A stretch of DNA of 64,000 nucleotides from Carpediemonas membranifera BICM (Eukaryota > Protista > Fornicata). Location of the stretch: the NCBI GenBank assembly GCA_019828565.1, contig JAHDYR010000008.1, forward strand, positions 62,001-126,000. The letters are read 5' to 3'. Below the pieces are notes generated by a model, which was not told the DNA's origin, did not search any database, and was given only the letters and a program-made list of their open reading frames with translations. The number at the start of each line of letters is the position of its first letter. Positions within the stretch are counted from its first letter, which is position 1. Below, piece by piece: positions 1 to 64,000 of the stretch. The position numbers were made by a program, and so were the translations under genes.

Positions 1-2599
1 CAACCCGAGCCCGGTCAAAACTGCGCAGCGCAAGCTCAGCCCTGCCTGTATACTGCATGTAAAGCCCCCTACAAGCATGGAACCCCCCCGATGCAAACGA
101 CGGTGGAACAGGCGCGTCAGGGTGGGCTGGGTCAAAGGCGACGAACTGGGCGGCGTCAGTGTCCAGCTTGCCCCTGCGTAGCATAGTCACCAGCCGCATA
201 GTCAGGGTCCACGTGTCGGTGGAGGACCCACACCGATCGACCAGGGCGCGGACGGCCGCCACTGCTGATTCCACGGAAGAAGCGTCGTCTTGGGCAGTGC
301 CGCTGGCACTCCGCTCGACACTCGCCTTGGCCTTAAGGAATACGGCCTGTGTGTTTGAGGGGTCCTGGTCGGCGACAATATCGCAGTTTTTGGCAACTTC
401 GTCATACTTTCCTACAGCAAGATATTGCTCCGCTTGTTGGAGAAGGGATGGGATGTGCCGCGGAGCCATCTGTAGGGCCTGTGTGAGGTACTCGCCCGCC
501 TTCATGAACTCGCCGCCACGTGCTTGACGCCCTAGTCGAGTTGCCAAGTCATGCAGTTTAAGACACAACGAAGCGATCTGGTCCTTATAGGCCAGGGCAT
601 CGGCGGGGTCCGACACGTTGTTGTTGAGGACCATAGTGAGTAGGGCAAATGCCTGATGCAGCACTGCCATCGCCTCCCCAACGCAACCAGGCGCAGAGGC
701 ACCCAGGATGGCGTCGGCGCAGAGCATGGCGAAGGAGGAGACGGGCAGAACAGCTGCAGTGTCGTCAGTGTCTGCCGAGTGGATCGAGATGGCAACACGG
801 GCCTGTTCAGCGGCCGCGGCGTACTCCTGGAGATGCAGCAGGAGCTCGACATAAGCTGTCCGGACGTCGGTGGCCAGCTCGGTGTTCTTGCCGAACAATG
901 CGGTGTGGTAGACCTGCCGGGCGTCGTCCACTCGCCGTGTGGCGACGAGGGTGCGACACACATCCACCGTGACGTCCGTATCAGCGTCAGATATGCCGTC
1001 AAACGTCTCTAGGGCCCGCTGGAGCATGCCAATGCGGCCGTACGCCCTGCCCAGCAGCACTGCCGTCTCCGCGGTCCCGACGGCGTCGTGGATGCCCGTG
1101 TAGCAGTCAATGAACCCCCGCTTGTCATTCCTACGCTCGAGCAGGGCGTCGGCGAGGGCTATAGCGGCCTTGGGGTAGACCACAGAGGACGAGGGGACCT
1201 CCTTCAATAAAGCTATGGCGTCTTCAACGTCGTTGGAGTCCAGCATCCGCTCGGCTTCCTGCACCCGCACGGCATCCAGGGCCTGCTCACCTTCGTACCG
1301 CGTCCAGAGCACCTCCTTGAGGCTTGCCGCATCTGTGAGTCTACCCGCCTTGAGATACGCCGTCATCAAAAGATTAAACAGTCTCAGCTCCACTGCCGTG
1401 GGCATTGAGAGGGCGGCGTGGGGCTGGGGGTCGACTACCCCGCCCCTGCCCGCCACAGCGTCCCTTGTAAATGTCCTGCCACCACGCCTGACGGTCGGGC
1501 CGAGGGTGCGGGTGCCGCTGTCAGGCTTAATGACCGCCGCGAGCTTTCTTTCAAGGGATGCGATAGAATCAGCGTACCGGCCTCTGGCTTGCATCAGCTC
1601 AGCGTTGACAGCGATGGCCCTCGGGTCACCTGAGACGATAAGTCCCGAGGCTGAACCCATCGAAGCATCGGCAGCGGTGTAAAGGTTCATAGCAAGCTCT
1701 GCCTCAGCCAGTGTGACGAACGAGTCTGGGGGGAGGAACTCGCTGACTGTGGACCGACTCAGGGCAGACCGGACGGCCTTGACGTCGCCCATGGCACTCG
1801 CAAGCTTGCCGCGGAGGATGACCGTGCGGGGGATGACCCCGAGCACTGCTGTTGCTGACTCGAGCAGACCTGCCATCTTCCCAAGAATCGGGGGCTTGGT
1901 GAACAACTCCGTCATGGGCGGGGGGACGAGAGCCGTGACAGTGTCAACCAGACTGCATGCCGCGTCTGCTAAGCGGTACTGCTCAAGCCCTTCGGCTGAG
2001 CTGATCTCTGATGCAAGTCTACTGGCAGCCTTTGTGTACCATACCAGCGGGTCTGTTGACTCAGCGAGCGGGGAGGTCGGTGAAGGCGGCTTACAGTCTG
2101 CCGCTGACCTGGCGCGGCATAGGTCACCGAGAGCAAGGTAATACTCTACCGGGGGCTGTGTGGTGTCAAGTGAGAGGATGACGCCGATGAGCTGCTCGGC
2201 TGCCTCGAGGTCAGAGACGGAAGTGGCGGTAGCGATGGAGGCCCGAAGGCCCTGGAAAGACCAGCGGATGTTGCTGATACTCTCTGTTAGGCGAGTGTAG
2301 ATCTCGCTCGCGGCGAAGGCCTCGTTAATGTCGCCTGAAGAGAGCATCTGTCGGGCAAGCTCTTCTTCGTATTCTGGACGGGCAGCGATTGCCATCGCCT
2401 GCTCAATCAGCTTCCGACTCTCAGCAAAGATGGTGTTTGCATATCTGCAGCTGTGCCCCAGTATACTGAGCAATACACCGGCTTCAAAGCGACCAGCGTG
2501 ATCGGTTGGGCTCAATTCCTGATCGAGGATATTCTCGAAGGAAATCTCGCCGCCTGTGCTCATGAACAGACGTTGGGCGATGCCCTCTCCGAGAGACAT
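1..2599 (-). CDS. TPR protein, IFT139/TTC21B-like (IFT-A); 3' end runs off the window
   Basis: ATG at 2599 (MSLGEGIAQRLF..). The frame appears open to the window edge, which would explain its absence from the ORF track. Segment ERMLDSNDVEDAIALLKEVPSSSVVYPKAAIALADALLERRNDKRGFIDCY..LLGRAY resembles TTC21B DLALAQGDIERALSILQNV...YLKHRKDKMLYITCF..LLLGDAY. Confidence 0.6.
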   Translation of the reverse strand, partial: MSLGEGIAQRLFMSTGGEISFENILDQELSPTDHAGRFEAGVLLSILGHSCRYANTIFAESRKLIEQAMAIAARPEYEEELARQMLSSGDINEAFAASEIYTRLTESISNIRWSFQGLRASIATATSVSDLEAAEQLIGVILSLDTTQPPVEYYLALGDLCRARSAADCKPPSPTSPLAESTDPLVWYTKAASRLASEISSAEGLEQYRLADAACSLVDTVTALVPPPMTELFTKPPILGKMAGLLESATAVLGVIPRTVILRGKLASAMGDVKAVRSALSRSTVSEFLPPDSFVTLAEAELAMNLYTAADASMGSASGLIVSGDPRAIAVNAELMQARGRYADSIASLERKLAAVIKPDSGTRTLGPTVRRGGRTFTRDAVAGRGGVVDPQPHAALSMPTAVELRLFNLLMTAYLKAGRLTDAASLKEVLWTRYEGEQALDAVRVQEAERMLDSNDVEDAIALLKEVPSSSVVYPKAAIALADALLERRNDKRGFIDCYTGIHDAVGTAETAVLLGRAYGRIGMLQRALETFDGISDADTDVTVDVCRTLVATRRVDDARQVYHTALFGKNTELATDVRTAYVELLLHLQEYAAAAEQARVAISIHSADTDDTAAVLPVSSFAMLCADAILGASAPGCVGEAMAVLHQAFALLTMVLNNNVSDPADALAYKDQIASLCLKLHDLATRLGRQARGGEFMKAGEYLTQALQMAPRHIPSLLQQAEQYLAVGKYDEVAKNCDIVADQDPSNTQAVFLKAKASVERSASGTAQDDASSVESAVAAVRALVDRCGSSTDTWTLTMRLVTMLRRGKLDTDAAQFVAFDPAHPDAPVPPSFASGGFHACRGLYMQYTGRAELALRSFDRARV

Positions 2600-2831
2600 G
2601 GACACAATTTGAAAAATGATTTACCTTAAAATGCACACTACAAAAAATGAAAGCTGTAGACGCGACTGTGCTGATTTCGGGCGTGAAAGACCGTCGAAGA
2701 CGATAGAAGCAACTCGCATGCGAATCAGAATTTCTGCCCGTCCCATCTTTATGCAGGCACCCTGATAGAGAAGCTCAGAGCTCTATAAAGCCGGAATTTA
2801 TACATAAGCCGTGATAAATGAGCCGCGTTAC

Positions 2832-3611
2832 TCAGACCATGAGGATGGCGTTGATGCAGCCGTCGTTCTCAGGGTTGTTCGTGACCTGCGCATACTTACC
2901 CCAGACGACCTTGCCCGTCTGGGTCACGAGGCCGAGGTCAGACACGTTGACCTCGACAATCGTCCCCTTCGTGATCACTCCGAGGTTGGTGTACAGCGCC
3001 GACGACGGGTTCCTCTTCACGCCGAGGATGTCGAGCTGGAAGGTCGCCTGGAGCTCTGGGTGGGTGACGTTCGCCTTCTTCATGCGGAGGGCAGACGGCC
3101 GGATGTAGCGCTCGTACTTCGGGGGCTTGCGGGTGAAACCCTCGCCAACGAATGTGATCTTGGTGACCTTGCGCTTCCACTGCTTCTTCTGGCGCTTGCC
3201 CGTGCGGATGATCTTGAACATCTCCTCCTCGGAAACGGGCTTGACCTTCGCGATCGGGACATCCCACTTGCCGGCCTTCTCCTTCTTCTTCTGCTTGAGC
3301 ATATTCGAGAGAACCTTGGCGCGCTTCTCCTGCTGGCGGTCAAGGAGGTAGACGGGCGTGTCGCCCTCATCCAGCTTGGCCTCCTTCTGCTTCTGATCGC
3401 GCTGCTTGTGGGCGGCGATAGTTTTCTTCATCTTGATCTTTTCAGCCCTCCGTTCTTGCGCGAACAGCTTCGCCTTCAGGCCATGCTGCTTCTGGGCAAG
3501 CTTTGAGATCCGGTGTGGCTCACGGGCCTCCTTCTTCCGCATACGCTCCTCATAATCCAACCGGCGGCCGAAACGCTTCCTGTGAAGATCGATATAATCA
3601 CCCTGCGGCAT
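2832..3611 (-). CDS. NSA2: Ribosome biogenesis protein NSA2 (S8e family)
   Basis: [19 protein letters not shown]..., [62 protein letters not shown]; 259 aa. Confidence 0.97.
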
Positions 3612-3746
3612 GGCAACGCGACCTTTTTCGTTCTTGCAATCAAATCTAAAAATGATTAGGCCTCAAGACAGCCATCATCGACACACTCAAAGACGACCCC
3701 ACGCCCCGAAACACCACAGCAGCACGCTACTTCAAACCTTTACTCC

Positions 3747-5855
3747 CTACTGGATAGCAGCAAACTTCGAGTCGTCAGTCTCGTAGTAGTTCGCCAGGAC
3801 GGCGGCCAGGGACGCCTTGAGGTCTAGCTTGGTGAAACGCCACTTCTGGGCGAACTTGGCATTCACGATGCGGGCGACCCTCATCGCATTGAGGATGATT
3901 CGGTGGGTCGCCGACGATGAGACGACGGCTACCTCGAGGCAGCCCTTGCGGTACGTACGGGGCATGTCCTTCTGGGCGCTATTGAGGAAGGAGATTAGCT
4001 TACGGTCGGGGATGAGGCCCTTAGGCTTGCGGAAGACCACAGCTGTCTTGTACCCGAATGCGGGCTGGGCGTCGTCAGTGATGTCCTCACCGAGACCCTG
4101 GTCGAGCGCCATCTGGTTGAGAAGGAGGATGAACTTCTGGAAGAGGCGCTTGGTGTCGTCCTTGCCGCCCTTCTTCATGAGATGAAGGAAGAGTTCACTG
4201 TCGATGACCATGATAGGCAGGCGGGCGAGCCCCTCGGCACTGTTGTCGCCGGGGATGACGATGAACGGGCACTGGTCGTCGAGGAAGGCGAGGTCGGCGT
4301 CCTCGGCCTCACGGACCATCTGGGAGAACTTGGCGGCGACGTCGGGGTTGTCGAGGCGGGTGTCGACGCCGGTGAGGCGGTCGGCGTTGCGGACGACGGA
4401 CGGGGACTTGACGGCAGGGGAGGGAGGCGCTTCGGAGGGGGCACGATCGTCGTCTTCTTCGTACTTCTCCTCCTCACGCTCCTCTTCCTCAGCGGCCTTA
4501 CGGGCATCCTCCTCCTCAGCGGCCTGGCGAGCAGCCTCCTCCTCAGCGGCCTTACGGGCAGCCTCTTCCTCAGCGGCCTTACGGGCATCCTCCTCCTCAG
4601 CGGCCTTGCGAGCAGCCTCCTCCTCAGCGGCCTTACGGGCATCCTCCTCCTCAGCGGCCTGGCGAGCAGCCTCTTCCTCAGCGGCCTTGCGAGCAGCCTC
4701 CTCCTCAGCGGCCTTACGGGCAGCCTCTTCCTCAGCGGCCTTGCGAGCAGCCTCTTCCTCAGCGGCCTTGCGAGCAGCCTCCTCCTCAGCGGCCTTACGG
4801 GCAGCCTCTTCCTCAGCGGCCTTGCGAGCAGCCTCCTCCTCAGCGGCCTTACGGGCATCCTCCTCCTCAGCGGCCTTGCGAGCAGCCTCCTCCTCAGCGG
4901 CCTTACGGGCATCCTCCTCCTCAGCGGCCTTGCGAGCAGCCTCCTCCTCAGCGGCCTTACGGGCAGCCTCTTCCTCAGCGGCCTTCTTCAGCTTCTCTAC
5001 GCGCTCCTGCTCGCGCTTCTCCTCCTCAGCGAGCATCTCAGCGGAAATGTCCACGCGGTTAGATCTATCGACGTCAAGCGCATACGACGCCATTTCCTCG
5101 GGCAGCTCAAACTTAGAGGCGGCATCCGCCTTCGACATGAGCGCGATGTCCACGCCACACGCCTCAGCGAACTTCAGGATGCAGTTGACGGTGAGGACGG
5201 GGTTCTGGAGCTCGACGACGTCGTTGGGCTCGACGATAGCGGAGTCAGCCAGACCTGCCTTCTTACACGCCTTGATGAACGACTCCACGTTGTTTCGGTG
5301 GTGGAACTTGTTGGTAGCAGACTTATTGATGTCAACAGAGTCGAGCACGAGCTTGGAAATTTCAGCGAGGACTACACCATTGACGAGCTGATGGGTCAGG
5401 ATCTGCTCGGAGTAGAGGTGATAGGGGCTCGAGAGGTGGGAGAGGGCGCCGAGAAGCCACTGGAAGGCGACGCAGCTGTCGTAGTAATGGTTGATCGCAG
5501 CAAACTGGCCGCGCTCCATCGTCATCTGCCCACCGTTGTGGAGCAGGTGCTTCGGCTTCTCAGGAATCGTCTCCATGTCGACCTTGGGATCTTCGGGTGT
5601 CTTCGCGGGCTCCTCGTCGGTAGCGGTGGGCTCCTCGGGGATCTTATCTACTGATTCCTCCTTTGGGGATTCAACTTCTTCTACGTCCTCGTTATCAGAG
5701 CCGCTTGCGTTGGTTGTTTCATCAACCGAAGTATCTTCGATCTGGTTATCATCGATTTCGGGCTTCTCGGGCTTGTCAGCAGGAACGGCGTTAGAATTGG
5801 CGCGTTTGCGCTGAGCTTGCTTCTTGCGATTGCGATTTCTGTTCTTCGGCGGCAT
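3747..5855 (-). CDS. Calponin-homology domain + (AAEEEAARK)n charged helix + C-terminal BCH/CRAL-TRIO-like domain protein
   Basis: CH motif [42 protein letters not shown]; E/R/K repeats; C-terminal [34 protein letters not shown] resembles BCH. Confidence 0.7.
4483..4983 (-). repeat. Coding minisatellite, about 18 x 27 bp, encoding AAEEE(A/D)AR(K/Q)
   Basis: Tandem cctcctcagcggcctt(a/g)cg(g/a)gca units are directly visible. Confidence 0.95.
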
Positions 5856-6715
5856 TGCTTCTGTCTGTTGAGCGATTTATGGCGTTTACGGTTCGTTTTC
5901 ATGTAATTCACTCTCTCGCCAAAACAGACGCTAATAGGGTATCTAATGGTACTTGTCAAGTGACAAGCCTTCATGTGAATGCTCATAAAGCTGTACAATC
6001 TCTGGTGGTCACGGTGGAATCGATCTCTCGGTCTTCAATTGTCAAACAAAAGATCCTATGATTTAGCGGTGAATATGAATTGGATTAACTCACAAATACT
6101 TCTCAGTAATACCCACCGATCATTGGGTCAACTTCAGTCAGAGTCGCAAATCCCATGATCCGTAGCCCCCACCATCAATGAACGTCGTCGGTCGGCTCAA
6201 CCTTGGGAACAATATGGGCTCTTACAGGCCTGATTTGAGTCGGTTCATCATCACTTGGCGCGAGGCCGATACACTGACGAATCGTCAACGTTGCCGTTGG
6301 CGAGTGACTCAATCAATTGCCTGGCGGTATCGTCAATTTGATCGCTTGAAAGTATCCGATACTGCATGGCACTGGATGCCACAAGCTTGATCTGGGCGAA
6401 GTTTGTAAGGTTCCAAAGCTTCCATCGTTTCCAGGAGTCAGCGACTCTGACTTCACTTTGGATGAGGTAGAAATAGATGAGGTTGAGTTGTAGTGTGTGG
6501 TAGGTTGATGACTGTTGACATAAGCCTGAAACTATCACCCGTTACCATTCCATGCTGCCAATTGACATGTTGGCCAAGCCGACCAATTGAAAAGACTAGA
6601 GAGTTGACCCGCCTCGCCACCTCGCGCGCGTTCATGATTCTGATGTTGTTAGCTAAATGCGACCCAGCTGTCGCTCTCCGTGTGGGCATCAGCCCTGCTG
6701 TGTAAGAAAGACCGT

Positions 6716-7924
6716 CTATGGCAAGATCTCGAGTCCCCTGTTAAAGGCCCGAGTTCCGTGCGAGACAGTGGAAAGCTTTGAACGAACTGTAGGATTGTTC
6801 ATGCTCCAGAAGTCCCAGAACAACAGTCTCTCTCCACCCAACGTGCACACCGTCCGCCCGTCGGGAGAGACGGCCGAGTGGAGCACACGAGAGCTATGGG
6901 AGCGAATATCGCATTGCTGGATGTTGTTCGGGTACTTCCAGAGTCGAACTGAGTTTGTGTGGAAGCCGTGCGTGGATAGGATCTCGTCGTGGTGCCTGCC
7001 CCACTGAAGAGAGCAGACCTGCGAGTCGGTGTGGATCGTGTCCACCACGTGGGGATCGGCGGCTGTATTCCAGATCTTGATGGTGTTGTCGCCATTACCA
7101 CCACCTGTGGCGAGCACGTTGCGGCGCGGAGCCCATGCAAGTGCACGCACGCTAGCGCTGTGCTCGCGGAGGACCCTCGGCTCAGGCCTAGAGTCCCACA
7201 GACGGACAGTATTGTCGTTCCCCCCTGAAGCAAGCACGGTCTTGTCAGGCGACCACGCGAGGCCGGTAATACCTTGCTGGTGGCCGACACGGTCAAACAC
7301 GCGATGCTGGCGGACACGGAGGTCTGAATCAAACAAAATGCCCCCCTCACTCCCAGAAGTAACGATACTACGGTTGACAGCTGTGGCCGTAATCTTCGAC
7401 GCATGGCCCCGAAGGCCACGAACACACTTACCCTTTTGCACGTCCCAGAGATGAAGGTCGGAGGCGTCAGTACCTACTGCGAGATACCGGCCCCCTTCCA
7501 TCCAACAGAGGGAGGAGACAACGCTGCCGTCACCCAGCTCAACCAGGGTGTCCACCTGGCGAGTGGTGACGTTCCAGAGGTAGGCTGTGTCGCCAAGTGC
7601 AACCGCAAGGATGTTTTTGTCGCTCCAGTCGAGAGTGTGGGAGTAGAAGTCGTCTACCGCGCCTGGGGCATCGAGGGACGTTATCGGATGCTTGTTGATG
7701 CGACGTCGGTCAATCGTTTCGCGGATCTGCCGGGATTGAGAGCATAGCGTTTGCAACTCATCGGTCCATCGAGGTGTAACGGGAGGTGTCATGGTGATCG
7801 AATGCTCAAGAGCATCGTGGTATGCCTTCACCGCGGGCGAACACGGAGCATCGCTCGCGGAAAGGCCGAATTTGAGACTTAAACTAAGCGATTCTGTCGG
7901 TTCATCGAAAGATGACGGGCGCAT
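6716..7924 (-). CDS. CDC20: CDC20/Fizzy-family WD40 APC/C coactivator
   Basis: LDAPGAVDDFYSHTLDWSDKNILAVAL, LASGGNDNTVRLWD, ALAWAP..LATGGG, SQVCSLQW, STHGF. First ATG at 7924. Confidence 0.85.
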   Translation of the reverse strand: MRPSSFDEPTESLSLSLKFGLSASDAPCSPAVKAYHDALEHSITMTPPVTPRWTDELQTLCSQSRQIRETIDRRRINKHPITSLDAPGAVDDFYSHTLDWSDKNILAVALGDTAYLWNVTTRQVDTLVELGDGSVVSSLCWMEGGRYLAVGTDASDLHLWDVQKGKCVRGLRGHASKITATAVNRSIVTSGSEGGILFDSDLRVRQHRVFDRVGHQQGITGLAWSPDKTVLASGGNDNTVRLWDSRPEPRVLREHSASVRALAWAPRRNVLATGGGNGDNTIKIWNTAADPHVVDTIHTDSQVCSLQWGRHHDEILSTHGFHTNSVRLWKYPNNIQQCDIRSHSSRVLHSAVSPDGRTVCTLGGERLLFWDFWSMNNPTVRSKLSTVSHGTRAFNRGLEILP

Positions 7925-8244
7925 TGCGTTCGACGAGAGAAATTTTGTTGGAGTTGCCAAAATTTTGAGGAGTCGGTCCCGAGTCAGCTGCGTGGGGTTG
8001 ACGCCGCGCGCGTTCTAGCTGAACTGGCGACCACACGCGAACCAGGAAATTCGAAATCTGATCGGCAATCATTAGATTTGAAGATTTGTCACAAATTCGG
8101 GCGCGGAAAATGAGCAAAATTTTGGGATGCATGGTCGGCTAGGCAACGGCTGAGCTGGGTCTCATTGAACTGCCTTTAGTAGTCGGGTGTAGTCAATCTC
8201 GGAAATCGAGTGTTGGTGAATCGCTTCAAACAACGCTGCCAAAT

Positions 8245-9534
8245 ATGCCTCAATTGGCAGCACAGGACGAATTTTTCCAGTCCTATGACGATGAGAACGG
8301 CCACTATATGGCTGCAAAAGGCGAGGTTATCTACGAAGAGCGTGGCGGCTACATGATCGATAGTTTGATAGCAACGGGGACGTTTGGCACCGTTTACCGA
8401 GGCCACAGTTTGAAAGGATCCGAAGCTTACAAGAAGGATGTCAATTCTGTGGCGATTAAGTTCATCCGCTCCATCCAAAAGTACGCCAATGCTGCCGAGG
8501 TCGAAATCGAAATCCTCTCCCGCCTCAACAACTACGATCTTCCCAAGCGGCGCCGGGTTACCCATCTTGTAGACCACTTCGAGTTCAAGAAGCACATCGT
8601 GATGGTCTTCCCATGCTACGGCAACTCCCTTCTTGACTTCATCAAACTCAACGAGCACCGAGGGTACAACCAGGAATGGACGCTTGAGTTCACACGGTCC
8701 ATCAGCCACTGCATGTCCTACATCCACTCGCAGAAGATCATTCACACTGACCTGAAGCCCGAGAACATTGTGGCGACGAGCAAGACCCATCGATCCAACC
8801 TCCGCGGTAAGATCTTCTGCTATCCAGTCACCGCCGAGGTTATTACCATCGACCTCGGCTCAGCCATCCATGCTGCCTCCGACCCGGACCGGCGGCCTCC
8901 CCTCGTGTGCACGCGGCAGTACCGACCACCGGAAGTCATCACCGGCCTCGCCTACGACTCCTCGGTCGACGTCTGGTCGCTTGGCTGTATAGTTTACGAG
9001 CTCGCCACCGGAATCCCGCTCTTCAACACTCATAGAAACACGCAGCATCTCGCCATGGTCGAGAAGTTGCTCGGACCCGCTCCGCCACTCTTCATGCAGC
9101 GTCTGCAGGACAGGGTCAGACTCACCAAGCTCCCTGCGGCTGAGTGCGGCATCAAGTACTTCAACGAGGCCGGTGTTATTGCTTGGCACGATCGTCTCAC
9201 TGAGGCAGAACGAGTCGGCCTGGAGAGGGCCCCGAGCTTGGCCAAACTCGAAGAGACACTCCCCTCTGCAGTTGTGGGAGTCATTAGATGCTGTCTGACG
9301 TGGCTTCCTGAGAATAGGGTTACCATGCAGGACGTCGCAGCCATCCTCAGCGCTTCACCGCCTGATCCCCGCATGCTAGCTATGGCATCGCTCGTGGCAG
9401 AGACCGAGGGGGCATATAGGACTGGTCAGCGGGCAGTTGCGGGGGCGGGCACCCTCATGCGCCATGCTGCGGCAATAGCTGATCTTGACCCAAAACTGCG
9501 CCGTTCCAAGAGCCGCGGGTCGATCTCCCGGTGA
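8245..9534 (+). CDS. CLK/LAMMER-family CMGC protein kinase
   Basis: GTFGTV, VAIKFIR, HTDLKPEN, TRQYRPPEVI, DVWSLGCI, QHLAMVEKLLG (LAMMER motif). Confidence 0.9.
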   Translation: MPQLAAQDEFFQSYDDENGHYMAAKGEVIYEERGGYMIDSLIATGTFGTVYRGHSLKGSEAYKKDVNSVAIKFIRSIQKYANAAEVEIEILSRLNNYDLPKRRRVTHLVDHFEFKKHIVMVFPCYGNSLLDFIKLNEHRGYNQEWTLEFTRSISHCMSYIHSQKIIHTDLKPENIVATSKTHRSNLRGKIFCYPVTAEVITIDLGSAIHAASDPDRRPPLVCTRQYRPPEVITGLAYDSSVDVWSLGCIVYELATGIPLFNTHRNTQHLAMVEKLLGPAPPLFMQRLQDRVRLTKLPAAECGIKYFNEAGVIAWHDRLTEAERVGLERAPSLAKLEETLPSAVVGVIRCCLTWLPENRVTMQDVAAILSASPPDPRMLAMASLVAETEGAYRTGQRAVAGAGTLMRHAAAIADLDPKLRRSKSRGSISR

Positions 9535-9795
9535 TATACATCCAGAGAAGTTGTAATATATATTATATAAATGAGGCACAGGCCCCGTTGGGCTTCTGCG
9601 ATGGGACGAGGATATGGACAGAAGGGTTGGGTTGGCATTTAGAAATATTCTTTTACCCACAATTAGGGTTCAATGCCTCGCATCGCCTTGCTCATAGGGG
9701 GGTGATTCAGACCCCGGAACGGCGCTCTAATGTCCTCGCATTTTAAGATCACGAATTCGTGGGCTGGTGTACCGGCCCAAAGAACGCACGACTAG

Positions 9796-10288
9796 ATGAA
9801 TAGGAATGTTGCTGAAATGATCCGTGTAGCCCAAGACACGAACTTGGACCAGATTCACTGGTTAGTGGAGTACAAGCAGAAAGAAGTCGAAGATAGCTCA
9901 GCTGCGCCGTCAGAGCTGGACCTCTTTCCCCCAGTGAACGTGAACCCGCTCAAGCTTTCTTCCCAAGTCCAAGAAGATGTCTGGGATCCCCAGTCAATGC
10001 CGCAGCTTCCCCCCTACGAGATGTTCCCTCTCTGGGACGACGCCATCGTACGTCCCCGCCCCCATACTCACGCAGAAGTCGCAAATTGATAAGATACTGA
10101 ACACACGGCAGCAGACTCGACCCATGGTGCCCGCCGCGGTGCAGGAACGGATGCAGGCCCAGGCCGACTCGATCCTGAGCGCCCTACAGACTGAGCCGCA
10201 GGGCAGAGTGTGGCAGAGACGCCCTACGAGCACTGGGACGGCGATGTCCGACTTATCTGACTTCGCCAATCTCACCGACGAAGACTGA
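9796..10288 (+). CDS. Hypothetical protein, two exons (intron 10048-10075), about 154 aa
   Basis: Removing the 28-nt GTACGT...CACGCAG joins ORF 9796.. to ORF ..10288 in frame (DDAI|KSQIDK). Confidence 0.6.
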
Positions 10289-10576
10289 CCATTGATCCGG
10301 TCTGTGTTGTTTCTTGACTGAATGATAAGGCCTTGTGTTGTTTGACAAAGGCCGAGATAGCGCGTATTGTTCATATTATTCGGGGATCAGGCGGCTGTGG
10401 CCCCCTCGCCCTTCATTGTTTTCGATAAACTTCGCCCTGAGAATTCCTTTATGCTTATACGGGCTGCAGCACCTTATAGCACATACAACCCCAGTTCAAG
10501 CCTCCTGGGAGTCGCGGCGGTTGAGGTGCACTTTACGGAACACAATTCCTGTGCAGCGCAGACGAGACGATAAACC

Positions 10577-13500
10577 ATGAGTATGCTCCTTAGCCCAACA
10601 CGAAAGGCTTCGGCGCAGCCTCCGCTACAATCGCCCGCGACTCCTGCAGCCGCTCGAACGCCCCTTGCCACGAGGAACAACAGCAGTTTCCGCGACGACG
10701 CAAAACCCGAGATCGGGTTCACATACTTGAAGCCGAAGCAGCAATCAGCTAGTCAACAACGTGGAGTTCCCAACTTCTACGATCTGGACGAGTGCGACTT
10801 TACTGAATGCGGCTCCAACTACTTCACCCTCTCGAGCGACGGCGTCACCCACATGGTTAACGGCTTATCGGAGTTCACGCCTCTCGACGTATGGCAGCGC
10901 GAGAAGCTCATTTTCTCCCGTATTATCGAGATCCCCTTCTTCTACCACTTCCAGGTCTGGAAAGCCTTCGTTACATGGCGCCGCACAATCCGCCAGGCCA
11001 AGATCGCCAAGGCACGCACCAAACTGTCCAAGAGCCTCTTCGCACTCGACCCACACATCCGTGTCGCGCTCTTTGAGGTCCGGCAGCACTGTCAGGACCT
11101 TGCCGCCATCCAGCCCATGAACATCCCAGACCAGCCTCTCGTGCTGGACGATTTCGAGCACCAGCAAACCATGGCGTGTGCCGCAGCCGGTAAGGAGATC
11201 GACAAGATCGTTACCGACATTGCCAACCTCGTCCTCGACGCTTGCGAGCGGGCCATGACTGCGGCCGGCTTCGGCCTTCCCGACGTGGACTCTCCCAAGA
11301 AGAACAGCGACGAGGTACACGAGACGTACACTGAGCAAGCTCTCAAGCGTTCCGAGTGCCGCCGCCTGACGAACTTCATCCGCCTCACGGATTACCTCGT
11401 CGTCGACGCCTTATACCTCATGACACTCTCCATCGAACGCGCCATACTCGCCCGTGTCCGCGAGCTCTCGACCAAGATGGCCCCCGACGCTGTTGAGTTT
11501 ACCGACGAGGGCCTCGAGATCGTCGGACCTGCCCCCATTGGCAAGGACATCGCCGCGCCCCTGTTCTCCACGGACGCCGAGCTGGTTGACTCAGAGCTTC
11601 GTATCAACCCCCTCGGCTCCCAGTTCACCCATCTCGTGGACTCGTCTCTTGATGAGATCGTCACGCTCGCAGACAACGTCCAGCGTCTCGTCACGCACGA
11701 GGCGTTCGACCAGTACACCCTCACCGGTGCGGGCGACGGGTCTGAGCTGCCCGAGCCTCCCTCTGTGCAGGTTATGTTCACTGTCAACCCCGAGTTCACC
11801 GACCTCGCCGCAGAGCTTCGTTCGACCGTGGAAAAGACCTCAAAGGAAGCTGTCGGCTTCCTCGGCAAGCTGGACAAGGTTGTCGAGACCTACCACCGCG
11901 GCATGTCCACGGATATCGCCGAAACTCTCCGCAACACCCAGCCCGACGTCGAGGCGTACCAGCGCCTTCTCACCCAGGCCGACCGGGACGTCGCCCTTGT
12001 CAACTCGATCCCCGACGCCATCGACTGCGGCTGTATCCGCGTCTCCATGAAGTCTCTCGTCGAGACTCTACGCCCCATCCCAGTTCAGGCCCAGAAGGCC
12101 CTCCACGACGCCATTCCGGGCTTCATCCATAACCTCGCAGCCGGCCTACTCAGCGACCTTGGTGTGGCCGATTCCTCCCTCTCAAAGCAGCCCGCAGACG
12201 TGCCCTCCTTCGTCTCCTACCTCGATACGCTCGACGAGGCCCTCAACCACATCGACTCCTGGGACGAGCAGTTCATTCAGGTTCGGAATCTGTACCAGTT
12301 GCTCGATGAGAGCAGCATTCCTGTGCCCGCTGAGGATCTGGCCGAGTTCCAGAGCCTTTCTGAGACCATCCAGCAGCTTAAGGCAAGCATGGAGTTCTCC
12401 GAACAGGGCAGAGACGCCAGCATCGCCAAGTACTCCGCCGAGCTCGAGCAGCTGGTGGAGGTACTCCGCGGAGACATTAATACCCTCCGCACGGATGCCC
12501 AGGACTCTAAGTTCGACTCGCCCGACTCCATTGACAACTCTAGCCTCATGGTCGCTGCGACTACAGAGCTCAAGACCCGTCTCAAGAAGCTGCAGGGCAC
12601 GGCCAAGGAATACGAGCAGCACCACGACCGCTTCAACATGTCCGAGCCCAAGTTCGAGGACCTCGAGGATGTAGCACAGCTAGTCAACCTCAGACACCAA
12701 CTGTGGGACACACTCGCGTCATGGGACACCCAGGCAGACGGCTGGCTCGCCACCGCGTTTGCCGACCTTGAAACCGAGGACATCCAAGCCCGCGTCCAGC
12801 GGGCGTCCAAGACGGTGTTCATGCTCGACAAGGGGCTGCCCGGCTGCCCTGTGGTGCCCATCGTCAGAGAGAAGGTGGACAAGTTCAAGCGGTCGCTACC
12901 CATCGCCGTAGACCTCCGTAACCCCTCCATGACCGAACGCCACTGGGCGAAGGTCGAAGAGGCCCTGGGCGCCGCCGTGCCCGAGGGCGATGAGTTCACC
13001 TTCGGCTGGCTCCTCGAAAACGGAGCCCTCGCCCATGTTGAGGATCTCAACACGATCTCCGTCGAAGCTTCCAACGAGGCGACTCTCCTCGGCATGATCC
13101 AGAAGATCGCGGACAACTGGGTTTCTGCCGAGCTCACTCTCGTCAACCACCGCGATCAGAGCTCTGTCTTTATCCTCACATCCTTGGACGACGTCATGGC
13201 CCAGCTCGAGGATAATCTCGTCACGGTCTCGACCATCAGATCCTCTCGATTCGCATACGCCGTGGCTGAGCAGATCGAAGAGTGGGATACGAAGCTCAAC
13301 GTGTTCAGCGACACACTGGATGAGTGGATTGTATTCCAGAAGAACTGGCTGTACCTCGAGGTCATCTTTGGTGCGGCCGACATCCAGCGGCAGCTCCCCA
13401 CTGAGGCCAAGCTCTTCGACAACGCCGACCGGTTCTGGAAGAAGACGATGCTCACGACTCGCGACTTCCCCAATGCTCTAGCCGCAGCCACTACGGCCGG

Positions 13501-16500
13501 CCTGTGTGATGAGTTCAAGGAGCACAACGCCACTCTCGAGAAGATCCAGAAGTCTCTCGAGGAATACCTTGAGACCAAGTGCATGGCGTTCCCCAGGTTC
13601 TACTTCCTGTCCAATGACGAGCTGCTCGAGATCCTGGCACAGACGAGGGACCCCACTGCCGTCCAACCCCACCTAAGAAAGTGCTTCGACAACCTCTACC
13701 ACCTCACATTCGACATGAACGGTGTGGACATCATTGCCATGACGTCTGGAGAAGGTGAGAAGATCTCACTGTCCATGCCCGGTAAGCCCGCTCTCAAGGC
13801 CCGAGGCCCTGTCGAGTCTTGGCTCGGCGGTGTTGAGAAGACAATGAGAGAGGCCCTCCACCGCGAGATGAAGCAGTGCGTGGAGGACTACACCAGTCAA
13901 GACCACGATCACTGGGTCAAGACACATCCCGCCCAGCTCATACTCGCAGTGGAGCAGGTGTACTGGTGCCGTCAGATCACTGCGGCACTGCAGTCCCCTC
14001 AGCCCGCCGCCGGCCTCGCTGCTTACAAGAAGAAGTGGGCGGAGCACCTCGGCGGTCTGGTCGAAATGGTCCGGTCCCAGCTGACCAAGCTCGAGCGGGC
14101 AGCTCTCACAGCTCTGATCACCATCGACGTGCACTCGAGAGATACCCTCGATGAGCTCGTCAACGACGGCACTTCTGCCGTCACTGATTTCGACTGGGCT
14201 AAGCGTCTCAGGTACTACTGGGAGCCCGCTGTCGACGACTGTGTCATCCGTCAGATCAGCGCCGAGTTCCGCTACAGCTACGAGTACCTAGGCTGCACTC
14301 CACGCCTCGTCATCACGCCCCTCACCGATCGCTGCTACATCACACTCACCTCCGCCCTGCAACTCAGACTGGGTGGCGCCCCCGCCGGCCCCGCTGGCAC
14401 AGGTAAGACAGAGACGACCAAGGACCTCGCCAAGGCCATGGCGATGCAGTGCGTCGTGTTCAACTGCTCCGATGGCCTCGATTATAAGATGATGGGCCGC
14501 TTCTTCAAGGGCCTCGCCCAATGCGGCGCCTGGTGCTGTGTTTGTTCCCATTTACCCTAATCTTTTGATTACACAGTTCGACGAGTTCAACCGTATCGAT
14601 ATTGAAGTGCTGTCCGTTATCGCGTCCCAGATTCTCTCAATTAAGAACGCCATGATGGAAGATCGCGATAGATTCATCTTTGAGGGCTCTGAGATTAAGC
14701 TCGATCAGAAGTGCGGCTTCTTTATCACCATGAACCCGGGGTACGCCGGCCGTACTGAACTCCCCGACAACCTCAAGGCCCTCTTCCGAGGCGTGACGAT
14801 GATGGTCCCCGACTACGCCCTCATCGCTGAGATCATGCTGTTCGCGGAGGGTTTCCTCACTGCCAAGACGCTCTCCCGAAAGATGACGCAGCTCTACAAG
14901 CTCTCCTCGGAGCAGCTGTCGCAGCAAGGTACGTTCCTTCCCCTCTCCTCTTACCACAGATCATTACGACTTCGGCATGCGAGCGGTGAAGTCCGTTCTT
15001 GTCATGGCGGGCGGTCTCAAGCGAGGCAACCCCTCTCTCGGCGAGGACATCGTGCTTATCCGGGCCATGCGAGACTCCAACGTGCCCAAGTTCCTCGCTG
15101 AGGACGTCCCTCTGTTCATGGGCATCGTACAGGATCTCTTCCCCGGTGTCAAGATCCCCTCGACAAACTACGGCACGCTGCAGGACGCCATCGAGGCCAA
15201 GCTCCTAGAGCAGAAGCTTCAGGTGACGTCCAAGATTGTCAACAAGGTCCTGCAGCTCTACGAAACCATGAACGTCCGCCACAACCCCAAGTCGATCACG
15301 ATGTCCGAGCTCTACGGCTCATTCGACGAGATCTCGCACGAGTGGAAGGATGGGCTAGTTGCATCCATGGCGCGTGAGATCATGCGTGACACCACTACTG
15401 ACGACAAGTGGATAGTGTTTGATGGTCCAGTCGACGCCCTGTGGATTGAGAACATGAACACCGTGCTCGACGACAACAAGATGCTCTGCCTGGCCAACAG
15501 CGAGCGTATTAAGCTCAACGACACCGTCCACATGGTGTTCGAAGTCCAGGACCTGGCCGTCGCCTCCCCCGCTACTGTCTCTCGTTGCGGGATGGTCTAC
15601 GTCGACCCCTCCGATCTGGGCTGGCACCCCTATGTCAAGTCTTACGTCGAACACCACGCCCCTGAGTGCTTCACCCTCGAAGACAGGAACCACCTCATGG
15701 AGCTGTTCGACACGACGGTACCTGAAGCACTCAAGTGGTGCGACAAGCACAAGGCCATTGTCCCCGCGATCAACACCACCCTTGTCACCAGCATGTGCCA
15801 CCTCATCACTGCTCTGTTCGAGGCCAAGACGACGGGAGGGCTGCTCACTCACGACGAGACACCCAAGTCAGAGGGTCCAGACCAGCTTAAGGAACCCCTG
15901 CTGAACTTCAAGGAGCTTGAGGGTAAGGCCCGGGGAGCCTGGCTCACCATGTTCTTCGAGTTCGCCTATATCTGGGGTATTGGCGGTGCATTCGTCGCCA
16001 CTGCCCAGGAAGAGTTCGACCACCACGCCCGCGAGGCTCTGTCCCACCTGACGCCCTCGATCCCGCCCATGGGCTCCGTGTTCGACTACGTCATCTCGAA
16101 CACCCACAACAACTTCGTCCCCTGGACGGTGTCAGAGTTCAAATACGACCCGGCAGTCCCATACTTCCAGATGCTCGTCCCCACTGTAGATTCAGTCAGA
16201 TTCGGGTATATCACAGAGATTATGTCTCGTATCAAGCAGCACGTGCTTCATACGGGGTCCTCCGGCACGGGCAAGAGCTCCATTGTCAACAGCATCCTGT
16301 CACAGCTCAACGAGGTCGGCCAGGTCGTCATGATCCCCGTCGGGTTCAGTGCACGCACAGACGCAGCCCGCACCCAGCAGATGATCGAAGCGCGTCTCGA
16401 GAAGCGCCGCAAGAAGATCCTCGGCCCTCCCGCCGGCAAGCGTGGTCTGGTCTTCGTGGACGACCTCAACATGCCTGCCCTGGAGGAGTACGGCGCCCAG

Positions 16501-19500
16501 CCGCCCGTCGAGATCCTGCGTCAGTTCCTCTGCTACAACGGCTGGTACGACCGCGACCAGCTCTTCTTCAAGGAGCTCGCGGACGTCTCCCTCGTCGCGG
16601 CATGCGCTCCTCCAGGCGGTGGCCGGAACAACATCACCCCTCGCATGGTCCGGCACTTTTTGATGACTTCGATCCCCGAACAGTCGGAGGACGGGCTCAA
16701 GCGCATCTTCAGCTCCATTCTCGGCGGTTTCCTCGGCCAGTTCGGACCCGACCGGGCAGCACACACTGACTCGGCCATCAAGGCGTCTATCGCTGTCTAC
16801 CGTTCCTGTCTCGAAACTCTCCGTCCCACGCCCTCCAAGGTGCACTATACTTTCAACCTCAGGGACCTGTCGAAGATTATCCAGGGCATGACGTCTGTCC
16901 GCAAGGGCGTTATTCCCGATAAGGAGTCCATCGCAAGGCTCTGGGTGCACGAGTCCATGCGCGTCTTCCACGATCGTCTGATCAATGAAGATGACCGCCA
17001 CTGGCTCACTACCGAGCTGAACTCTATCGTCGGCAAGTGCTTCGACTTCTCCTGGGATCACGAGGAGGTCTTCGTCGAGCACCCCATCATGTTCGGCTCC
17101 TTTATGAAGATGGGTGCGCCCGCCGAGGAGCGCTTCTACGAGCAGATTACCGACATGAACCGCTGCGGCAAAGTGCTGACTGACTACCTCGACGAACTCA
17201 ATATGAGCGGTAAGAATGAGATGCGTCTGGTCTTCTTCAAAGACGCCATGGAGCACGTGGCCCGTATCTCTCGCATCATCCGTCAGCCCCGCGGTAACGC
17301 CCTTCTTGTGGGCGTGGGCGGGTCCGGCAAGCAGTCGCTGACTCGTCTGGCAGCTTTCATGGCCGAGTACGAGTGTTTCCAGATCGAACTCTCTCGCCAC
17401 TACGGCAACAACGAGTTCCGGGAGGACCTGAAGAAGTGCTACAACATCGCTGGTGTCGACGGCAAGCCCATGGTCTTCCTTCTATCTGACACGCAGATCA
17501 TTGACGAGTCCTTCCTCGAGGACGTCAACAACATTCTCAACAGCGGCGAGGTGCCCAACCTCTTCGAGAACGACGAAATGGACCAGATCATCAACACCCT
17601 GCGCCCCGTTGCAAAGAAGGCCGGCCTCCTCGAGAGTAGAGAATCTGTCAAGTCTTTCTTTATCCAGAGAGTCCGCGACAACTTCCATATCGTCCTCGCC
17701 ATGTCGCCGGTCGGATCCGATTTCAGGACCCGTATGCGGATGTTCCCATCTCTTATCAACGTCTGCACTATCGACTGGTTTACACGCTGGCCAGAGCAGG
17801 CGCTGCTTTCCGTTGCCGAGTTCTTCTTTGCCGAGGAAGACATGGATGACGATGTCAAGAAGGCTATCAGCGAACTATGCGTCCAGCTCCATCTCACGGT
17901 CGAGGCCGAGGCCGAGGAGTTCTACAGAACGGACCAGCGTCGGTACTACACCACCCCGACGTCTTATCTCGAGCTCATCGCCCTTTACCGCACCATGCTC
18001 CACAAGAAGACGGATGAGCAGCAGTCTAACCTCAACAAGCTCGTCGTGGGCCTCCAGAAGCTCCAGGAGACTGATGAGCAGGTCGCCCTGCTCAAGGAGG
18101 AGCTCGTTGCCCTCGAGCCGCAGCTTAAGGTCAGCGCTGAAGAAACGGACAAGCTCCTGGTGACTCTTTCAGCCGAGACCAAGGCTGCTGAGGATCTGAG
18201 GAAGGTAGCCATGGCCGAGGAGAAGGTCGTCCAGAAGCAGGCCGCCGAGTGCAAGGGCATCGCCGACAGCGCCAAGAAGGACCTCGATGAGGCAATCCCC
18301 GCGCTCAAGGCCGCCGTTAAGTCACTCAACGCCCTGAACAAGAACGACATCTCCGAGATCAAGTCTTTCAAGACCCCGCCCGAGCTCGTGAAGGTCGTGA
18401 TGGAGGCAATATGCGTGCTCCTGAAGAAGAAGCCCGACTGGCAGAACTCCAAGGAGCTCCTGAGTGACTCCAGTTTCCTGAACAAGCTCTACGAGTACGA
18501 CAAGGACAACATCCCCGAGTCGATCCTGAAGAAGCTCGCCAAGTACATCGACAACCCCAACTTCGTCCCCGAGAAGGTCGAGAAGGTTTCCGTGGCCGCC
18601 AAGTCCCTCTGTATGTGGGCGCATGCGATGCACAAGTACGCCATTATCTTCCGGGAGGTCGAGCCCAAGCGTAAGGCCCTGGAGGCGGCCCAGGCTGAGC
18701 TTGACACTGCTCAGGCCCAGCTAGACGAGAAGCAGGCCAAGCTGAGGGAGGTTGAGGCCAAGCTCGCGGACCTGCAGGCTAACTTCGACCAGAAGCAGCA
18801 ACAGAAGCAGGAGCTCGAGCAGAAGATTGCCCTCACCGCTGCCCGGTTCGAGCGAGCCACACAGCTCACGGCCGCCCTCGGCTCCGAGAAGGAGCGTTGG
18901 TCTGTGACGGCCGCCAAGATCCGGGAGAACATCAAGAACATCGCTGGTGACATACTGATTGCCTCTGGTGCCGTCGCATACCTCGGCGCCTTCACTGCCC
19001 CCTATCGCCAGAAGCTGATGACCCGCTGGATGGAGCTGTGCAACGCTAAGGGCGTCCCCACCTCTGAGGACGTCTCCCTCGTCAACACGCTCTCATCTGC
19101 CGTCGAGGTCCGTGGTTGGGCAATGCACCAGCTCCCGGCAGACGCCCTGTCCATAGAGAACGCCATCATGTGTACCAGAGGGCAGCGGTGGCCCCTGATG
19201 ATCGACCCACAGGGCCAGGCGGTCCGTTGGATCAGAGCCATGGAGAAGTCTGCGGGTCTCAAGATTGTCCGACCGACTGACCCTAACATGCTCAGAACCA
19301 TGGAGCACGCGATACGGCTTGGGTCCCCTGTTCTACTGGAGAATGTAGAGGAAGAACTCGACCCAGCGCTCAACCCCATCCTGCAGCGCCAGGTGTTTAA
19401 GAAACAAGGCCAACTTATGATCAGGCTTGGTGAGACAGACGTTGACTACGACCCGAACTTCAAGCTCTACATCACGTCTAAGCTACCCAACCCCAACCTC

Positions 19501-22461
19501 TCTCCCGAGACCCAGGTGATGGTGACCCTCATCAACTTTACCGTGACCCAGTCGGGCCTCGAAGATCAGCTCCTCGGCCATGTTGTGAGGCACGAACGCC
19601 CAGATCTCGAGCAGCAGCGCGACTCCATTATTGTCTCGGTAGCCCAGGACAAGAAGCAAGTCGCCGAGCTCGAGGACAAGATTCTCGAACTCCTCTCCAA
19701 GTCCGAGGGCAACATCCTCGACGACGAGGTCCTCATCAACACCCTCAATGAGTCCAAGACAACGTCCGCGGCCATCCAGATCCGCCTGGAGGAGGCCGAG
19801 AAGACCGAGGCAGAAGTCAACGAGGCCCGTGAGGGCTACCGTTCCATCGCCCTCCGCGGCTCCCAGCTCTACTTCACCCTGGCCTCCATGGCCAACGTCG
19901 ATCGGATGTATCAGTTCAGTCTGGCCTACTTCCTGCAGCTCTTCGGCATCGTGCTGCAGCAGACGCCGCCATCTGACTCGATTAGTGTCCGTCTGAACGC
20001 CCTCATCGAGAACGCCACGAGCTCAGTCTACAACAACGTCTGCCGCGGCCTGTTTGAGCGCCACAAGCTCGTCTTCTCATTCCTCATGTCGACCCGCATC
20101 CTTCTCGGGTCGGGGGACATCACCGAGGACGAGTGGACCCAGTTTATCCGTGGACCGATGGCTGTCCCCCAGGACGCCCTCGACAAGCTCGTAGCTGACG
20201 TCCAGCGGCCCGAGCAGCTCTCAGAGCTGACATGGACTCGACTGGCCGCCATGCAGATCGGGCTGGCAGACTCTGGATTCGGGGACGTCCTCGCCAACGT
20301 CAAGACGAACCTCGGCGCCTGGCTCGAATGGTCGGCTGACGCTAACCTGCACATCAAGCCCCTACCGACTGCCTTCGACAACCCCGACGACGCTGGCACT
20401 GAAGAGGCACCTCGGACACCTGTGACAACCTTCCAGCGCCTCTTACTGCTCCGCGCCTTCCGCGAGGAGAAGCTTGTCTTCGGGATCTCACACCACGTTG
20501 AGCGCCACCTCGGCCGCCGTTTCATCGAATCGCCGCCTATGTCCCTTCCCGAGATCTTCAAGGACTCTGCCTGCAACGTCCCGCTCGTATTTGTCCTCTC
20601 CACCGGTGCTGACCCAATGGCAAGCCTCCAGACCTTCGCCGCCGACTGTGGCATGGCTGATAAGCTGAGCATGGTGTCTCTAGGCCAAGGCCAGGGCCCT
20701 ATTGCCGAGAAGGAGATCACACGCGCCCGTAAGGACGGTTCTTGGGTCTTCCTCGCAAAGTTTGTTTTTTGTAATTCGTAATTATTACACAGCTGTCACC
20801 TCGCCGCTTCCTGGATGATAGACCTTGAACGCATCGTAGAGTCCTTCAACGACGTCGAGACCCGACCCGTCGACGGCTTCCGTCTCTGGCTCTCATCGAT
20901 GCCCACTGACAAGTTCCCCGTCGTAGTCCTCCAGAACGCCATCAAGATGACCAACGAGCCTCCCAAGGGTCTGAGGGCAAACGTCCTCCGCAACTATCAG
21001 AACATGCGGCCTCAGTATATCACGGGCCTGGCTTCTCACACCAACGATCATGCCTGGCGCAAGCTCCTCTTCGGTCTCGGGTTCTTCCATGCCCTCGTGC
21101 AGGAACGCCGCAAGTTCGGTGCCGTCGGCTGGAACATCCAGTACGAGTTCTCGAACTCCGACTATGAGGTAAGTTGTAAGATGCTCAACATGCTGCTGTC
21201 CGAGCAGGATCACATATCATGGGACGCTATCAGGTATCTCATTGCTGAGATCAACTACGGTGGCCGTGTTACCGATGATTGGGATCGGAGAATGATGGCT
21301 GCAACGCTCAACAGCCTCTTCAAGCCAGACATTCTCGATGAGAAGTTCGCCCTGGCCGACGGCGGTGTCTACTACGTCCCAGATGACGGAAACCTGTCTG
21401 ACTATATCGCGTACATCGAGAACCTCCCCCTATCAGAACCCCCGGCTGTATTCGGCATGCACGACAACGCTGACATTGCCTTCCAGCAGCGTGAGACTAA
21501 CCTCGCGCTAGACTCAGTTGTCAGCGCCATCGGCCGTGGCGGTGGCTCCTCTGGCAGCGCTACCTCTGCTGACGAGACAACCATGGAGCTCATCAAGTCG
21601 ATCATCGAGACCCTGCCCGACCTACTCAACCCCGACGACGCCGGTCCCACTACCTTCGTCCCCGGGCCCGGAGACGGCTCCCTAATGCACTCTCTCTCCA
21701 CAGTGCTGTCCCAGGAGATTATCCGTTTCAACAAGGTCCTGACAGTCGTGCGGGCGACCAGCGAGGAGCTCGTCAAGGCCATACAGGGCCTCATCGTCAT
21801 GTCCGAGGACCTCGACGCCATGTCTCAGGCCGTCTTCGCGAACCAGGTGCCGAAGCTCTGGTCAGCAGTGGCCTACCCCTCCCTCAAACCGCTATCGTCC
21901 TGGGTGCAAGACCTCAAGGACCGCATCGCCTTCATGCACGACTGGCTTGTGTCCGGCCGCCCCCGGTCGTACTGGTTGCCAGGCTTCTTCTTCCCACAGG
22001 GTTTCCTCACTGGTGTACTTCAGACATTCTCCCGTGACCACCAGGTTGCCATTGACTCGGTCGTCTTCAGGTTCACAGTCTTCAACTCGGTCGACCCGGC
22101 TGAGATTGACTCTGCCCGAGTCGATCCTGACGGTTACATGATACATGGGCTTTACATGGACTCGGCCGCCTGGGACTTCGGGAAGGGCATCATGGCCACC
22201 CCGCCGTTCCGCCAGCTCTACTGCCCGCTCCCAGTGATCCAGCTGCTGCCGACGACTGATGAAGTGGCTGCCAACACCTCTGACGTCCCCGGCACCAACC
22301 TGTATGCCGCTCCATTGTACAAGACGGCCGACCGTTATGGTGTTCTTTCCACCACTGGCCGCTCTACAAACTTCATCCTGCCCATCATGCTCCCCTGCGC
22401 CGAGGACCCGGACTACTGGGTTCTTCAGGGAACGGCGTTGCTGTGCGCCCTGTCTAATTAA
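10577..22461 (+). CDS. Axonemal inner-arm-type dynein heavy chain, 4 exons (introns 14540-14576, 14929-14959, 20760-20792)
   Basis: AAA1 [14 protein letters not shown]; spliced junctions restore GAWCC|FDEFNR, LSQQ|[11 protein letters not shown] and WVFLAN|CHL; AAA3 GSSGTGKS; AAA4 [10 protein letters not shown]; stalk/MTBD; C-terminal [12 protein letters not shown]. Confidence 0.97.
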
Positions 22462-22696
22462 TGGTGATATATATTTGTGTAAATTGACTCTCGTAACGAT
22501 CTGGCATGAGATTTATGTGGGCTTCTCGACTCTAGTTCGGTCGTCGGTTGTTCGGGTATTTTCATATGGTGGTCTAATCGATTTACACGTATACATACCT
22601 CTCAATGTACCGGTCCGCACCGGTCCAAGTCTGTCAAACGCCGGCCAGCCTACAGGCCGGAGGCGGTGGTGGTCTAATCTGGCAAATCGTGGTGGG

Positions 22697-24187
22697 ATGC
22701 CCGAACCCACGGAATGGTGCCTGGTAGAGACAATTTCTGATTGCAAAAAGGACGTGAAGCATGAGATATTCACTCCCAAACGGGCAACGTTTCAGGAGAC
22801 GCCACAGCCCTCTCCTGTGTGGTACTTAGAGTACAACACGCTCGATAGTCGCTACAAGAACTATTTCTTGTGCATTTCTGGTCCTACGCTCTCTGTATAC
22901 CGTGATTCTCAGACGCAGGAGAAGTCTGGAGGCTCCATTAGCCGCCTTACGACATGTCCGCTTCGCCTGTCGTTCACTTGCAACGCCGACAGTAATGGCA
23001 CGCCCGCAGACATGTCCTGTGCCTGCTGGACCTTCATGAACACCAAGGAGCGTCATCCAATGGTATGTGTCGGTGGGAAGGACGGCACCATCACGTCCAT
23101 CGACATTGAAACCCAGACGGTCAGATTCATGCGCGGGCACGGTGGCGACGTCCATTCAATCAGCGCACATCCCAAGTACCCTGGTATCATTGTCTCGGGC
23201 AGCCAAGACCATAGCGTTCGGTTGTGGAATTGCATCACGGGAACATGCCTGGCGAGATACCACGGGATATTCGGCAATTCACAACAGGTACATGATGTCG
23301 CATGGATGGACTACGGCGACGCTTTCATTTCATGCGACTATGACCGGAAGATCAAACTGTGGAAGCTCTCGGAGCGCGTTCTCGATAACATCTTCAACTC
23401 ATACTACTACACGGAGAGACAGAGGGTCCGCAAGGACATGCCCGGTGTGTCTATCCCAGAAGGCCTGCCAGGCCGAATGAAGATATACAACGAGTACTTT
23501 GTCGCCGCGTCTGATGCCTTGACGAACAACTCGGCGGACTCGCTCGCTGTAGCAAGCAACGACACTATCGTCCTGCGTGCTCTCACGTACGACAAGTCCC
23601 GGTGCTCGGCGACGTCCTCGGCCATTTCTGCGTCGTTGTGCATCTGTGCAGTTTTGCCGAGCTCGACAGACATTGGAAAGAACATTTTCAGAATACTGCA
23701 CAAGTATCCGATACCAACCCGAGATGCGTCGCTGGACGACCAGGTATACAAGGAGCGCCGCCTGAACCCCGATCTTGCTCTCAGTTTCTGCCGTATCGCC
23801 CTCTCCCGGACACACAAGCTCTTAGCTGCCGGCAACGAGCACGGCGACACGTTCATATGGCCACTTGACCCTACCACACCCGTCCAGCACCTCCGCTACC
23901 TTCCCCCCAGCAGCAGGATCAGCGAGAGTTGGTACCCTCCTGCTACGACCCGACCTGGCGACGACCTGCGAGAGGACCCAGACCCCGCCCCCGTGACGAT
24001 CAGGCTAATGGGCCAGGTACCCATCGCTGAGGCTGACCGGCCCATTCTTCTACCCCCGCCCGAAGTGGGCGTGGGGGCAGTGCGGTCGTTGTCGTTCCAT
24101 CCCTCGAGACTGCGGCTTGTGGTTGGTTACGACTGTGGGAAGATCGCGAAGTTCGAGTTTAATACGACGGCCGGACATGCCAATTAG
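22697..24187 (+). CDS. EED/ESC/FIE-like WD40 protein (PRC2 subunit-like)
   Basis: CACWTF..HPMVCVGGKDGTI..GHGGDVHSISAHPKYPGIIVSGSQDHSVRLWNCITGTCLARYHGIFG..ISCDYDRKIKLW parallels EED (TCAWTY..HPLLAVAG..GHGNAINELKFHP..SKDHALRLWN..FGGVEGH..SCGMDHSLKLW). Start placed at first plausible ATG. Confidence 0.7.
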   Translation: MPEPTEWCLVETISDCKKDVKHEIFTPKRATFQETPQPSPVWYLEYNTLDSRYKNYFLCISGPTLSVYRDSQTQEKSGGSISRLTTCPLRLSFTCNADSNGTPADMSCACWTFMNTKERHPMVCVGGKDGTITSIDIETQTVRFMRGHGGDVHSISAHPKYPGIIVSGSQDHSVRLWNCITGTCLARYHGIFGNSQQVHDVAWMDYGDAFISCDYDRKIKLWKLSERVLDNIFNSYYYTERQRVRKDMPGVSIPEGLPGRMKIYNEYFVAASDALTNNSADSLAVASNDTIVLRALTYDKSRCSATSSAISASLCICAVLPSSTDIGKNIFRILHKYPIPTRDASLDDQVYKERRLNPDLALSFCRIALSRTHKLLAAGNEHGDTFIWPLDPTTPVQHLRYLPPSSRISESWYPPATTRPGDDLREDPDPAPVTIRLMGQVPIAEADRPILLPPPEVGVGAVRSLSFHPSRLRLVVGYDCGKIAKFEFNTTAGHAN

Positions 24188-24476
24188 GCGATGTATTAAA
24201 AGATCAAGCAGGGTTGACCTGTGATGAGAGCCGCACCCAGCAACATAGTCAATGGCGCACAAAAAACAACCCAGGATTAAGCTTCGAGTGGCCCATATGC
24301 GACGCCTTTAGCGGACCCGAGCTTGCTTGTGGTCCCTTCGGGCTGGTGTGTCGTAAAAATTAATAGTGGGTTTTAAAACTACCATTGCCAGAGAAAATTT
24401 ATGAATTTGAGATGTTGACGTCCACATGTTGAGTTGAGTGATGCGTTGCTTCATTGATGGTGGTCTGGTGGGCATC

Positions 24477-25598
24477 TCAGATGCAGTACTGCTTGATGGC
24501 CTCGAAACCGTTGAAGTTGACGCTCGAGATGCTGGCGGCGTAGGCGCTGCAGGAGTTGAAGTACACCAGGTCACCTGCCCTGAGGCCAACGGGCATGCGG
24601 TACTCTTTCTTCTCGTAGATCACGTCGACGCTGTCGCACGTCGGGCCCGCGAGAATAACGGGCTCGGTCTCCTCGCCGTCGCGCGAGGTCGTGATGTTGT
24701 ACGCGATGGCCTCGTCCAGGGTCTCGCTCAGGCCGTTGAACCTGCCGGCGTCGAGGTACACCCAGCGCTTGCAGTCGTCGTTGGACTTGCGCGAGACGAG
24801 GACGACCTCGGCCTGGAGGACGCCCGAGTCGCCGACCATGGAGCGGCCGGGCTCGATCATGAGGCGCGGGTGGCGCATGCCGAAGTGGCCGATGACGGAC
24901 CGCATCACCGCCTCGGCGTAGGCCGGGAGCTCCTCGATCTGCTCCTGGTAGTGCCCGTCGCCGAGGTCGATCACCTGGAGCTCGACACCGCGCTCCTGGA
25001 GGGTCATGAAGAGCGAGGCGACGCGGGTCATGGCTACGTCCCACTGGCTGAGGTCGAGCTGCTGGGAGCCGACGTGGAAGGAGACGCCGTGGGGCTCGAG
25101 GCCGACCTCGCGGGCCTGGCAGAGGAGGTCGGCGGCCATCTCGGGCTCGCAGCCGAACTTGCGGGACAGCGGCCACTGGGCGCCCTCGTTCTCGACGAGG
25201 ATGCGGCAGTAGACCATGGAGCCGGGGGCCGCGCGGGAGATCTTGAGCAGTTCCTCCTCGGAGTCGAACGCGAAGAGCCTGATGCCGCGGGAGTATGCGT
25301 AAGCGATGTCGCGCTCCTTCTTGATGGTGTTGCTGAACGACATGCGCTCGGGGGCCGCGCCGAGGTCGAGGCAGAGCTGGATCTCGGGCAGCGACGCGAC
25401 GTCGAAGCCTGAGCCCTCCTCGACAAGCACGCGGACGACCTCATGCGCGGGGTTCGCCTTAACGGCGTAGAAAACTTCGGTCTTCGGGAGGTACCGCCGC
25501 ATGGCGCGGTAGTTCTGACGGACGACGTCGAGATCGATCACTAGGCACGGAGTAGCGGGCTTGTTATCCGCCAGGAACTTCTGAATGCGCTTGTTCAT
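24477..25598 (-). CDS. Ornithine/lysine decarboxylase, fold-type III PLP enzyme, bacterial-type
   Basis: FYAVKANP (PLP lysine), FDVAS, NTIKKERDI, WPLSRKFGC, GVSFHVGSQ, IEPGR, LAGPTCDSVD; intronless and very GC-rich. Confidence 0.9.
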   Translation of the reverse strand: MNKRIQKFLADNKPATPCLVIDLDVVRQNYRAMRRYLPKTEVFYAVKANPAHEVVRVLVEEGSGFDVASLPEIQLCLDLGAAPERMSFSNTIKKERDIAYAYSRGIRLFAFDSEEELLKISRAAPGSMVYCRILVENEGAQWPLSRKFGCEPEMAADLLCQAREVGLEPHGVSFHVGSQQLDLSQWDVAMTRVASLFMTLQERGVELQVIDLGDGHYQEQIEELPAYAEAVMRSVIGHFGMRHPRLMIEPGRSMVGDSGVLQAEVVLVSRKSNDDCKRWVYLDAGRFNGLSETLDEAIAYNITTSRDGEETEPVILAGPTCDSVDVIYEKKEYRMPVGLRAGDLVYFNSCSAYAASISSVNFNGFEAIKQYCI

Positions 25599-26019
25599 TG
25601 CTATTCGCTCTTGTGCTGTTAGTGGCTGCGGCAAGGACTCATTCTGAGATGGTATGGTTCATTTTGGTCCGGGCAAATCCGGCAAACCTTAGCGACGGCT
25701 ACGACGGAGCTACGGGCGTCGTAGCGATGTCTGGACACGTGTGTACTCCCACTGGCATGGCGGACTATTTTGAGCCAGACTGAATCAGCGCAAGTTAATT
25801 CTCTGAGCAAGGTGCGATCAAGATTGGCCACCGACCGAGGGCAGGCAGGTGATGGAACGCTATCATTATATGTCGGCGTATAGTGGGTGTGGTACAATAA
25901 GCGGCTGTCCAATAGCATCCTGGTGTCGGAGCTTTGGCAGTGAGTGTCCACGAAAGGGCGCAAAGTCATTTTTGAACTCTCTTATAAAATCTCTTCCCCT
26001 CATTTACGGCAACGTCATG

Positions 26020-27897
26020 CTACCGCTCGTGTACCCAGACCACCTCGTCCATGATACCCGCCTGCTGCCTCGCCAGGCCCGCTGCCAGCTCGCTCAGGCT
26101 GCTGTACTGTCCAGTGCCCGCGTATCGCCGCAGTCCGGGGTTCCCAATGAGCACCCGCACCGGAACCTGACCGGCCTCGAGGCTGTCCTCGGAGAAGACG
26201 AACTCAGGGTTTCTCTGCCTCAGCGAGGAGAGGAGGTCAGCAATGGGCACCGACAGCACAAAGAGTACGGCCGGCTCGTCCGGCTGGGTCAGCTGGAGAC
26301 TGATCTTGAGCGAGGTCGGGTCAGCCGCAGGCCAGGTTTCGGTGAGGAAGACCTGGGCAACTCTGGGGAACTTGGCGCCAGACCGCTTCAGAGATGCCTT
26401 GGGGCAGTTCGCGAGCGAAACTACGTCCATGATGTGGTCGAATATATGCCCGAATCTCTGATCCGCCTCGACTGGGTCGGCCGGGGCCTCCATCGACTCG
26501 AGCACAATCGCCTGGAGTCTCCTGAAGTACGCTCGCACGCCATCGCCCACACACCATGGCCGCCGCACCAGACCAGGGAACGGCGACGACTCCTGCTCGA
26601 CCTCAGTCAGGCCCGGGTGCAGGGTAAGGCCGGCCTCGTCCTGTCTGAACATCCCCATGAACATCGTGGCGGCCCCGGTCTCCTTCCAGACCCAGGCGCT
26701 GATGTCCACCGGGGTGCCCTTGGACGATGCTTGGGCGGCGCGCTTGGCCTCTGCTATGGAGGCGAGCATGCTGACCTTCTTGATCTCCTCGTTCTTGCTC
26801 GCAATCTCGGCTTCTATTTTCTTGATTCCTTCTTCAAGGGCCTCGATCTGGCTGTTATGATCAGAAGAAAGCTCTGAGTCTGCCGCAAGCTGGGTGGAGA
26901 GCTGGTCTATCACGCTCTTCATCCTATCGGCGCCTTCGTTCATCTCGACGTGCTGGTGTGCCAGGGCGACGGCCTTACGGGTCTCGAGCTCACGATCCTG
27001 GGCCACGCGAGTGCTCTGGAGGTCCTGAACCTCGTCTAGCTTCTGCTGGACGAACCAAGGCGTCCTGTTGACGTCGCTGTCGATCTCCGCGTCCTCCTTG
27101 AACTCGTCATAGCGGCCCTTCGACTCTTTCCCTAGCTTCTCCCTCACTGCCTTGTCCAACGACTCGAACCACTGGCAGTAGCGCGCCTTGGCCTCCTTGC
27201 TGAACTGGCTCTCCATAGCTGACGTCAAGCCGCCGCACAGCTCGAAGTAAAAGCTCTCCGCCTTCGAGTCGGCCTCGGCCTTCGCCTTCTGGATCTTCTT
27301 GAGGAACGCTGCGCGGTTTGAAGCCCACTCTCGGTTCGCCGGGTCTCGCACAGCTTTGGGAGCTCTGCGGCGATTCGAGGTCGGCTGAGGCTCGCAGTTA
27401 AACTTCTCGATCAACTCGGCCACGTCTGCTGCGAGCTTCTTCCGCTCTTCCCGGAGCACCTTCTCGCCGAACTCCCTTCTGTAGAAGTCACGGGTCGTGT
27501 TGTTCATGCCTGGCGGGGTGAGCGAAGGGGTGCTGGCGCCCCTCAGGGCAGACTTGGGGCCGTTCTTGGTCGCAGTCATCCATTCGTTCAGCTGGTCGAG
27601 GGAGGCTAGCACTGGTATGCTGGTGTCCATGGTGCGGAATTCGTCAAAGAGCTCCTTTGCCTTGAGCTTGGCGCCTGAACCACCAGTGCGCTTGTCAATG
27701 CTCATTGCTAGCGCGCTATTGATATCCTCATCCTGTGGCAATGGGTTCGTGTAGAGCGACGGCTTCGAGATGGGATCTGTCAGCGTGTACGTCATCGTCT
27801 CATCGCCCATGAGCATGGTTTCGTTACCTGCCATGCTTTCATCTAACGTTGAAAGCGAATACTGGCTTGTGTCGCCTTGAATGAACGTCTCTTCCAT
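26020..27897 (-). CDS. Hypothetical coiled-coil protein (weak Spc7/KNL1-like features)
   Basis: Long ORF with biased codon use, starting MEETFIQG; heptad-rich central region. Confidence 0.6.
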   Translation of the reverse strand: MEETFIQGDTSQYSLSTLDESMAGNETMLMGDETMTYTLTDPISKPSLYTNPLPQDEDINSALAMSIDKRTGGSGAKLKAKELFDEFRTMDTSIPVLASLDQLNEWMTATKNGPKSALRGASTPSLTPPGMNNTTRDFYRREFGEKVLREERKKLAADVAELIEKFNCEPQPTSNRRRAPKAVRDPANREWASNRAAFLKKIQKAKAEADSKAESFYFELCGGLTSAMESQFSKEAKARYCQWFESLDKAVREKLGKESKGRYDEFKEDAEIDSDVNRTPWFVQQKLDEVQDLQSTRVAQDRELETRKAVALAHQHVEMNEGADRMKSVIDQLSTQLAADSELSSDHNSQIEALEEGIKKIEAEIASKNEEIKKVSMLASIAEAKRAAQASSKGTPVDISAWVWKETGAATMFMGMFRQDEAGLTLHPGLTEVEQESSPFPGLVRRPWCVGDGVRAYFRRLQAIVLESMEAPADPVEADQRFGHIFDHIMDVVSLANCPKASLKRSGAKFPRVAQVFLTETWPAADPTSLKISLQLTQPDEPAVLFVLSVPIADLLSSLRQRNPEFVFSEDSLEAGQVPVRVLIGNPGLRRYAGTGQYSSLSELAAGLARQQAGIMDEVVWVHER

Positions 27898-28031
27898 CGT
27901 CGTTTTTGCGCATATTCTGCGCCAATGATGACAGGCGCGCAGTCGTCCCTGCCCACCCAGCAACACCCAGGGAGCGCCAGCAACGGGTTCGAGCGGGGTC
28001 AGCACATGGTGGGCTATCCTGCTTGTTGACG

Positions 28032-29393
28032 ATGGCGAGCACCAACCAAACACGGAAGAGAAAGGCTGCTGCAGTTACTGACGAGTCTTTCGGACGTAGT
28101 AGCGTATGGGATGCATCGAGATCTGACTTTAGTGGCCCGTGGGGGCGGTTTGACGACGAAAGCAAGTGGGAGAAGGCTGGCAAGCGAGCCGATGAAGATA
28201 TCGCCAGCATAATCGGCCCTGCCATCCTCCCAAGGTGGTATTTTGAGCAACAGCTCAGCTCTGGCTGGCATCCGGGAGCCAAGGCCACACAAAAGGCGAC
28301 AGAGATTGTTCCAAGCCACGCCTGGTCCTTCCACCGGGCCCTGCCGCTCCCCACGACGTTCCCACTGCCATCCAAGCTTCGGCAGACCATCAGCGTGGGC
28401 AATAGTGGTGTGGACACCATCGCCGCTTCCCACGCAGGTTTAGTCGCATGTGGACGGGTCGACGGCGATGTCTCAGTGTACAGCTTGCCCGAGAGCGCTA
28501 CAGGGTCCTACAGCGAGGCAGCAGTGCTAAAGGGCCACACTGAAGCGATCAACGCGCTCTGCTGGCCGGGTGGGGCGGGCTCACTCATCAGCGGATCCCA
28601 CGATGGCACCCTCAAGCTGTGGGACCTCGAGCGGAACCACGCCACAACATCCCCCCTCAGAGACGTCCAGGGCATGGACGCCTTTGATTCAATCAAATTC
28701 TACCCTACCTCCCTCGCCCCCCAGCCCGGCCAACCTGCCATCGTCTACGCCTCCGTCGGCGTGTCAGGCTCGGGCCGCAGCCTTGCGTCGGCGAGGTCTC
28801 GGGTCGTGCGCTGGGACACGAGGATGGCTGCACCGGAGATGCTTCCATGTGGTCTCTTTGACCGCAATGTCAATGCGATATCGTTCTCTGAGGACGGTCG
28901 GTACTATGTGACCGGCGATGACACTAACCGGGTGATGCTGTTCAGCGTGACAGCCCCAACAATGGCCGTGGACGTCCTTGGGACCAGCTCACGATTCCCC
29001 AAATCTGCGATATGTAGGGTTGGATCCGACCGATGGGCTGTATCTACAAGATCGCATCATATCCAGATGATCGACTTCAAGGACGGCCGTATCAAATTCA
29101 TGACTACGCGTGTCGACGGCAAGGAGACCAACGTGTCTCTTCGTGGCGGCGGGTTCACTACAGGCCAGACTATCGGCCTTGACGCCTCCCCCGACGGCCG
29201 TTATGTTGTCTCCGGCTCTGGCAAGGGCGGTGTGTTCTTATGGAAGGTCGACTCCAACCGTGAGCAGTTTATGACAACAGACCCAGTCAAGATCCTGCGG
29301 CACGGCGACGAGCCTGTCGGCGGTGTGGCGTGGAGTCCGCTGGGCGGGGTCTGGTCGAGCGGGGCCGACGGCAGGGTCAAGCTTTGGCGGTGA
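28032..29393 (+). CDS. WD40 protein, CDC40/PRP17- or WDR25-like
   Basis: GHTEAINALCW..SGSHDGTLKLWD, SPDGRYVVSGSG, N-terminal DFSGPWG. Head-to-head with the 27897 gene. Confidence 0.65.
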   Translation: MASTNQTRKRKAAAVTDESFGRSSVWDASRSDFSGPWGRFDDESKWEKAGKRADEDIASIIGPAILPRWYFEQQLSSGWHPGAKATQKATEIVPSHAWSFHRALPLPTTFPLPSKLRQTISVGNSGVDTIAASHAGLVACGRVDGDVSVYSLPESATGSYSEAAVLKGHTEAINALCWPGGAGSLISGSHDGTLKLWDLERNHATTSPLRDVQGMDAFDSIKFYPTSLAPQPGQPAIVYASVGVSGSGRSLASARSRVVRWDTRMAAPEMLPCGLFDRNVNAISFSEDGRYYVTGDDTNRVMLFSVTAPTMAVDVLGTSSRFPKSAICRVGSDRWAVSTRSHHIQMIDFKDGRIKFMTTRVDGKETNVSLRGGGFTTGQTIGLDASPDGRYVVSGSGKGGVFLWKVDSNREQFMTTDPVKILRHGDEPVGGVAWSPLGGVWSSGADGRVKLWR

Positions 29394-29456
29394 TGCTGGT
29401 GATTGTCTCTTCCCTGTGTCATGAACAGATGTTGTAAACACCGGTGTTCAGTTCAT

Positions 29457-30153
29457 TTACTCTTGCTTCCGGAATATTGGGAAGAAAATACTCGGTTTGA
29501 ATCGTCCCTTGAAAAGTCTCATCTCGACGTTGAAAGCATTCACGCCACGGCGGATCTTGAACGCGCCACCGATGCCCCAGTGACGGCCCCAGGTGTTGGT
29601 GCAGAGCCAGTAGGGGATGCCATGCTCGATGCCCCAGCCGATGAGTCGTATGGCATGAGAGCCAATTTTCTTCGAATTTTGATCGATTGTATAAATGCCT
29701 GACCGATAATCAAAAATGTTATCATGAACATCGAACATCGTAGACACTGGGCCGCGGAGGAAGATCTTCTTCTGGATGTCACGGGCAACGGCAGCGACGC
29801 CGTCACGTGAATCATAGGGCAGGCAGCTCTTGGAAACAATGCCGCTCCTCTTCATGGCATCGTAAACGTCGGGATAGTTGATACCCTCGCATGGTGTCCA
29901 ATCATCATCGTACTCCGCGCATGACAGAAGCCACTGGGAAGAGAAAGACACGGACTCGCCAGTGGCGGCGATCGGACGCAACTTGAACGGCTGTGAGAAG
30001 GGCGGATGATTTGCATTGACCTGCAAAAGGAATCTCATTCAGCGCAGGGCACTTCTCGCCCCATTTCACGCGGGCATCGAATGATTCGGGAAGCTCAACG
30101 GCGCTTGAAAGCGCTAAACCAAGGATCAGGAAGCTAATCAGAAAGAACTTCAT
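29457..30153 (-). pseudogene. Cathepsin B-like pseudoprotease or pseudogene (catalytic Cys to Ser, frameshift near 29970)
   Basis: Signal peptide then LPESFDARVKW; GQCKSSALL replaces QCGSCWAF; frame switch SDR../..ATGESVSFSSQWLLSC; retains GSHAI and WLCTNTWG. Confidence 0.75.
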
Positions 30154-30435
30154 GTTTTCAGTGCTTCTGCAGAAAAGGGACGAGTAGAAAAAACAGCGAA
30201 TCAGAGAGATCTTCACTCAGGCGACATTTTGTCGTTTCGAGGCTTTGCAAAATTCGTAGAGCGATCATAAACAGAAATTGAGGCCAACATCCTGCATGAC
30301 TCTCTGCCAGTGAAGGAGCCGCCTCGTTGACTCGATGGACGCTTGATTCGCGTTTTGTCAGGTTTGCACAATTTGACATGCAAACGAACCTGACAAGCAG
30401 GTCTGCGCTTTCAAGCTTTCGCCAACGGTCATAGA

Positions 30436-31827
30436 ATGAGCGAAGAATATCCATTGATGCTAACGATCAGCGGAATTCGTGGTATTGCTGGTAAGAGCCT
30501 CACTGCAGCTGTCGTTGAGCGCTACGTCGAGGCATTCGGGGCATTTATCCACGCACACCACAGGGCAGGCAGCAAACGGATCATTGTATGCGGCCGAGAC
30601 TCGCGTGTCAGTGGTCTTGAGATCAACACAGCCGCGTGCGAGTTACTCACGGCCCAGGGCTGGACGGTTTGGGACATAGGCATCGTACCGACCCCGACAG
30701 TGCAGTATATGGTGAAGAAGCACGCGCTGGCTGGGGGAATCGTCATCACGAGCAGCCATAACCCCAAGCAGTGGAACGGGCTGAAGTTTGTGGGACCGGA
30801 CAGCCTCTTCCTCTCGCCCGACGCCTGTGCCGAGGTCTTCAAGGATGACGCCCCTCGCAGCGTCGGCACCGAGCATGAAGGGCATCTGGTGCTCGTTGGT
30901 GATGCCGCAGAACAACACGTGAACGATCTTCTTCAGCTTCCAATCATTCCCGTCGAAGACATTGAGTCTCGACGCTTCACAGTCGCACTCGACACAGTAT
31001 GTGGTGCAGGTGGGCCTATCATGGCCTACCTGCTTGAGCAGCTCGGCGCCACCGTGCGGGGCCAGAACCTCGAGACGAGCGGCCTCTTCCCCCGCGACCC
31101 CGAGCCTACCGTGGGCAGCCTCGCCGAGTTCTGCAAGTTCGTGGAGCAGAGCGACGCGGACCTAGGCATCGCGGTCGACCCGGACGTGGACCGGTGCGTG
31201 TTGATCGATGAGCGGGGCGTGTGCTTCGGCGAGGAGTTCACCCTCGCCATTGCCGTCGACTACATCCTCAGCCATGTCGGCAGGAAAGGCTGTGTCGTCA
31301 AGAACCTGTCTTCCTCAATGATGACTGATGTGTTTGCTGCAAGAAACGGCTGTGAACTGGTGGAGGCGGCAGTCGGCGAAATCAACGTCGCGCTAGCAAT
31401 GCGAGAGATGAGCGCAGTCATTGGGGGTGAGGGAAACGGCGGTGTGATGCTGCCGGACCTCCACATAGGCCGTGACGCCCCCGTCGCTGCCGCCCTCGCC
31501 CTAGCCTGGCTGGCTGTCGGTGGTGGGACCATGTCGGAAAGGATCGGGGCCATGCCGCATTTTGCTATAGTCAAGCACAAGGTCCCCCTGGGTGGACTCG
31601 ACCCAGATGCTGTCCTTGAGAGAGCCAGGACGGTGGAGATCTTCCCTGGCCAACGGAGGCCGGAGGTGTCGACTCTGGATGGTGTCAAGCTCAAGGGTGG
31701 GTCATGGTGGGTACACGTCCGGAAGTCGAACACTGAGCCGATCCTCCGGGTGATCGCGGAGGCTCGGTCGAAGGAGGAGGCCGAGGATCTATGCGATCGA
31801 GTGAAGAAGGCTCTGTTCAGCGAGTAA
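30436..31827 (+). CDS. Alpha-D-phosphohexomutase (PMM/PGM/GlmM), bacterial-type
   Basis: SGIRG, TPT, ITSSHNP (phosphoserine loop), DPDVDR (metal loop), GGEGNGG, RKSNTEP. Confidence 0.9.
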   Translation: MSEEYPLMLTISGIRGIAGKSLTAAVVERYVEAFGAFIHAHHRAGSKRIIVCGRDSRVSGLEINTAACELLTAQGWTVWDIGIVPTPTVQYMVKKHALAGGIVITSSHNPKQWNGLKFVGPDSLFLSPDACAEVFKDDAPRSVGTEHEGHLVLVGDAAEQHVNDLLQLPIIPVEDIESRRFTVALDTVCGAGGPIMAYLLEQLGATVRGQNLETSGLFPRDPEPTVGSLAEFCKFVEQSDADLGIAVDPDVDRCVLIDERGVCFGEEFTLAIAVDYILSHVGRKGCVVKNLSSSMMTDVFAARNGCELVEAAVGEINVALAMREMSAVIGGEGNGGVMLPDLHIGRDAPVAAALALAWLAVGGGTMSERIGAMPHFAIVKHKVPLGGLDPDAVLERARTVEIFPGQRRPEVSTLDGVKLKGGSWWVHVRKSNTEPILRVIAEARSKEEAEDLCDRVKKALFSE

Positions 31828-32585
31828 AGGGTGGTTTAGTGGCAATGATGGGCGGCTGATGGAGTTGTGATGTCTTGGGGGTTCTTCTCTTCTCTTGCCA
31901 TGTGCTGTGCTCCATGTGCTCTCTGCTGAGCACGTCGGCCATACCAGTCCGTTAACAGGAAAAAAAAGAAAATTGTCGCGCTAGGCATAGCCATGGCTGA
32001 TTATTGTCTAGTTACGCCCTTGTCCCGTGGCTGGCTCTATTAGCGCCATATTTTGCGAGATAAAGTTTGACTTCTTCAGCGAGAAATGCCCTCGAGGCAA
32101 TGAAGCGAAGATTGTACAAATGGATGTATGAACGCAACATGAAGCAATAATGAGCTTGTATATAAGCTCAAACACTCGGAAACTAAACAATATCAGCATT
32201 TACCAAGCAATTGCGTTGGCAACACCTTCATTTCTTGGGCGGAGAAGCTGGCTCGGAACGGAATGCTGAAAAAGACAGTCTTAAGTATTCAATAGGTATA
32301 TCTAACTGCATGCACGGCCTCGAAAGCGATATCTCATCCGTTAGCGCCCATACACAGAGGGGCGATCGCCCCTACAGGTTCGACTCGATCGACTCGAGGC
32401 CACAGGCTCTGTAACAAAACAACAGAGACATGTCTGGTCGCCCACGGACACGTCAGGACACGATTCGGCAGACCTGACTCGCAGTCGACTTGGGTCAACG
32501 AAACAGCTCCGCGAACGACGGCAAACGAGCCTTGATTTCTGATCTATTTCGACATGTGTTTTCGCCATACAAACGAAACATCGTA

Positions 32586-33500
32586 ATGTCGACTGAAACG
32601 CTTCAGAATACGATTTCGCTCAATGAGAACGCTTCGATCAACCACGAAGAAGGATCTGGCCAGGTTGATGCCATGATCCGATTCAAAACAGCTGTCGCCC
32701 AACAAGGCGCACTTAATGACCGCGTTTATCTCCTTGATTCCGGAAATGAGAAGCCCAGTGATCTCATTCCGTGGATGCGGTCCACCGCCTCAAAGCACGG
32801 CCGCACCCGCCTCACGGCCAAACTCCCCATGCCAAAGGCCAAGGAGTTCGTGGCGGCGGGCTTCGAGATCGAGGCCGTTGTCCCCGGCATGTATAACGGC
32901 GTCGACGGTGCGTTTGTCCGGCAATTCTTATCGGAAGCTCGCGGGGTCGAACCAACCGCTGCCGCCCGCATAGAGCGCATAGAGAAGGTCCTTGCGAAGG
33001 CCAATCAGCCCTACATCCTACCCGCCCTGCCCGAGGGCTGCGTCCTGTCCGAGATGGGGCCGACCGACGCTGAGGAGATCAGCGCCCATCTGTCCAGCGT
33101 ATTCGACTCTTACCCCTTCCCAGTGGAGGATCCGGAGTTCATCAGGTCCGAGATGGACGCGGGCACGCGCTACTTCGCTGTGAAGCTCAACGGGGCCATC
33201 ATCGCGATGTCCTCGGCGGAGTGTAACAACACTCACAAGTATGCCGAGTGTACCGACTTCGCCACCCTCCCCGAGTGGCGCGGCAAGGCGCTGGCGCTCC
33301 ATTTGCTCCACCACATGGAAGAGGCCCTCGACGCCGCCGGGATCCACGGCCATTACAGCATCGCGAGGAGCACAGAGTTCGGGATGAACCTCGTATTTGC
33401 CAGGGCCGGGTTTGAGCTGACGGGCACGCTCATCAACTCGACCCACATCGGCGGGGGCATCGAGAGCATGAATATCTGGGCCAAATACACCGGTAAATAA
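32586..33500 (+). CDS. ablB: Putative beta-lysine N-acetyltransferase (AblB-like GNAT)
   Basis: NDRVYL, SYPFPVEDPEFI, AECTDFATLPEWRGK, YSIARS, GMNLVFA, GTLINST.IGG.IESMNIW follow the AblB pattern. Confidence 0.75.
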   Translation: MSTETLQNTISLNENASINHEEGSGQVDAMIRFKTAVAQQGALNDRVYLLDSGNEKPSDLIPWMRSTASKHGRTRLTAKLPMPKAKEFVAAGFEIEAVVPGMYNGVDGAFVRQFLSEARGVEPTAAARIERIEKVLAKANQPYILPALPEGCVLSEMGPTDAEEISAHLSSVFDSYPFPVEDPEFIRSEMDAGTRYFAVKLNGAIIAMSSAECNNTHKYAECTDFATLPEWRGKALALHLLHHMEEALDAAGIHGHYSIARSTEFGMNLVFARAGFELTGTLINSTHIGGGIESMNIWAKYTGK

Positions 33501-33766
33501 GGGATGAAGGGTTTAGTGGAATATAGTGCGGTGCGGTGGGCATTGAGGTAAACTTCTGTCGTGTGCCGACCCAACGATGAAGGAACCGCCCTGCCCTTCG
33601 GCCCACTGCATCAAGCCTCGCGGGCGCCTCTACTCTGGTCAGGTCGGGGTCGCACTCCCATTGCTCCACCGGTCAGATGGGCAGCAGTCATATTGGACAC
33701 GGATATTGACCCTGTAGGGTTACCTTTCCTCTTCGCCGGATTAAACTTTTAAAATGAGGAATAATA

Positions 33767-35341
33767 CTATCCCCTGAGGTCCAAGCGCTTCACCGCACAC
33801 CCCCCGCTCATCTGTCCAGTTGCCAGCCGCACCCTCGTCGGAGTCGGCACGTGCTTCTCATCAGACCCGACGCCCAGACACCCGTCGCGGTTATCCCCGA
33901 ACGCCCAGAGCGCATCGTCCGTCTCAAGCCAGTACGAAGGCAACCATGCGCCCCTAAACACGCCCCTGATCGTCCCTTGAGTCTCCCACGTGATGATCGA
34001 CTCCTTCGACCCGAAGCGGAGTCGAATTCCACCGCCGCGGAGTTCGCAGATCAGGAGATTGCCGTCGACCCAGACTGCTTCGACGTCCCATGGGAATGTA
34101 ACGCGTGTTGGTGTTGGGCAGTCTCGAGGGACGTAAGCACGCAAAACCCACGGGGCGACTCCGGCGACGAACAGGCCGCCTCCACTGACAAAGAACGCCA
34201 CGCCCTCCAGCCACACGCAGTCGTCCACCGGCAGAGGCACCCTGACGAACTTGGCCGTTGCGGTCGACCCCTCGCCGGCGGCCCCGTGGAGCTCCCCCGA
34301 GGCGATAAGGACCCTGCCACTCAGCATGGTACTGATCCCGAGAGAGGGGTGGAAGTCGACCGACTCGAGGGAGAATCCGGCAGGCAGCGGGATCTGTCGG
34401 AAAGTTCGTATCCGGCGCTCCGGCAGACCAACACCGAGCTCGCCATGCCTGTTGGTACCGGAAGCAATCGTCCCGCATGGTGTGCGGATGACTGTGAAGC
34501 AGTTCTTGACGAACATGGCGCAGACCAGCTCGTGCTTCCGCCACGTGGGCAACGCCTGTTCGAATGCGACGACAGCTGGGGCATCGGGGAATGTCAGCCG
34601 GCGAACGGGAGAGAACAGGCCGTCAACCCCGAGAGCGATGGCGTCGTTCCGTCCCCAAACGAAGATGCCCTTCGGGGTGAGTGCGAAGGTGCCGCTTCCC
34701 ACAAAGAGCGAGGACACCAGCGGGATGGCCACCCTGCCGTACTGCGATACGACCCTGCCATCCTCTTGGGGCAGACCAGTCTGGCCCTTGCCGTTGTCTC
34801 CACGGGAAAACAGCCGCCCCGCGAACATCCGAAAGTATGTGGGTGGGCTGACACCAGCAGAGTCCACAAGACCCTCGGACACCGCTAGCTTGTGCGAGTA
34901 GTGGAACTTCTTGCAGAGGAACCAAAGCTGGGCAGACTTGGTGTCGCCACACGAGACCTTCTCAGAGGCCTCAAGGTCGGGGTCAGCGCCAGCCCGCATG
35001 AGGGTCGCCCACATAGTGCCGTGGGTGAGTGTGTGCATGGTCGCGGGGAGGTTTCGGCCGGGTCTTGGGCATCCGCTGACGGCGAGAGGGGGACCACTGG
35101 AGAGATAACGGCGGATCTGTGCAATGAGAGCGGTGGCGGCAGCTGTCTCGCAAGAGAGAGACTCTATTCCTTCTGTTAGTTCGGGAATGGACGTTATTCG
35201 CTTCAATGGAGGTGTTGGCTTTAAAAGGCCACAAGCATCGCCGTACTCGAGCGAAAACGCCTTCGTTAGCAGCCCGGGAATATCAGCAGCAATCGAACCA
35301 GTGAGGGAATAAGCTCCATCTATCGACCGAGCCCATTCCAT
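33767..35341 (-). CDS. RCC1/BLIP-II-like repeat protein
   Basis: FVWGRND, SGTNRHGELGVG, WAFGDNRDGCLGVG...PTPTRV motifs. Confidence 0.7.
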   Translation of the reverse strand: MEWARSIDGAYSLTGSIAADIPGLLTKAFSLEYGDACGLLKPTPPLKRITSIPELTEGIESLSCETAAATALIAQIRRYLSSGPPLAVSGCPRPGRNLPATMHTLTHGTMWATLMRAGADPDLEASEKVSCGDTKSAQLWFLCKKFHYSHKLAVSEGLVDSAGVSPPTYFRMFAGRLFSRGDNGKGQTGLPQEDGRVVSQYGRVAIPLVSSLFVGSGTFALTPKGIFVWGRNDAIALGVDGLFSPVRRLTFPDAPAVVAFEQALPTWRKHELVCAMFVKNCFTVIRTPCGTIASGTNRHGELGVGLPERRIRTFRQIPLPAGFSLESVDFHPSLGISTMLSGRVLIASGELHGAAGEGSTATAKFVRVPLPVDDCVWLEGVAFFVSGGGLFVAGVAPWVLRAYVPRDCPTPTRVTFPWDVEAVWVDGNLLICELRGGGIRLRFGSKESIITWETQGTIRGVFRGAWLPSYWLETDDALWAFGDNRDGCLGVGSDEKHVPTPTRVRLATGQMSGGCAVKRLDLRG

Positions 35342-36007
35342 GCGACTTGAATTCTTTGGAGGATTGGTGGCCAGTGAAATCGGCCGAAATATTGCTTTGA
35401 CTCGCAAAGACCGCGGCCGATGCTCTCACGGATACCACAGCAGGCTGCTGTGGTCCATTTGGGCAGGTGGGGGTTTGACCTCAAGGCAGATGGGATCTGA
35501 CAGGCAGCGTCGGACCACCCCTGATGACGTCAGACAGACCTCATCGGCCTCCACACCGCCCTCTGCTTGCTGCCAACTTAAGTGACTGAAGAGCGTGTAG
35601 TCATCGATGCTGACAGTAGCAACGATCCAGCCCTCGCGGTCACCTCCAATTCTGCCTGAGCATCTCGACTATCTCACGAGGAAGTGATTGCCACCTACAG
35701 GCCAATCCTGGTGACCATGCAAGCGCCACAAGGTGCAGATACTGATATTGTTAACTAGAGAGGCCGCACGCGGCGGGGGGTGCAATGCTGCGGCAACCTC
35801 AGGGGACTTTTCAAAGAACAAGTCGAGGAAAGAAGTCCCCGGTCTGAAAAATTCGGTTGGATCTAAAAACTACCCGGAGGCAGTATTTGTGTGATCAAAC
35901 ACAAAAGAACATGAAACTTCACTTGAATTCGAGCTAGTCGAAGAAGACTGGTGCTGAAAAAATAAAATGCAAGAAAAAAAGAAGAAGGTGGAACTCAGTT
36001 TAGGAGC

Positions 36008-36933
36008 TTAGAAGTGGCCGGCCATGCAGCCCATGCTCTCGATGCCGCACTCATCAACACCGCGCTTGATCTTGAAGGTGCCACCGATACCCCAGTCATA
36101 GCCCCAAGAGTTGGCAACAGTCCAGTAGGGAGTGTTGTCCTCAACGCCCCAGCCGATGATCTTGATGGCGTGGCCACCCATCTCAGCGCCGGAGGTGTGG
36201 GAGTAGACACCGCGGGTATAGTAGTAGAAATCGCGATAGACGATGAAAGCAGCCTCGATGGGGCCGTAGTTGTAGATCTCATCCTGGATCTCCTCAACGG
36301 AGTTGAGCTGCTTGAAGGAGGTAGCGTAGTACTTCTGGGGGGCGGAGCCGTCCTCGCAGGTGGAGGGGCAGGCGGGCACGTCACCCTGGGCGGACTTGTA
36401 GGAAAGGCAAGAGTTGGGGACGATGCCGTAGTTCTTGATGTAGTTCCAGACGTTGTACATAGCACCACCGTTGCAGCCGTGGTCGGTGTGGTCGCAGGAA
36501 ACGAGCCACTGAGCGGAGAACTTCACAGACTCGCCCTTGGCGATGCAGTAGCGGTCAGAGGAGGACTCGGCGGCACCGAAGGCCCAGCAGGAGCCGCACT
36601 GGGCCTGGTTGCGGATCTCCTTGACGGTGGGGCAGGAAGCGCCCCACTTGTCGCGGGAATCGAAGGACTCGGGGAGGGTGTAATCAACCTTGAAGGTGGA
36701 CTCGCGGAACATGCGGGGGCGGCGAGCGGGAATGGTGCGCATGACCATGCGGGAGAGCTCCCAGTCAGACTTGCCAACGAACTGGTCGTGGATGCCGACC
36801 TGTGTGAGAAAAGAGAATGATGGCGTGAACAAACCTCGAAGGAAGGGTTGGATTGGCGGATCATCTCAGCCTCGTGCTGGGAGAGCTGAGCGAACACAGT
36901 GGCGACAATAGCCAAGGCAATGATGAGCTTCAT
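36008..36933 (-). CDS. Cathepsin B-like cysteine protease (C1A), 2 exons (intron 36800-36834)
   Basis: Signal MKLIIALAIV; 35-nt GTTTGT..CACACAG intron; QAQCGSCWAF, GCNGG, GGHAIKIIGWG, ANSWG. Confidence 0.95.
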
Positions 36934-38059
36934 GTCCGTTTCGTTTTTGTGGTAAAGCTGCACATGGATCCGAGATTTTGAGCACCATTTGATCCATCTC
37001 AAGTGGCAGATCGTGTTTCGCCTGTTGCGGCGTCTACGGGCTCCACGGCAGCAGATGAGCACCTGGCCAGCCTGAATCTTGGATTGACCAGCGTTGACCG
37101 GTTGTGACTGTCGCGGGTCTTGAACGGACGCGGCCAAGACGGCAGTAGGCAGGCGTTGAAACGTACTTGGTGACCTCTGCGCTACATATGTGGCAGAATT
37201 TCGCTGTCATCATTTTCAAGCTGTTGCAGAGTCAAGTTGAATTGTCTCGCGAATGGAAACGTGAGACAGCGCATCAGTAGTAGATAAACATCGGAACTTA
37301 AGTAACAACGACCAATATGAAAATGCTTGGGTGGTCGACCTGACGACATCATTTTGGGTCATCGATTCACACAAAACTGTCTCCATTGAACAATTGATCG
37401 AGGGTTCCATGTTCGTCCTGATGCACTGCCAGGGGCTAGACCCCCGAGGCCGAGTATCAGCATGGGTGACGGCAGGGTGTGGGCTTAGGGTCGGTAACAC
37501 AATTTCACTATTCGCAGCTTTAGGACTGAAAATTATGCGCCCACTGACTTACCAAGGACGCATTTGTCAGTCGCTCCATCCCTATCGTGCCAACTCATTT
37601 AATCAGATCAATACGGGAGCTGCTTTGACATCAGTCACCCTCCCACTGGCAGGGTGGTATCGTCTGGACACCTGGCCGTCCGGCTTTGAGTTAGATTGCC
37701 TTTTATCTTACCTTGCATAGTGTACTGAGTGCAGTTGCCGATGAGTTTATCCCGTTCCGGCAGATGATTCGCCGGCCACGCGATTTTCGCAGTTTATGGC
37801 AACGAGAGCACCACTCGAGCCCATTGGCACCCGGGGTGCTGAGACGCCCGAGAGGGCGCACGGAAACGTGCAGTTTATGGCATCAGAATTTCGAATGCCC
37901 GAAGGCACATCGGGCCTAAAGGAGCCCGAGAAGAATTGGCGTTACATCGCGCTGACAGGTTACCTCGGGTAACGGGCCGTGAGCGGAGGGCAATGAGATC
38001 GCCTCGCTCCGGCATGGTGATGCGCCGACCAGGCGAGCCGCGCAGTTTATGCGGGCAGA

Positions 38060-38586
38060 ATGGTAGAAAATTCGGAACATCCAGATCCGACGGCAACGAG
38101 GCTCAATAACCTAGAAGCCTCAATCGCTACCATCTCGCAACAGCTTGCAAAGCTTAATCCGCCTCCTCCGCCGCCCGAGACCGAGCCGCCGAAGGAATCT
38201 CAAATTGATTTCTTCCCTGAACAAGATGAAGCGGATATTGACCAAACACTGGCAGAGATGGATGCATACGGCGAGCTTCCGACAAAGAGACCACTTAAGG
38301 CGGAAGCAAAGTGGCTTCGCCGCGTGATGGTGATCGTCAACGCCCTCGACGACGAGCCGCTCAAAGCAAGACTCCTGGTGGAACTCCAAGCACGCCGTAC
38401 CCTTCTGGACCTCAAGGACGACAACTGGTCGGACGCAACCTGCGAACTGTTTCTCGACTTGTTCAACACGTCCCAGACCAAAACCCCCCGTGCCATCTCC
38501 TACTGCGCAGCCAAAGCCAGAGCCAAGGGTAAGAGAAAGGACCAGCCCCAGAACAAAGGGGGTTTCACAAGAAGCACAAGAAGTAG
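38060..38586 (+). CDS. YR1 ORF1 (Gag-like). As assembled it reads on into the YR frame; with one more G at 38558-38562 it stops at TAG 38584-38586
   Basis: Homologous to the YR2 ORF 51240-51794 (ELP.KRPLKAEAKWL, LDLKDDNWSDAT, YCAAKAR). Confidence 0.75.
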
Positions 38587-38615
38587 CCCTTGCCACAGAT
38601 GTTCAGTTCCCGTCA

Positions 38616-40634
38616 ATGAACAAAAAGTGGCCGGTGTGGGCAAGACTCGGTGCCTCCCCCGAGGTAGTAAGCTGGCTGCGGGATGGCGTCCCTATCCACC
38701 TCACCTCTGCGCCCCCTCCACCAGAACCGCAAAGGCGAGTGGACCCCCGCCTACTCCCGAAGATCGAAGAGCTAGTCGCCAAGGGCGTCCTCTCCCCGTG
38801 CCCGATAGACGAACTGCGTCACAGCGCACCCCTGTTCGCGGTGTCGAAGGGCAAAGACGATGTCCGCCCCGTGCACGACCTCCGAGCCCTGAACGAGTTG
38901 ACAGCAGAGCTGAGGGTGTTTCGTCTGTTCGGCATCAGACGGGCGGTCCGCAATCTGCACAAGAACGACTACATGATCAAGATAGACCTAGCATCGGGAT
39001 ACCACCAACTTGGCGTCGCCTCGCGAGACTCCCCCCTCCTAGGCGTGGTCCTACCGGACGGCCGCGCATTCAGGTACAACACACTCGGCTTCGGATGGAC
39101 AGCGGCGCCGTACGTGTTCCAGAGCACGACCATACAGCTTGCAAAGATCATCGCACACAGGTTCGGGGTGACCATCGCGGTCTATCTCGACGACTTCTTA
39201 GTGTCCCATGCCTCCCCATCGTACCTAGCTTCGGTCACCCCGCAGATCATCGACCTCATGCTATCGCTGGGGGCGATACCGGGCCTCAACAAGTGCGTCC
39301 TCACGCCGACCCAGCAGGTAGACTACCTAGGTGTCCACATAGACACCGCAAGCGAGTCCCTAAGAATCTCAAAAGACAAGGCCGAGACCTACACGGCCAC
39401 GATCGCCAAGGCCCTCCGGGTCGGGTCCATCACAGCTTCAGACTGGCAGAAGCTCCTAGGCCGTCTGTCATTCTTCGCAGGGACCACACAGTTCGCCCGC
39501 CTCGCACTCAGACCACTGCAGGCCACCCCTACAACGGAGACCGTCCACCTCTCCAGCCAAATCCGCAGGCAGCTGGCGGCGTGGCAAGTCCTCCTCCGCG
39601 ATCGCCCACCCAAGAGGTTCGCCGAAGCAAGAGCGGACTGGGAAATACGCGATACGCTCCAGATTTCTGTCACCTCAGACGCATCAACGTCCGGCTGGGG
39701 AGCATGCCTGTTCAATGGGGAGAAGGGAGCGGCATCACAGGGTGCCTTCCCCCCTCATCTCAAGGGGGAACACATTGGCGTCAAGGAGCTCTTCGCGATC
39801 GCTCAGGCGATCAATCTCGTGCCCCAGCAGGAGTCACGCTCCTCTCTCACAGTCTTTGCCGACAACTCAGCTGCCATCAGCTGGGTAAACAGACGGGGAT
39901 CGCCGAACCTCCCCCCAGCCGCACACCAGATCCTACAGGACATCTACAACACGGCAGAAACCAAGCGCCTCGACGTCCACTGCTTCCATATTGCCGGACA
40001 CCTGAATGTCCAGGCGGACAGGCTCTCCAGGTTCGCCAAGCTCGACTGGTCGTCACCCCGAGAAGTCTTGGAAACCATCATGCGCAAGTGGGGGCCGGTC
40101 GAGATCGACGTCACAGCACGCCCCGACAAGGTTCTGGCCTTACCAGGCTTTGCAGAAATAGCCTGGTCAATCCACGACAACGGCTTCCAGATGGACTGGA
40201 GGGGAGTCAGGATTTATATAGCTCCTCCTATAGCCCTTCTTGGAGTGACGTGTCGTCGCCTCCAGACAATACGCGCCTCGACCCAGACTGGGAACCCTCG
40301 ACACTGGAGATCAGCGGCGATAGTCCTGTGCCCGGACCTCAACTCGCCCGAGGTCCGAGCCATCAAACGTTTGACACCCCTCAAGTTGTACCTCAGAGTC
40401 CAGGCGAAACACCTCCTGCAGTCCGAGCTAGCCTGGACAGCGACAGACAAGGGCAAGATCCGCTTCGTGGCGCTTATCCTGAGGACCCGTTCCAAGCCCT
40501 CCTCGCTGACGACCGACTATCACATTTCAGAAACGAATCGTCGCGCCGCACAGCAGCGGGCTGGGTCGCCAAATTCCTCCAATCCCGCAACGCGAGCCAC
40601 TCACACGCGCAACAGCTCAAAGAGTTCCTTCTGA
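38616..40634 (+). CDS. YR1 reverse transcriptase-RNase H-adenine methyltransferase-like ORF
   Basis: RPVHDLRALN, KIDLASGYHQ, LGFGW, VYLDDFL, TSDAS..GWG, VFADN, HIAGHLNVQADRLSR, then DW..WGPVEID..DW...YIAPP (DIRS/PAT MT domain). Confidence 0.92.
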   Translation: MNKKWPVWARLGASPEVVSWLRDGVPIHLTSAPPPPEPQRRVDPRLLPKIEELVAKGVLSPCPIDELRHSAPLFAVSKGKDDVRPVHDLRALNELTAELRVFRLFGIRRAVRNLHKNDYMIKIDLASGYHQLGVASRDSPLLGVVLPDGRAFRYNTLGFGWTAAPYVFQSTTIQLAKIIAHRFGVTIAVYLDDFLVSHASPSYLASVTPQIIDLMLSLGAIPGLNKCVLTPTQQVDYLGVHIDTASESLRISKDKAETYTATIAKALRVGSITASDWQKLLGRLSFFAGTTQFARLALRPLQATPTTETVHLSSQIRRQLAAWQVLLRDRPPKRFAEARADWEIRDTLQISVTSDASTSGWGACLFNGEKGAASQGAFPPHLKGEHIGVKELFAIAQAINLVPQQESRSSLTVFADNSAAISWVNRRGSPNLPPAAHQILQDIYNTAETKRLDVHCFHIAGHLNVQADRLSRFAKLDWSSPREVLETIMRKWGPVEIDVTARPDKVLALPGFAEIAWSIHDNGFQMDWRGVRIYIAPPIALLGVTCRRLQTIRASTQTGNPRHWRSAAIVLCPDLNSPEVRAIKRLTPLKLYLRVQAKHLLQSELAWTATDKGKIRFVALILRTRSKPSSLTTDYHISETNRRAAQQRAGSPNSSNPATRATHTRNSSKSSF

Positions 40635-41392
40635 CCGAGGGTACCACGTCGGGCCCACAGTCGATACACAGGAAAGGCTACTGGATTTGCGAGGCCGCCC
40701 CACTCGTGTCTGACTGGCGCCCCCCGATCGCTGCCAAGCAGATAATCGCCGCCGCCCGGAACGTCGCCTCTGTAGAAGGCCTGACCGGGGGTGCGAAGCC
40801 TGTCACGTCCGCGAGAGTCCGCAGGGTCATAGACAGACGTCGGAAGTCACCCCAAGCCTTCCAGGCCGCCCTCTTTTCTGCTCTCTGCTTTATCACCGTG
40901 AGTAGAGGCGCAGAGATCTTTGGGCTCAGACGAAGAGACGTCGAGTTCGACGCTGATGGCAATGCCCTCCTTCTGTTCGCGAGAACTAAGACTGCCACAG
41001 GCGTCCGCAAGCTGGTACCAAACCAATCGTGGGCCCGCTTTAACCCAGCAAGGGCCCTGAAGGCATGGGTCCCCACGGCAACGCGCCGCGACGACGACCT
41101 CATCTGGCGGGCGATCACCTCAACCGGTGGTATTTCACTATCGAAGCCGCTACCGGCGTCAACCCTCCGCCACTGGATCCACCAGGCGTACGGCACCGAC
41201 ATTTCGTGGCACTCATTCCGCAAGGGCGCCACCACGGAGTTGGCGGTAGCCCACACGAGTACCGAAGTCCTCCTGTCCATGGGGACGTGGGCCTCCACGA
41301 AAAGCATGCTGAGATATATGGGCAACGGGGTCCGCACACACCCGGGGGTCCAGGGACACCTGGCCTCCATCCTTCTCCAACCACCACTTTAA
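40500..41392 (+). CDS. YR1 tyrosine recombinase domain (end of the long frame overlapping RT; start approximate)
   Basis: Catalytic R (VSRGAE), K (RTKT), HxxR (HSFRKG), W (GTW), Y (MLRY). Confidence 0.9.
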
Positions 41393-41650
41393 ATCTCTGA
41401 CGGGAGCTAGTGGCTGGGAGAGCTAGGTAGGGTGGGGCTGACACGCGTTACAACGGCAGATGTAAGCCACAACAGACATTCTTTGACGCGGTCTCTCGAG
41501 GAGACGGTCGGTTTGGGCTCGCAAGCGTGCCTGCAAGCCATTCCACTATGCTCGTTGCCGGTGGGTGTGCCATTGTTGGCTTGCGCAGGTAGATCTGTTT
41601 ACATAAACTGCACTGGCTCTCACTTCCCTCCTCAAGGCGAAGCTAGCCAG

Positions 41651-44473
41651 CTAACGGCGGCCATTGCCCCGGAACTTCCGCTTGTAACGTGCGAAGAGGG
41701 GCGTGAGACCTGGGTTGAGGCGTAGGTAGTCATCCAGGGCGGCGAGGCGGTCGTAATATGCGTTATACGGAATGTACGAGTCCTCGGAGTCTTCTAGGCC
41801 TTCCCAGTGGACGAGGAGCTCGAGGCGTCGGTTGCGCTCGCGGTGGCCGACGATGGCGGAGACTTGTTGTTCGTCTTGTTCGTATGCGGCGATGCGCTCG
41901 AGTGTCTTGAGGTCTGCTGTGCCTGGGTCGAAGCGAATGAGGCGGTCCTGGTGGACGAGCAGCTCGGACTTGGTGACGAGGTCACGGAGGACGAATGTGT
42001 TGGGGCTCTTCCCTTCCCTGAGGAGTTGTAGCGGGCCGCGGACTGGAGGCAGAATCTTGGATGGGGCCTTGTGAGGATATCTCAGGAGCACTAGGCGTTC
42101 GAGTTTCCAGTCGAAGTTGTCCGCCGGTTGGGTTTGTGCGGCCTTGTGACGCTCGTATGCGGCGATCTTCGCGCGGGCTGCGTCGTGCATGGCCTGTATG
42201 TCGGTGTGGAATGCGTTAATGGCCTGGATGGTAGGTGTGTCTTGCGTCGCCTTGGCGGCGCTGATGATGCGTGACTCCGGGAGGGCCGTGAGCGCGGACG
42301 TGTGTCCGAAAAGCAGCTCGAACGGCGTGAAGCCGGTAGTCGAGTGTGTCGAAGTGTTGATAATGTGTTGCACGATTGGGATAAGTGCGGGCCAGTCGGT
42401 CGTTTCTGAGTCTAGTAGCAGGGCGCGCAGTCTGCGCATGATGGTCCCATTGACTCTCTCGACAACGCCGTTACTCTGTGGGTGGTACGCTGTGGAGAAC
42501 CTGTGGTTCAGGCTGATCTTCTTGTTGAGAGCGGCGATGGTTGAGTTCTTGAACTGACTTCCCTGGTCTGTCTGGATCAGGCTGGGTGCGCCGAAGAGCG
42601 ACCACAACTGGAGCATCGCGTCGGCGGCTTCTTCTGCCGAGGTTGACGCAACCGGCTTGAGCACAGTGAACTTGCTGAAGACGTCGGTGAACACGATCAC
42701 GTGAGCGAGGCCATTCGTCTTTGGAAGCGGGCCGAGCGTGTCTATCTGCACCGCCTCGAATGGGCGGGTCTTCTGGGTCGTATGCCACTGGGCCTTGGCG
42801 ATGGGGTGGGATTTGAGCTTCTGGCAGACTGGGCAAGTCGCGACGTGCTCCGCGACGTCTGAGTTCATGGAAGACCAGGTCTTGCCGGCTTCCTTGAGAT
42901 GGGCGATCGTTTGTTTGATCGAAGCATGGCCGTTGGCTCCAGCGTGGGCCTGCTGAATGTCGAAGCGGTGGGTGCTGCTGGCGATTTCGCTGATCGCCGC
43001 GCCGCTGGGGCGGGAGAGGGCGTCCGCGACGACGTTAGTTGTCCCTGCGATATGCATGATGTCGAAGGGGTACTCGGATAGGATGAGTCTCCATCGCGTG
43101 AGCTTGCGCGTCCCTTCCTCAGCCTTGCGAATCATCCACACGATGTTCTTGTGATCTGTGAGTACGGTGAATGGCTTCAGCTTGAGAATCTGGCTAAACT
43201 CTGGCCGGGTGATGCAGTATATGACTGCGTAGAGCTCTTGCTCGACCGTCGCCCAGCGGCGTTGGGTCTCTGTGAACGTCTTTGAGAAGTACGCGAGGGG
43301 TTTCTTCGTGTCGCCCTCGTGTTGCCACAGCACTCCGCCGGCTGCGATTGTGGACGCGTCTGTCTCAAGTGTCCACTTGCAGGTCAGGTTGGGTAGTGCC
43401 AATGCCTTGTTGTCGGTGCACAGCTCCTTCAGAGCCGCGAATGCCTTGTCGTGTTCCTCAGTCCAAGGGAGCTTGTCTAGCTTCTTGGGTGACCCCTTGA
43501 GGAGGGCGTTGAGGGGGGGCTGTGGCTGAGCTGAGTTGCGGGAGGTAGTTTGCGAGGTGGTTAAACTTGCCCATCGTGCGTCTGAGCTCTGTGACGGTGG
43601 TGGGGGCGGGCAGCTCCTTCAGCGCGGCGACGCGGCCTGGGCTCACCGAGCGGCCGGAGCTGTTGATGATGAATCCGCAGACCTCCACTTCGGCGGCGCC
43701 GATGGTACATTTGTCCGCGCGGAGGCGCAGGCGGTTGTCCTTGGCTCTCTGGAGGGTGAGTCTCAGGGTGTTGAGGAATCCTTCTTCGGTCCGTGCGTAG
43801 AGGAATATGTCATCCACGTAGACCCGGTGGCCGGGGATGCCATCTAGCACGGCCTCCATCGCTCGTTGAAACTTGGAGGGGCGTTCTTAAGTCCAAACGG
43901 GACCCTGAGGAACTCGAATTGGTGCCCGGGGACTACGAACGAGGTAAGGTGGATGCTGGCCGGCTCCATCAGCTGCTGCCAGTATCCGGACCGGAGATCG
44001 AGTGATGCAAAGTAAGAGCATCCGCCGGCTTCGTGGGGCAGGTCCCTCAGATCGGGGAGGGGAAAGGCGTCGTCCTTCGTGGCGTCGTTAAGATCGTTGA
44101 ATGCGACGCAGAAGCGGGGTTCGCCGTTCTTCTTGGTTGCCATCGTGTGGCGGCTGGCGTGCTCGGACTGGCTGTCTCGTATGATGCCGAGCTTCTTCAT
44201 CTTCTCGATCTCGGAGAGGGCGGCTGAGCCAGCCTCTCCGACAAGCTGTCGAGGACGGCACTTGAGGTGAAAATCGCGTGTGAGTTCGATCTTGTGAGGC
44301 TGTAGTTTGCTGCCTTCGGGCGGGAGAGCCGGGTCGAACACCTCATCGAACTCCTCGACGATGCTTCGGACCTTGTTGGCGAACTCGGTGCCGTGGTCGT
44401 CCGGGATCGCGACGGCGAGCGAATGCTTCGAGTCCGAGGTTGACGCCGCTTCGAAGACGTCGGCGTCGATCAT
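41651..44473 (-). CDS. G1 Pol (RT-RNase H-integrase-chromodomain), with frameshifts near 43870 and 43510
   Basis: LDLRSGYWQ, PFGLKNAP, VYVDD, ETDAS, GHAS..CPVCQ, IDTLGP, TDQGSQF, YHPQSNGVVER, VSAIVGHR..LVHWEG. Confidence 0.88.
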
Positions 44474-44498
44474 GTTGTGCTCTTCTAGATCGTCCTTA

Positions 44499-45536
44499 TC
44501 ATCCGGCTTCTCGGACGGGAGTATCAGTAGGGTCGAGGGTCGAGAGGGCGTCTATGCAGTCGCGGGCGGGACGCCAGTTGCCGTCCGAATCCCGCTCGAT
44601 CAGCGCCTCGTATAGCGGGATCGCGTCGTCGTCGTATCCCTTGAGGGCGACGGACCGGACCGCAGCGCGGAGGGCGCTGTCGGGGATCTTATGGTAGCCA
44701 TCGGCCTCGACGACGGGGTTGTACCCGTCGCACGCCTTCTGCAGGCGCAGAGTGTTAAGGCGGTGGGCCGCGTTCTGGCCGTACAGTTGGGTGCCCTTGC
44801 TCGTGATGGCCTTGAGGCGTGCACCGCGGTCGAGTGTTGGCATCAGGGTAAGGTACAGGTGAGGCAGGATGGTCCTGGCCTCGGCGCGAAGCTGGTCACG
44901 CACGGACACGGGGGCGGAGGGGGCGGCCGTTGCCGCTGACGGGAGAGAGTTGACGATTCTCGCGACATCCGCGGCCGATCGGGCCGGTTTGTCGTCCAGG
45001 GGGTTCGTTAGCGTCGCGAAGGTGAGGGTCGCATCCGGGTCCGCCTCGTGGCGGTCGTGGCTGGCCGTGCAGAGGCTGGCGAGCTTATCGTTCAGCTCGG
45101 CCTCGGCGCGGTCGTAAACAGCCTGCATCCGGCGCATCGCCGGGTCGAGAAGCGGGCTGTCCTTATAGGTGTTGGCGGCTGCAGCACAGAGCAAGAAGAG
45201 ATCGTCCTGCAGAGCGTCGATGATCGCGCGGTATCTTGCGCGGCACGACGTGGCGTGTCTGTCAGGTTCTTGCTTGGCGTGTTGTGCCTGCGAGACCACG
45301 TCAGGGATAAGGGAGTCCCAGAACGACTCGAAGGTCGGTAACGTGGAGGTGGGCCGCCATGTGGCTTGTAGAAGCTCGAGGGTCTTTGCCGTGAATGCGT
45401 GGGGGAAAGAACGGGGTCTTTTGACGTTACCGACTTCCCGTAACCAGATCTCGTACCCCGTTGTGAGGGAAGAGACGTCTATCACGGATAGACCACTGTG
45501 TGATTCTGTAGAAGCAGAATATCGATATTGTGCCAT
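44499..45536 (-). CDS. G1 Gag (start codon inside the 5' LTR)
   Basis: ATG at 45536 (MAQYRYS..); local similarity to G2 Gag (PTFESF/PTFEDF, GY..I/L, DSDG/NSDG). Confidence 0.7.
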   Translation of the reverse strand: MAQYRYSASTESHSGLSVIDVSSLTTGYEIWLREVGNVKRPRSFPHAFTAKTLELLQATWRPTSTLPTFESFWDSLIPDVVSQAQHAKQEPDRHATSCRARYRAIIDALQDDLFLLCAAAANTYKDSPLLDPAMRRMQAVYDRAEAELNDKLASLCTASHDRHEADPDATLTFATLTNPLDDKPARSAADVARIVNSLPSAATAAPSAPVSVRDQLRAEARTILPHLYLTLMPTLDRGARLKAITSKGTQLYGQNAAHRLNTLRLQKACDGYNPVVEADGYHKIPDSALRAAVRSVALKGYDDDAIPLYEALIERDSDGNWRPARDCIDALSTLDPTDTPVREAG

Positions 45537-46006
45537 TGTTGGCTTGCGCAGGTAGATCTGTTTACATAAACTGCACTGGCTCTCATGGGATATCCCCGTT
45601 GGGTAGAGCAAGTATGTCTAGAGGCTAGGACAGCTAGCTGGCGTTACATCGCGCTGACAGGTTACCTCGGGTAACGGGCCGTGAGCGGAGGGCAATGAGA
45701 TCGCCTCGCTCCGGCATGGTGATGCGCCGACCAGGCGAGCCGCGCAGTTTATGCGGGCAGAATGGTAGAAAATTCGGAACATCCAGATCCGACGGCACGA
45801 TACTGGTCAAGACCGGTATATCCGCCCAGTAGGTAAGCTGGCCGGAGTCCCCTGATCGTTTACACTAGCTCTCTTCTTTAATAAACGATCGCCCCCGTTG
45901 GGTAGAGCAAGTATGTCTAGAGGCTAGGACAGCTAGCAAATCCTTTACCCCCCTTTGGGAGTATGAGTTAGGTGGCTAGCCTAGTCTAGCCTCCAGCTAT
46001 AAAATT

Positions 46007-46078
46007 CGTCCACGCTGGGATTCGAACCCAGATCACTGGCTCCGGAAACCAGTACACTGTCCCTTATGCTACGCGGAC
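46007..46078 (-). tRNA. tRNA-Arg (anticodon CCG)
   Basis: GTCCGCG acceptor stem, anticodon arm CTGGT-TTCCGGA-GCCAG, T-arm CTGGG-TTCGAAT-CCCAG, CGTGGAC+G; TTTT Pol III terminator at 46001-46004. Confidence 0.92.
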
Positions 46079-46352
46079 ACGGCAACCCGGAGATCGTTCA
46101 GCAGAGAAGGATACGGTACCTGCTTGCTGCTTCAACACCAGACGCACTTCACAAGCCGATGGCTGCGTTTCTAGTCTGTAGACGCGCTATTGGTGAATTG
46201 TGCCTTAAAATGCGAATCTCAAAATGCCCTGAAACACCCCAACATAACCACTCCTGAGTTATAAACATCTGGCGCTACATCGTCAGTAAGGTTACCTCGG
46301 GTAACGGGCCCGGAGCGGAGGGCGATGCGATAGCCTCACTCCGGGCAAAAGG

Positions 46353-49300
46353 TGTGGTATGGATAGAACAGCTAGCGAAAGAGGTTTAATCAATTGATTG
46401 GGACACTACCCCTCTCCTCGAGGTGACGGCGCACGACGGACGTGCGGGCGGCGTCAGAGTTGGGACCCTCCCACGTGGCCTTAGCCTCAGGGAAGCCGAG
46501 CCACTTAATGAGGAGGTCGCCAGTCTCGTCGTCGACCTCTAGGACTTTCTCGACGTAATACTCCTCGTCGTCGGTAGCCGCGATGCGCAACAGTTCGGCG
46601 TCGCTGAGGGGGCCTTGGCAGATGCGGATTAACTGGCTCAGGTGGACCCGGCGGCTCTTGCCGCCAGTGAGCGGCGTGATCTCCGCTGCGTAACCGTCGG
46701 CGGCTGTGATGCGGAATGGGCCGCGGTGGCCGTGTAGCTTCGTGGGGCTCTCGTTCTTACGAAGGACCAGAGTGCCCGGCTCGATCGGGGGCGTCGGCTC
46801 TGCGGTCCTTGTCATTGCCTGCTGGCGGTTGAGGGCCTGGTCGGCGAGGATCTGGAGGTGCTCGGTGAGCGCGTCGATGTAGGAGGCTATGTCGTCCAGG
46901 GGAGTATGAACTCTACCCTCCTCCTTGGGTGCGATCGTGAAGTCGCGAGCGGAGGCATGCTTGCCCATCAAGAGAGCAATGGGTTCGACGCCGGTGACGG
47001 AGTGGACCGTAGTGTTCAGGATGTACTGGACGTATGGGACCACGGAGGCCCAGGCGTCGTAACGGTCAAACATCAGACAGAGCACACGTAAGTGTCGCTT
47101 GACTTCCTGGTTGCGTCTCTCGGCCAGGCCGTTTGACTGAGGGTGGAAAGGGATTGTCCGGTGGTACGTGACCTGCAAGCGATCAAGGAAAGCTTCTATC
47201 ATCCGATTGCGGTACTCGGGGCCGTTGTCCGAAAGGAACTCGCGAGGCACACCGTAGCGTCCGATGATGGACCAAAGTGCCAGCCCGACCGTCGTCGCGT
47301 TGTTGGAAGCTGTGGGGATGAGCTCCGTGAAGCGGGTAAACATGTCGGTTGCCACCACGATGTATCTGAAACCCTCGGAGTCGACAGGGAAAGGACCCAT
47401 GGTGTCTACAGCGATGGTCTGGAAGGGTCGGTCGCGCAGAGAAGACTGCGTTGTGGTCTTAATGAAAGCGGAGAGGCGTGCCTTAGCGCAGTACACGCAG
47501 GTTGACACGACTGCGTGCACGTCGGAGTGGAGGCCTGGCCAATCGTGCCCAAGCTGGCGGACGTTCCTGATGGTGGCCTGCTCGCCCTCGTGGTATCGGT
47601 GAGCTTCTTGCACGATCTTGCGCTTGGCGTCTTCGTCGAGCTCGGCCTCTGAGACGTTGTTGACCTGCGTGACTGTGGCCTGCGGGTTGTATCGACTGAG
47701 TGCGTCGGCCAGTGTGTTCTGCGCGCCTGCGATGTGTCTGATGACGAACTCGAACTCTTGGATCATAAGCAGCCAGCGGAGGTGCTTACGGTTTTCCTGG
47801 CCAGCCTTGGAGTGCAGGTAGACCAAGTTGCGGTGGTCCGTCCAGATCGTCAGGTCCTGGTGGACTCTAAAGATGGGCGAGAGGTCAGGCCGAGTGAGGC
47901 AGTAGATGATCGCGAACAGCTCCTGGTCGTACGTGCACCAACGCGACTGTGTGTCGTTGAAGACCTTTGAGAAGAATGACACGACGCGCCATGTGTTGTC
48001 CGAGTCAAGCTGCAGTAAGACACCGCCGATGCCTTCGAGAGAGGCGTCGGTCTCGAGGCGCCAGGGCCTGCTCTGGTCCGGATGGGCGAGGACCTCTTCG
48101 TCTGTCACGGCCTGCTTGAGCTGATCAAACAGAGCCTGAAGCGTGTCGTCCCAGTCGTTGAAGGTGTAGGGTGGGACCTTGCTGACCAAGGCCTGGAGCG
48201 GCTTGAGGCGTGTCTGGCAGTCGGGGATATAGTCACTGAGGTATGTGAACATACCGATGATCATGCGTAGGTCCTTGACCGAGTGAGGTGCGGCGAGGTC
48301 CTGCATGGATCTGACACGAGTAGGGCTCATGCGGCGGCCCTTGCCATCGACGATATCGCCGAGGATCTCGATAGACGTCGCCCCGAAGACACACTTGTCG
48401 CCGCGGAGGCGGACGTTGCGTTCCTCTGCGATACAGAGTAGGCGGTCGACGTGGTCTAGAAGCTCCTGAGGTGTCTTGGCTCGACCAAAGATGTCATCGA
48501 TGTAGTTCTTCGTACCGTCGGCGCGCACAGGGGCAAGGATTGCCTGGATGGCCCGCTGGAACTGTGACGGTAGGTTACGAAGACCAAAGGGTGCAAAGTT
48601 GTACTCTTTGAACCGGCCTGGCAGCGTTATAGCGGTGAGGTACTTGTGGTCTTCGCGTACTGGCATTTGATGAAAACCTGACCGGAGGTCACAAGCGAAG
48701 AAGTACTTGGCACCGATGAAGTCGTTGGTGAAGGTGCGGATATCTGCGAGGGGGAACCTGTCTGGTGTAGTTACCGAGTTAAGCTCGCGGTAGTCGGCGC
48801 AAAGTCGTAACTCGCTTGACTTCTTCACTACGATGACGGCTGCGGATGCCACGTGGCTGTAGGAATCGCGTACGATGCCCTGTCTGTCCATGTCGTCGAT
48901 AATCTCGTGCACTCTTTCGGCGGTGGATGCCGTGAGCGGTCGAGGGGCATGGTTGGGTAGGGGTGCGCCTGGCACGATGTCAATCGTTGCGGCGGCGATC
49001 TGGGCGCCGTCAGGGTGCAGCTCGCCGAATACCGGTGCGTGCCGGCGGATGACATCAGCCATCTCGGCTTTGAGCGGGAAGTCGCTTGCGATGCGTGTGC
49101 CAAGTGGGCCCGCGTCGTCGCTGACGATGTTGTTGACTGCGTGGAAGTCATCGGTCTGGTCGTCGGGGAGGCCTTCGTCCTCGCCGTCGTGAACTTGCGG
49201 GCGGAGGCGAAGCATGATGCCCTCGTCGGACATGAGGCCTAAGAACCACAATATATCCGAGCCGATGAGGACCTTATCGGCCCTGCCGCTGATGACGTGC

Positions 49301-50876
49301 AGGGGCCAATCGATGATCGTTCGGCGGTCGCCCAAGCGGTCCGCGACCAGCGTTGTCTCGAAGGTGCCGTGTTGCTGGAGACCTTGGTCGTCAGGGCCCG
49401 TCAGCTGGACCATGTCGGGGCCCCTCCTGCCAAACTGGGCGAGTGCGTTGGCGAGGTCCAGCGAGATGGTGGACACTACGGAGCCAGGGTCGACCGTCGC
49501 TGAGATAAGCGTGTCACCTATCGTCACTGGAATCCGGAGAAGCCGGCCCGGCGAGTAAGCGTGCTCGGCATGCTCTACGTTCTGAACGCTGCCTTGTTGG
49601 GGCTTGTTGGGGGGTGTCGGTGTGAATGGTGTGGCCTGCTTGGGGTTCTGCCTGAACTGCCAAGGACCCTTCGACGTCGATGGTTGCTGGGGCTGCTGTG
49701 GTTGTCCAGCGGCCTGTCGTTGGGGACCAACTGCCTGCGGCTGGCGTGACTGGTTCTGCTGGGCGGCTGAGGCTTGGTGTGGTGTGCGTTGAGAGGCCTG
49801 GCCCTGGCGGGGATCTTGAGGTTGGCGGCCCGCCGGTGTGGCTCTGTTAGCCTGACTCTGGCGCTTCAGCAGCCGGCACTCTTCAGTAGAGTGGCCGCCG
49901 GGACCGTGGACGCGGCAGGTCTTGCGGCCGTTGCCCGGTGTAGCGGGGACCTTGGCGCCTGCCATGGGACCGGAGGTCCTCTGGCAGAAGGACCAAGGCG
50001 TGACGATCGTCCCATCGGAGTTAGTTGGCAAAGCCAGGATGCGGTGCTGGACGTCATCGATGGTGGTGGCGCCGTCGGCGAAATCCTCGAAGGCGAGGGC
50101 GGCTTCGGTGACGTCAAAACCGCGGGTCAGCACGCGGAAAAGCGTGGATATCAGCCTCTTCTCGGTGAGGGGCGTGTAACCGTTTTCTTCTGTCGGGAAC
50201 TTGGGGTTCAGCTGGCGACAGTGCTTGCCGAAAGCTAGGAACATCTTCTGCATAGAGGTGATGTCTCCACCTGTGAGCGTGGTCCTTTCCAGGATCGCCG
50301 CCGCGCGAGCGGCTGGGTTGGCCCGCTGGGCGGGTGTCAGCTCGAAGTACGCGGTGTAGGTGAGCAAGAGGTCCGCCCGCTCGCGGAGCTCCTCCCTCGA
50401 GAGGCGCTCTGAGGCGTTGGTCGAGGTGTCTGGGGCCGTCGGTGGCGGACTGACCGCCTTGAGGGCTGCGGTGATGAAGGCCTGCTTCAGCTCGTCTGAA
50501 GCGATCGAGGCCGCTTGGGTGTCTATATCCTTGAGCTTGGCCAGGAGAGCGCTGAGCTCCTCGGCCGATTTGTCGTCGTCGTTCTTCTCGGGTTCATTCT
50601 GCTCGGAAGGCTTATGAATGGGAGGACGGATCTCTGTCTCAAAGAAGCATTGGAAATCCTCGAATGTTGGGAATCTCGTTGTCGGGATGAACGCCGCGCG
50701 GATTTCGGCTAGTTTCTCGCTCCCGAGGAAAAAGAGGATGCTAGACGGCTGCTTTTTGCTTGCAACATGAAGACGATACTCGTCTAAACGGCTGTTGCTG
50801 ACTAAAACCATGACAGTGATCACTGTGGTATGGATAGAACAGCTAGCGAAAGAGGTTTAATCAATTGATTGGGACA
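46353..50876 (-). mobile_element. G2: intact chromodomain Ty3/Gypsy element with 53-bp LTRs and 5-bp TSD (AAAGG)
   Basis: Identical LTRs at 46353-46405 and 50824-50876; AAAGG at 46348-46352 and 50877-50881; the empty site ccgggcaaaaggtgtttcg is in the second A copy (about 51186-51204); PPT at 46406-46419. Confidence 0.96.
46390..50811 (-). CDS. G2 single Gag-Pol polyprotein (Gag, Zn knuckle, protease, RT, RNase H, integrase, chromodomain)
   Basis: CRVHGPGGHSTEEC, VDPGS, DYRELN, DLRSGFHQ, YIDD, ETDAS, TDHRNL, HRYH..CVYC, SDNGPEY, HPQSNGLAER, YYVEKVL..LIKWLGF. Stop codon lies inside the 3' LTR. Confidence 0.95.
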   Translation of the reverse strand: MVLVSNSRLDEYRLHVASKKQPSSILFFLGSEKLAEIRAAFIPTTRFPTFEDFQCFFETEIRPPIHKPSEQNEPEKNDDDKSAEELSALLAKLKDIDTQAASIASDELKQAFITAALKAVSPPPTAPDTSTNASERLSREELRERADLLLTYTAYFELTPAQRANPAARAAAILERTTLTGGDITSMQKMFLAFGKHCRQLNPKFPTEENGYTPLTEKRLISTLFRVLTRGFDVTEAALAFEDFADGATTIDDVQHRILALPTNSDGTIVTPWSFCQRTSGPMAGAKVPATPGNGRKTCRVHGPGGHSTEECRLLKRQSQANRATPAGRQPQDPRQGQASQRTPHQASAAQQNQSRQPQAVGPQRQAAGQPQQPQQPSTSKGPWQFRQNPKQATPFTPTPPNKPQQGSVQNVEHAEHAYSPGRLLRIPVTIGDTLISATVDPGSVVSTISLDLANALAQFGRRGPDMVQLTGPDDQGLQQHGTFETTLVADRLGDRRTIIDWPLHVISGRADKVLIGSDILWFLGLMSDEGIMLRLRPQVHDGEDEGLPDDQTDDFHAVNNIVSDDAGPLGTRIASDFPLKAEMADVIRRHAPVFGELHPDGAQIAAATIDIVPGAPLPNHAPRPLTASTAERVHEIIDDMDRQGIVRDSYSHVASAAVIVVKKSSELRLCADYRELNSVTTPDRFPLADIRTFTNDFIGAKYFFACDLRSGFHQMPVREDHKYLTAITLPGRFKEYNFAPFGLRNLPSQFQRAIQAILAPVRADGTKNYIDDIFGRAKTPQELLDHVDRLLCIAEERNVRLRGDKCVFGATSIEILGDIVDGKGRRMSPTRVRSMQDLAAPHSVKDLRMIIGMFTYLSDYIPDCQTRLKPLQALVSKVPPYTFNDWDDTLQALFDQLKQAVTDEEVLAHPDQSRPWRLETDASLEGIGGVLLQLDSDNTWRVVSFFSKVFNDTQSRWCTYDQELFAIIYCLTRPDLSPIFRVHQDLTIWTDHRNLVYLHSKAGQENRKHLRWLLMIQEFEFVIRHIAGAQNTLADALSRYNPQATVTQVNNVSEAELDEDAKRKIVQEAHRYHEGEQATIRNVRQLGHDWPGLHSDVHAVVSTCVYCAKARLSAFIKTTTQSSLRDRPFQTIAVDTMGPFPVDSEGFRYIVVATDMFTRFTELIPTASNNATTVGLALWSIIGRYGVPREFLSDNGPEYRNRMIEAFLDRLQVTYHRTIPFHPQSNGLAERRNQEVKRHLRVLCLMFDRYDAWASVVPYVQYILNTTVHSVTGVEPIALLMGKHASARDFTIAPKEEGRVHTPLDDIASYIDALTEHLQILADQALNRQQAMTRTAEPTPPIEPGTLVLRKNESPTKLHGHRGPFRITAADGYAAEITPLTGGKSRRVHLSQLIRICQGPLSDAELLRIAATDDEEYYVEKVLEVDDETGDLLIKWLGFPEAKATWEGPNSDAARTSVVRRHLEERGSVPIN

Positions 50877-51239
50877 AAAGGTGTTTCGCCGGTCAGGCGA
50901 GTCACGCAGTTTATGCGGACAGAATGGCGCAAGGTTCGGATCCGCCGGATCCGACGGCACGGTACCAGTTACGACTGGTATACTCCTTCTCCCTCGGTAA
51001 GCGGAGAGGACTTCACGTTTAACTTACACTAGCTTCCTCGTTAACATTGTGTAAATTAAGCGCCCCCCCCCCGTTGGTTAATGAAAAGAATGTCATGAGG
51101 CTAGGATAGCTAGCTGGCGCTACATCGTCAGTAAGGTTACCTCGGGTAACGGGCCCGGAGCGGAGGGCGATGCGATAGCCTCACTCCGGGCAAAAGGTGT
51201 TTCGCCGGTCAGGCGAGTCACGCAGTTTATGCGGACAGA

Positions 51240-51794
51240 ATGGCGCAAGGTTCGGATCCGCCGGATCCGACGGCAACACGCTTAGATAAGCTAGAAGCTT
51301 CAATCAATTCCATGTCCGAAGCCCTAAACAGGCTTGCTCCTCCGCCTCCGCCAGAGAAAGAACCTGACGACGAAATGCTCGAAAGTTCCACCGTTGCTAG
51401 GTTCAATACCTCCGAATCGTTGGAGGAGGACACGATGGAGGACATAGATGCAACTCTGGCAGAGATGGACACCTTCTCGGAGTTACCAAGCAAGAGACCT
51501 CTCAAGGCAGAAGCGAAGTGGCTTCAACGCGTTGTCGTGATCACTAGTGCTCTCCCAGATTCCGCGACGAAACAACGTCTTCTTCTCGAACTACAGGCTC
51601 GTAGAATGGTCCTAGACCTCAAAGATGATAACTGGTCCGATGCCACGACCGAGCTGTTTCAGGACCTCTTCAACAGCACAGAAAGCAAGAGCAGCCGCAC
51701 CATCGCTTACTGCGCAGCGAAGGCCCGCTCTAAGGGCAGGCGTAAGGACACCAACGGTAACATGGGGGGGTTTCACAAGAAGAAGAGAACATAA
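51240..51794 (+). CDS. YR2 ORF1 (Gag-like)
   Basis: 184 aa; homologous to YR1 ORF1. Confidence 0.85.
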   Translation: MAQGSDPPDPTATRLDKLEASINSMSEALNRLAPPPPPEKEPDDEMLESSTVARFNTSESLEEDTMEDIDATLAEMDTFSELPSKRPLKAEAKWLQRVVVITSALPDSATKQRLLLELQARRMVLDLKDDNWSDATTELFQDLFNSTESKSSRTIAYCAAKARSKGRRKDTNGNMGGFHKKKRT

Positions 51795-51820
51795 CAACCT
51801 CTGTTCATCAATTCCCGTCG

Positions 51821-52763
51821 ATGAACGCGAGGTGGTGGTTATGGGAAAGGCTCGGCGCCTCGGACGAGGTGGTCGGCTGGCTCCGTCACGGCGTACCTAT
51901 CAAGCTAACAGGCACTCCCCCGCCACCCACGCCACAACGGCGCCTGGACCCACGGCTCACCCCAAAGCTCGACGAGATGGTCCGACTCGGCGTGATCTCA
52001 CCCTGTACCAGCGGGCAACTCCGGCACAGTGCCCCGCTCTTCGCGGTTGCAAAGGGCGAGCACGATGTCCGCCCGGTACACGACCTACGCGACCTCAACG
52101 CAATCACTGCGGAGACGCGGGTCTTCCGGCTCTTCGGCCTAAAACGAGCAGTGCGCAACCTCAAGCGCAACGACTTCATGCTCAAGATCGACTTAGCCTC
52201 CGGCTACCACCAGATGGGTGTGGCTCCGACCGACTCCACGCTACTGGGGATCGTCCTCCCCGAACGGGCAGGCGTACAGATACAACACACTAGGGTTCGG
52301 CTGGACCGCTGCCCCGTTCGTGTTCCAGTCTACGTCCATCCAGCTAGCAAAGATACTCGCGAACCGCTTCAACGTGACAATAGCGGTGTACCTCGACGAC
52401 TTTCTCATCTCACATCGGTCACGTCGCCACCTAGCAGACGCCGCTCCCCAAATAGTCGCGCTCATGAGGTCGCTGGGAGCTATCCCAGGGCTCAACAAGT
52501 GCATCCTAACTCCCACACAACGCCTGGAGTACCTAGGAGTCACCATCAACACAGCCGCCGAGACACTGCAGATTTCCAAGGACAGAGCCGATCGCTATGC
52601 AACATCAATCGAGCAGGCCCTCAGGGCCGGCAGGATCGATGCAACCGAGTGGCAACGCCTACTAGGCCGCCTCTCGTTCTTCGCAAGTACGACACAGTTC
52701 GCCAGGCTCCAGCTCAGATCACTCCAGGCCCTACATCCCGCCCCGACGCTTCACATCTCGCAG
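51821..52763 (+). CDS. YR2 RT, 5' part (frameshift near 52260; interrupted by insertion)
   Basis: RPVHDLRDLN, KIDLASGYHQ, LGFGWTAAP, VYLDDFL. Confidence 0.88.
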
Positions 52764-53234
52764 TTCACCAATGATTTCAGCAAAGTGGAAACACTTCGAT
52801 CATGGATGGACAAGGACCAACAGGCCTGGCCTATATGGATAGGGCAGTGCCCCATGGAGCTCAGAAGGAGCGGCCTTGGCCTCCTGTCTGAACATTCAAG
52901 GGTTGCTATCAGGGCATACCGCTGGGCGCGAGTGGGAGCTCCACGCCCATACCAAGGAATCAAAGTGTCTTCATGGAACGTATGTTTACAAGGAAAAGGA
53001 AAACAACCGTCGAGGGCCAGTGCTAGCACCGGCGGCTACATGGTTTTGTCAAGACCACAAGGAAGGAAGGGCAGCACAAAAGGGAAACAGGGGCCGTCGA
53101 TAGAGGCTAAAAAGGAGACTACGAACAAAGCAACAACAACTACACAGAAAGGCCCCGCTACTCAGAAAAGGGCGACGCATTTTTAGGACCGCGCCTTTTT
53201 GAAAGAATGGCCTATATAGTACGGAGCATGGACA

Positions 53235-56200
53235 ATGGGAGAAACTGGAAGGCCTGGACGGAGACCTCACCCGGATATGTACATGTGGCCCGACTTTCGG
53301 ACCCAAAAATTCCGACCCAGTTTATGGACTAGGAAAAGGGGAGAAATTTTGCACTCAACAATGCAGGTAGAAATACCGACAAGGATCAGGGATTCCACGC
53401 AGAAGCAGTGGGAGGACATCAGGGAACTACTGGACAGCTTCCTCGCTGAAAGGAACGATTCAAGGACTCTACTTCTTCGTAGAACAGGCAAGTTTACAGG
53501 AAAGTCGCTCAATGCGAACTCCAAAGGACGCAAGGAAGTAATCATGAACGCCAGACGCATCCTCTTCGCAACCGGCGTCACTGACAACAAGGACATCATC
53601 CTCAGGAACCCATGCGGCATCCACGGCCTCCGCGACCTTTTCTACATGCTCACAGAGGCGCTCAACCCCAGAGACGAGGAAGCAAAGGACATGGCACAGG
53701 CACTGGAGCCCAAGACGCTGAAAGCGGGCTTCACTGGCATGGCAAGATGGCCATCTGAGAAGGACATCGAGACGGCGATCCTCAAGCCGAAGGAAGATGG
53801 GCCCATCGAATGGGATGTAGACAGGGACAGCGTCAAGAAGGCCGAAGGGTCGTTCATACTGGTATCAGGGGCTCATGGAGACGAGGCCGTAGAAGGCGTG
53901 CCTTACGACAAGGTATGGGATCCGGCAAACCAAGGCCCGGTCACCAGAGTGGCCTACGAGCAAGAGGACGGCAAGTACACGGTCATCCTAGAGCTAAGCG
54001 ACACGTCAGCATGGTCCATCAGCCGCTTCATGGAGGAGGCTAGGGACATCCTCAGGCTTCAGGCACCGGAGGCCCCGGCCATATGGCAGGCAGCATGGAA
54101 CAAGTCAGGGATCTACCTGAAGGGCAGAACCAATATCCTGGGCGAAGGGGAGGAGACCCCCCTTAGCAACGAGCCGCCGTTCCGGAAGGTGAGGCTGGAA
54201 GTGCTCAAGGCCACCTCGGTCCGCAGCAATAGGGACGAACATGCCGATCTGGACAGGTCGTCCGCTAGCACGGTCATCGACGGAGACGAGGAGCAACATG
54301 TCAAGGACAAGGAGGAACGACGCCAGCAGGCCACCATGCCCGGCAGAAGAAGCCTCGACGACAGCCTCCTGGAAGTGAACAAGGACATGGTCGGGGCCAA
54401 CCAAGGCAAGATCGACCAGGACGAGGAGGTCGACTCAAACAAGGTCAGCAGCCAGCCGCCGAGGATGCCTAGAAAGGACAAGGAGAAACGGCTGGTGATC
54501 GGAGCCATCGACTTCGAGTGCGCAGACCCTGGCGTCAAGAAGGCAGGGATCCCTGCCATCCCGGTTGAGGGCGGGATCGTACTCTTTGACCTCAGCACTG
54601 GGGACATTCTTGGACACGGGCATGGCCTGTATTACCAGGACATACCGGCAGCAAGCATGGACCAAGCGAGGTACACGGCATGGGCAGTGACGGGGCTGCC
54701 GCCGGCCACCTTCGTGGAGGTCGGGACGGGGCGGCCGCCGATCGAGTATGAGAAGCACATACATACTTTCAGGGACTGGGCCAACCGCCTGGCGGCTCAG
54801 CTGGCAAGGATCGAAAGGTCGGAGGGCTGGAAGATAATCATGTATGCAAAGGGGGTGGAGATGGAAAGCTTCCTCCTCACGAACCCCACAAATGGACTGG
54901 AGCAAGGAACCAGGGAATTCTTCCAAGCTAGGCTGGTGGACGAGAAGAAGCTACCAGAGATCCTGGAGAACAACGGCAAGGGAGGAGGCTGGCCAAAACC
55001 TCAGGGACAACCTCGACAAGGCCAACTACCTGGAAGCAGTAACAACATGGTCAAATGGATGGCAGAACAGGAGCGAGCCCAAGGGAGTCTGTCCGTACCA
55101 CAGACACACCGCGGGTTGCTACCACTGTGGGTTGGCGGATACAGTAGTCTTCACAGCCAGGATCAGGGCCCTATGCAAGGAGAGGATGAGCACCCCAGAC
55201 GTCTACCACTACATGGGTAAGGCACTCGACAAGACCATGGAAGCAGTCGGGAAGGCGGAGCCGGGCATGGATATCATGGGAGGCCCGGAATTCGCGACAA
55301 GGAGGGACACCTTTGAGATCTTCGGCACGTACCCGATCGGGGACGCAAGGGACGTCAGCAGGGAAGTCGGCGACAGGATCCTCGTAGTCCCGGACAACGG
55401 ACACCGCTTCGGCATCGGCTTCGGGTTCGGGGAGGTTCTGTTGGGCATGAAGGGCATCTTACTGGCCCCCCTCACAATCATGGACAACGAAGGAGTGCTG
55501 GAGAGAAGCCCACTATGGACCATCATGGAAAGAGCCACGGCTAACCAGCTCCGCATGGTACGCGTCAGGAAGGGCCTAGGGGCAGCAAGGGAGGAGGACA
55601 TCATAACCATGGCCATGCTATACGAGTGGTGGCCCTCGAAGGAGGCTACGGCTCATCAAGGAGTCTGGGGCTGCGACGACCTAGCAGAGAGCCTCAGGGA
55701 CTATGAGAAGGTCATAGTCAACGTCAAGGCCCCCAGGAACAGGGGTAGGATCACCCTAGGGGCGAGCTTCATCCCGAGAGACTGGGGCATGGTCAGGGTC
55801 AGCGAGGCTGGGACCATCCTAAGCCGCATGCGCAAGGAAGGGGCCAGACTAGTCTCGGCAGCTATCCCGGACGAGCCCAGAGCCAACACAGTCAATGTCC
55901 CAGGCATCACGTATGTCCCCACCATCGACGGAAAGTCCGAACAGCCATACCAAAGTAGGTTCTTCGACAACGGCCTGGAGGAAAAGGCGAGGCGGATTAG
56001 CACCAGGATGGTGGGCAGGCACTTCTGTGATCTTGTCGAGGTTAAAGGTTTCAAAACAAACTGTTTATAGGGTTCGCACGTGTAGTTGGTACCCTAAACT
56101 GCTCACACTTCCCCTCTAAAGGTGCAGCTCCGGGTGAGCCTCGGCATAAATGTCGAGGGCTTCGAGGTCGCGGACCTCGTGGTACGGGAGCCACTCATCG

Positions 56201-59200
56201 GCGCCTGGGTAGCCATCCCAGGCGACGAGGAATTCGAGGGTAGACTTCGTGGGGCCACCACGGTGGCGGGTGATGGCCTCGACTTCGTAGGTGTCGTCGT
56301 CAAGGGAGGCGACGGTGATGTCATCGAAGGCCAGGGAGTCGTCGTACTCCACGAGCCGGGAACCGTGATACTGGAAGGTGGCGCCGGCAGTGGGGTTGTG
56401 TACGGTGTAGATGTCGTGCTCGCGGTCAGTGATCGTGTATGGGCCAACGAGCTTAGTAGACAGCTTGGTGGGGCGCTTCGAAGGGCGCGTGACAAGCACC
56501 TTCGAGCCAATAGGAAGGGGCTCGTCGCCGAAAGCCGGACGTTTCGAGAGGACGTTCTCTTGGTGCTGGCGTGCTGTCTCAATGAGCTTGGGCTGGGCCT
56601 GGAGAACACGGCTAAAGAAGCGGCCGTATTCACTCTTCTCCTCCTCAACGTGGGCGTCGGACGACAGGAAGGGGGTGACGTTCTGTGAAGCGAACATGAG
56701 CTGTGCGGGGGCAATGCCCGTGGTGGCACATATCGTGGTGTTCATGATCCGCTGGACGACTGGGAGGTAAAGGGACCAGTTGTTAACGTCGCGCAGCTCC
56801 TGAGTGATGGTACGTAGGTGTCGTGAGAGCTCGGCGTTAGCTCTTTCGACGAGCCCGTTGGCTCTGGGGTGGTATGGAAGCGAGACAACGTGTTGGGCGC
56901 CGAAGAGCTTAATGAGCTGTTGGAAAGCGGTGGCAAGGTACTGAGAACCGCGATCACTTCGGAAAGAAGACGGAGTACCGTAGCGTCCCGTGACGGAGAT
57001 AAGAGCGCGAAGGGCCTCTGCAGAAGAAGCATCCTTGCATGGGACCAGCTCTACGAAGCGTGTGAAGGTGTCAATGAAGGTGATAACGTAGCGGCATCCG
57101 TTGGAGTCTGCAGGATAAGGCCCGACCGTATCAAACGCCCAGCAGGAGCGTGGGGTGACGCCCATGGTAGGGCGGAGGCCTGTCTGAAGGCGCTTGGGAA
57201 GTCTGGCGTTCTTCTGACATATCGGGCAAGCCTTGATATACTCGGCGACAGCGTTGCTCATTCCACGGAAGTCAAGGTTTCGTTCCTTAAGGAGGCGGAG
57301 TGTAGCCTCTCGGCCGAGGTGTCCCTCGACGGCATTGTGGACAGAGGCTATGATAAGTCGCTGGAGTGTAGGGGCATTCTCGGGGGGTTGGACGATGAAG
57401 CACCTGGATATGCCATCAGTGAGGGTGTTGGAGACGCCAGAGATGTGTTCAACGACAAAGTCGAACTCTTGGAGTCTGAGGTTCCAGCGGACGACCTTGG
57501 GTGTGGTAGAACGGCGCATATAAACTAGGTTACGGTGGTCTGTCTGTATAGCGAACGAGTGGCCGAGGAGATAGGGGAGTACTTCTCGACAACCGCGAAG
57601 AAGATGCCGAAGGCTTCCTTTTCGATGACAGCCCAGTTGCGCTCTGCGGTGGTGAATGCGTGGCTACAGTAGGAGACTACGTGTTCAACGCCATCCTTGA
57701 CGTTGAGGAGCACGCCTCCACAGCCAATGTCGCTAGCATCGGTGCGAACGATAATTGGGGCAGAGTAGTCCAGGAAGGCTAAACACGGCGTGTGGGCGGC
57801 GAGGTTCTTGCTCTCTTCGAAAGCAGTCTGGGCCTCCTTTGTCCATTTCCACCGGACCTTCCCAGAGGTGAGGGCGTATAGTGGCTGTAGGATCGAGCTG
57901 AGGTTGGGGATGAACCTACGGAAATAATTCATCGCTCCACAGAAGGCCCGCGTGGTCTTGATGTCCTTAGGAGGAGCCATGGCCTGAACGGCCTTGACCC
58001 GGGCGGGGGACATGCGGATTCCCTCGGGGGAGATGATATGGCCGAGGTATTCCACCTGCTCAGCGTACAGACAGCACTTGCTGGGATGAAGGACGAAGCG
58101 ATGTTCCTTGAGAACGGCAAGGATCTCAGCTAGGCGTGTAGCTAGTTCGTCCGTGGTTGATGCGTGAATGATGATGTCGTCTATGAAGACCTCGCACGTA
58201 GTTCCGACAAACTTGGAGAGCAATTGGGTCATGATGGCCTGGAAGGTAGCAGGAGCCGTTTTGACGCCAAATGGAACGCGCGTATACTCATAAAGGCCGG
58301 TTGGAGTTGAAAACGCGGTTATCGGAATGGAACTTTCGGACAGTGGGATCTGGTGGTATCCACTAACGAGATCTAACGTCGCAAAGCAACGTTGGCCTGC
58401 GAGATGCGACATCAGCTCTTCTTGGTGTGCAAGTGGGAAACTGACTTGCTTGATGCGATCATTCGCCTGACGGTAGTCCACGACGAGGCGGCGGGCACCG
58501 CCCTTTTTGGGGACAGTAAAGACGGGTGCAGCCCAGGGAGAGCGTGAGGGGCGGACGATTCCTTGAGCAAGGAGCTCGTTCACCTGGTCATCAACCTCCT
58601 GCTGGATTGCAGGGGATAGACGACGCGGCGGTTGAGCAGCCGGTGTGGCGCCCTCAAGCAGCTCTATCTCCATAGGGGGAACGTCTGCTCCGTCTGGGTG
58701 GGGACGGCTGGTGAAGACTTCGGCATACTCATCATAGACGGCTCTGATGGCTGGCGGGAGGGCAGACGCGGTTGAACCTACGTCAGGGAGCTGCTCTCCT
58801 TCATCTAGGCGAGTGACGGGTGCGTGATCCTCATCGATCGTCTCCTCATCGGCCGTTGGGGGCCAAGGAGAGGGAGAGATCTTGGATAGTGGAGTTTGAG
58901 AGGATCAGATCCTCCGACATAGAGGGGAGGATGTAGAATGGCCGAATGGAGCGAACGCCATCAATGAGCATGGCAAGGAACACAGCTCTCTTGATGAAAA
59001 CTGGACCGTTCGCGGTATCCAAACGAACGTTAGCGACGGCTGGAAGAGCGCCACGTTGGATAAATGATTCGGCTATCGTGGGGGAGATGAGGTCAATAGT
59101 TGCACCAGTATCAAGTACTGCACAGACCTCTGTGGCAGTACTCTCGTTGATGGGAACATAGAGAGTGGCTTGGCGACAGATGAGGCCGTCGTGATCAGTG

Positions 59201-60778
59201 GCGGCCAGATTCGCCTTTTCGCGCTTGACTGGCGGACCCTGGATGGGAGTCTTGCGCACGCCAGAGCGGAAGAAATCTCTGTGTCCTTGATAGGGACAGT
59301 TGGGGCGGATGTGGCCCGTATGGCCACAGCCGTGGCAGGGGCAGACGATCGTTGGGGTAGTCTAGCCCCAGCGGCGGCGCCGGGAGTCGGGCGCTTACCA
59401 GCTGGCTGGGCCGGTTCCGGCTGCAGGAGCGACTGGAGGTTAAGGAGTTCCTCCAGTTCATCAATGGCGTGGTCCTGCGCCTCTGCGACGTCATCTGGCT
59501 GCTCCATGCGGATACGCTCCGCAAGAGGATCTGGAAGTGCCTGCAGGTATGCCTTCACCATTAGCTTCTCTGGTGGTGTGACGTCGGCTGTGAACGAGCT
59601 CCGGATAGTTTCGAAGCGTTCGATATGGTTGAGAAGCTGTGCAGGCGTTGATAAGGGGCCCGTTCGGGCGCACCGCAGCGACTTCAGCTTGGCTAGTGCT
59701 TGAACGTTACTGCGGGGGCTATAGAATGTTTGGTAGACTGTGTCCAAGACAGTATCCGCCGGAAGATCGGCCGGATTGTCGTTGAGACGGCGTGTGATGA
59801 GAAGAAGAGGCGTAGGATCCATCAGGGCAGTCGGATGGAGAAGAGGATCGTCAAGGCGTTGAGCTCGGTACGCACGGTAGGACGATCGGAACTTGGTGAA
59901 CGCCTGTTCTTCTAGTGTTAGTAAGAAAGGTCTTGGTATGTAGTCGGACATTAGATGAGTGTACACTGTGATCTTGTCGAGGTTAAAGGTTTCAAAACAA
60001 ACTGTTTATAGGGTTCGCACGTGTAGTTGGTACCCTAAACTGCTCACACTTCGGCCAGGACGCGGATCAAGGACATCACGACCAGCATGGAGACAGGGAA
60101 GAGGACAGAAGGGTAGGACACGGAGCCGGCGGTAGAGCTGGTGTCAGAGCTGACGACAGAACCGGCGACAGAGCTGGTAACATGAACAAGACCTCGGATC
60201 GTAACCACGGAGGAGACGACAGGGAGAGACAGGACAACACGGGAACGCAGATGAGAGGCTCGTTCAGCGGGAACACCTGGGCCGGTAGAGGCTCAGAGGG
60301 AGGCATGGACAACAGCAAGGATCACTCTTCCTCCACGACGCTCAAGCGCAAGGAGGGCAGCACGAGTAGGATCATGGACTCGGACAGCGGAAAGAGAAGC
60401 AGGCACGAAGAGGACATGGACTGGGAGTCTGGAAGCAGACAGGCAACCGGCATGGACTCGGAGAAGCTGCGGCTCCGAAAGCAGTTGGCAGAGGCGCAAC
60501 AAGAGATCTCAGCGCTCAAGGCTGCCCGACTCATGCAAGAGCAAGGCCACGGAAGGTTGGTGCTCTCCGGCGTCGCGACTAAGCCCAGCAAGGAGAAGCC
60601 CACGATCCCCCGGCACAAGCACAAGAAGGCTAAGAAGGCCAAGCAGATCTCACCCATGGACCTGATGACCCAGTTCATCACGGTAATGCAGAGTCTACAA
60701 GGACAGCAAGTGAGTCAGGCCGAGGACAGCTGCAGCGGCAGTGGGGGAGTCCACGGAGGAGGAGTAAGGACATGGTAA
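53235..60778 (+). CDS. Non-LTR element ORF1 (53235-56025 + 60053-60778 after removing G3; frameshift near 54980) containing a Maelstrom-like domain
   Basis: Removing G3 and one TSD copy restores the frame MVGRHF|GQDADQG...MNKTSD. MAEL-like motifs at 54490-55170. Confidence 0.75.
56026..60048 (-). mobile_element. G3: chromodomain Ty3/Gypsy element with 82-bp LTRs and 4-bp TSD (CTTC)
   Basis: Identical TGTGA..TCACA LTRs at 56026-56107 and 59967-60048; CTTC at 56022-56025 and 60049-60052; PPT AGAGGGGAAG at 56108-56117. Confidence 0.95.
56116..59951 (-). CDS. G3 Gag-Pol (at least 3 frameshifts, near 59350, 58850 and 57560)
   Basis: CHGCGHTGHIRPNC knuckle, VLDTGA protease, LDLVSGYHQ, FIDD, TDAS, GHLG..CPICQ, SDRGSQY, HPRANGLVER, YEVEAITRHR..LVAWDGY chromodomain. 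Confidence 0.88.
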
Positions 60779-61099
60779 AGCAGTATTCTTTCAAGGAACA
60801 AGCAACATTTTCTTTTATAATTCACAAGCCCTGGCTCCCACCCAGGGCCCGGCATTAGCTGAAATGCACTGCCGGTAGGCTGTAGCGGCAGCCAAAGGGG
60901 GGTCACGTCATATCGTCCCCCTCCTAAGTACCCTGCCCGAAGAATGGAAGGTCACCAGGTGGTAACAAGGTTGGCCTGACAAGGGTCACCGAGACCGGCA
61001 TCTAGGCCCCTTGTCAGGACAAGGATAGCAGGAGAGGAGCGGGAAGCTGGGGCTCCCAAATTCTGGGAATTCGCAGGATAAGGAAACAGGACAAAGGCA

Positions 61100-62590
61100 A
61101 TGGTAACCTACAAGATACTTAGTCTGAACACAGAGGGACACATAGGAAGAGGAAAGGACTTCACGGCGTCTATGGCAACGGCGATTCAGCTAAGGTTGAA
61201 GGACATAGAGGCAGTACTCATACAAGAGACATGGAGAACGGCGAATACGAGGGTTCATTGCTTCATGGACCTTGACTACGCACTAGCAGGGAGGGAGACG
61301 GAAGAGGACCTGGTCTTAGCCAACGAAAAACGAAAGGCGGATGTCAAAAGTCAGCACCGCATCAACCGACAACTAGGCATAGCAGGCAATGACGAACCTG
61401 CGCCAAGATGGAAGGGAACAAGGGAAGGCATCGGCACGATAGTGAGCCCACACGCAACTGCAAAGTGGGACATCGGCATATCGGACAGCCTATCGGGAAG
61501 AGTGCAAGCCAGCATAATGAGAACCGGCAGGGACATACTAGTCATCAACGTGTATGGCCCTCCATCCGGCCACAGCAAGCAGGAGAAGGATGGATTCAGG
61601 GACACTATACAGAAGATCATGGACATGAAAGGGAGCATGGAGGCCATAATTATGGGAGACTGGAACATCGACCCAGGCCAGATGGAAAGATCCACCCGGT
61701 GGAAGGATATGATGGAGAAGCACAGGCTCAAAGCCATCATACCCAAGTCTGGGACACTCACATCAGGAACATCAACCCCGGACTTTGCAGTGACAACACC
61801 AGGAATCCAGGGGCGGAGATTGAGGTGGTAGAGTCTCAGAAGGTCGGGGTATGGGGCTCAGCACACAATGGAATCACACTAGCATGGAAGGAACAACGGT
61901 ACTATGGCAGAAGTGAGCGAGACGTGGCTCTGGCCATACCCGAGGTGCACACCTGGCCCATGAAAAAGAAGGAGGGGCCAGTCACAGTCTCAAAGCTGAA
62001 CAGGATCAAGAGCTCGGACCAATGGGAAGAGACTATAAGAGCATGCATGGGCGACCCAGTGAACAACAGGGGAGCAAAGGCAAGGGACAAAGTGTTCGGG
62101 AACGGAGTGTGGAGCGAACTCCAGCGAACCCCATGGACAGAAATAGGCAACAGGACCTATGAGAGCCATCACAGAGCTGGCCCAAGGCGCTGACCTGAAG
62201 AGAGAAATTAGCAGACTATGCCCCCTATGCTCGGAGGAGTCGGAGGTGAGCCTGTTCTACAGGATCATTAGGGAAAAGCCAGGACCAGCAAGGAAGCAGG
62301 AAATGATCAGGGAGTGGGCAGAGGGCCAGAGGCTAGGATCGGCAGCGCACATAATCTGTGAATGCCCGGCAGTAGACAGGGGAGAAGCTTGGACAAAGCT
62401 GTGGACAGCAGCGAAGCACAAAACTAAGGACTTGGAAGTAAGGCAGGGCCCCCAGGGCGAATGGTACCAGGAAAGACCCATCCTAGAATTACAGCAACTA
62501 ATAATATGGGGCTCGGAGGACATTTGGGAAGGCCTCACGGCAGGACTACGGGAACTGGCAAAGGTTTACAACAGCTTCAAGGTGGAATAG
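61100..62590 (+). CDS. Non-LTR ORF2: APE endonuclease joined almost directly to a C-terminal CCHC finger (frameshifts near 61815 and 62160); RT absent
   Basis: ILSLNTEG, LIQETW, VINVYGP, IMGDWN, TPDFAV, SAH (SDH-like), then CPLC...SAAHIICEC. Confidence 0.8.
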
Positions 62591-63518
62591 AAGCATGTCA
62601 TGAACCCCTGACTCCAGGACCGGGAAGGGATGGACAAGGAATCAGCCATGGACCACCCTCGCTGGTGCTAAGCTCCTGGGATCAGTGAGGAAAGGCCCCA
62701 CGTATCCCGGTAGCCAGGAACCAAAGCAAGGGAAGGAACGACTGCAAGGAAATAACAGGAAGGACAGACCAGAAATAAGAAAGAAAGGACATGCGACAAG
62801 GACAGAGCAAGGATAAGGTCAAGGAAATCCATATTCATATGGTTGCACCACTCGTTGGGACCCCAAGGAAACTGCAGGGACTGGCCACGGGGGTCGGAGG
62901 GGCACAGGTGCCCCTGCCGCCCTTGTTAACGACATGGGAAACCAAGGACATGTAGTGCAAGCGAAATGTTGTAAGGGGTAACAGGACAACCAGGCCTAGT
63001 GCCTGGGGGTACACCACCCATGCCCTGACCCACGCCACCTAACCGGGGTAGACAGCATGGACTTAGTCACTTTCCCCGCCTTCGGGTAGGCTTCTTAACA
63101 GAGTCGAGGGGGCATGGAATTGGGGAACCGGACAGACGAGAGGGTGCCGTGGCTGAACGGCTCTGCAAGGACTGCAGGGAAGCAAGGAGTGTCATAGTCA
63201 AGGTTCTGCAGGACGATCCTGCCTGTCAATGCCCCGAGGACAGACCCCCAGGCTCCCCGGATAGTTGCCGGACTTTCAGGGAGACAGGAAAGCATATTTG
63301 CACGGAGATGGCCGCAGGGCCTCTGGGGCGATTGGAATCGGCTTTCCGCGGAGACAGTAGCACCGAAAGCCCAAGGCAAACGCTGCTGACCAGTTTGCCA
63401 CGGGAAATAGGCAGTACCCCGGGGCACTCAGCTCCAAGACAACGGGAAACAAGCTCAGTCCGGGGTCAGAATCCAAGCACCATAAATTTATTTATTATTA
63501 TTTCTTCACATCTCGCAG

Positions 63519-64000
63519 CAGATGCGTCGCCAGCTCAACAGCTGGCTAGCGCTGCTCAGAGATCGTCCATCCAGACCCTTCGCTCAGGCCAGGGCAGACT
63601 GGGAGATCAAGGACGAACTCCAGCTCTCGGTCGCATCCGACGCGTCCTCCTTCGCGTGGGGCGCCTGCCTATTCAACGGCGACCAGGGCCGCTCGGCTCA
63701 AGGCCGCTTTCCTCCCGAGTTCCGAGACTCTCATATCGGAGTCAAGGAGCTCTACGCGATTGGCCAGGCTATCAAGCTCACCCCAACCCAGCGCACCAGG
63801 ACCCAACTAGCTATCTTTTCGGACAACACCGCGGCCATCGCATGGGTCAACCGCCAGGGCTCCCCATGTCTCGCCGACACGGCCATTCGACTCCTGCAGG
63901 ATATCTTCACCACGGCGAACACGAAGAATGTCGATATTCACTGCTTCCATATCGCAGGGCACCTCAATGTCCAGGCGGACCGGCTGTCGAGATTCGCAAA
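63519..64000 (+). CDS. YR2 RT/RNase H continuation (partial)
   Basis: VASDASSFAWG, HIGVKELYAI, IFSDN, HIAGHLNVQADRLSRF; collinear with YR1. Confidence 0.9.

Follow-up and report, generated by a model that had tools for sequence, protein, structure and literature searches.

A perfect palindrome at the primer-binding position of compact Ty3/gypsy elements in a protist: a candidate self-annealing primer site

Priming of reverse transcription is a defining step of every retroelement and, to our knowledge, only two modes of priming are established for LTR elements, namely by a host tRNA or by the transcript itself, whose 5' end folds back as in Tf1. In a 64,000-nucleotide stretch of the genome of Carpediemonas membranifera BICM (contig JAHDYR010000008.1; the whole analyzed stretch is called the window), three Ty3/gypsy elements carry a palindrome at the primer-binding position, and the evidence below shows that these palindromes are real and not due to chance. 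We propose, with a probability of about 40%, that the palindrome is a primer-binding site that replaces the tRNA-binding sequence and acts by annealing to another copy of itself. A palindrome of this geometry, noted earlier only in fungal Copia elements and left unexplained there, defines a large and diverse Gypsy lineage. New here are the maintenance of its symmetry by compensatory change and the finding that neither known alternative partner is present.

Three Gypsy elements and their 5' LTR junctions

The elements, G1, G2 and G3, and the features of their 5' junctions are as follows (TSD, target-site duplication).

41566..45585, minus strand: G1, Ty3/gypsy element of 4020 bp with an LTR pair, TSD CCCA and matches to RT, RNase H, integrase and chromodomain
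45529..45585, minus strand: 5' LTR of G1, 57 bp, TG..CA; 3' copy at 41566-41622; boundaries set by TSD CCCA
45518..45529, minus strand: palindrome of G1, AATATCGATATT; its first A is the final LTR base
46353..50876, minus strand: G2, intact Ty3/gypsy element of 4524 bp with one gag-pol open reading frame (46390-50823)
50824..50876, minus strand: 5' LTR of G2, 53 bp; 3' copy at 46353-46405; TSD CCTTT
50813..50826, minus strand: palindrome of G2, ACAGTGATCACTGT; the LTR ends with its initial ACA
56026..60048, minus strand: G3, Ty3/gypsy element of 4023 bp, reading frame in pieces and left unrepaired
59967..60048, minus strand: 5' LTR of G3, 82 bp; 3' copy at 56026-56107; TSD GAAG
59958..59967, minus strand: palindrome of G3, AGTGTACACT; its first A is the final LTR base

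By pol order, direct LTRs, TSDs of 4-5 bp and a polypurine tract, all three are Ty3/gypsy elements. The Pfam domains of G2 follow the Gypsy order (RVT_1, RT_RNaseH, Integrase_H2C2, rve); those of G1 and G3 lie in pieces, with a chromodomain in G1, and the reading frame of G1 is split into at least three pieces, which were left unrepaired. The named elements matched in the database, at 25-32% identity, were Gypsy elements of plants and animals, and a CCHC zinc knuckle sought in gag was absent. Each LTR pair is 100% identical with TG...CA ends, and a purine tract lies immediately upstream of each 3' LTR. The elements are compact (4-4.7 kb) and, judging from their identical LTRs, apparently young, and G2 retains an intact single reading frame. 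The LTRs of G1-G3 are unusually short (53-82 bp). A first-pass annotation of this DNA had called their sequences unrelated, which is not wholly so, since all three share a CACA terminus and a TATA-like box 31-55 nt upstream of the LTR end.

The LTR ends were set independently of the palindromes, by two-copy LTR comparison and TSDs; the 87-bp repeat of G3, for example, contains both the 82-bp LTR and the TSD GAAG. All three palindromes reported by the first-pass annotation were confirmed at the positions listed above. They are perfect, 10-14 bp long and begin on the last one to three LTR bases, so that the symmetry does extend onto the LTR-terminal A. Further, no TGG was found within 12 nt of the LTR ends of G1-G3, in agreement with the reported lack of a TGG-initiated primer-binding site; in G2, where 12 nt separate the LTR from the first ATG, TGG first appears at +14 within CATGG, the likely start codon.

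Perfect palindromes of 10 bp or more number 63 in the window (9.8e-4 per base), and the LTRs hold additional palindromes, such as AATCAATTGATT in G2. Against this background, the probability that a palindrome starts in the last three LTR bases in three of three elements is about 2.6e-8, which bears out the earlier judgment that the shared geometry is unlikely by chance; for the eight elements whose LTR end was fixed by two-copy comparison, the same probability is about 6e-21.

Conservation and covariation among relatives

Palindromes were also found in other family members, as the first-pass annotation had proposed to check. These relatives comprise about 30 families from one other, related assembly (GCA_002919055.1) and from environmental contigs, a count that is biased upward because most metagenome examples were picked up by palindrome search. 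The geometry CA/GT-centre-AC-T (the slash marks the LTR end) was present in every close relative whose contig includes the 5' junction, and in the clade of G1 and G2 the palindrome was detected in 16 of 16 rows, the remaining five rows lacking the 5' end. Across families, the palindromes are 10-16 bp and the LTRs 53-113 bp long, and TGG at 0-12 nt after the LTR was found in none of the about 30 relatives, as in G1-G3. Distant relatives (L041, L051, L076-L086) carry ordinary TGG-type sites, and in a tree of RT, RNase H and integrase one change suffices to part the palindrome type from the TGG type.

The centre of the palindrome varies among families, and the inner pairs all remain Watson-Crick. 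Families of one assembly show at least 10 different centres, which is unlike a host-primer system. Pairs 1-5 are Watson-Crick in 31 of 31 elements with three to four pair types per position; pairing falls to chance level immediately beyond the LTR-terminal A. Among 15 twelve-mers, 90 of 90 inner cells are paired, two-sided changes occur at four of the six inner pairs, and the covariation score was reached by none of 500 shuffles and collapsed in slid controls. The formal tally of pairs omits four palindromes with other outer bases, which MAFFT had misplaced. The symmetry has therefore been kept across about 30 families while the letters changed, which argues for pairing of the palindrome with itself. 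The outer AGT/ACT is nearly invariant and distantly related lineages share the same centres (ATTAAT turns up five times), so that the sequence too is under selection and not the symmetry alone, a feature that the self-annealing model does not explain.

From the LTR to the start codon, nothing but the palindrome is conserved. The ATG follows only 2-20 nt after it, and there is thus no space for a separate primer site.

Pairing partners of the palindrome and leader structure

Duplex energies between the palindrome and the 96 nt upstream gave a mean z of +0.09 in 31 elements, with only one of the 31 below -2. A Tf1-type pairing between site and LTR was therefore rejected, consistent with the first-pass annotation, which had seen no such complementarity. 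Pairing with the downstream segment at +15..+114 gave a mean z of +0.13, and only L037 and G1 came near -2; a second arm downstream, as in the GalEa elements discussed below, was rejected in all elements but L037. No second copy of the palindrome was found elsewhere in the element, whether close to the polypurine tract or at another place, each element containing a single occurrence. Thus, the sole partner of the palindrome is the palindrome itself.

Two other candidates were set aside. In G2 and L012, the palindrome is followed by 4-5 nt identical to the start of the element's own LTR, which prompted us to consider a leftover 2-LTR circle junction (CA GT .. AC TG plus LTR start). This was ruled out because the other elements match by T only and because AG or GA, not AC, precedes the 3' LTR. 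The Logan contig L008, considered as evidence of a transcript end, spans nearly one LTR-to-LTR unit, minus 3 nt, and its ends resemble an assembly break.

A search for a complementary host tRNA was weakly positive. Rfam detected only a U2 snRNA and a tRNA in the window, the latter located as follows.

46007..46078, minus strand: tRNA-Arg(CCG) gene, between G1 and G2

This tRNA has internal complementarity to G2 at +3..+10 (8 nt) and to G3 at +3..+9 (7 nt). An internal host-tRNA fragment might accordingly prime these elements, as in copia and Ty5, with tRNA-Arg(CCG) cut after position 48/49 or position 27 for G2 and G3. The pairing leaves a GT dinucleotide after CA in both elements, the matches have p of about 0.01 and 0.05 against random 20-mers, and relatives sharing the same cores (L015, L042, L017) are also matched. 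However, G1 matches over 4 nt only, and of the 16 palindromes that the pattern GT-NNNN-AC allows, two match the tRNA over at least 7 nt, so that G2 and G3, the two elements in the window with this 8-nt core, would both match in about 1.6% of cases. Three of about 22 distinct cores match tRNA-Arg, with about one expected, and U2 snRNA yields comparable 7-nt chance matches. Further, such priming would leave the perfect palindromy unexplained and would require two odd cleavage sites in one tRNA, and A/T-only cores such as GTATTAATAC and GTAAATTTAC are improbable in tRNAs. A tRNA scan of 68 loci detected only tRNA-Glu (L027) and tRNA-Pro (L044), and tRNA-Glu of L027 had no match of at least 6 nt to the primer-binding site. 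We judged the complementarity of tRNA-Arg to G2 and G3 to be due to chance and consider priming by a tRNA fragment very improbable.

The palindrome tends to top a predicted stem in which the end of the LTR pairs with the region of the start codon. The enclosing stem had a mean z of -1.10 (Fisher p 5e-7; positional controls p 0.0007-0.008), reflecting a flank-flank complementarity that is enriched overall but stands out in only about one element in three. RNAfold predicted the palindrome as a hairpin of 3-5 bp with a 4-nt loop in most elements. The palindrome duplex of two RNAs (10-16 bp) was computed at -8 to -22 kcal/mol; many centres consist of A/T only, such as ATTAAT, resulting in weak duplexes.

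The right edge of an LTR is the start point of minus-strand DNA synthesis, and the 3' end of a primer must therefore pair on or directly beside the palindrome. This bears on the reading that the palindrome is only a dimer-linkage or packaging signal, in which a stem-borne palindrome lets two genomic RNAs kiss and pair while some other, unrecognized primer is used. The predicted enclosing stem would have the layout of a classical DIS hairpin, palindromes in the 5' UTR of Ty1 drive RNA dimerization (PMC6844567), and the primer site of a retrovirus, MMTV, can itself contain palindromes, although these are dispensable for dimerization (PMC8096270). However, with the palindrome beginning at the final base of the LTR, a primer of any kind would have to pair with the palindrome itself, no further conserved motif lies between LTR and ATG, and the variation of the centre among families in one assembly does not fit a single host primer. 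We consider a role in dimerization alone unlikely.

Fold-back priming within one RNA, in which a cut just 3' of the palindrome would yield a mini-hairpin whose own 3' end is extended over U5-R, shares its geometry with two-RNA priming and agrees with the hairpins predicted by RNAfold; a hairpin was also proposed by the GalEa authors (PMC5445492). A perfect palindrome that lacks a spacer gives stems of only 3-5 bp, however, and the two-RNA duplex is far more stable. The elements also lack a downstream second arm like the CHSeq2 of GalEa, as indicated by the downstream z values above, and a cut RNA would lose its own leader and site, so that a second, intact RNA would be required anyway. Fold-back is thus improbable.

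Still less probable is a site acting at the DNA level, whether bound by a dimeric protein of host or element, methylated, or serving as a promoter-proximal element downstream of a short LTR. Protein-binding and methylation sites are typically palindromic, the LTRs are too short for much regulation, and further palindromes lie inside them. The centre is nevertheless free to vary among families of one assembly, yet about 30 families place the palindrome with nucleotide precision at the end of the LTR, and a complementary stem around the site would be meaningless in duplex DNA.

A proposed two-RNA scheme and its relation to known systems

In the self-annealing reading that we prefer, the pairing would probably take place between two genomic RNAs. 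Antiparallel two-RNA priming had been suggested by the first-pass annotation; it fits the anatomy of the elements and is offered here as an inferred mechanism. Two co-packaged genomic RNAs would anneal through the palindrome, often displayed on the predicted stem described above, and the duplex would double as the dimer linkage. An RNase H-type cut in one RNA near the 3' border of the duplex, analogous to that of Tf1, which happens within one RNA, would provide a 3'-OH facing the LTR end of the partner, and its extension would copy the short U5-R leader. Since the site is its own complement, the plus-strand copy of the primer would match the minus-strand copy of the site, permitting the second strand transfer without a host RNA. 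The scheme works only if the two RNAs are treated asymmetrically: with both of them cut beyond the palindrome, the site required for the second strand transfer would be lost from either body. Further, there is no obvious stop to plus-strand read-on into the leader of the primer, unless this leader is very short.

Tf1/sushi elements reportedly use their own RNA as the primer and no tRNA (work attributed to Levin 1995 and to Lin and Levin 1997), and the Tf1 site is said to be non-palindromic and to pair with the initial 11 nt of its own transcript. The present elements resemble this group, the self-priming of which is cited in PMC6317226 and PMC5006619, in being Ty3/gypsy, some with chromodomains, and in lacking a tRNA primer. 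In Tf1/sushi, the primer pairs with about 11 nt right after the LTR, and the 3'-OH is proposed to arise by RNase H cleavage of an RNA:RNA duplex; in contrast, the site described here has no complementarity to the LTR and pairs only with itself.

The closest likeness is to the Conserved Hairpin Site of fungal GalEa Copia elements (Donnart et al., 2017, BMC Genomics 18:410; PMC5445492), in which a palindrome extending over the last A of the 5' LTR takes the place of a tRNA site and was proposed as a primer site with no mechanism given. Both lack a tRNA-type site and have a perfect palindrome right after the 5' LTR once its final A is counted. The first-pass annotation was right that the site is palindromic and that no tRNA site is present, but in speaking of a new priming system it overstated the novelty, as the GalEa geometry was published in 2017. 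GalEa elements are Copia (integrase before RT) with the motif CTGATCAGT or CTAATTAGT, whereas those described here are Gypsy by domain order. The GalEa motif, ACT-centre-AGT, hardly varies, two variants accounting for 85% of families, whereas the present elements show AGT-centre-ACT with a wide choice of centres and a length of 10-16 bp. In GalEa, a complementary second copy (CHSeq2) lies 12-41 nt downstream and gives rise to a hairpin, and the LTRs average 235 bp, compared with no second copy and LTRs of 53-113 bp here. The exception is the Gypsy contig L037, the only one with the GalEa motif ACTGATCAGT, which also has a complementary downstream copy. A literature search for palindromic primer sites in Gypsy elements yielded only the GalEa paper and a bivalve TRIM paper citing it. 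It is possible, though we lean against it, that genomic RNAs priming each other through a palindromic dimer linkage represent a third mode of starting the minus strand, used by a large protist Ty3/gypsy lineage and, convergently, by fungal GalEa Copia.

Retroviral DIS and the Ty1 palindromes PAL1/PAL2 (PMC6844567) likewise are self-complementary sequences of the 5' leader that would pair two genomic RNAs, and here the palindrome is often predicted to top a stem. Retroviruses and Ty1 have a separate tRNA primer site, whereas here the palindrome occupies the primer-site position with no other candidate. Internal or half-tRNA priming (copia, Ty5, plant Osser, Bianca; PMC6317226) also lacks a TGG site, and two of the three window elements have short complementarity to an internal tRNA segment. 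Half-tRNA sites, however, are non-palindromic and match one conserved tRNA over 10-15 nt, as opposed to matches here of 7-8 nt that are absent in G1 and not expected for A/T-only cores. Skipper of Dictyostelia (PMC5006619) is a protist chromovirus-type Gypsy element that has lost the TGG site and presumably starts by self-priming, but its primer site is a degenerate polypyrimidine run and not a palindrome.

The present results turn an unexplained oddity into a testable proposal, for which the compact elements can serve as test objects. Such elements would escape annotation tools that demand a tRNA-type site or a minimum LTR length of 100 bp.

Short-LTR Gypsy elements with palindromes at the 5' junction

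Three Ty3/gypsy elements (G1, G2 and G3) occupy 41.5-60 kb of the window on the minus strand. Their LTR pairs were obtained by self-comparison of the window, and the boundaries were fixed by reading both ends in the element orientation.

Gypsy elements of the window and their 5' junctions (element strand)
G1: 41566-45585, minus strand; LTR 57 bp, 5' copy 45529-45585; TSD CCCA; LTR end CACA followed by ATATCGATATT
G2: 46353-50876, minus strand; LTR 53 bp, 5' copy 50824-50876; TSD CCTTT; LTR end CACA followed by GTGATCACTGT
G3: 56026-60048, minus strand; LTR 82 bp, 5' copy 59967-60048; TSD GAAG; LTR end CACA followed by GTGTACACT

The two LTRs of each element are 100% identical and bounded by TG..CA, and a purine tract precedes each 3' LTR. 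G2 is a single 1477-aa ORF with RT, RNase H, integrase zinc domain and integrase core in this order (Pfam). The same domains were found in pieces in G1 and G3 (G1 also possesses a chromodomain), the ORFs of which are broken; these were kept as found, without consensus or repair, and entered the tree as pseudo-protein rows (X, stop; gap, break). We concluded that G1-G3 are real LTR elements, apparently young, and that their LTRs are unusually short.

The LTRs of autonomous Gypsy elements were 53-82 bp in the window and 53-113 bp in the relatives examined (loci L001, L006, L007, L012 and L027 from other contigs), and elements with such short LTRs would escape standard LTR finders set to a 100-bp minimum. 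A TATA-like box lies 31-55 nt upstream of the LTR end in G1-G3 and in these relatives, and thus U3, R and U5 must all be tiny. The position of the box suggests that the leader 5' of the palindrome is at most ~45 nt and that R is very short. AGATCT is common to the LTRs of G1, L001 and L012 at a similar place 3' of the box. The G2 LTR contains a 12-bp perfect palindrome of its own, AATCAATTGATT, at 46388-46399 and 50859-50870.

The perfect palindromes that the first-pass annotation had placed at the LTR ends of G1-G3 were confirmed in position, each including the last one to three LTR bases. Across the window, 63 perfect palindromes measure 10 bp or more (9.8e-4 per base); given this background, the start of such a palindrome within the final three bases of the LTR in 3/3 elements has p ~2.6e-8, in agreement with the claim that the arrangement is unlikely by chance. 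The reported lack of a TGG-initiated tRNA site also held, as TGG is absent within 12 nt of any G1-G3 LTR end. A likely start codon lies 12-20 nt downstream of the LTR in G2 and G3.

Palindromes in relatives and conservation of symmetry

A search with the G2 polyprotein detected relatives with 40-59% identity in NCBI assembly GCA_002919055.1 and weaker matches in environmental assemblies. We fetched the contigs of the G2 relatives, together with 80 additional loci located on metagenome contigs; none of the contigs was classed as human. In every relative in which the LTR end could be placed from two copies or from contig structure, the LTR-terminal A is the first base of a perfect palindrome.

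Palindromes of relatives
L001, L013: AGTATTAATACT
L006: AGTGAATTCACT
L007, L012: ACAGTTATAACTGT
L014: AGTATCGATACT
L015, L042: AGTGTACACT
L027: ACAGATATATCTGT
L030: AGTGTTAACACT

Scans of the sequence 5' to the gag start, and scans for the motif, added ~15 palindrome families from unrelated samples, a number biased upward because the scans searched for palindromes. The general form is CA at the LTR end followed by GT-centre-AC-T. Relatives at a greater distance (L041, L051, L076-L086) carry normal TGG-type sites, and on the RT-RNase H-integrase tree (FastTree, 81 rows) one change between the palindrome and TGG types suffices for the known states. In the clade containing G1 and G2, the palindrome is present in each of the 16 rows whose contig includes the 5' junction; the remaining five are without a 5' end. 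The observation made on the window was confirmed and generalised.

Counted from the axis, pairs 1-5 were Watson-Crick in 31/31 elements, each with three or four pair types; pair 6 was Watson-Crick in 25/31, and pairs 7-9 were at chance level. The LTR-terminal A is the palindrome edge in most of the 31. Covariation was examined in an ungapped alignment of 15 twelve-mers. The six inner pairs matched in 90/90 cells, with two-sided changes in four of the six, and the covariation score was reached by 0/500 shuffles. The signal was lost when the partner was slid one to three columns, and three tested pairs beyond the palindrome matched in merely 2-3 of the 15. Compensatory double changes separate sister families; L001 (GTATTAATAC) and L006 (GTGAATTCAC), for example, differ in two mirrored pairs. 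These sequence comparisons indicate that symmetry is what is conserved in the palindrome.

Symmetry is not all that is kept. The outer AGT/ACT hardly varies, and some centres return in distant lineages: ATTAAT five times (L001, L013, L020, L024, L068) and AAATTT three times (L056, L070, L081). Identity in pol between families with identical centres goes down to 25%, and the recurrence exceeds free variation among 64 options. Weak A/T duplexes may be favoured, or a further partner may be involved.

Candidate primers and a self-priming model

In the replication of LTR elements, copying starts from the primer, and the first nucleotide copied defines where the LTR ends on its right side. The primer must therefore anneal to the palindrome or immediately next to it; between the LTR and the start codon there is neither space nor a motif for a separate primer site.

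The sole tRNA gene in the window, tRNA-Arg(CCG) (46007-46078, minus strand), lies between G1 and G2. The check for a host tRNA that would refute the first-pass reading gave a weak positive: this gene is complementary to +3..+10 of G2 (8 nt) and +3..+9 of G3 (7 nt; p ~0.01 and ~0.05, respectively, for random 20-mers), but to only 4 nt of G1. It is very improbable that these matches reflect a real primer. CAGTG occurs twice in the tRNA and CACAGTG is common to G2 and G3; among the 16 conceivable GT-NNNN-AC palindromes, 2 have matches of at least 7 nt to it, U2 snRNA gives comparable 7-nt matches, and ~3/22 distinct cores match overall where ~1 is expected. Moreover, the perfect symmetry and the A/T-only cores would both be left unexplained by tRNA priming. 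We treated the match as chance. Distances from the gene are 274 bp to the 3' LTR of G2 and 421 bp to the 5' LTR of G1, and tRNA-Glu(CTC) of L027 (5808-5881) is ~750 bp past the 3' LTR; these elements may integrate near tRNA genes.

Duplex energies of the palindrome with the 96 nt upstream (LTR) were no better than those of shuffles (mean z +0.09). Thus, the Tf1 arrangement is absent, as had been claimed from inspection; Tf1/sushi self-priming is the closest system in working mode, but the present elements lack its defining pairing. There was likewise no pairing excess with +15..+114 downstream (mean z +0.13), and L037 alone has the second arm of the GalEa hairpin. Each element contains a single copy of the palindrome, also when one mismatch was allowed.

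The nearest known counterpart is the Conserved Hairpin Site of fungal GalEa Copia elements (PMC5445492). Its 9 bp follow the 5' LTR, form a palindrome when the final LTR A is counted in, and were suggested, without a model, as a primer site; a bivalve TRIM paper cites this site. In contrast to GalEa, the present elements are Gypsy, their motif is AGT..ACT rather than ACT..AGT, their centres and lengths vary, the downstream second arm is absent and the LTRs are very short. L037 (1-5984, freshwater metagenome) links the two groups: this Gypsy-order element carries the GalEa Copia motif in exact form (ACA followed by CTGATCAGT) after a 156-bp LTR and a complementary TGATCA stretch ~45 nt downstream (z -2.05), the sole GalEa-type hairpin among the elements here. 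We found no description of Gypsy elements with a palindromic primer site in a non-exhaustive literature search.

Because the palindrome sequence varies among families of one assembly, the primer should be element-encoded, and the sole complementary sequence within the element is the palindrome itself. Its computed self-duplex is -8 to -22 kcal/mol, and the mini-hairpin of a single copy has just 3-5 bp. Our best reading, all steps of which we infer, is self-priming through the palindromic site, most probably between two co-packaged RNAs. Two element RNAs would pair through the palindrome, and an RNase H-type cut in one of them, at the 3' edge of the duplex, would yield the 3'-OH for priming. 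At the second strand transfer, self-complementarity would ensure that the primer copy matches the site copy, and the duplex would double as the dimer linkage.

Complementarity between the two flanks of the palindrome, 18 nt of LTR end on the 5' side and 22 nt around the start codon on the 3' side, was commoner than expected (mean z -1.10; 11/31 under -1.64; Fisher p 5e-7; positional controls, Wilcoxon p 0.0007-0.008). The palindrome thus tends to top a stem, a predicted likeness to the retroviral dimerisation hairpin. Self-priming requires asymmetric cleavage, leaves the stop for plus-strand strong-stop DNA unaccounted for, would depend on weak duplexes where the centre is A/T-only and does not explain the AGT/ACT conservation. 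GT directly after CA resembles the two bases trimmed by integrase in retroviruses. The earlier interpretation, in which two RNAs prime through palindromes that replace the tRNA site, is partly supported, and the proposed mechanism is sharply testable.

Other features of the window and relatives

Features outside the Gypsy elements
4480-4985: tandem array, 27-bp period, ~18 units 90-98% alike, within a 702-aa ORF bearing a calponin-homology domain
10577-22461, plus strand: dynein heavy chain, split into ORFs 10577-14560, 14977-20781 and 20815-22461
35754-35937, minus strand: U2 snRNA gene (Rfam, 66.8 bits)
38060-41392, plus strand: element with a C-terminal tyrosine recombinase (Phage_integrase)
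51240-56070, plus strand: second such element, fragmented, sharing ~70% identity with the first across 1.1 kb
37937-38099, 45639-45800, 51114-51275, and 46269-46355 with 50871-50959: four copies of a ~165-bp module

The recombinase elements alternate with the Gypsy elements, have no detectable RT and look Crypton-like. Two copies of the ~165-bp module form their 5' ends, two run into another shared sequence, and G2 is inserted within one copy. The module had no Rfam match and a fold z-score of just -1.2 to -1.9; possible identities are a terminal repeat and a favoured target. In L009/L013, a stretch with a tRNA-like T-arm, GGTTCGAATCC, follows the polyprotein stop and precedes the 3' LTR (~4340-4420); ARAGORN called no tRNA in it.

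The U2 snRNA gene indicates that the host has a spliceosome, although the window genes look nearly intron-free. The division of the dynein heavy chain into three ORFs points to short introns or frameshifts between them. Cdc20 encoded in the window shares 61% identity with Cdc20 of Carpediemonas membranifera, whereas no other match exceeds 47%. The long dynein ORFs are nearly intron-free, and this and the G+C content of 58% fit a Carpediemonas-like metamonad.

Follow-up and report, generated by a model that had tools for sequence, protein, structure and literature searches.

Organization of the Locus

The window analyzed here, a stretch of 64,000 nucleotides of the Carpediemonas membranifera BICM genome, is eukaryotic DNA rich in genes (GC about 58%), among them those for dynein, CDC20 and U2 snRNA, and has short introns. 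It carries three Ty3/Gypsy elements, G1, G2, and G3 (Table 1), in each of which the two LTRs are identical and bounded by TG..CA, and a purine tract abuts the 3′ LTR. An earlier note on this DNA had described these ends as real termini with LTRs of 53, 57, and 82 bp. Our analysis of the termini bore out both the sizes (for G2, G1, and G3, in this order) and the description, since TG..CA, PPT, and TSD were found at both ends. The raw repeat of G3 is 87 nt long, of which 5 nt are due to chance or to an overlap of TSD and PPT. For G2, an uninterrupted copy of the repeat that it hit is present at 51114–51275, and this copy equals the two flanks of G2 plus one TSD at 162 of 162 nucleotides. As the empty-site paralogue equals both flanks, the G2 junctions are fixed independently of the LTR match. 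Neither a solo LTR nor an additional copy at 60% identity or more was found within the 64-kb window.

Table 1. Positions of the elements and related features, counted from the first nucleotide of the window.
Feature	Position	Strand	Remarks
G2, intact Ty3/Gypsy element	46353..50876	-	4,524 bp; termini, ORF, empty site
G2 5′ LTR	50824..50876	-	53 bp, TG..CA
G2 3′ LTR	46353..46405	-	53 bp, identical to 5′ copy; stop codon at LTR nt 14-16
G2 polypurine tract (PPT)	46406..46419	-	protein-coding
G2 TSD	left copy 46348..46352; right copy 50877-50881	.	5 bp
G2 single Gag-Pol ORF	46390..50811	-	1,473 aa, no internal stop; 97.7% of element
G2 chromodomain, HP1-like	46456..46563	-	approximate limits
G2 ATTAAA box, 3′ LTR	46385..46390	-	LTR nt 16-21; likely poly(A) signal (function inferred)
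G2 ATTAAA box, 5′ LTR	50856-50861	-	
G2 palindrome	50813..50826	.	perfect, 14 nt; overlaps last 3 nt of 5′ LTR
Empty site, uninterrupted copy of repeat hit by G2	51114..51275	+	162/162 identical
G1	41566..45585	-	4,020 bp; 57-bp LTRs (41566-41622, 45529-45585); 4-bp TSD
G1 palindrome	45518..45529	.	perfect, 12 nt; primer-site position; also Gag-coding
G3	56026..60048	-	4,023 bp; 82-bp LTRs (56026-56107, 59967-60048); 4-bp TSD
G3 palindrome	59958..59967	.	perfect, 10 nt; primer-site position
Tyrosine-recombinase (DIRS/Ngaro-like) retrotransposon	37937-45937		split direct repeats: A 37937-38095, 45639-45797; B 45594-45638, 45893-45937
Second tyrosine-recombinase element	46269-64000		about 68% identical to first; frameshifted
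tRNA-Arg gene	46006-46079		between the two tyrosine-recombinase elements, 69 and 190 bp away
LINE-like insert	52749-63518		15-bp TSD, AT-rich tail; contains G3

All three elements lie antisense to the elements that they interrupt. G1 and G2 sit in repeats of tyrosine-recombinase retrotransposons, and G3 in the LINE-like insert, which itself interrupts a tyrosine-recombinase element. The first tyrosine-recombinase element has overlapping ORFs for Gag-YR (38060–41392) and RT-RNase H, a weak match to Dam methyltransferase (E 0.025), and a 3′ region interrupted by G1, while the second has an unusual A-B-A repeat order ahead of its ORFs and is broken by G2 and a 10.7-kb insert. An endonuclease match (61100–61831) and long unannotated A-rich ORFs (53235–56070) are found in the LINE-like insert, in which Pfam gave no match to a Maelstrom-type domain. 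Elsewhere in the window, a 27-bp repeat array (4346–5128) lies inside a calponin-homology-domain gene (3747–5855, minus strand), and the nearest Atlas clusters of the host gene at 30436–31827 are bacterial phosphoglucosamine mutases. The latter gene was possibly acquired by lateral transfer.

Coding Capacity

The uninterrupted Gag-Pol of G2, noted earlier at about 1,470 aa, measures 1,473 aa. As had also been described, its ATG begins at the 13th nucleotide after the 5′ LTR, the stop codon is inside the 3′ LTR, where we place its end at nt 16, and the PPT lies within the coding sequence. Among 12 relatives checked, seven likewise have the stop codon within the 3′ LTR. The G2 product contains a zinc-knuckle variant (CX2HX4HX4C), a D-P-G protease motif, an RT with YIDD, RNase H, an integrase with HHCC and DDE motifs, and a chromodomain, and its top PDB match is Ty3 Gag-Pol (E 1.9e-70). 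Assignment to Ty3/Gypsy rests on the order protease, RT, RNase H, integrase between TG..CA repeats, together with the PPT and a TSD within the expected range of 4–6 bp. The protease motif D-P-G, in place of D-T/S-G, is located at residue 440 of G2 (window position 49494) and recurs in the relatives P0003, P0004, and P0006. By its sequence, G2 is an autonomous, coding-complete element with predicted protease activity.

The earlier description of all three elements as coding-complete holds for G2, which has all domains and catalytic motifs in one ORF, but not for the other two: G1 is frameshifted and lacks a protease, and G3 is frameshifted. In G1, the Gag core is followed at once by the region immediately ahead of RT, so that about 330 aa of the relatives, comprising the Gag zinc knuckle and the protease, remain unmatched. 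No protease-type D-S/T/P-G in a hydrophobic context was found in G1, and two frame changes lie in its RT/RNase H. As a derivative without protease, G1 would depend on complementation in trans. In G3 every domain is present, spread over four segments in alternating frames (three frame changes). Assembly frameshifts in the host genes of the window were considered and rejected, as the dynein breaks are short GT..AG introns; on this ground, therefore, the frameshifts of G1 and G3 cannot be dismissed as errors. Identical LTRs of 53–82 bp are compatible with up to 4–5% divergence. Consequently, they do not prove very recent activity, and the decay of G1 and G3 may postdate their insertion. Two further details reported for these elements were confirmed: the gag ATG of G1 lies inside the LTR (the sole upstream in-frame ATG is at LTR nt 50), and the stop codon of G3 runs into the PPT.

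The G2 chromodomain matched HP1 chromodomain structures with an E-value of 1.5e-5 and keeps the three cage aromatics (Y, W, F), of which the first and third are missing from the G1 chromodomain. Pfam Chromo E-values were 6e-4 for G2, 1.3e-5 for G1, and 7e-4 for G3, with the curated cut-off reached by G1 only. The single-sequence fold of the G2 C-terminus (pLDDT 47.6) was too poor to use.

Phylogenetic Position

A profile search yielded 78 loci, the metagenome part being the best 80 of 255 confirmed stretches. Thirty-one of the 78 loci came from one other assembly (contig names PPCM01), which is home to the closest relatives of G2 among these best 80 of 255. In trees of RT-RNase H, the window elements formed a clade with 77 of the 78 loci, proteins of Andalucia godoyi, Dysnectes brevis, and Aduncisulcus paluster, and one MMETSP transcript. 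The clade was supported at 0.998 and 1.0 by FastTree and at 100/99 by IQ-TREE, the latter run on 39 rows with 20 of 59 left out. It excludes the chromodomain-type rows of Oryza, Tanacetum, Chara, and fish (Hemibagrus); the references were database-named proteins rather than curated clade prototypes, and no Skipper or DGLT-A sequences were among them. The named relatives suggest that the host is likely an anaerobic flagellate of the fornicate kind.

The elements had been called chromoviruses. The name is apt in that a chromodomain is present at the integrase C-terminus, but a placement in a named clade (Tf1/sushi, Tcn1, or the plant clades) is not evident from the trees, and RT phylogeny against database-named, not curated, references put them in a protist clade of their own, apart from the plant and fish rows. 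Judged by domain content, the elements are chromoviruses in the broad sense that form a separate protist Ty3/Gypsy clade.

LTR Anatomy

Both G2 LTRs contain an ATTAAA box (Table 1), and an NNTAAA hexamer is present in 22 of 23 short LTRs. In 17 of the 23 its start lies 34–50 nt from the LTR end (in 2,000 shuffles, the mean count was 1.9 and the highest 7), a range that was picked after inspection of the data and that fits 3 of 13 elements from other metagenomes. Among 16 LTRs, the part preceding the box varies from 15 to 89 nt (sd 18), while the distance from the box to the LTR end is 38–53 nt (sd 3.9). As the latter is nearly constant and the former varies, the variable part would correspond to U3. 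In G2, U3 would then be 15 nt long and double as att site and last codons. Host genes have TAAA within 60 nt of the stop codon in 12 of 14 cases; on the 5′ side it was present in 2 of 14 flanks, and in coding sequence in 5 of 285 windows. The box of G2 comes immediately after the pol stop, which is also the arrangement of host genes. The NNTAAA box is likely to be a poly(A) signal of the host type, and the 53-bp LTRs of G2 likely hold little beyond the integrase ends and this signal. A second perfect palindrome, of 12 nt, is found in the G2 LTR (nt 7–18; 46388–46399 and 50859–50870), where it overlaps the stop codon and the box; no such LTR-internal palindrome was seen in G1 or G3.

It had been proposed that the LTR functions are compressed into about 50 nt or borrowed from coding or flanking DNA. 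Compression describes U3 well, as it shrinks to 15 nt in G2 and is mostly coding, but not the nearly constant part from the box to the end. A promoter borrowed from flanking DNA is disfavored, because all three elements are antisense to those they sit in. More generally, the promoter could lie outside the LTR, either inside gag or in flanking DNA with read-through, so that the contribution of the LTR would be limited to att ends, R, and poly(A) signal. In G2 the box is preceded by a mere 15 nt, largely coding, which would suit such an arrangement, as would the fact that no conserved promoter motif was seen besides the box. However, the antisense position of all three copies speaks against it, in transcripts begun upstream of the 5′ LTR the poly(A) signal of that LTR would be exposed, and tiny promoters are plausible in this host, in which the space common to two divergent genes can be as small as 134 bp (between predicted ORF starts). 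We therefore regard an outside promoter as rather unlikely; its gag-internal variant is compatible with the priming model presented below.

Palindromes at the Primer Site

No tRNA-type primer site, as judged by a TGG start, was found in G1, G2, or G3, each of which carries at the corresponding position a perfect palindrome that overlaps the last base of the LTR (Table 1). To these were added 53 of 76 non-duplicate loci (metagenome part from the best 80 of 255), giving 56 palindromic ends, of which 44 were located through the palindrome itself. Not one of the 56 starts with TGG, and in all of them the core runs from the terminal A of the LTR to a T, with 37 distinct sequences. Where the LTR end was fixed independently, that is, by two copies with different downstream sequence, a palindrome of at least 10 nt (10–16 nt) was present at the last A of the LTR in 12 of 12 cases, compared with a background of 115 of 8,325 ACA sites and 1.2% of shuffles. 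One locus (L060) was excluded from the independent set, as its second repeat leads into another palindrome and not into flank. Another 23 loci had no match in the strict palindrome screen. Six of them were inspected by eye: five had a palindrome, or nearly one, behind a CA in another context, and one, L001, which lies outside the clade in the FastTree trees, had a TGG site.

The palindromes appear to change quickly while staying symmetric. One family with RTs only 0.00–0.02 changes per site apart comprises 13 copies with 7 different palindromes between conserved flanks. Within it, 78 of 78 cells pair, 5 of 6 pairs show double changes, and 0 of 500 shuffles scored as high, although covariation among related copies counts sequences and not events. 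The central pairs of the palindrome, which would be free in a hairpin loop, stay paired as well. Calculated RNA energies had a median of −12.8 kcal/mol for the two-molecule duplex and 0.0 for the hairpin; duplexes of AT-rich palindromes are weak, down to −6.2 kcal/mol. In most members the leader is 12–21 nt long.

Other arrangements were searched for and rejected. A conserved U5-leader stem around the palindrome, as seen in G2 and G3, had a mean z of −0.46, with 2 of 42 below −2. A Tf1-type match of the primer site to the LTR (8 nt) was found in 1 of 56 ends and in none of the three window elements, and a downstream partner of the GalEa type in 2 of 56, in both at a distance above 50 nt. Three loci showed peculiar end structures: near-identical LTR ends on one contig, at L060:73 and L060:5734, each lead into a palindrome of their own, which would reflect either tandem elements or a join in the assembly graph; in L002, an additional, third copy of the LTR is found 538 bp past the 3′ LTR (4628–5243); and the LTR of L008 (207–294) ends in a 13-nt tandem duplication, with the 3′ copy diverging after 25 nt.

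A Model for Priming

On the basis of these sequence comparisons, we propose that reverse transcription is primed without tRNA, within an RNA dimer, through the palindrome at the LTR edge. To this model as a whole, including the U3-R-U5 map, we assign slightly better than even odds (about 0.55). Transcription would begin within the 5′ LTR, at the TAAA box or immediately downstream of it, and the box would thus be outside the RNA 5′ end and active at the 3′ end only, so that premature polyadenylation is avoided. R would probably be shorter than about 25 nt, and U3 would be free to shrink to the 15 mostly coding nucleotides of G2. In the particle, two genomic RNAs would anneal via the palindrome. 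One strand would be cut at or near the 3′ end of the palindrome, probably by the RNase H of the element; this step is borrowed from Tf1, in which RNase H makes the cleavage for self-priming. The resulting 3′-OH would prime strong-stop DNA of the minus strand, some 20–40 nt long, on the partner RNA. During plus-strand synthesis the RNA primer would be copied, so that a change in one half of the palindrome is written into the other half. Such rewriting of the opposite half would explain how fast turnover goes together with perfect symmetry. Finally, the chromodomain would likely steer insertion into silent, repeat-rich chromatin, which fits the finding that all three window copies sit inside other retroelements.

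Alternatively, the palindrome might be a dimerization or packaging signal only, comparable to the retroviral DIS or the Ty1 PAL, with a tRNA fragment, a small RNA, or a protein as the primer. In HIV-1, Ty1, and Ty3, palindromes mediate or may mediate dimerization (passages of PMC3592414 and PMC5371799), and the 12–21-nt leader leaves scant room for such a signal elsewhere. These known palindromes, however, come in addition to a PBS, whereas those studied here are located exactly at the primer position, start at the terminal A of the LTR in 56 of 56 ends, and are never accompanied by a TGG site. Moreover, 37 different sequences are not plausibly matched by one conserved host RNA. We consider a role in dimerization alone to be unlikely.

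Snap-back self-priming, in which a single RNA, cleaved behind the palindrome, forms a small priming hairpin with itself, would predict the identical position and the same symmetrizing effect, and a longer stem around the site can be folded in G2 and G3. On the other hand, the median hairpin energy of 0.0 kcal/mol, the loop positions, which are paired as perfectly as the stem, and the poor conservation of the flanking stem all speak against it, and we consider snap-back priming quite unlikely.

LTR Length among the Relatives

LTR length was measured from the PPT to the terminal CA in 16 non-duplicate PPCM01 elements and 15 elements from other metagenomes, all among the best 80 of 255 stretches. 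The PPCM01 LTRs are 64–128 bp long and 14 of 16 are below 100 bp, while those from other metagenomes are 101–442 bp long with 0 of 15 below 100 bp. Seven of the 16 PPCM01 lengths were stitched across contig-end overlaps, and the LTR of L014 was corrected manually (73 instead of 71). When the window elements were counted in, the contrast gave a Mann–Whitney p of 2e-6, for rows that are not independent. It is very improbable that the micro-LTRs are deletion relics, a reading that the earlier note had named as a refutation, or that faulty assembly produced them from elements whose LTRs are of normal size: G1 and G3 are indeed damaged, but TG..CA, PPT, and TSD are exact at both ends, the G2 empty site is matched throughout, and 14 of 16 relatives from an independent assembly fall into the same size class. 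Very short LTRs are a trait of the family or lineage. The sub-branch of G3 and its relative L037 is not that of G1 and G2, and a topology with the short-LTR elements constrained to one clade was rejected (p-AU 0.019, for a group named after earlier trees). As short LTRs thus fall into two sub-branches, the simplest reading is that the host lineage favors them and is itself the driver.

These elements put an empirical lower bound on the LTR near 50 bp. The dispensable part is U3, whereas the stretch of roughly 40 nt between the poly(A)-like box and the terminal CA is retained. The statement that LTR searches use a 100-bp minimum proved correct for two surveys, which apply it according to their methods sections (PMC5445492, PMC6317226); at this setting, the majority of the elements in this host lineage would escape a survey. 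We tentatively suggest, at somewhat less than even odds, that a widespread protist Ty3/Gypsy clade primes reciprocally in an RNA dimer, with the palindrome as both primer and primer site, kept symmetric while drifting and acting as a self-recognition barcode between near-identical families, and that in this host lineage it has reached the smallest autonomous LTR design, 53 bp with a 15-nt U3. If dimer priming is true, it would extend the list of ways in which LTR elements initiate reverse transcription, and the primer site would escape tRNA-fragment silencing. G2, as an intact 4.5-kb single-ORF element, is suited to a direct in vitro test of this tRNA-free mode.

Comparison with Known Systems

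The size precedent for G2 is Mag of Bombyx mori, a compact autonomous Ty3/Gypsy element of about 4.6 kb with 77-bp LTRs, which is not known to have a chromodomain. The LTR of G2 is 24 bp shorter. Elements of the Mag lineage are described as using tRNA primers, and members from Culex have LTRs of 119–304 bp (text portions of PMC3286476). Our literature search, with most subscription papers, Repbase, GyDB, and supplements outside its scope, returned neither a palindromic primer site in Gypsy elements nor an autonomous LTR of about 50 bp. Supplementary LTR-length tables, e.g., that of PMC6317226, could hold shorter ones.

Skipper and DGLT-A are, like the window elements, protist Ty3/Gypsy elements of compact genomes, and DGLT-A has a single ORF, as does G2. 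Skipper chromodomains belong to group I or II; those of G2 and G3 are of group I and that of G1 of group II. At the primer position, a polypyrimidine stretch is present in Skipper and a TGG site in DGLT-A, in contrast to the palindromes of the window clade, with TGG in 0 of 56 ends. Among the table entries concerned, Skipper LTRs are 208–390 bp long (this comparison draws on parts of PMC5006619). The window clade also resembles Tf1/Tf2, sushi, and Tcn1 in being of the chromodomain type of Ty3/Gypsy and, as we propose, in tRNA-independent priming by its own RNA. It differs in that the Tf1 site pairs with the 5′ end of the transcript in the LTR while its own site is self-complementary (relevant passages of PMC5006619, PMC6317226, and PMC5371799), and it forms a separate RT-RNase H clade.

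In the fungal Ty1/Copia elements GalEa, the Conserved Hairpin Site takes the place of a tRNA PBS and is palindromic once the final A of the LTR is included, as are all 56 cores here; the mechanism is left unexplained in the pertinent sections of PMC5445492. According to the same sections, GalEa elements have LTRs of 138–311 bp and a 9-mer that hardly varies (two sequences account for 85% of families), with a second, complementary 9-mer 12–41 bp downstream. The window clade, in contrast, is Gypsy, has palindromes of 10–16 nt with 37 sequences, and shows a downstream partner in only 2 of 56 ends. With these differences, the GalEa hairpin site is the closest printed precedent for the palindrome of the window clade.
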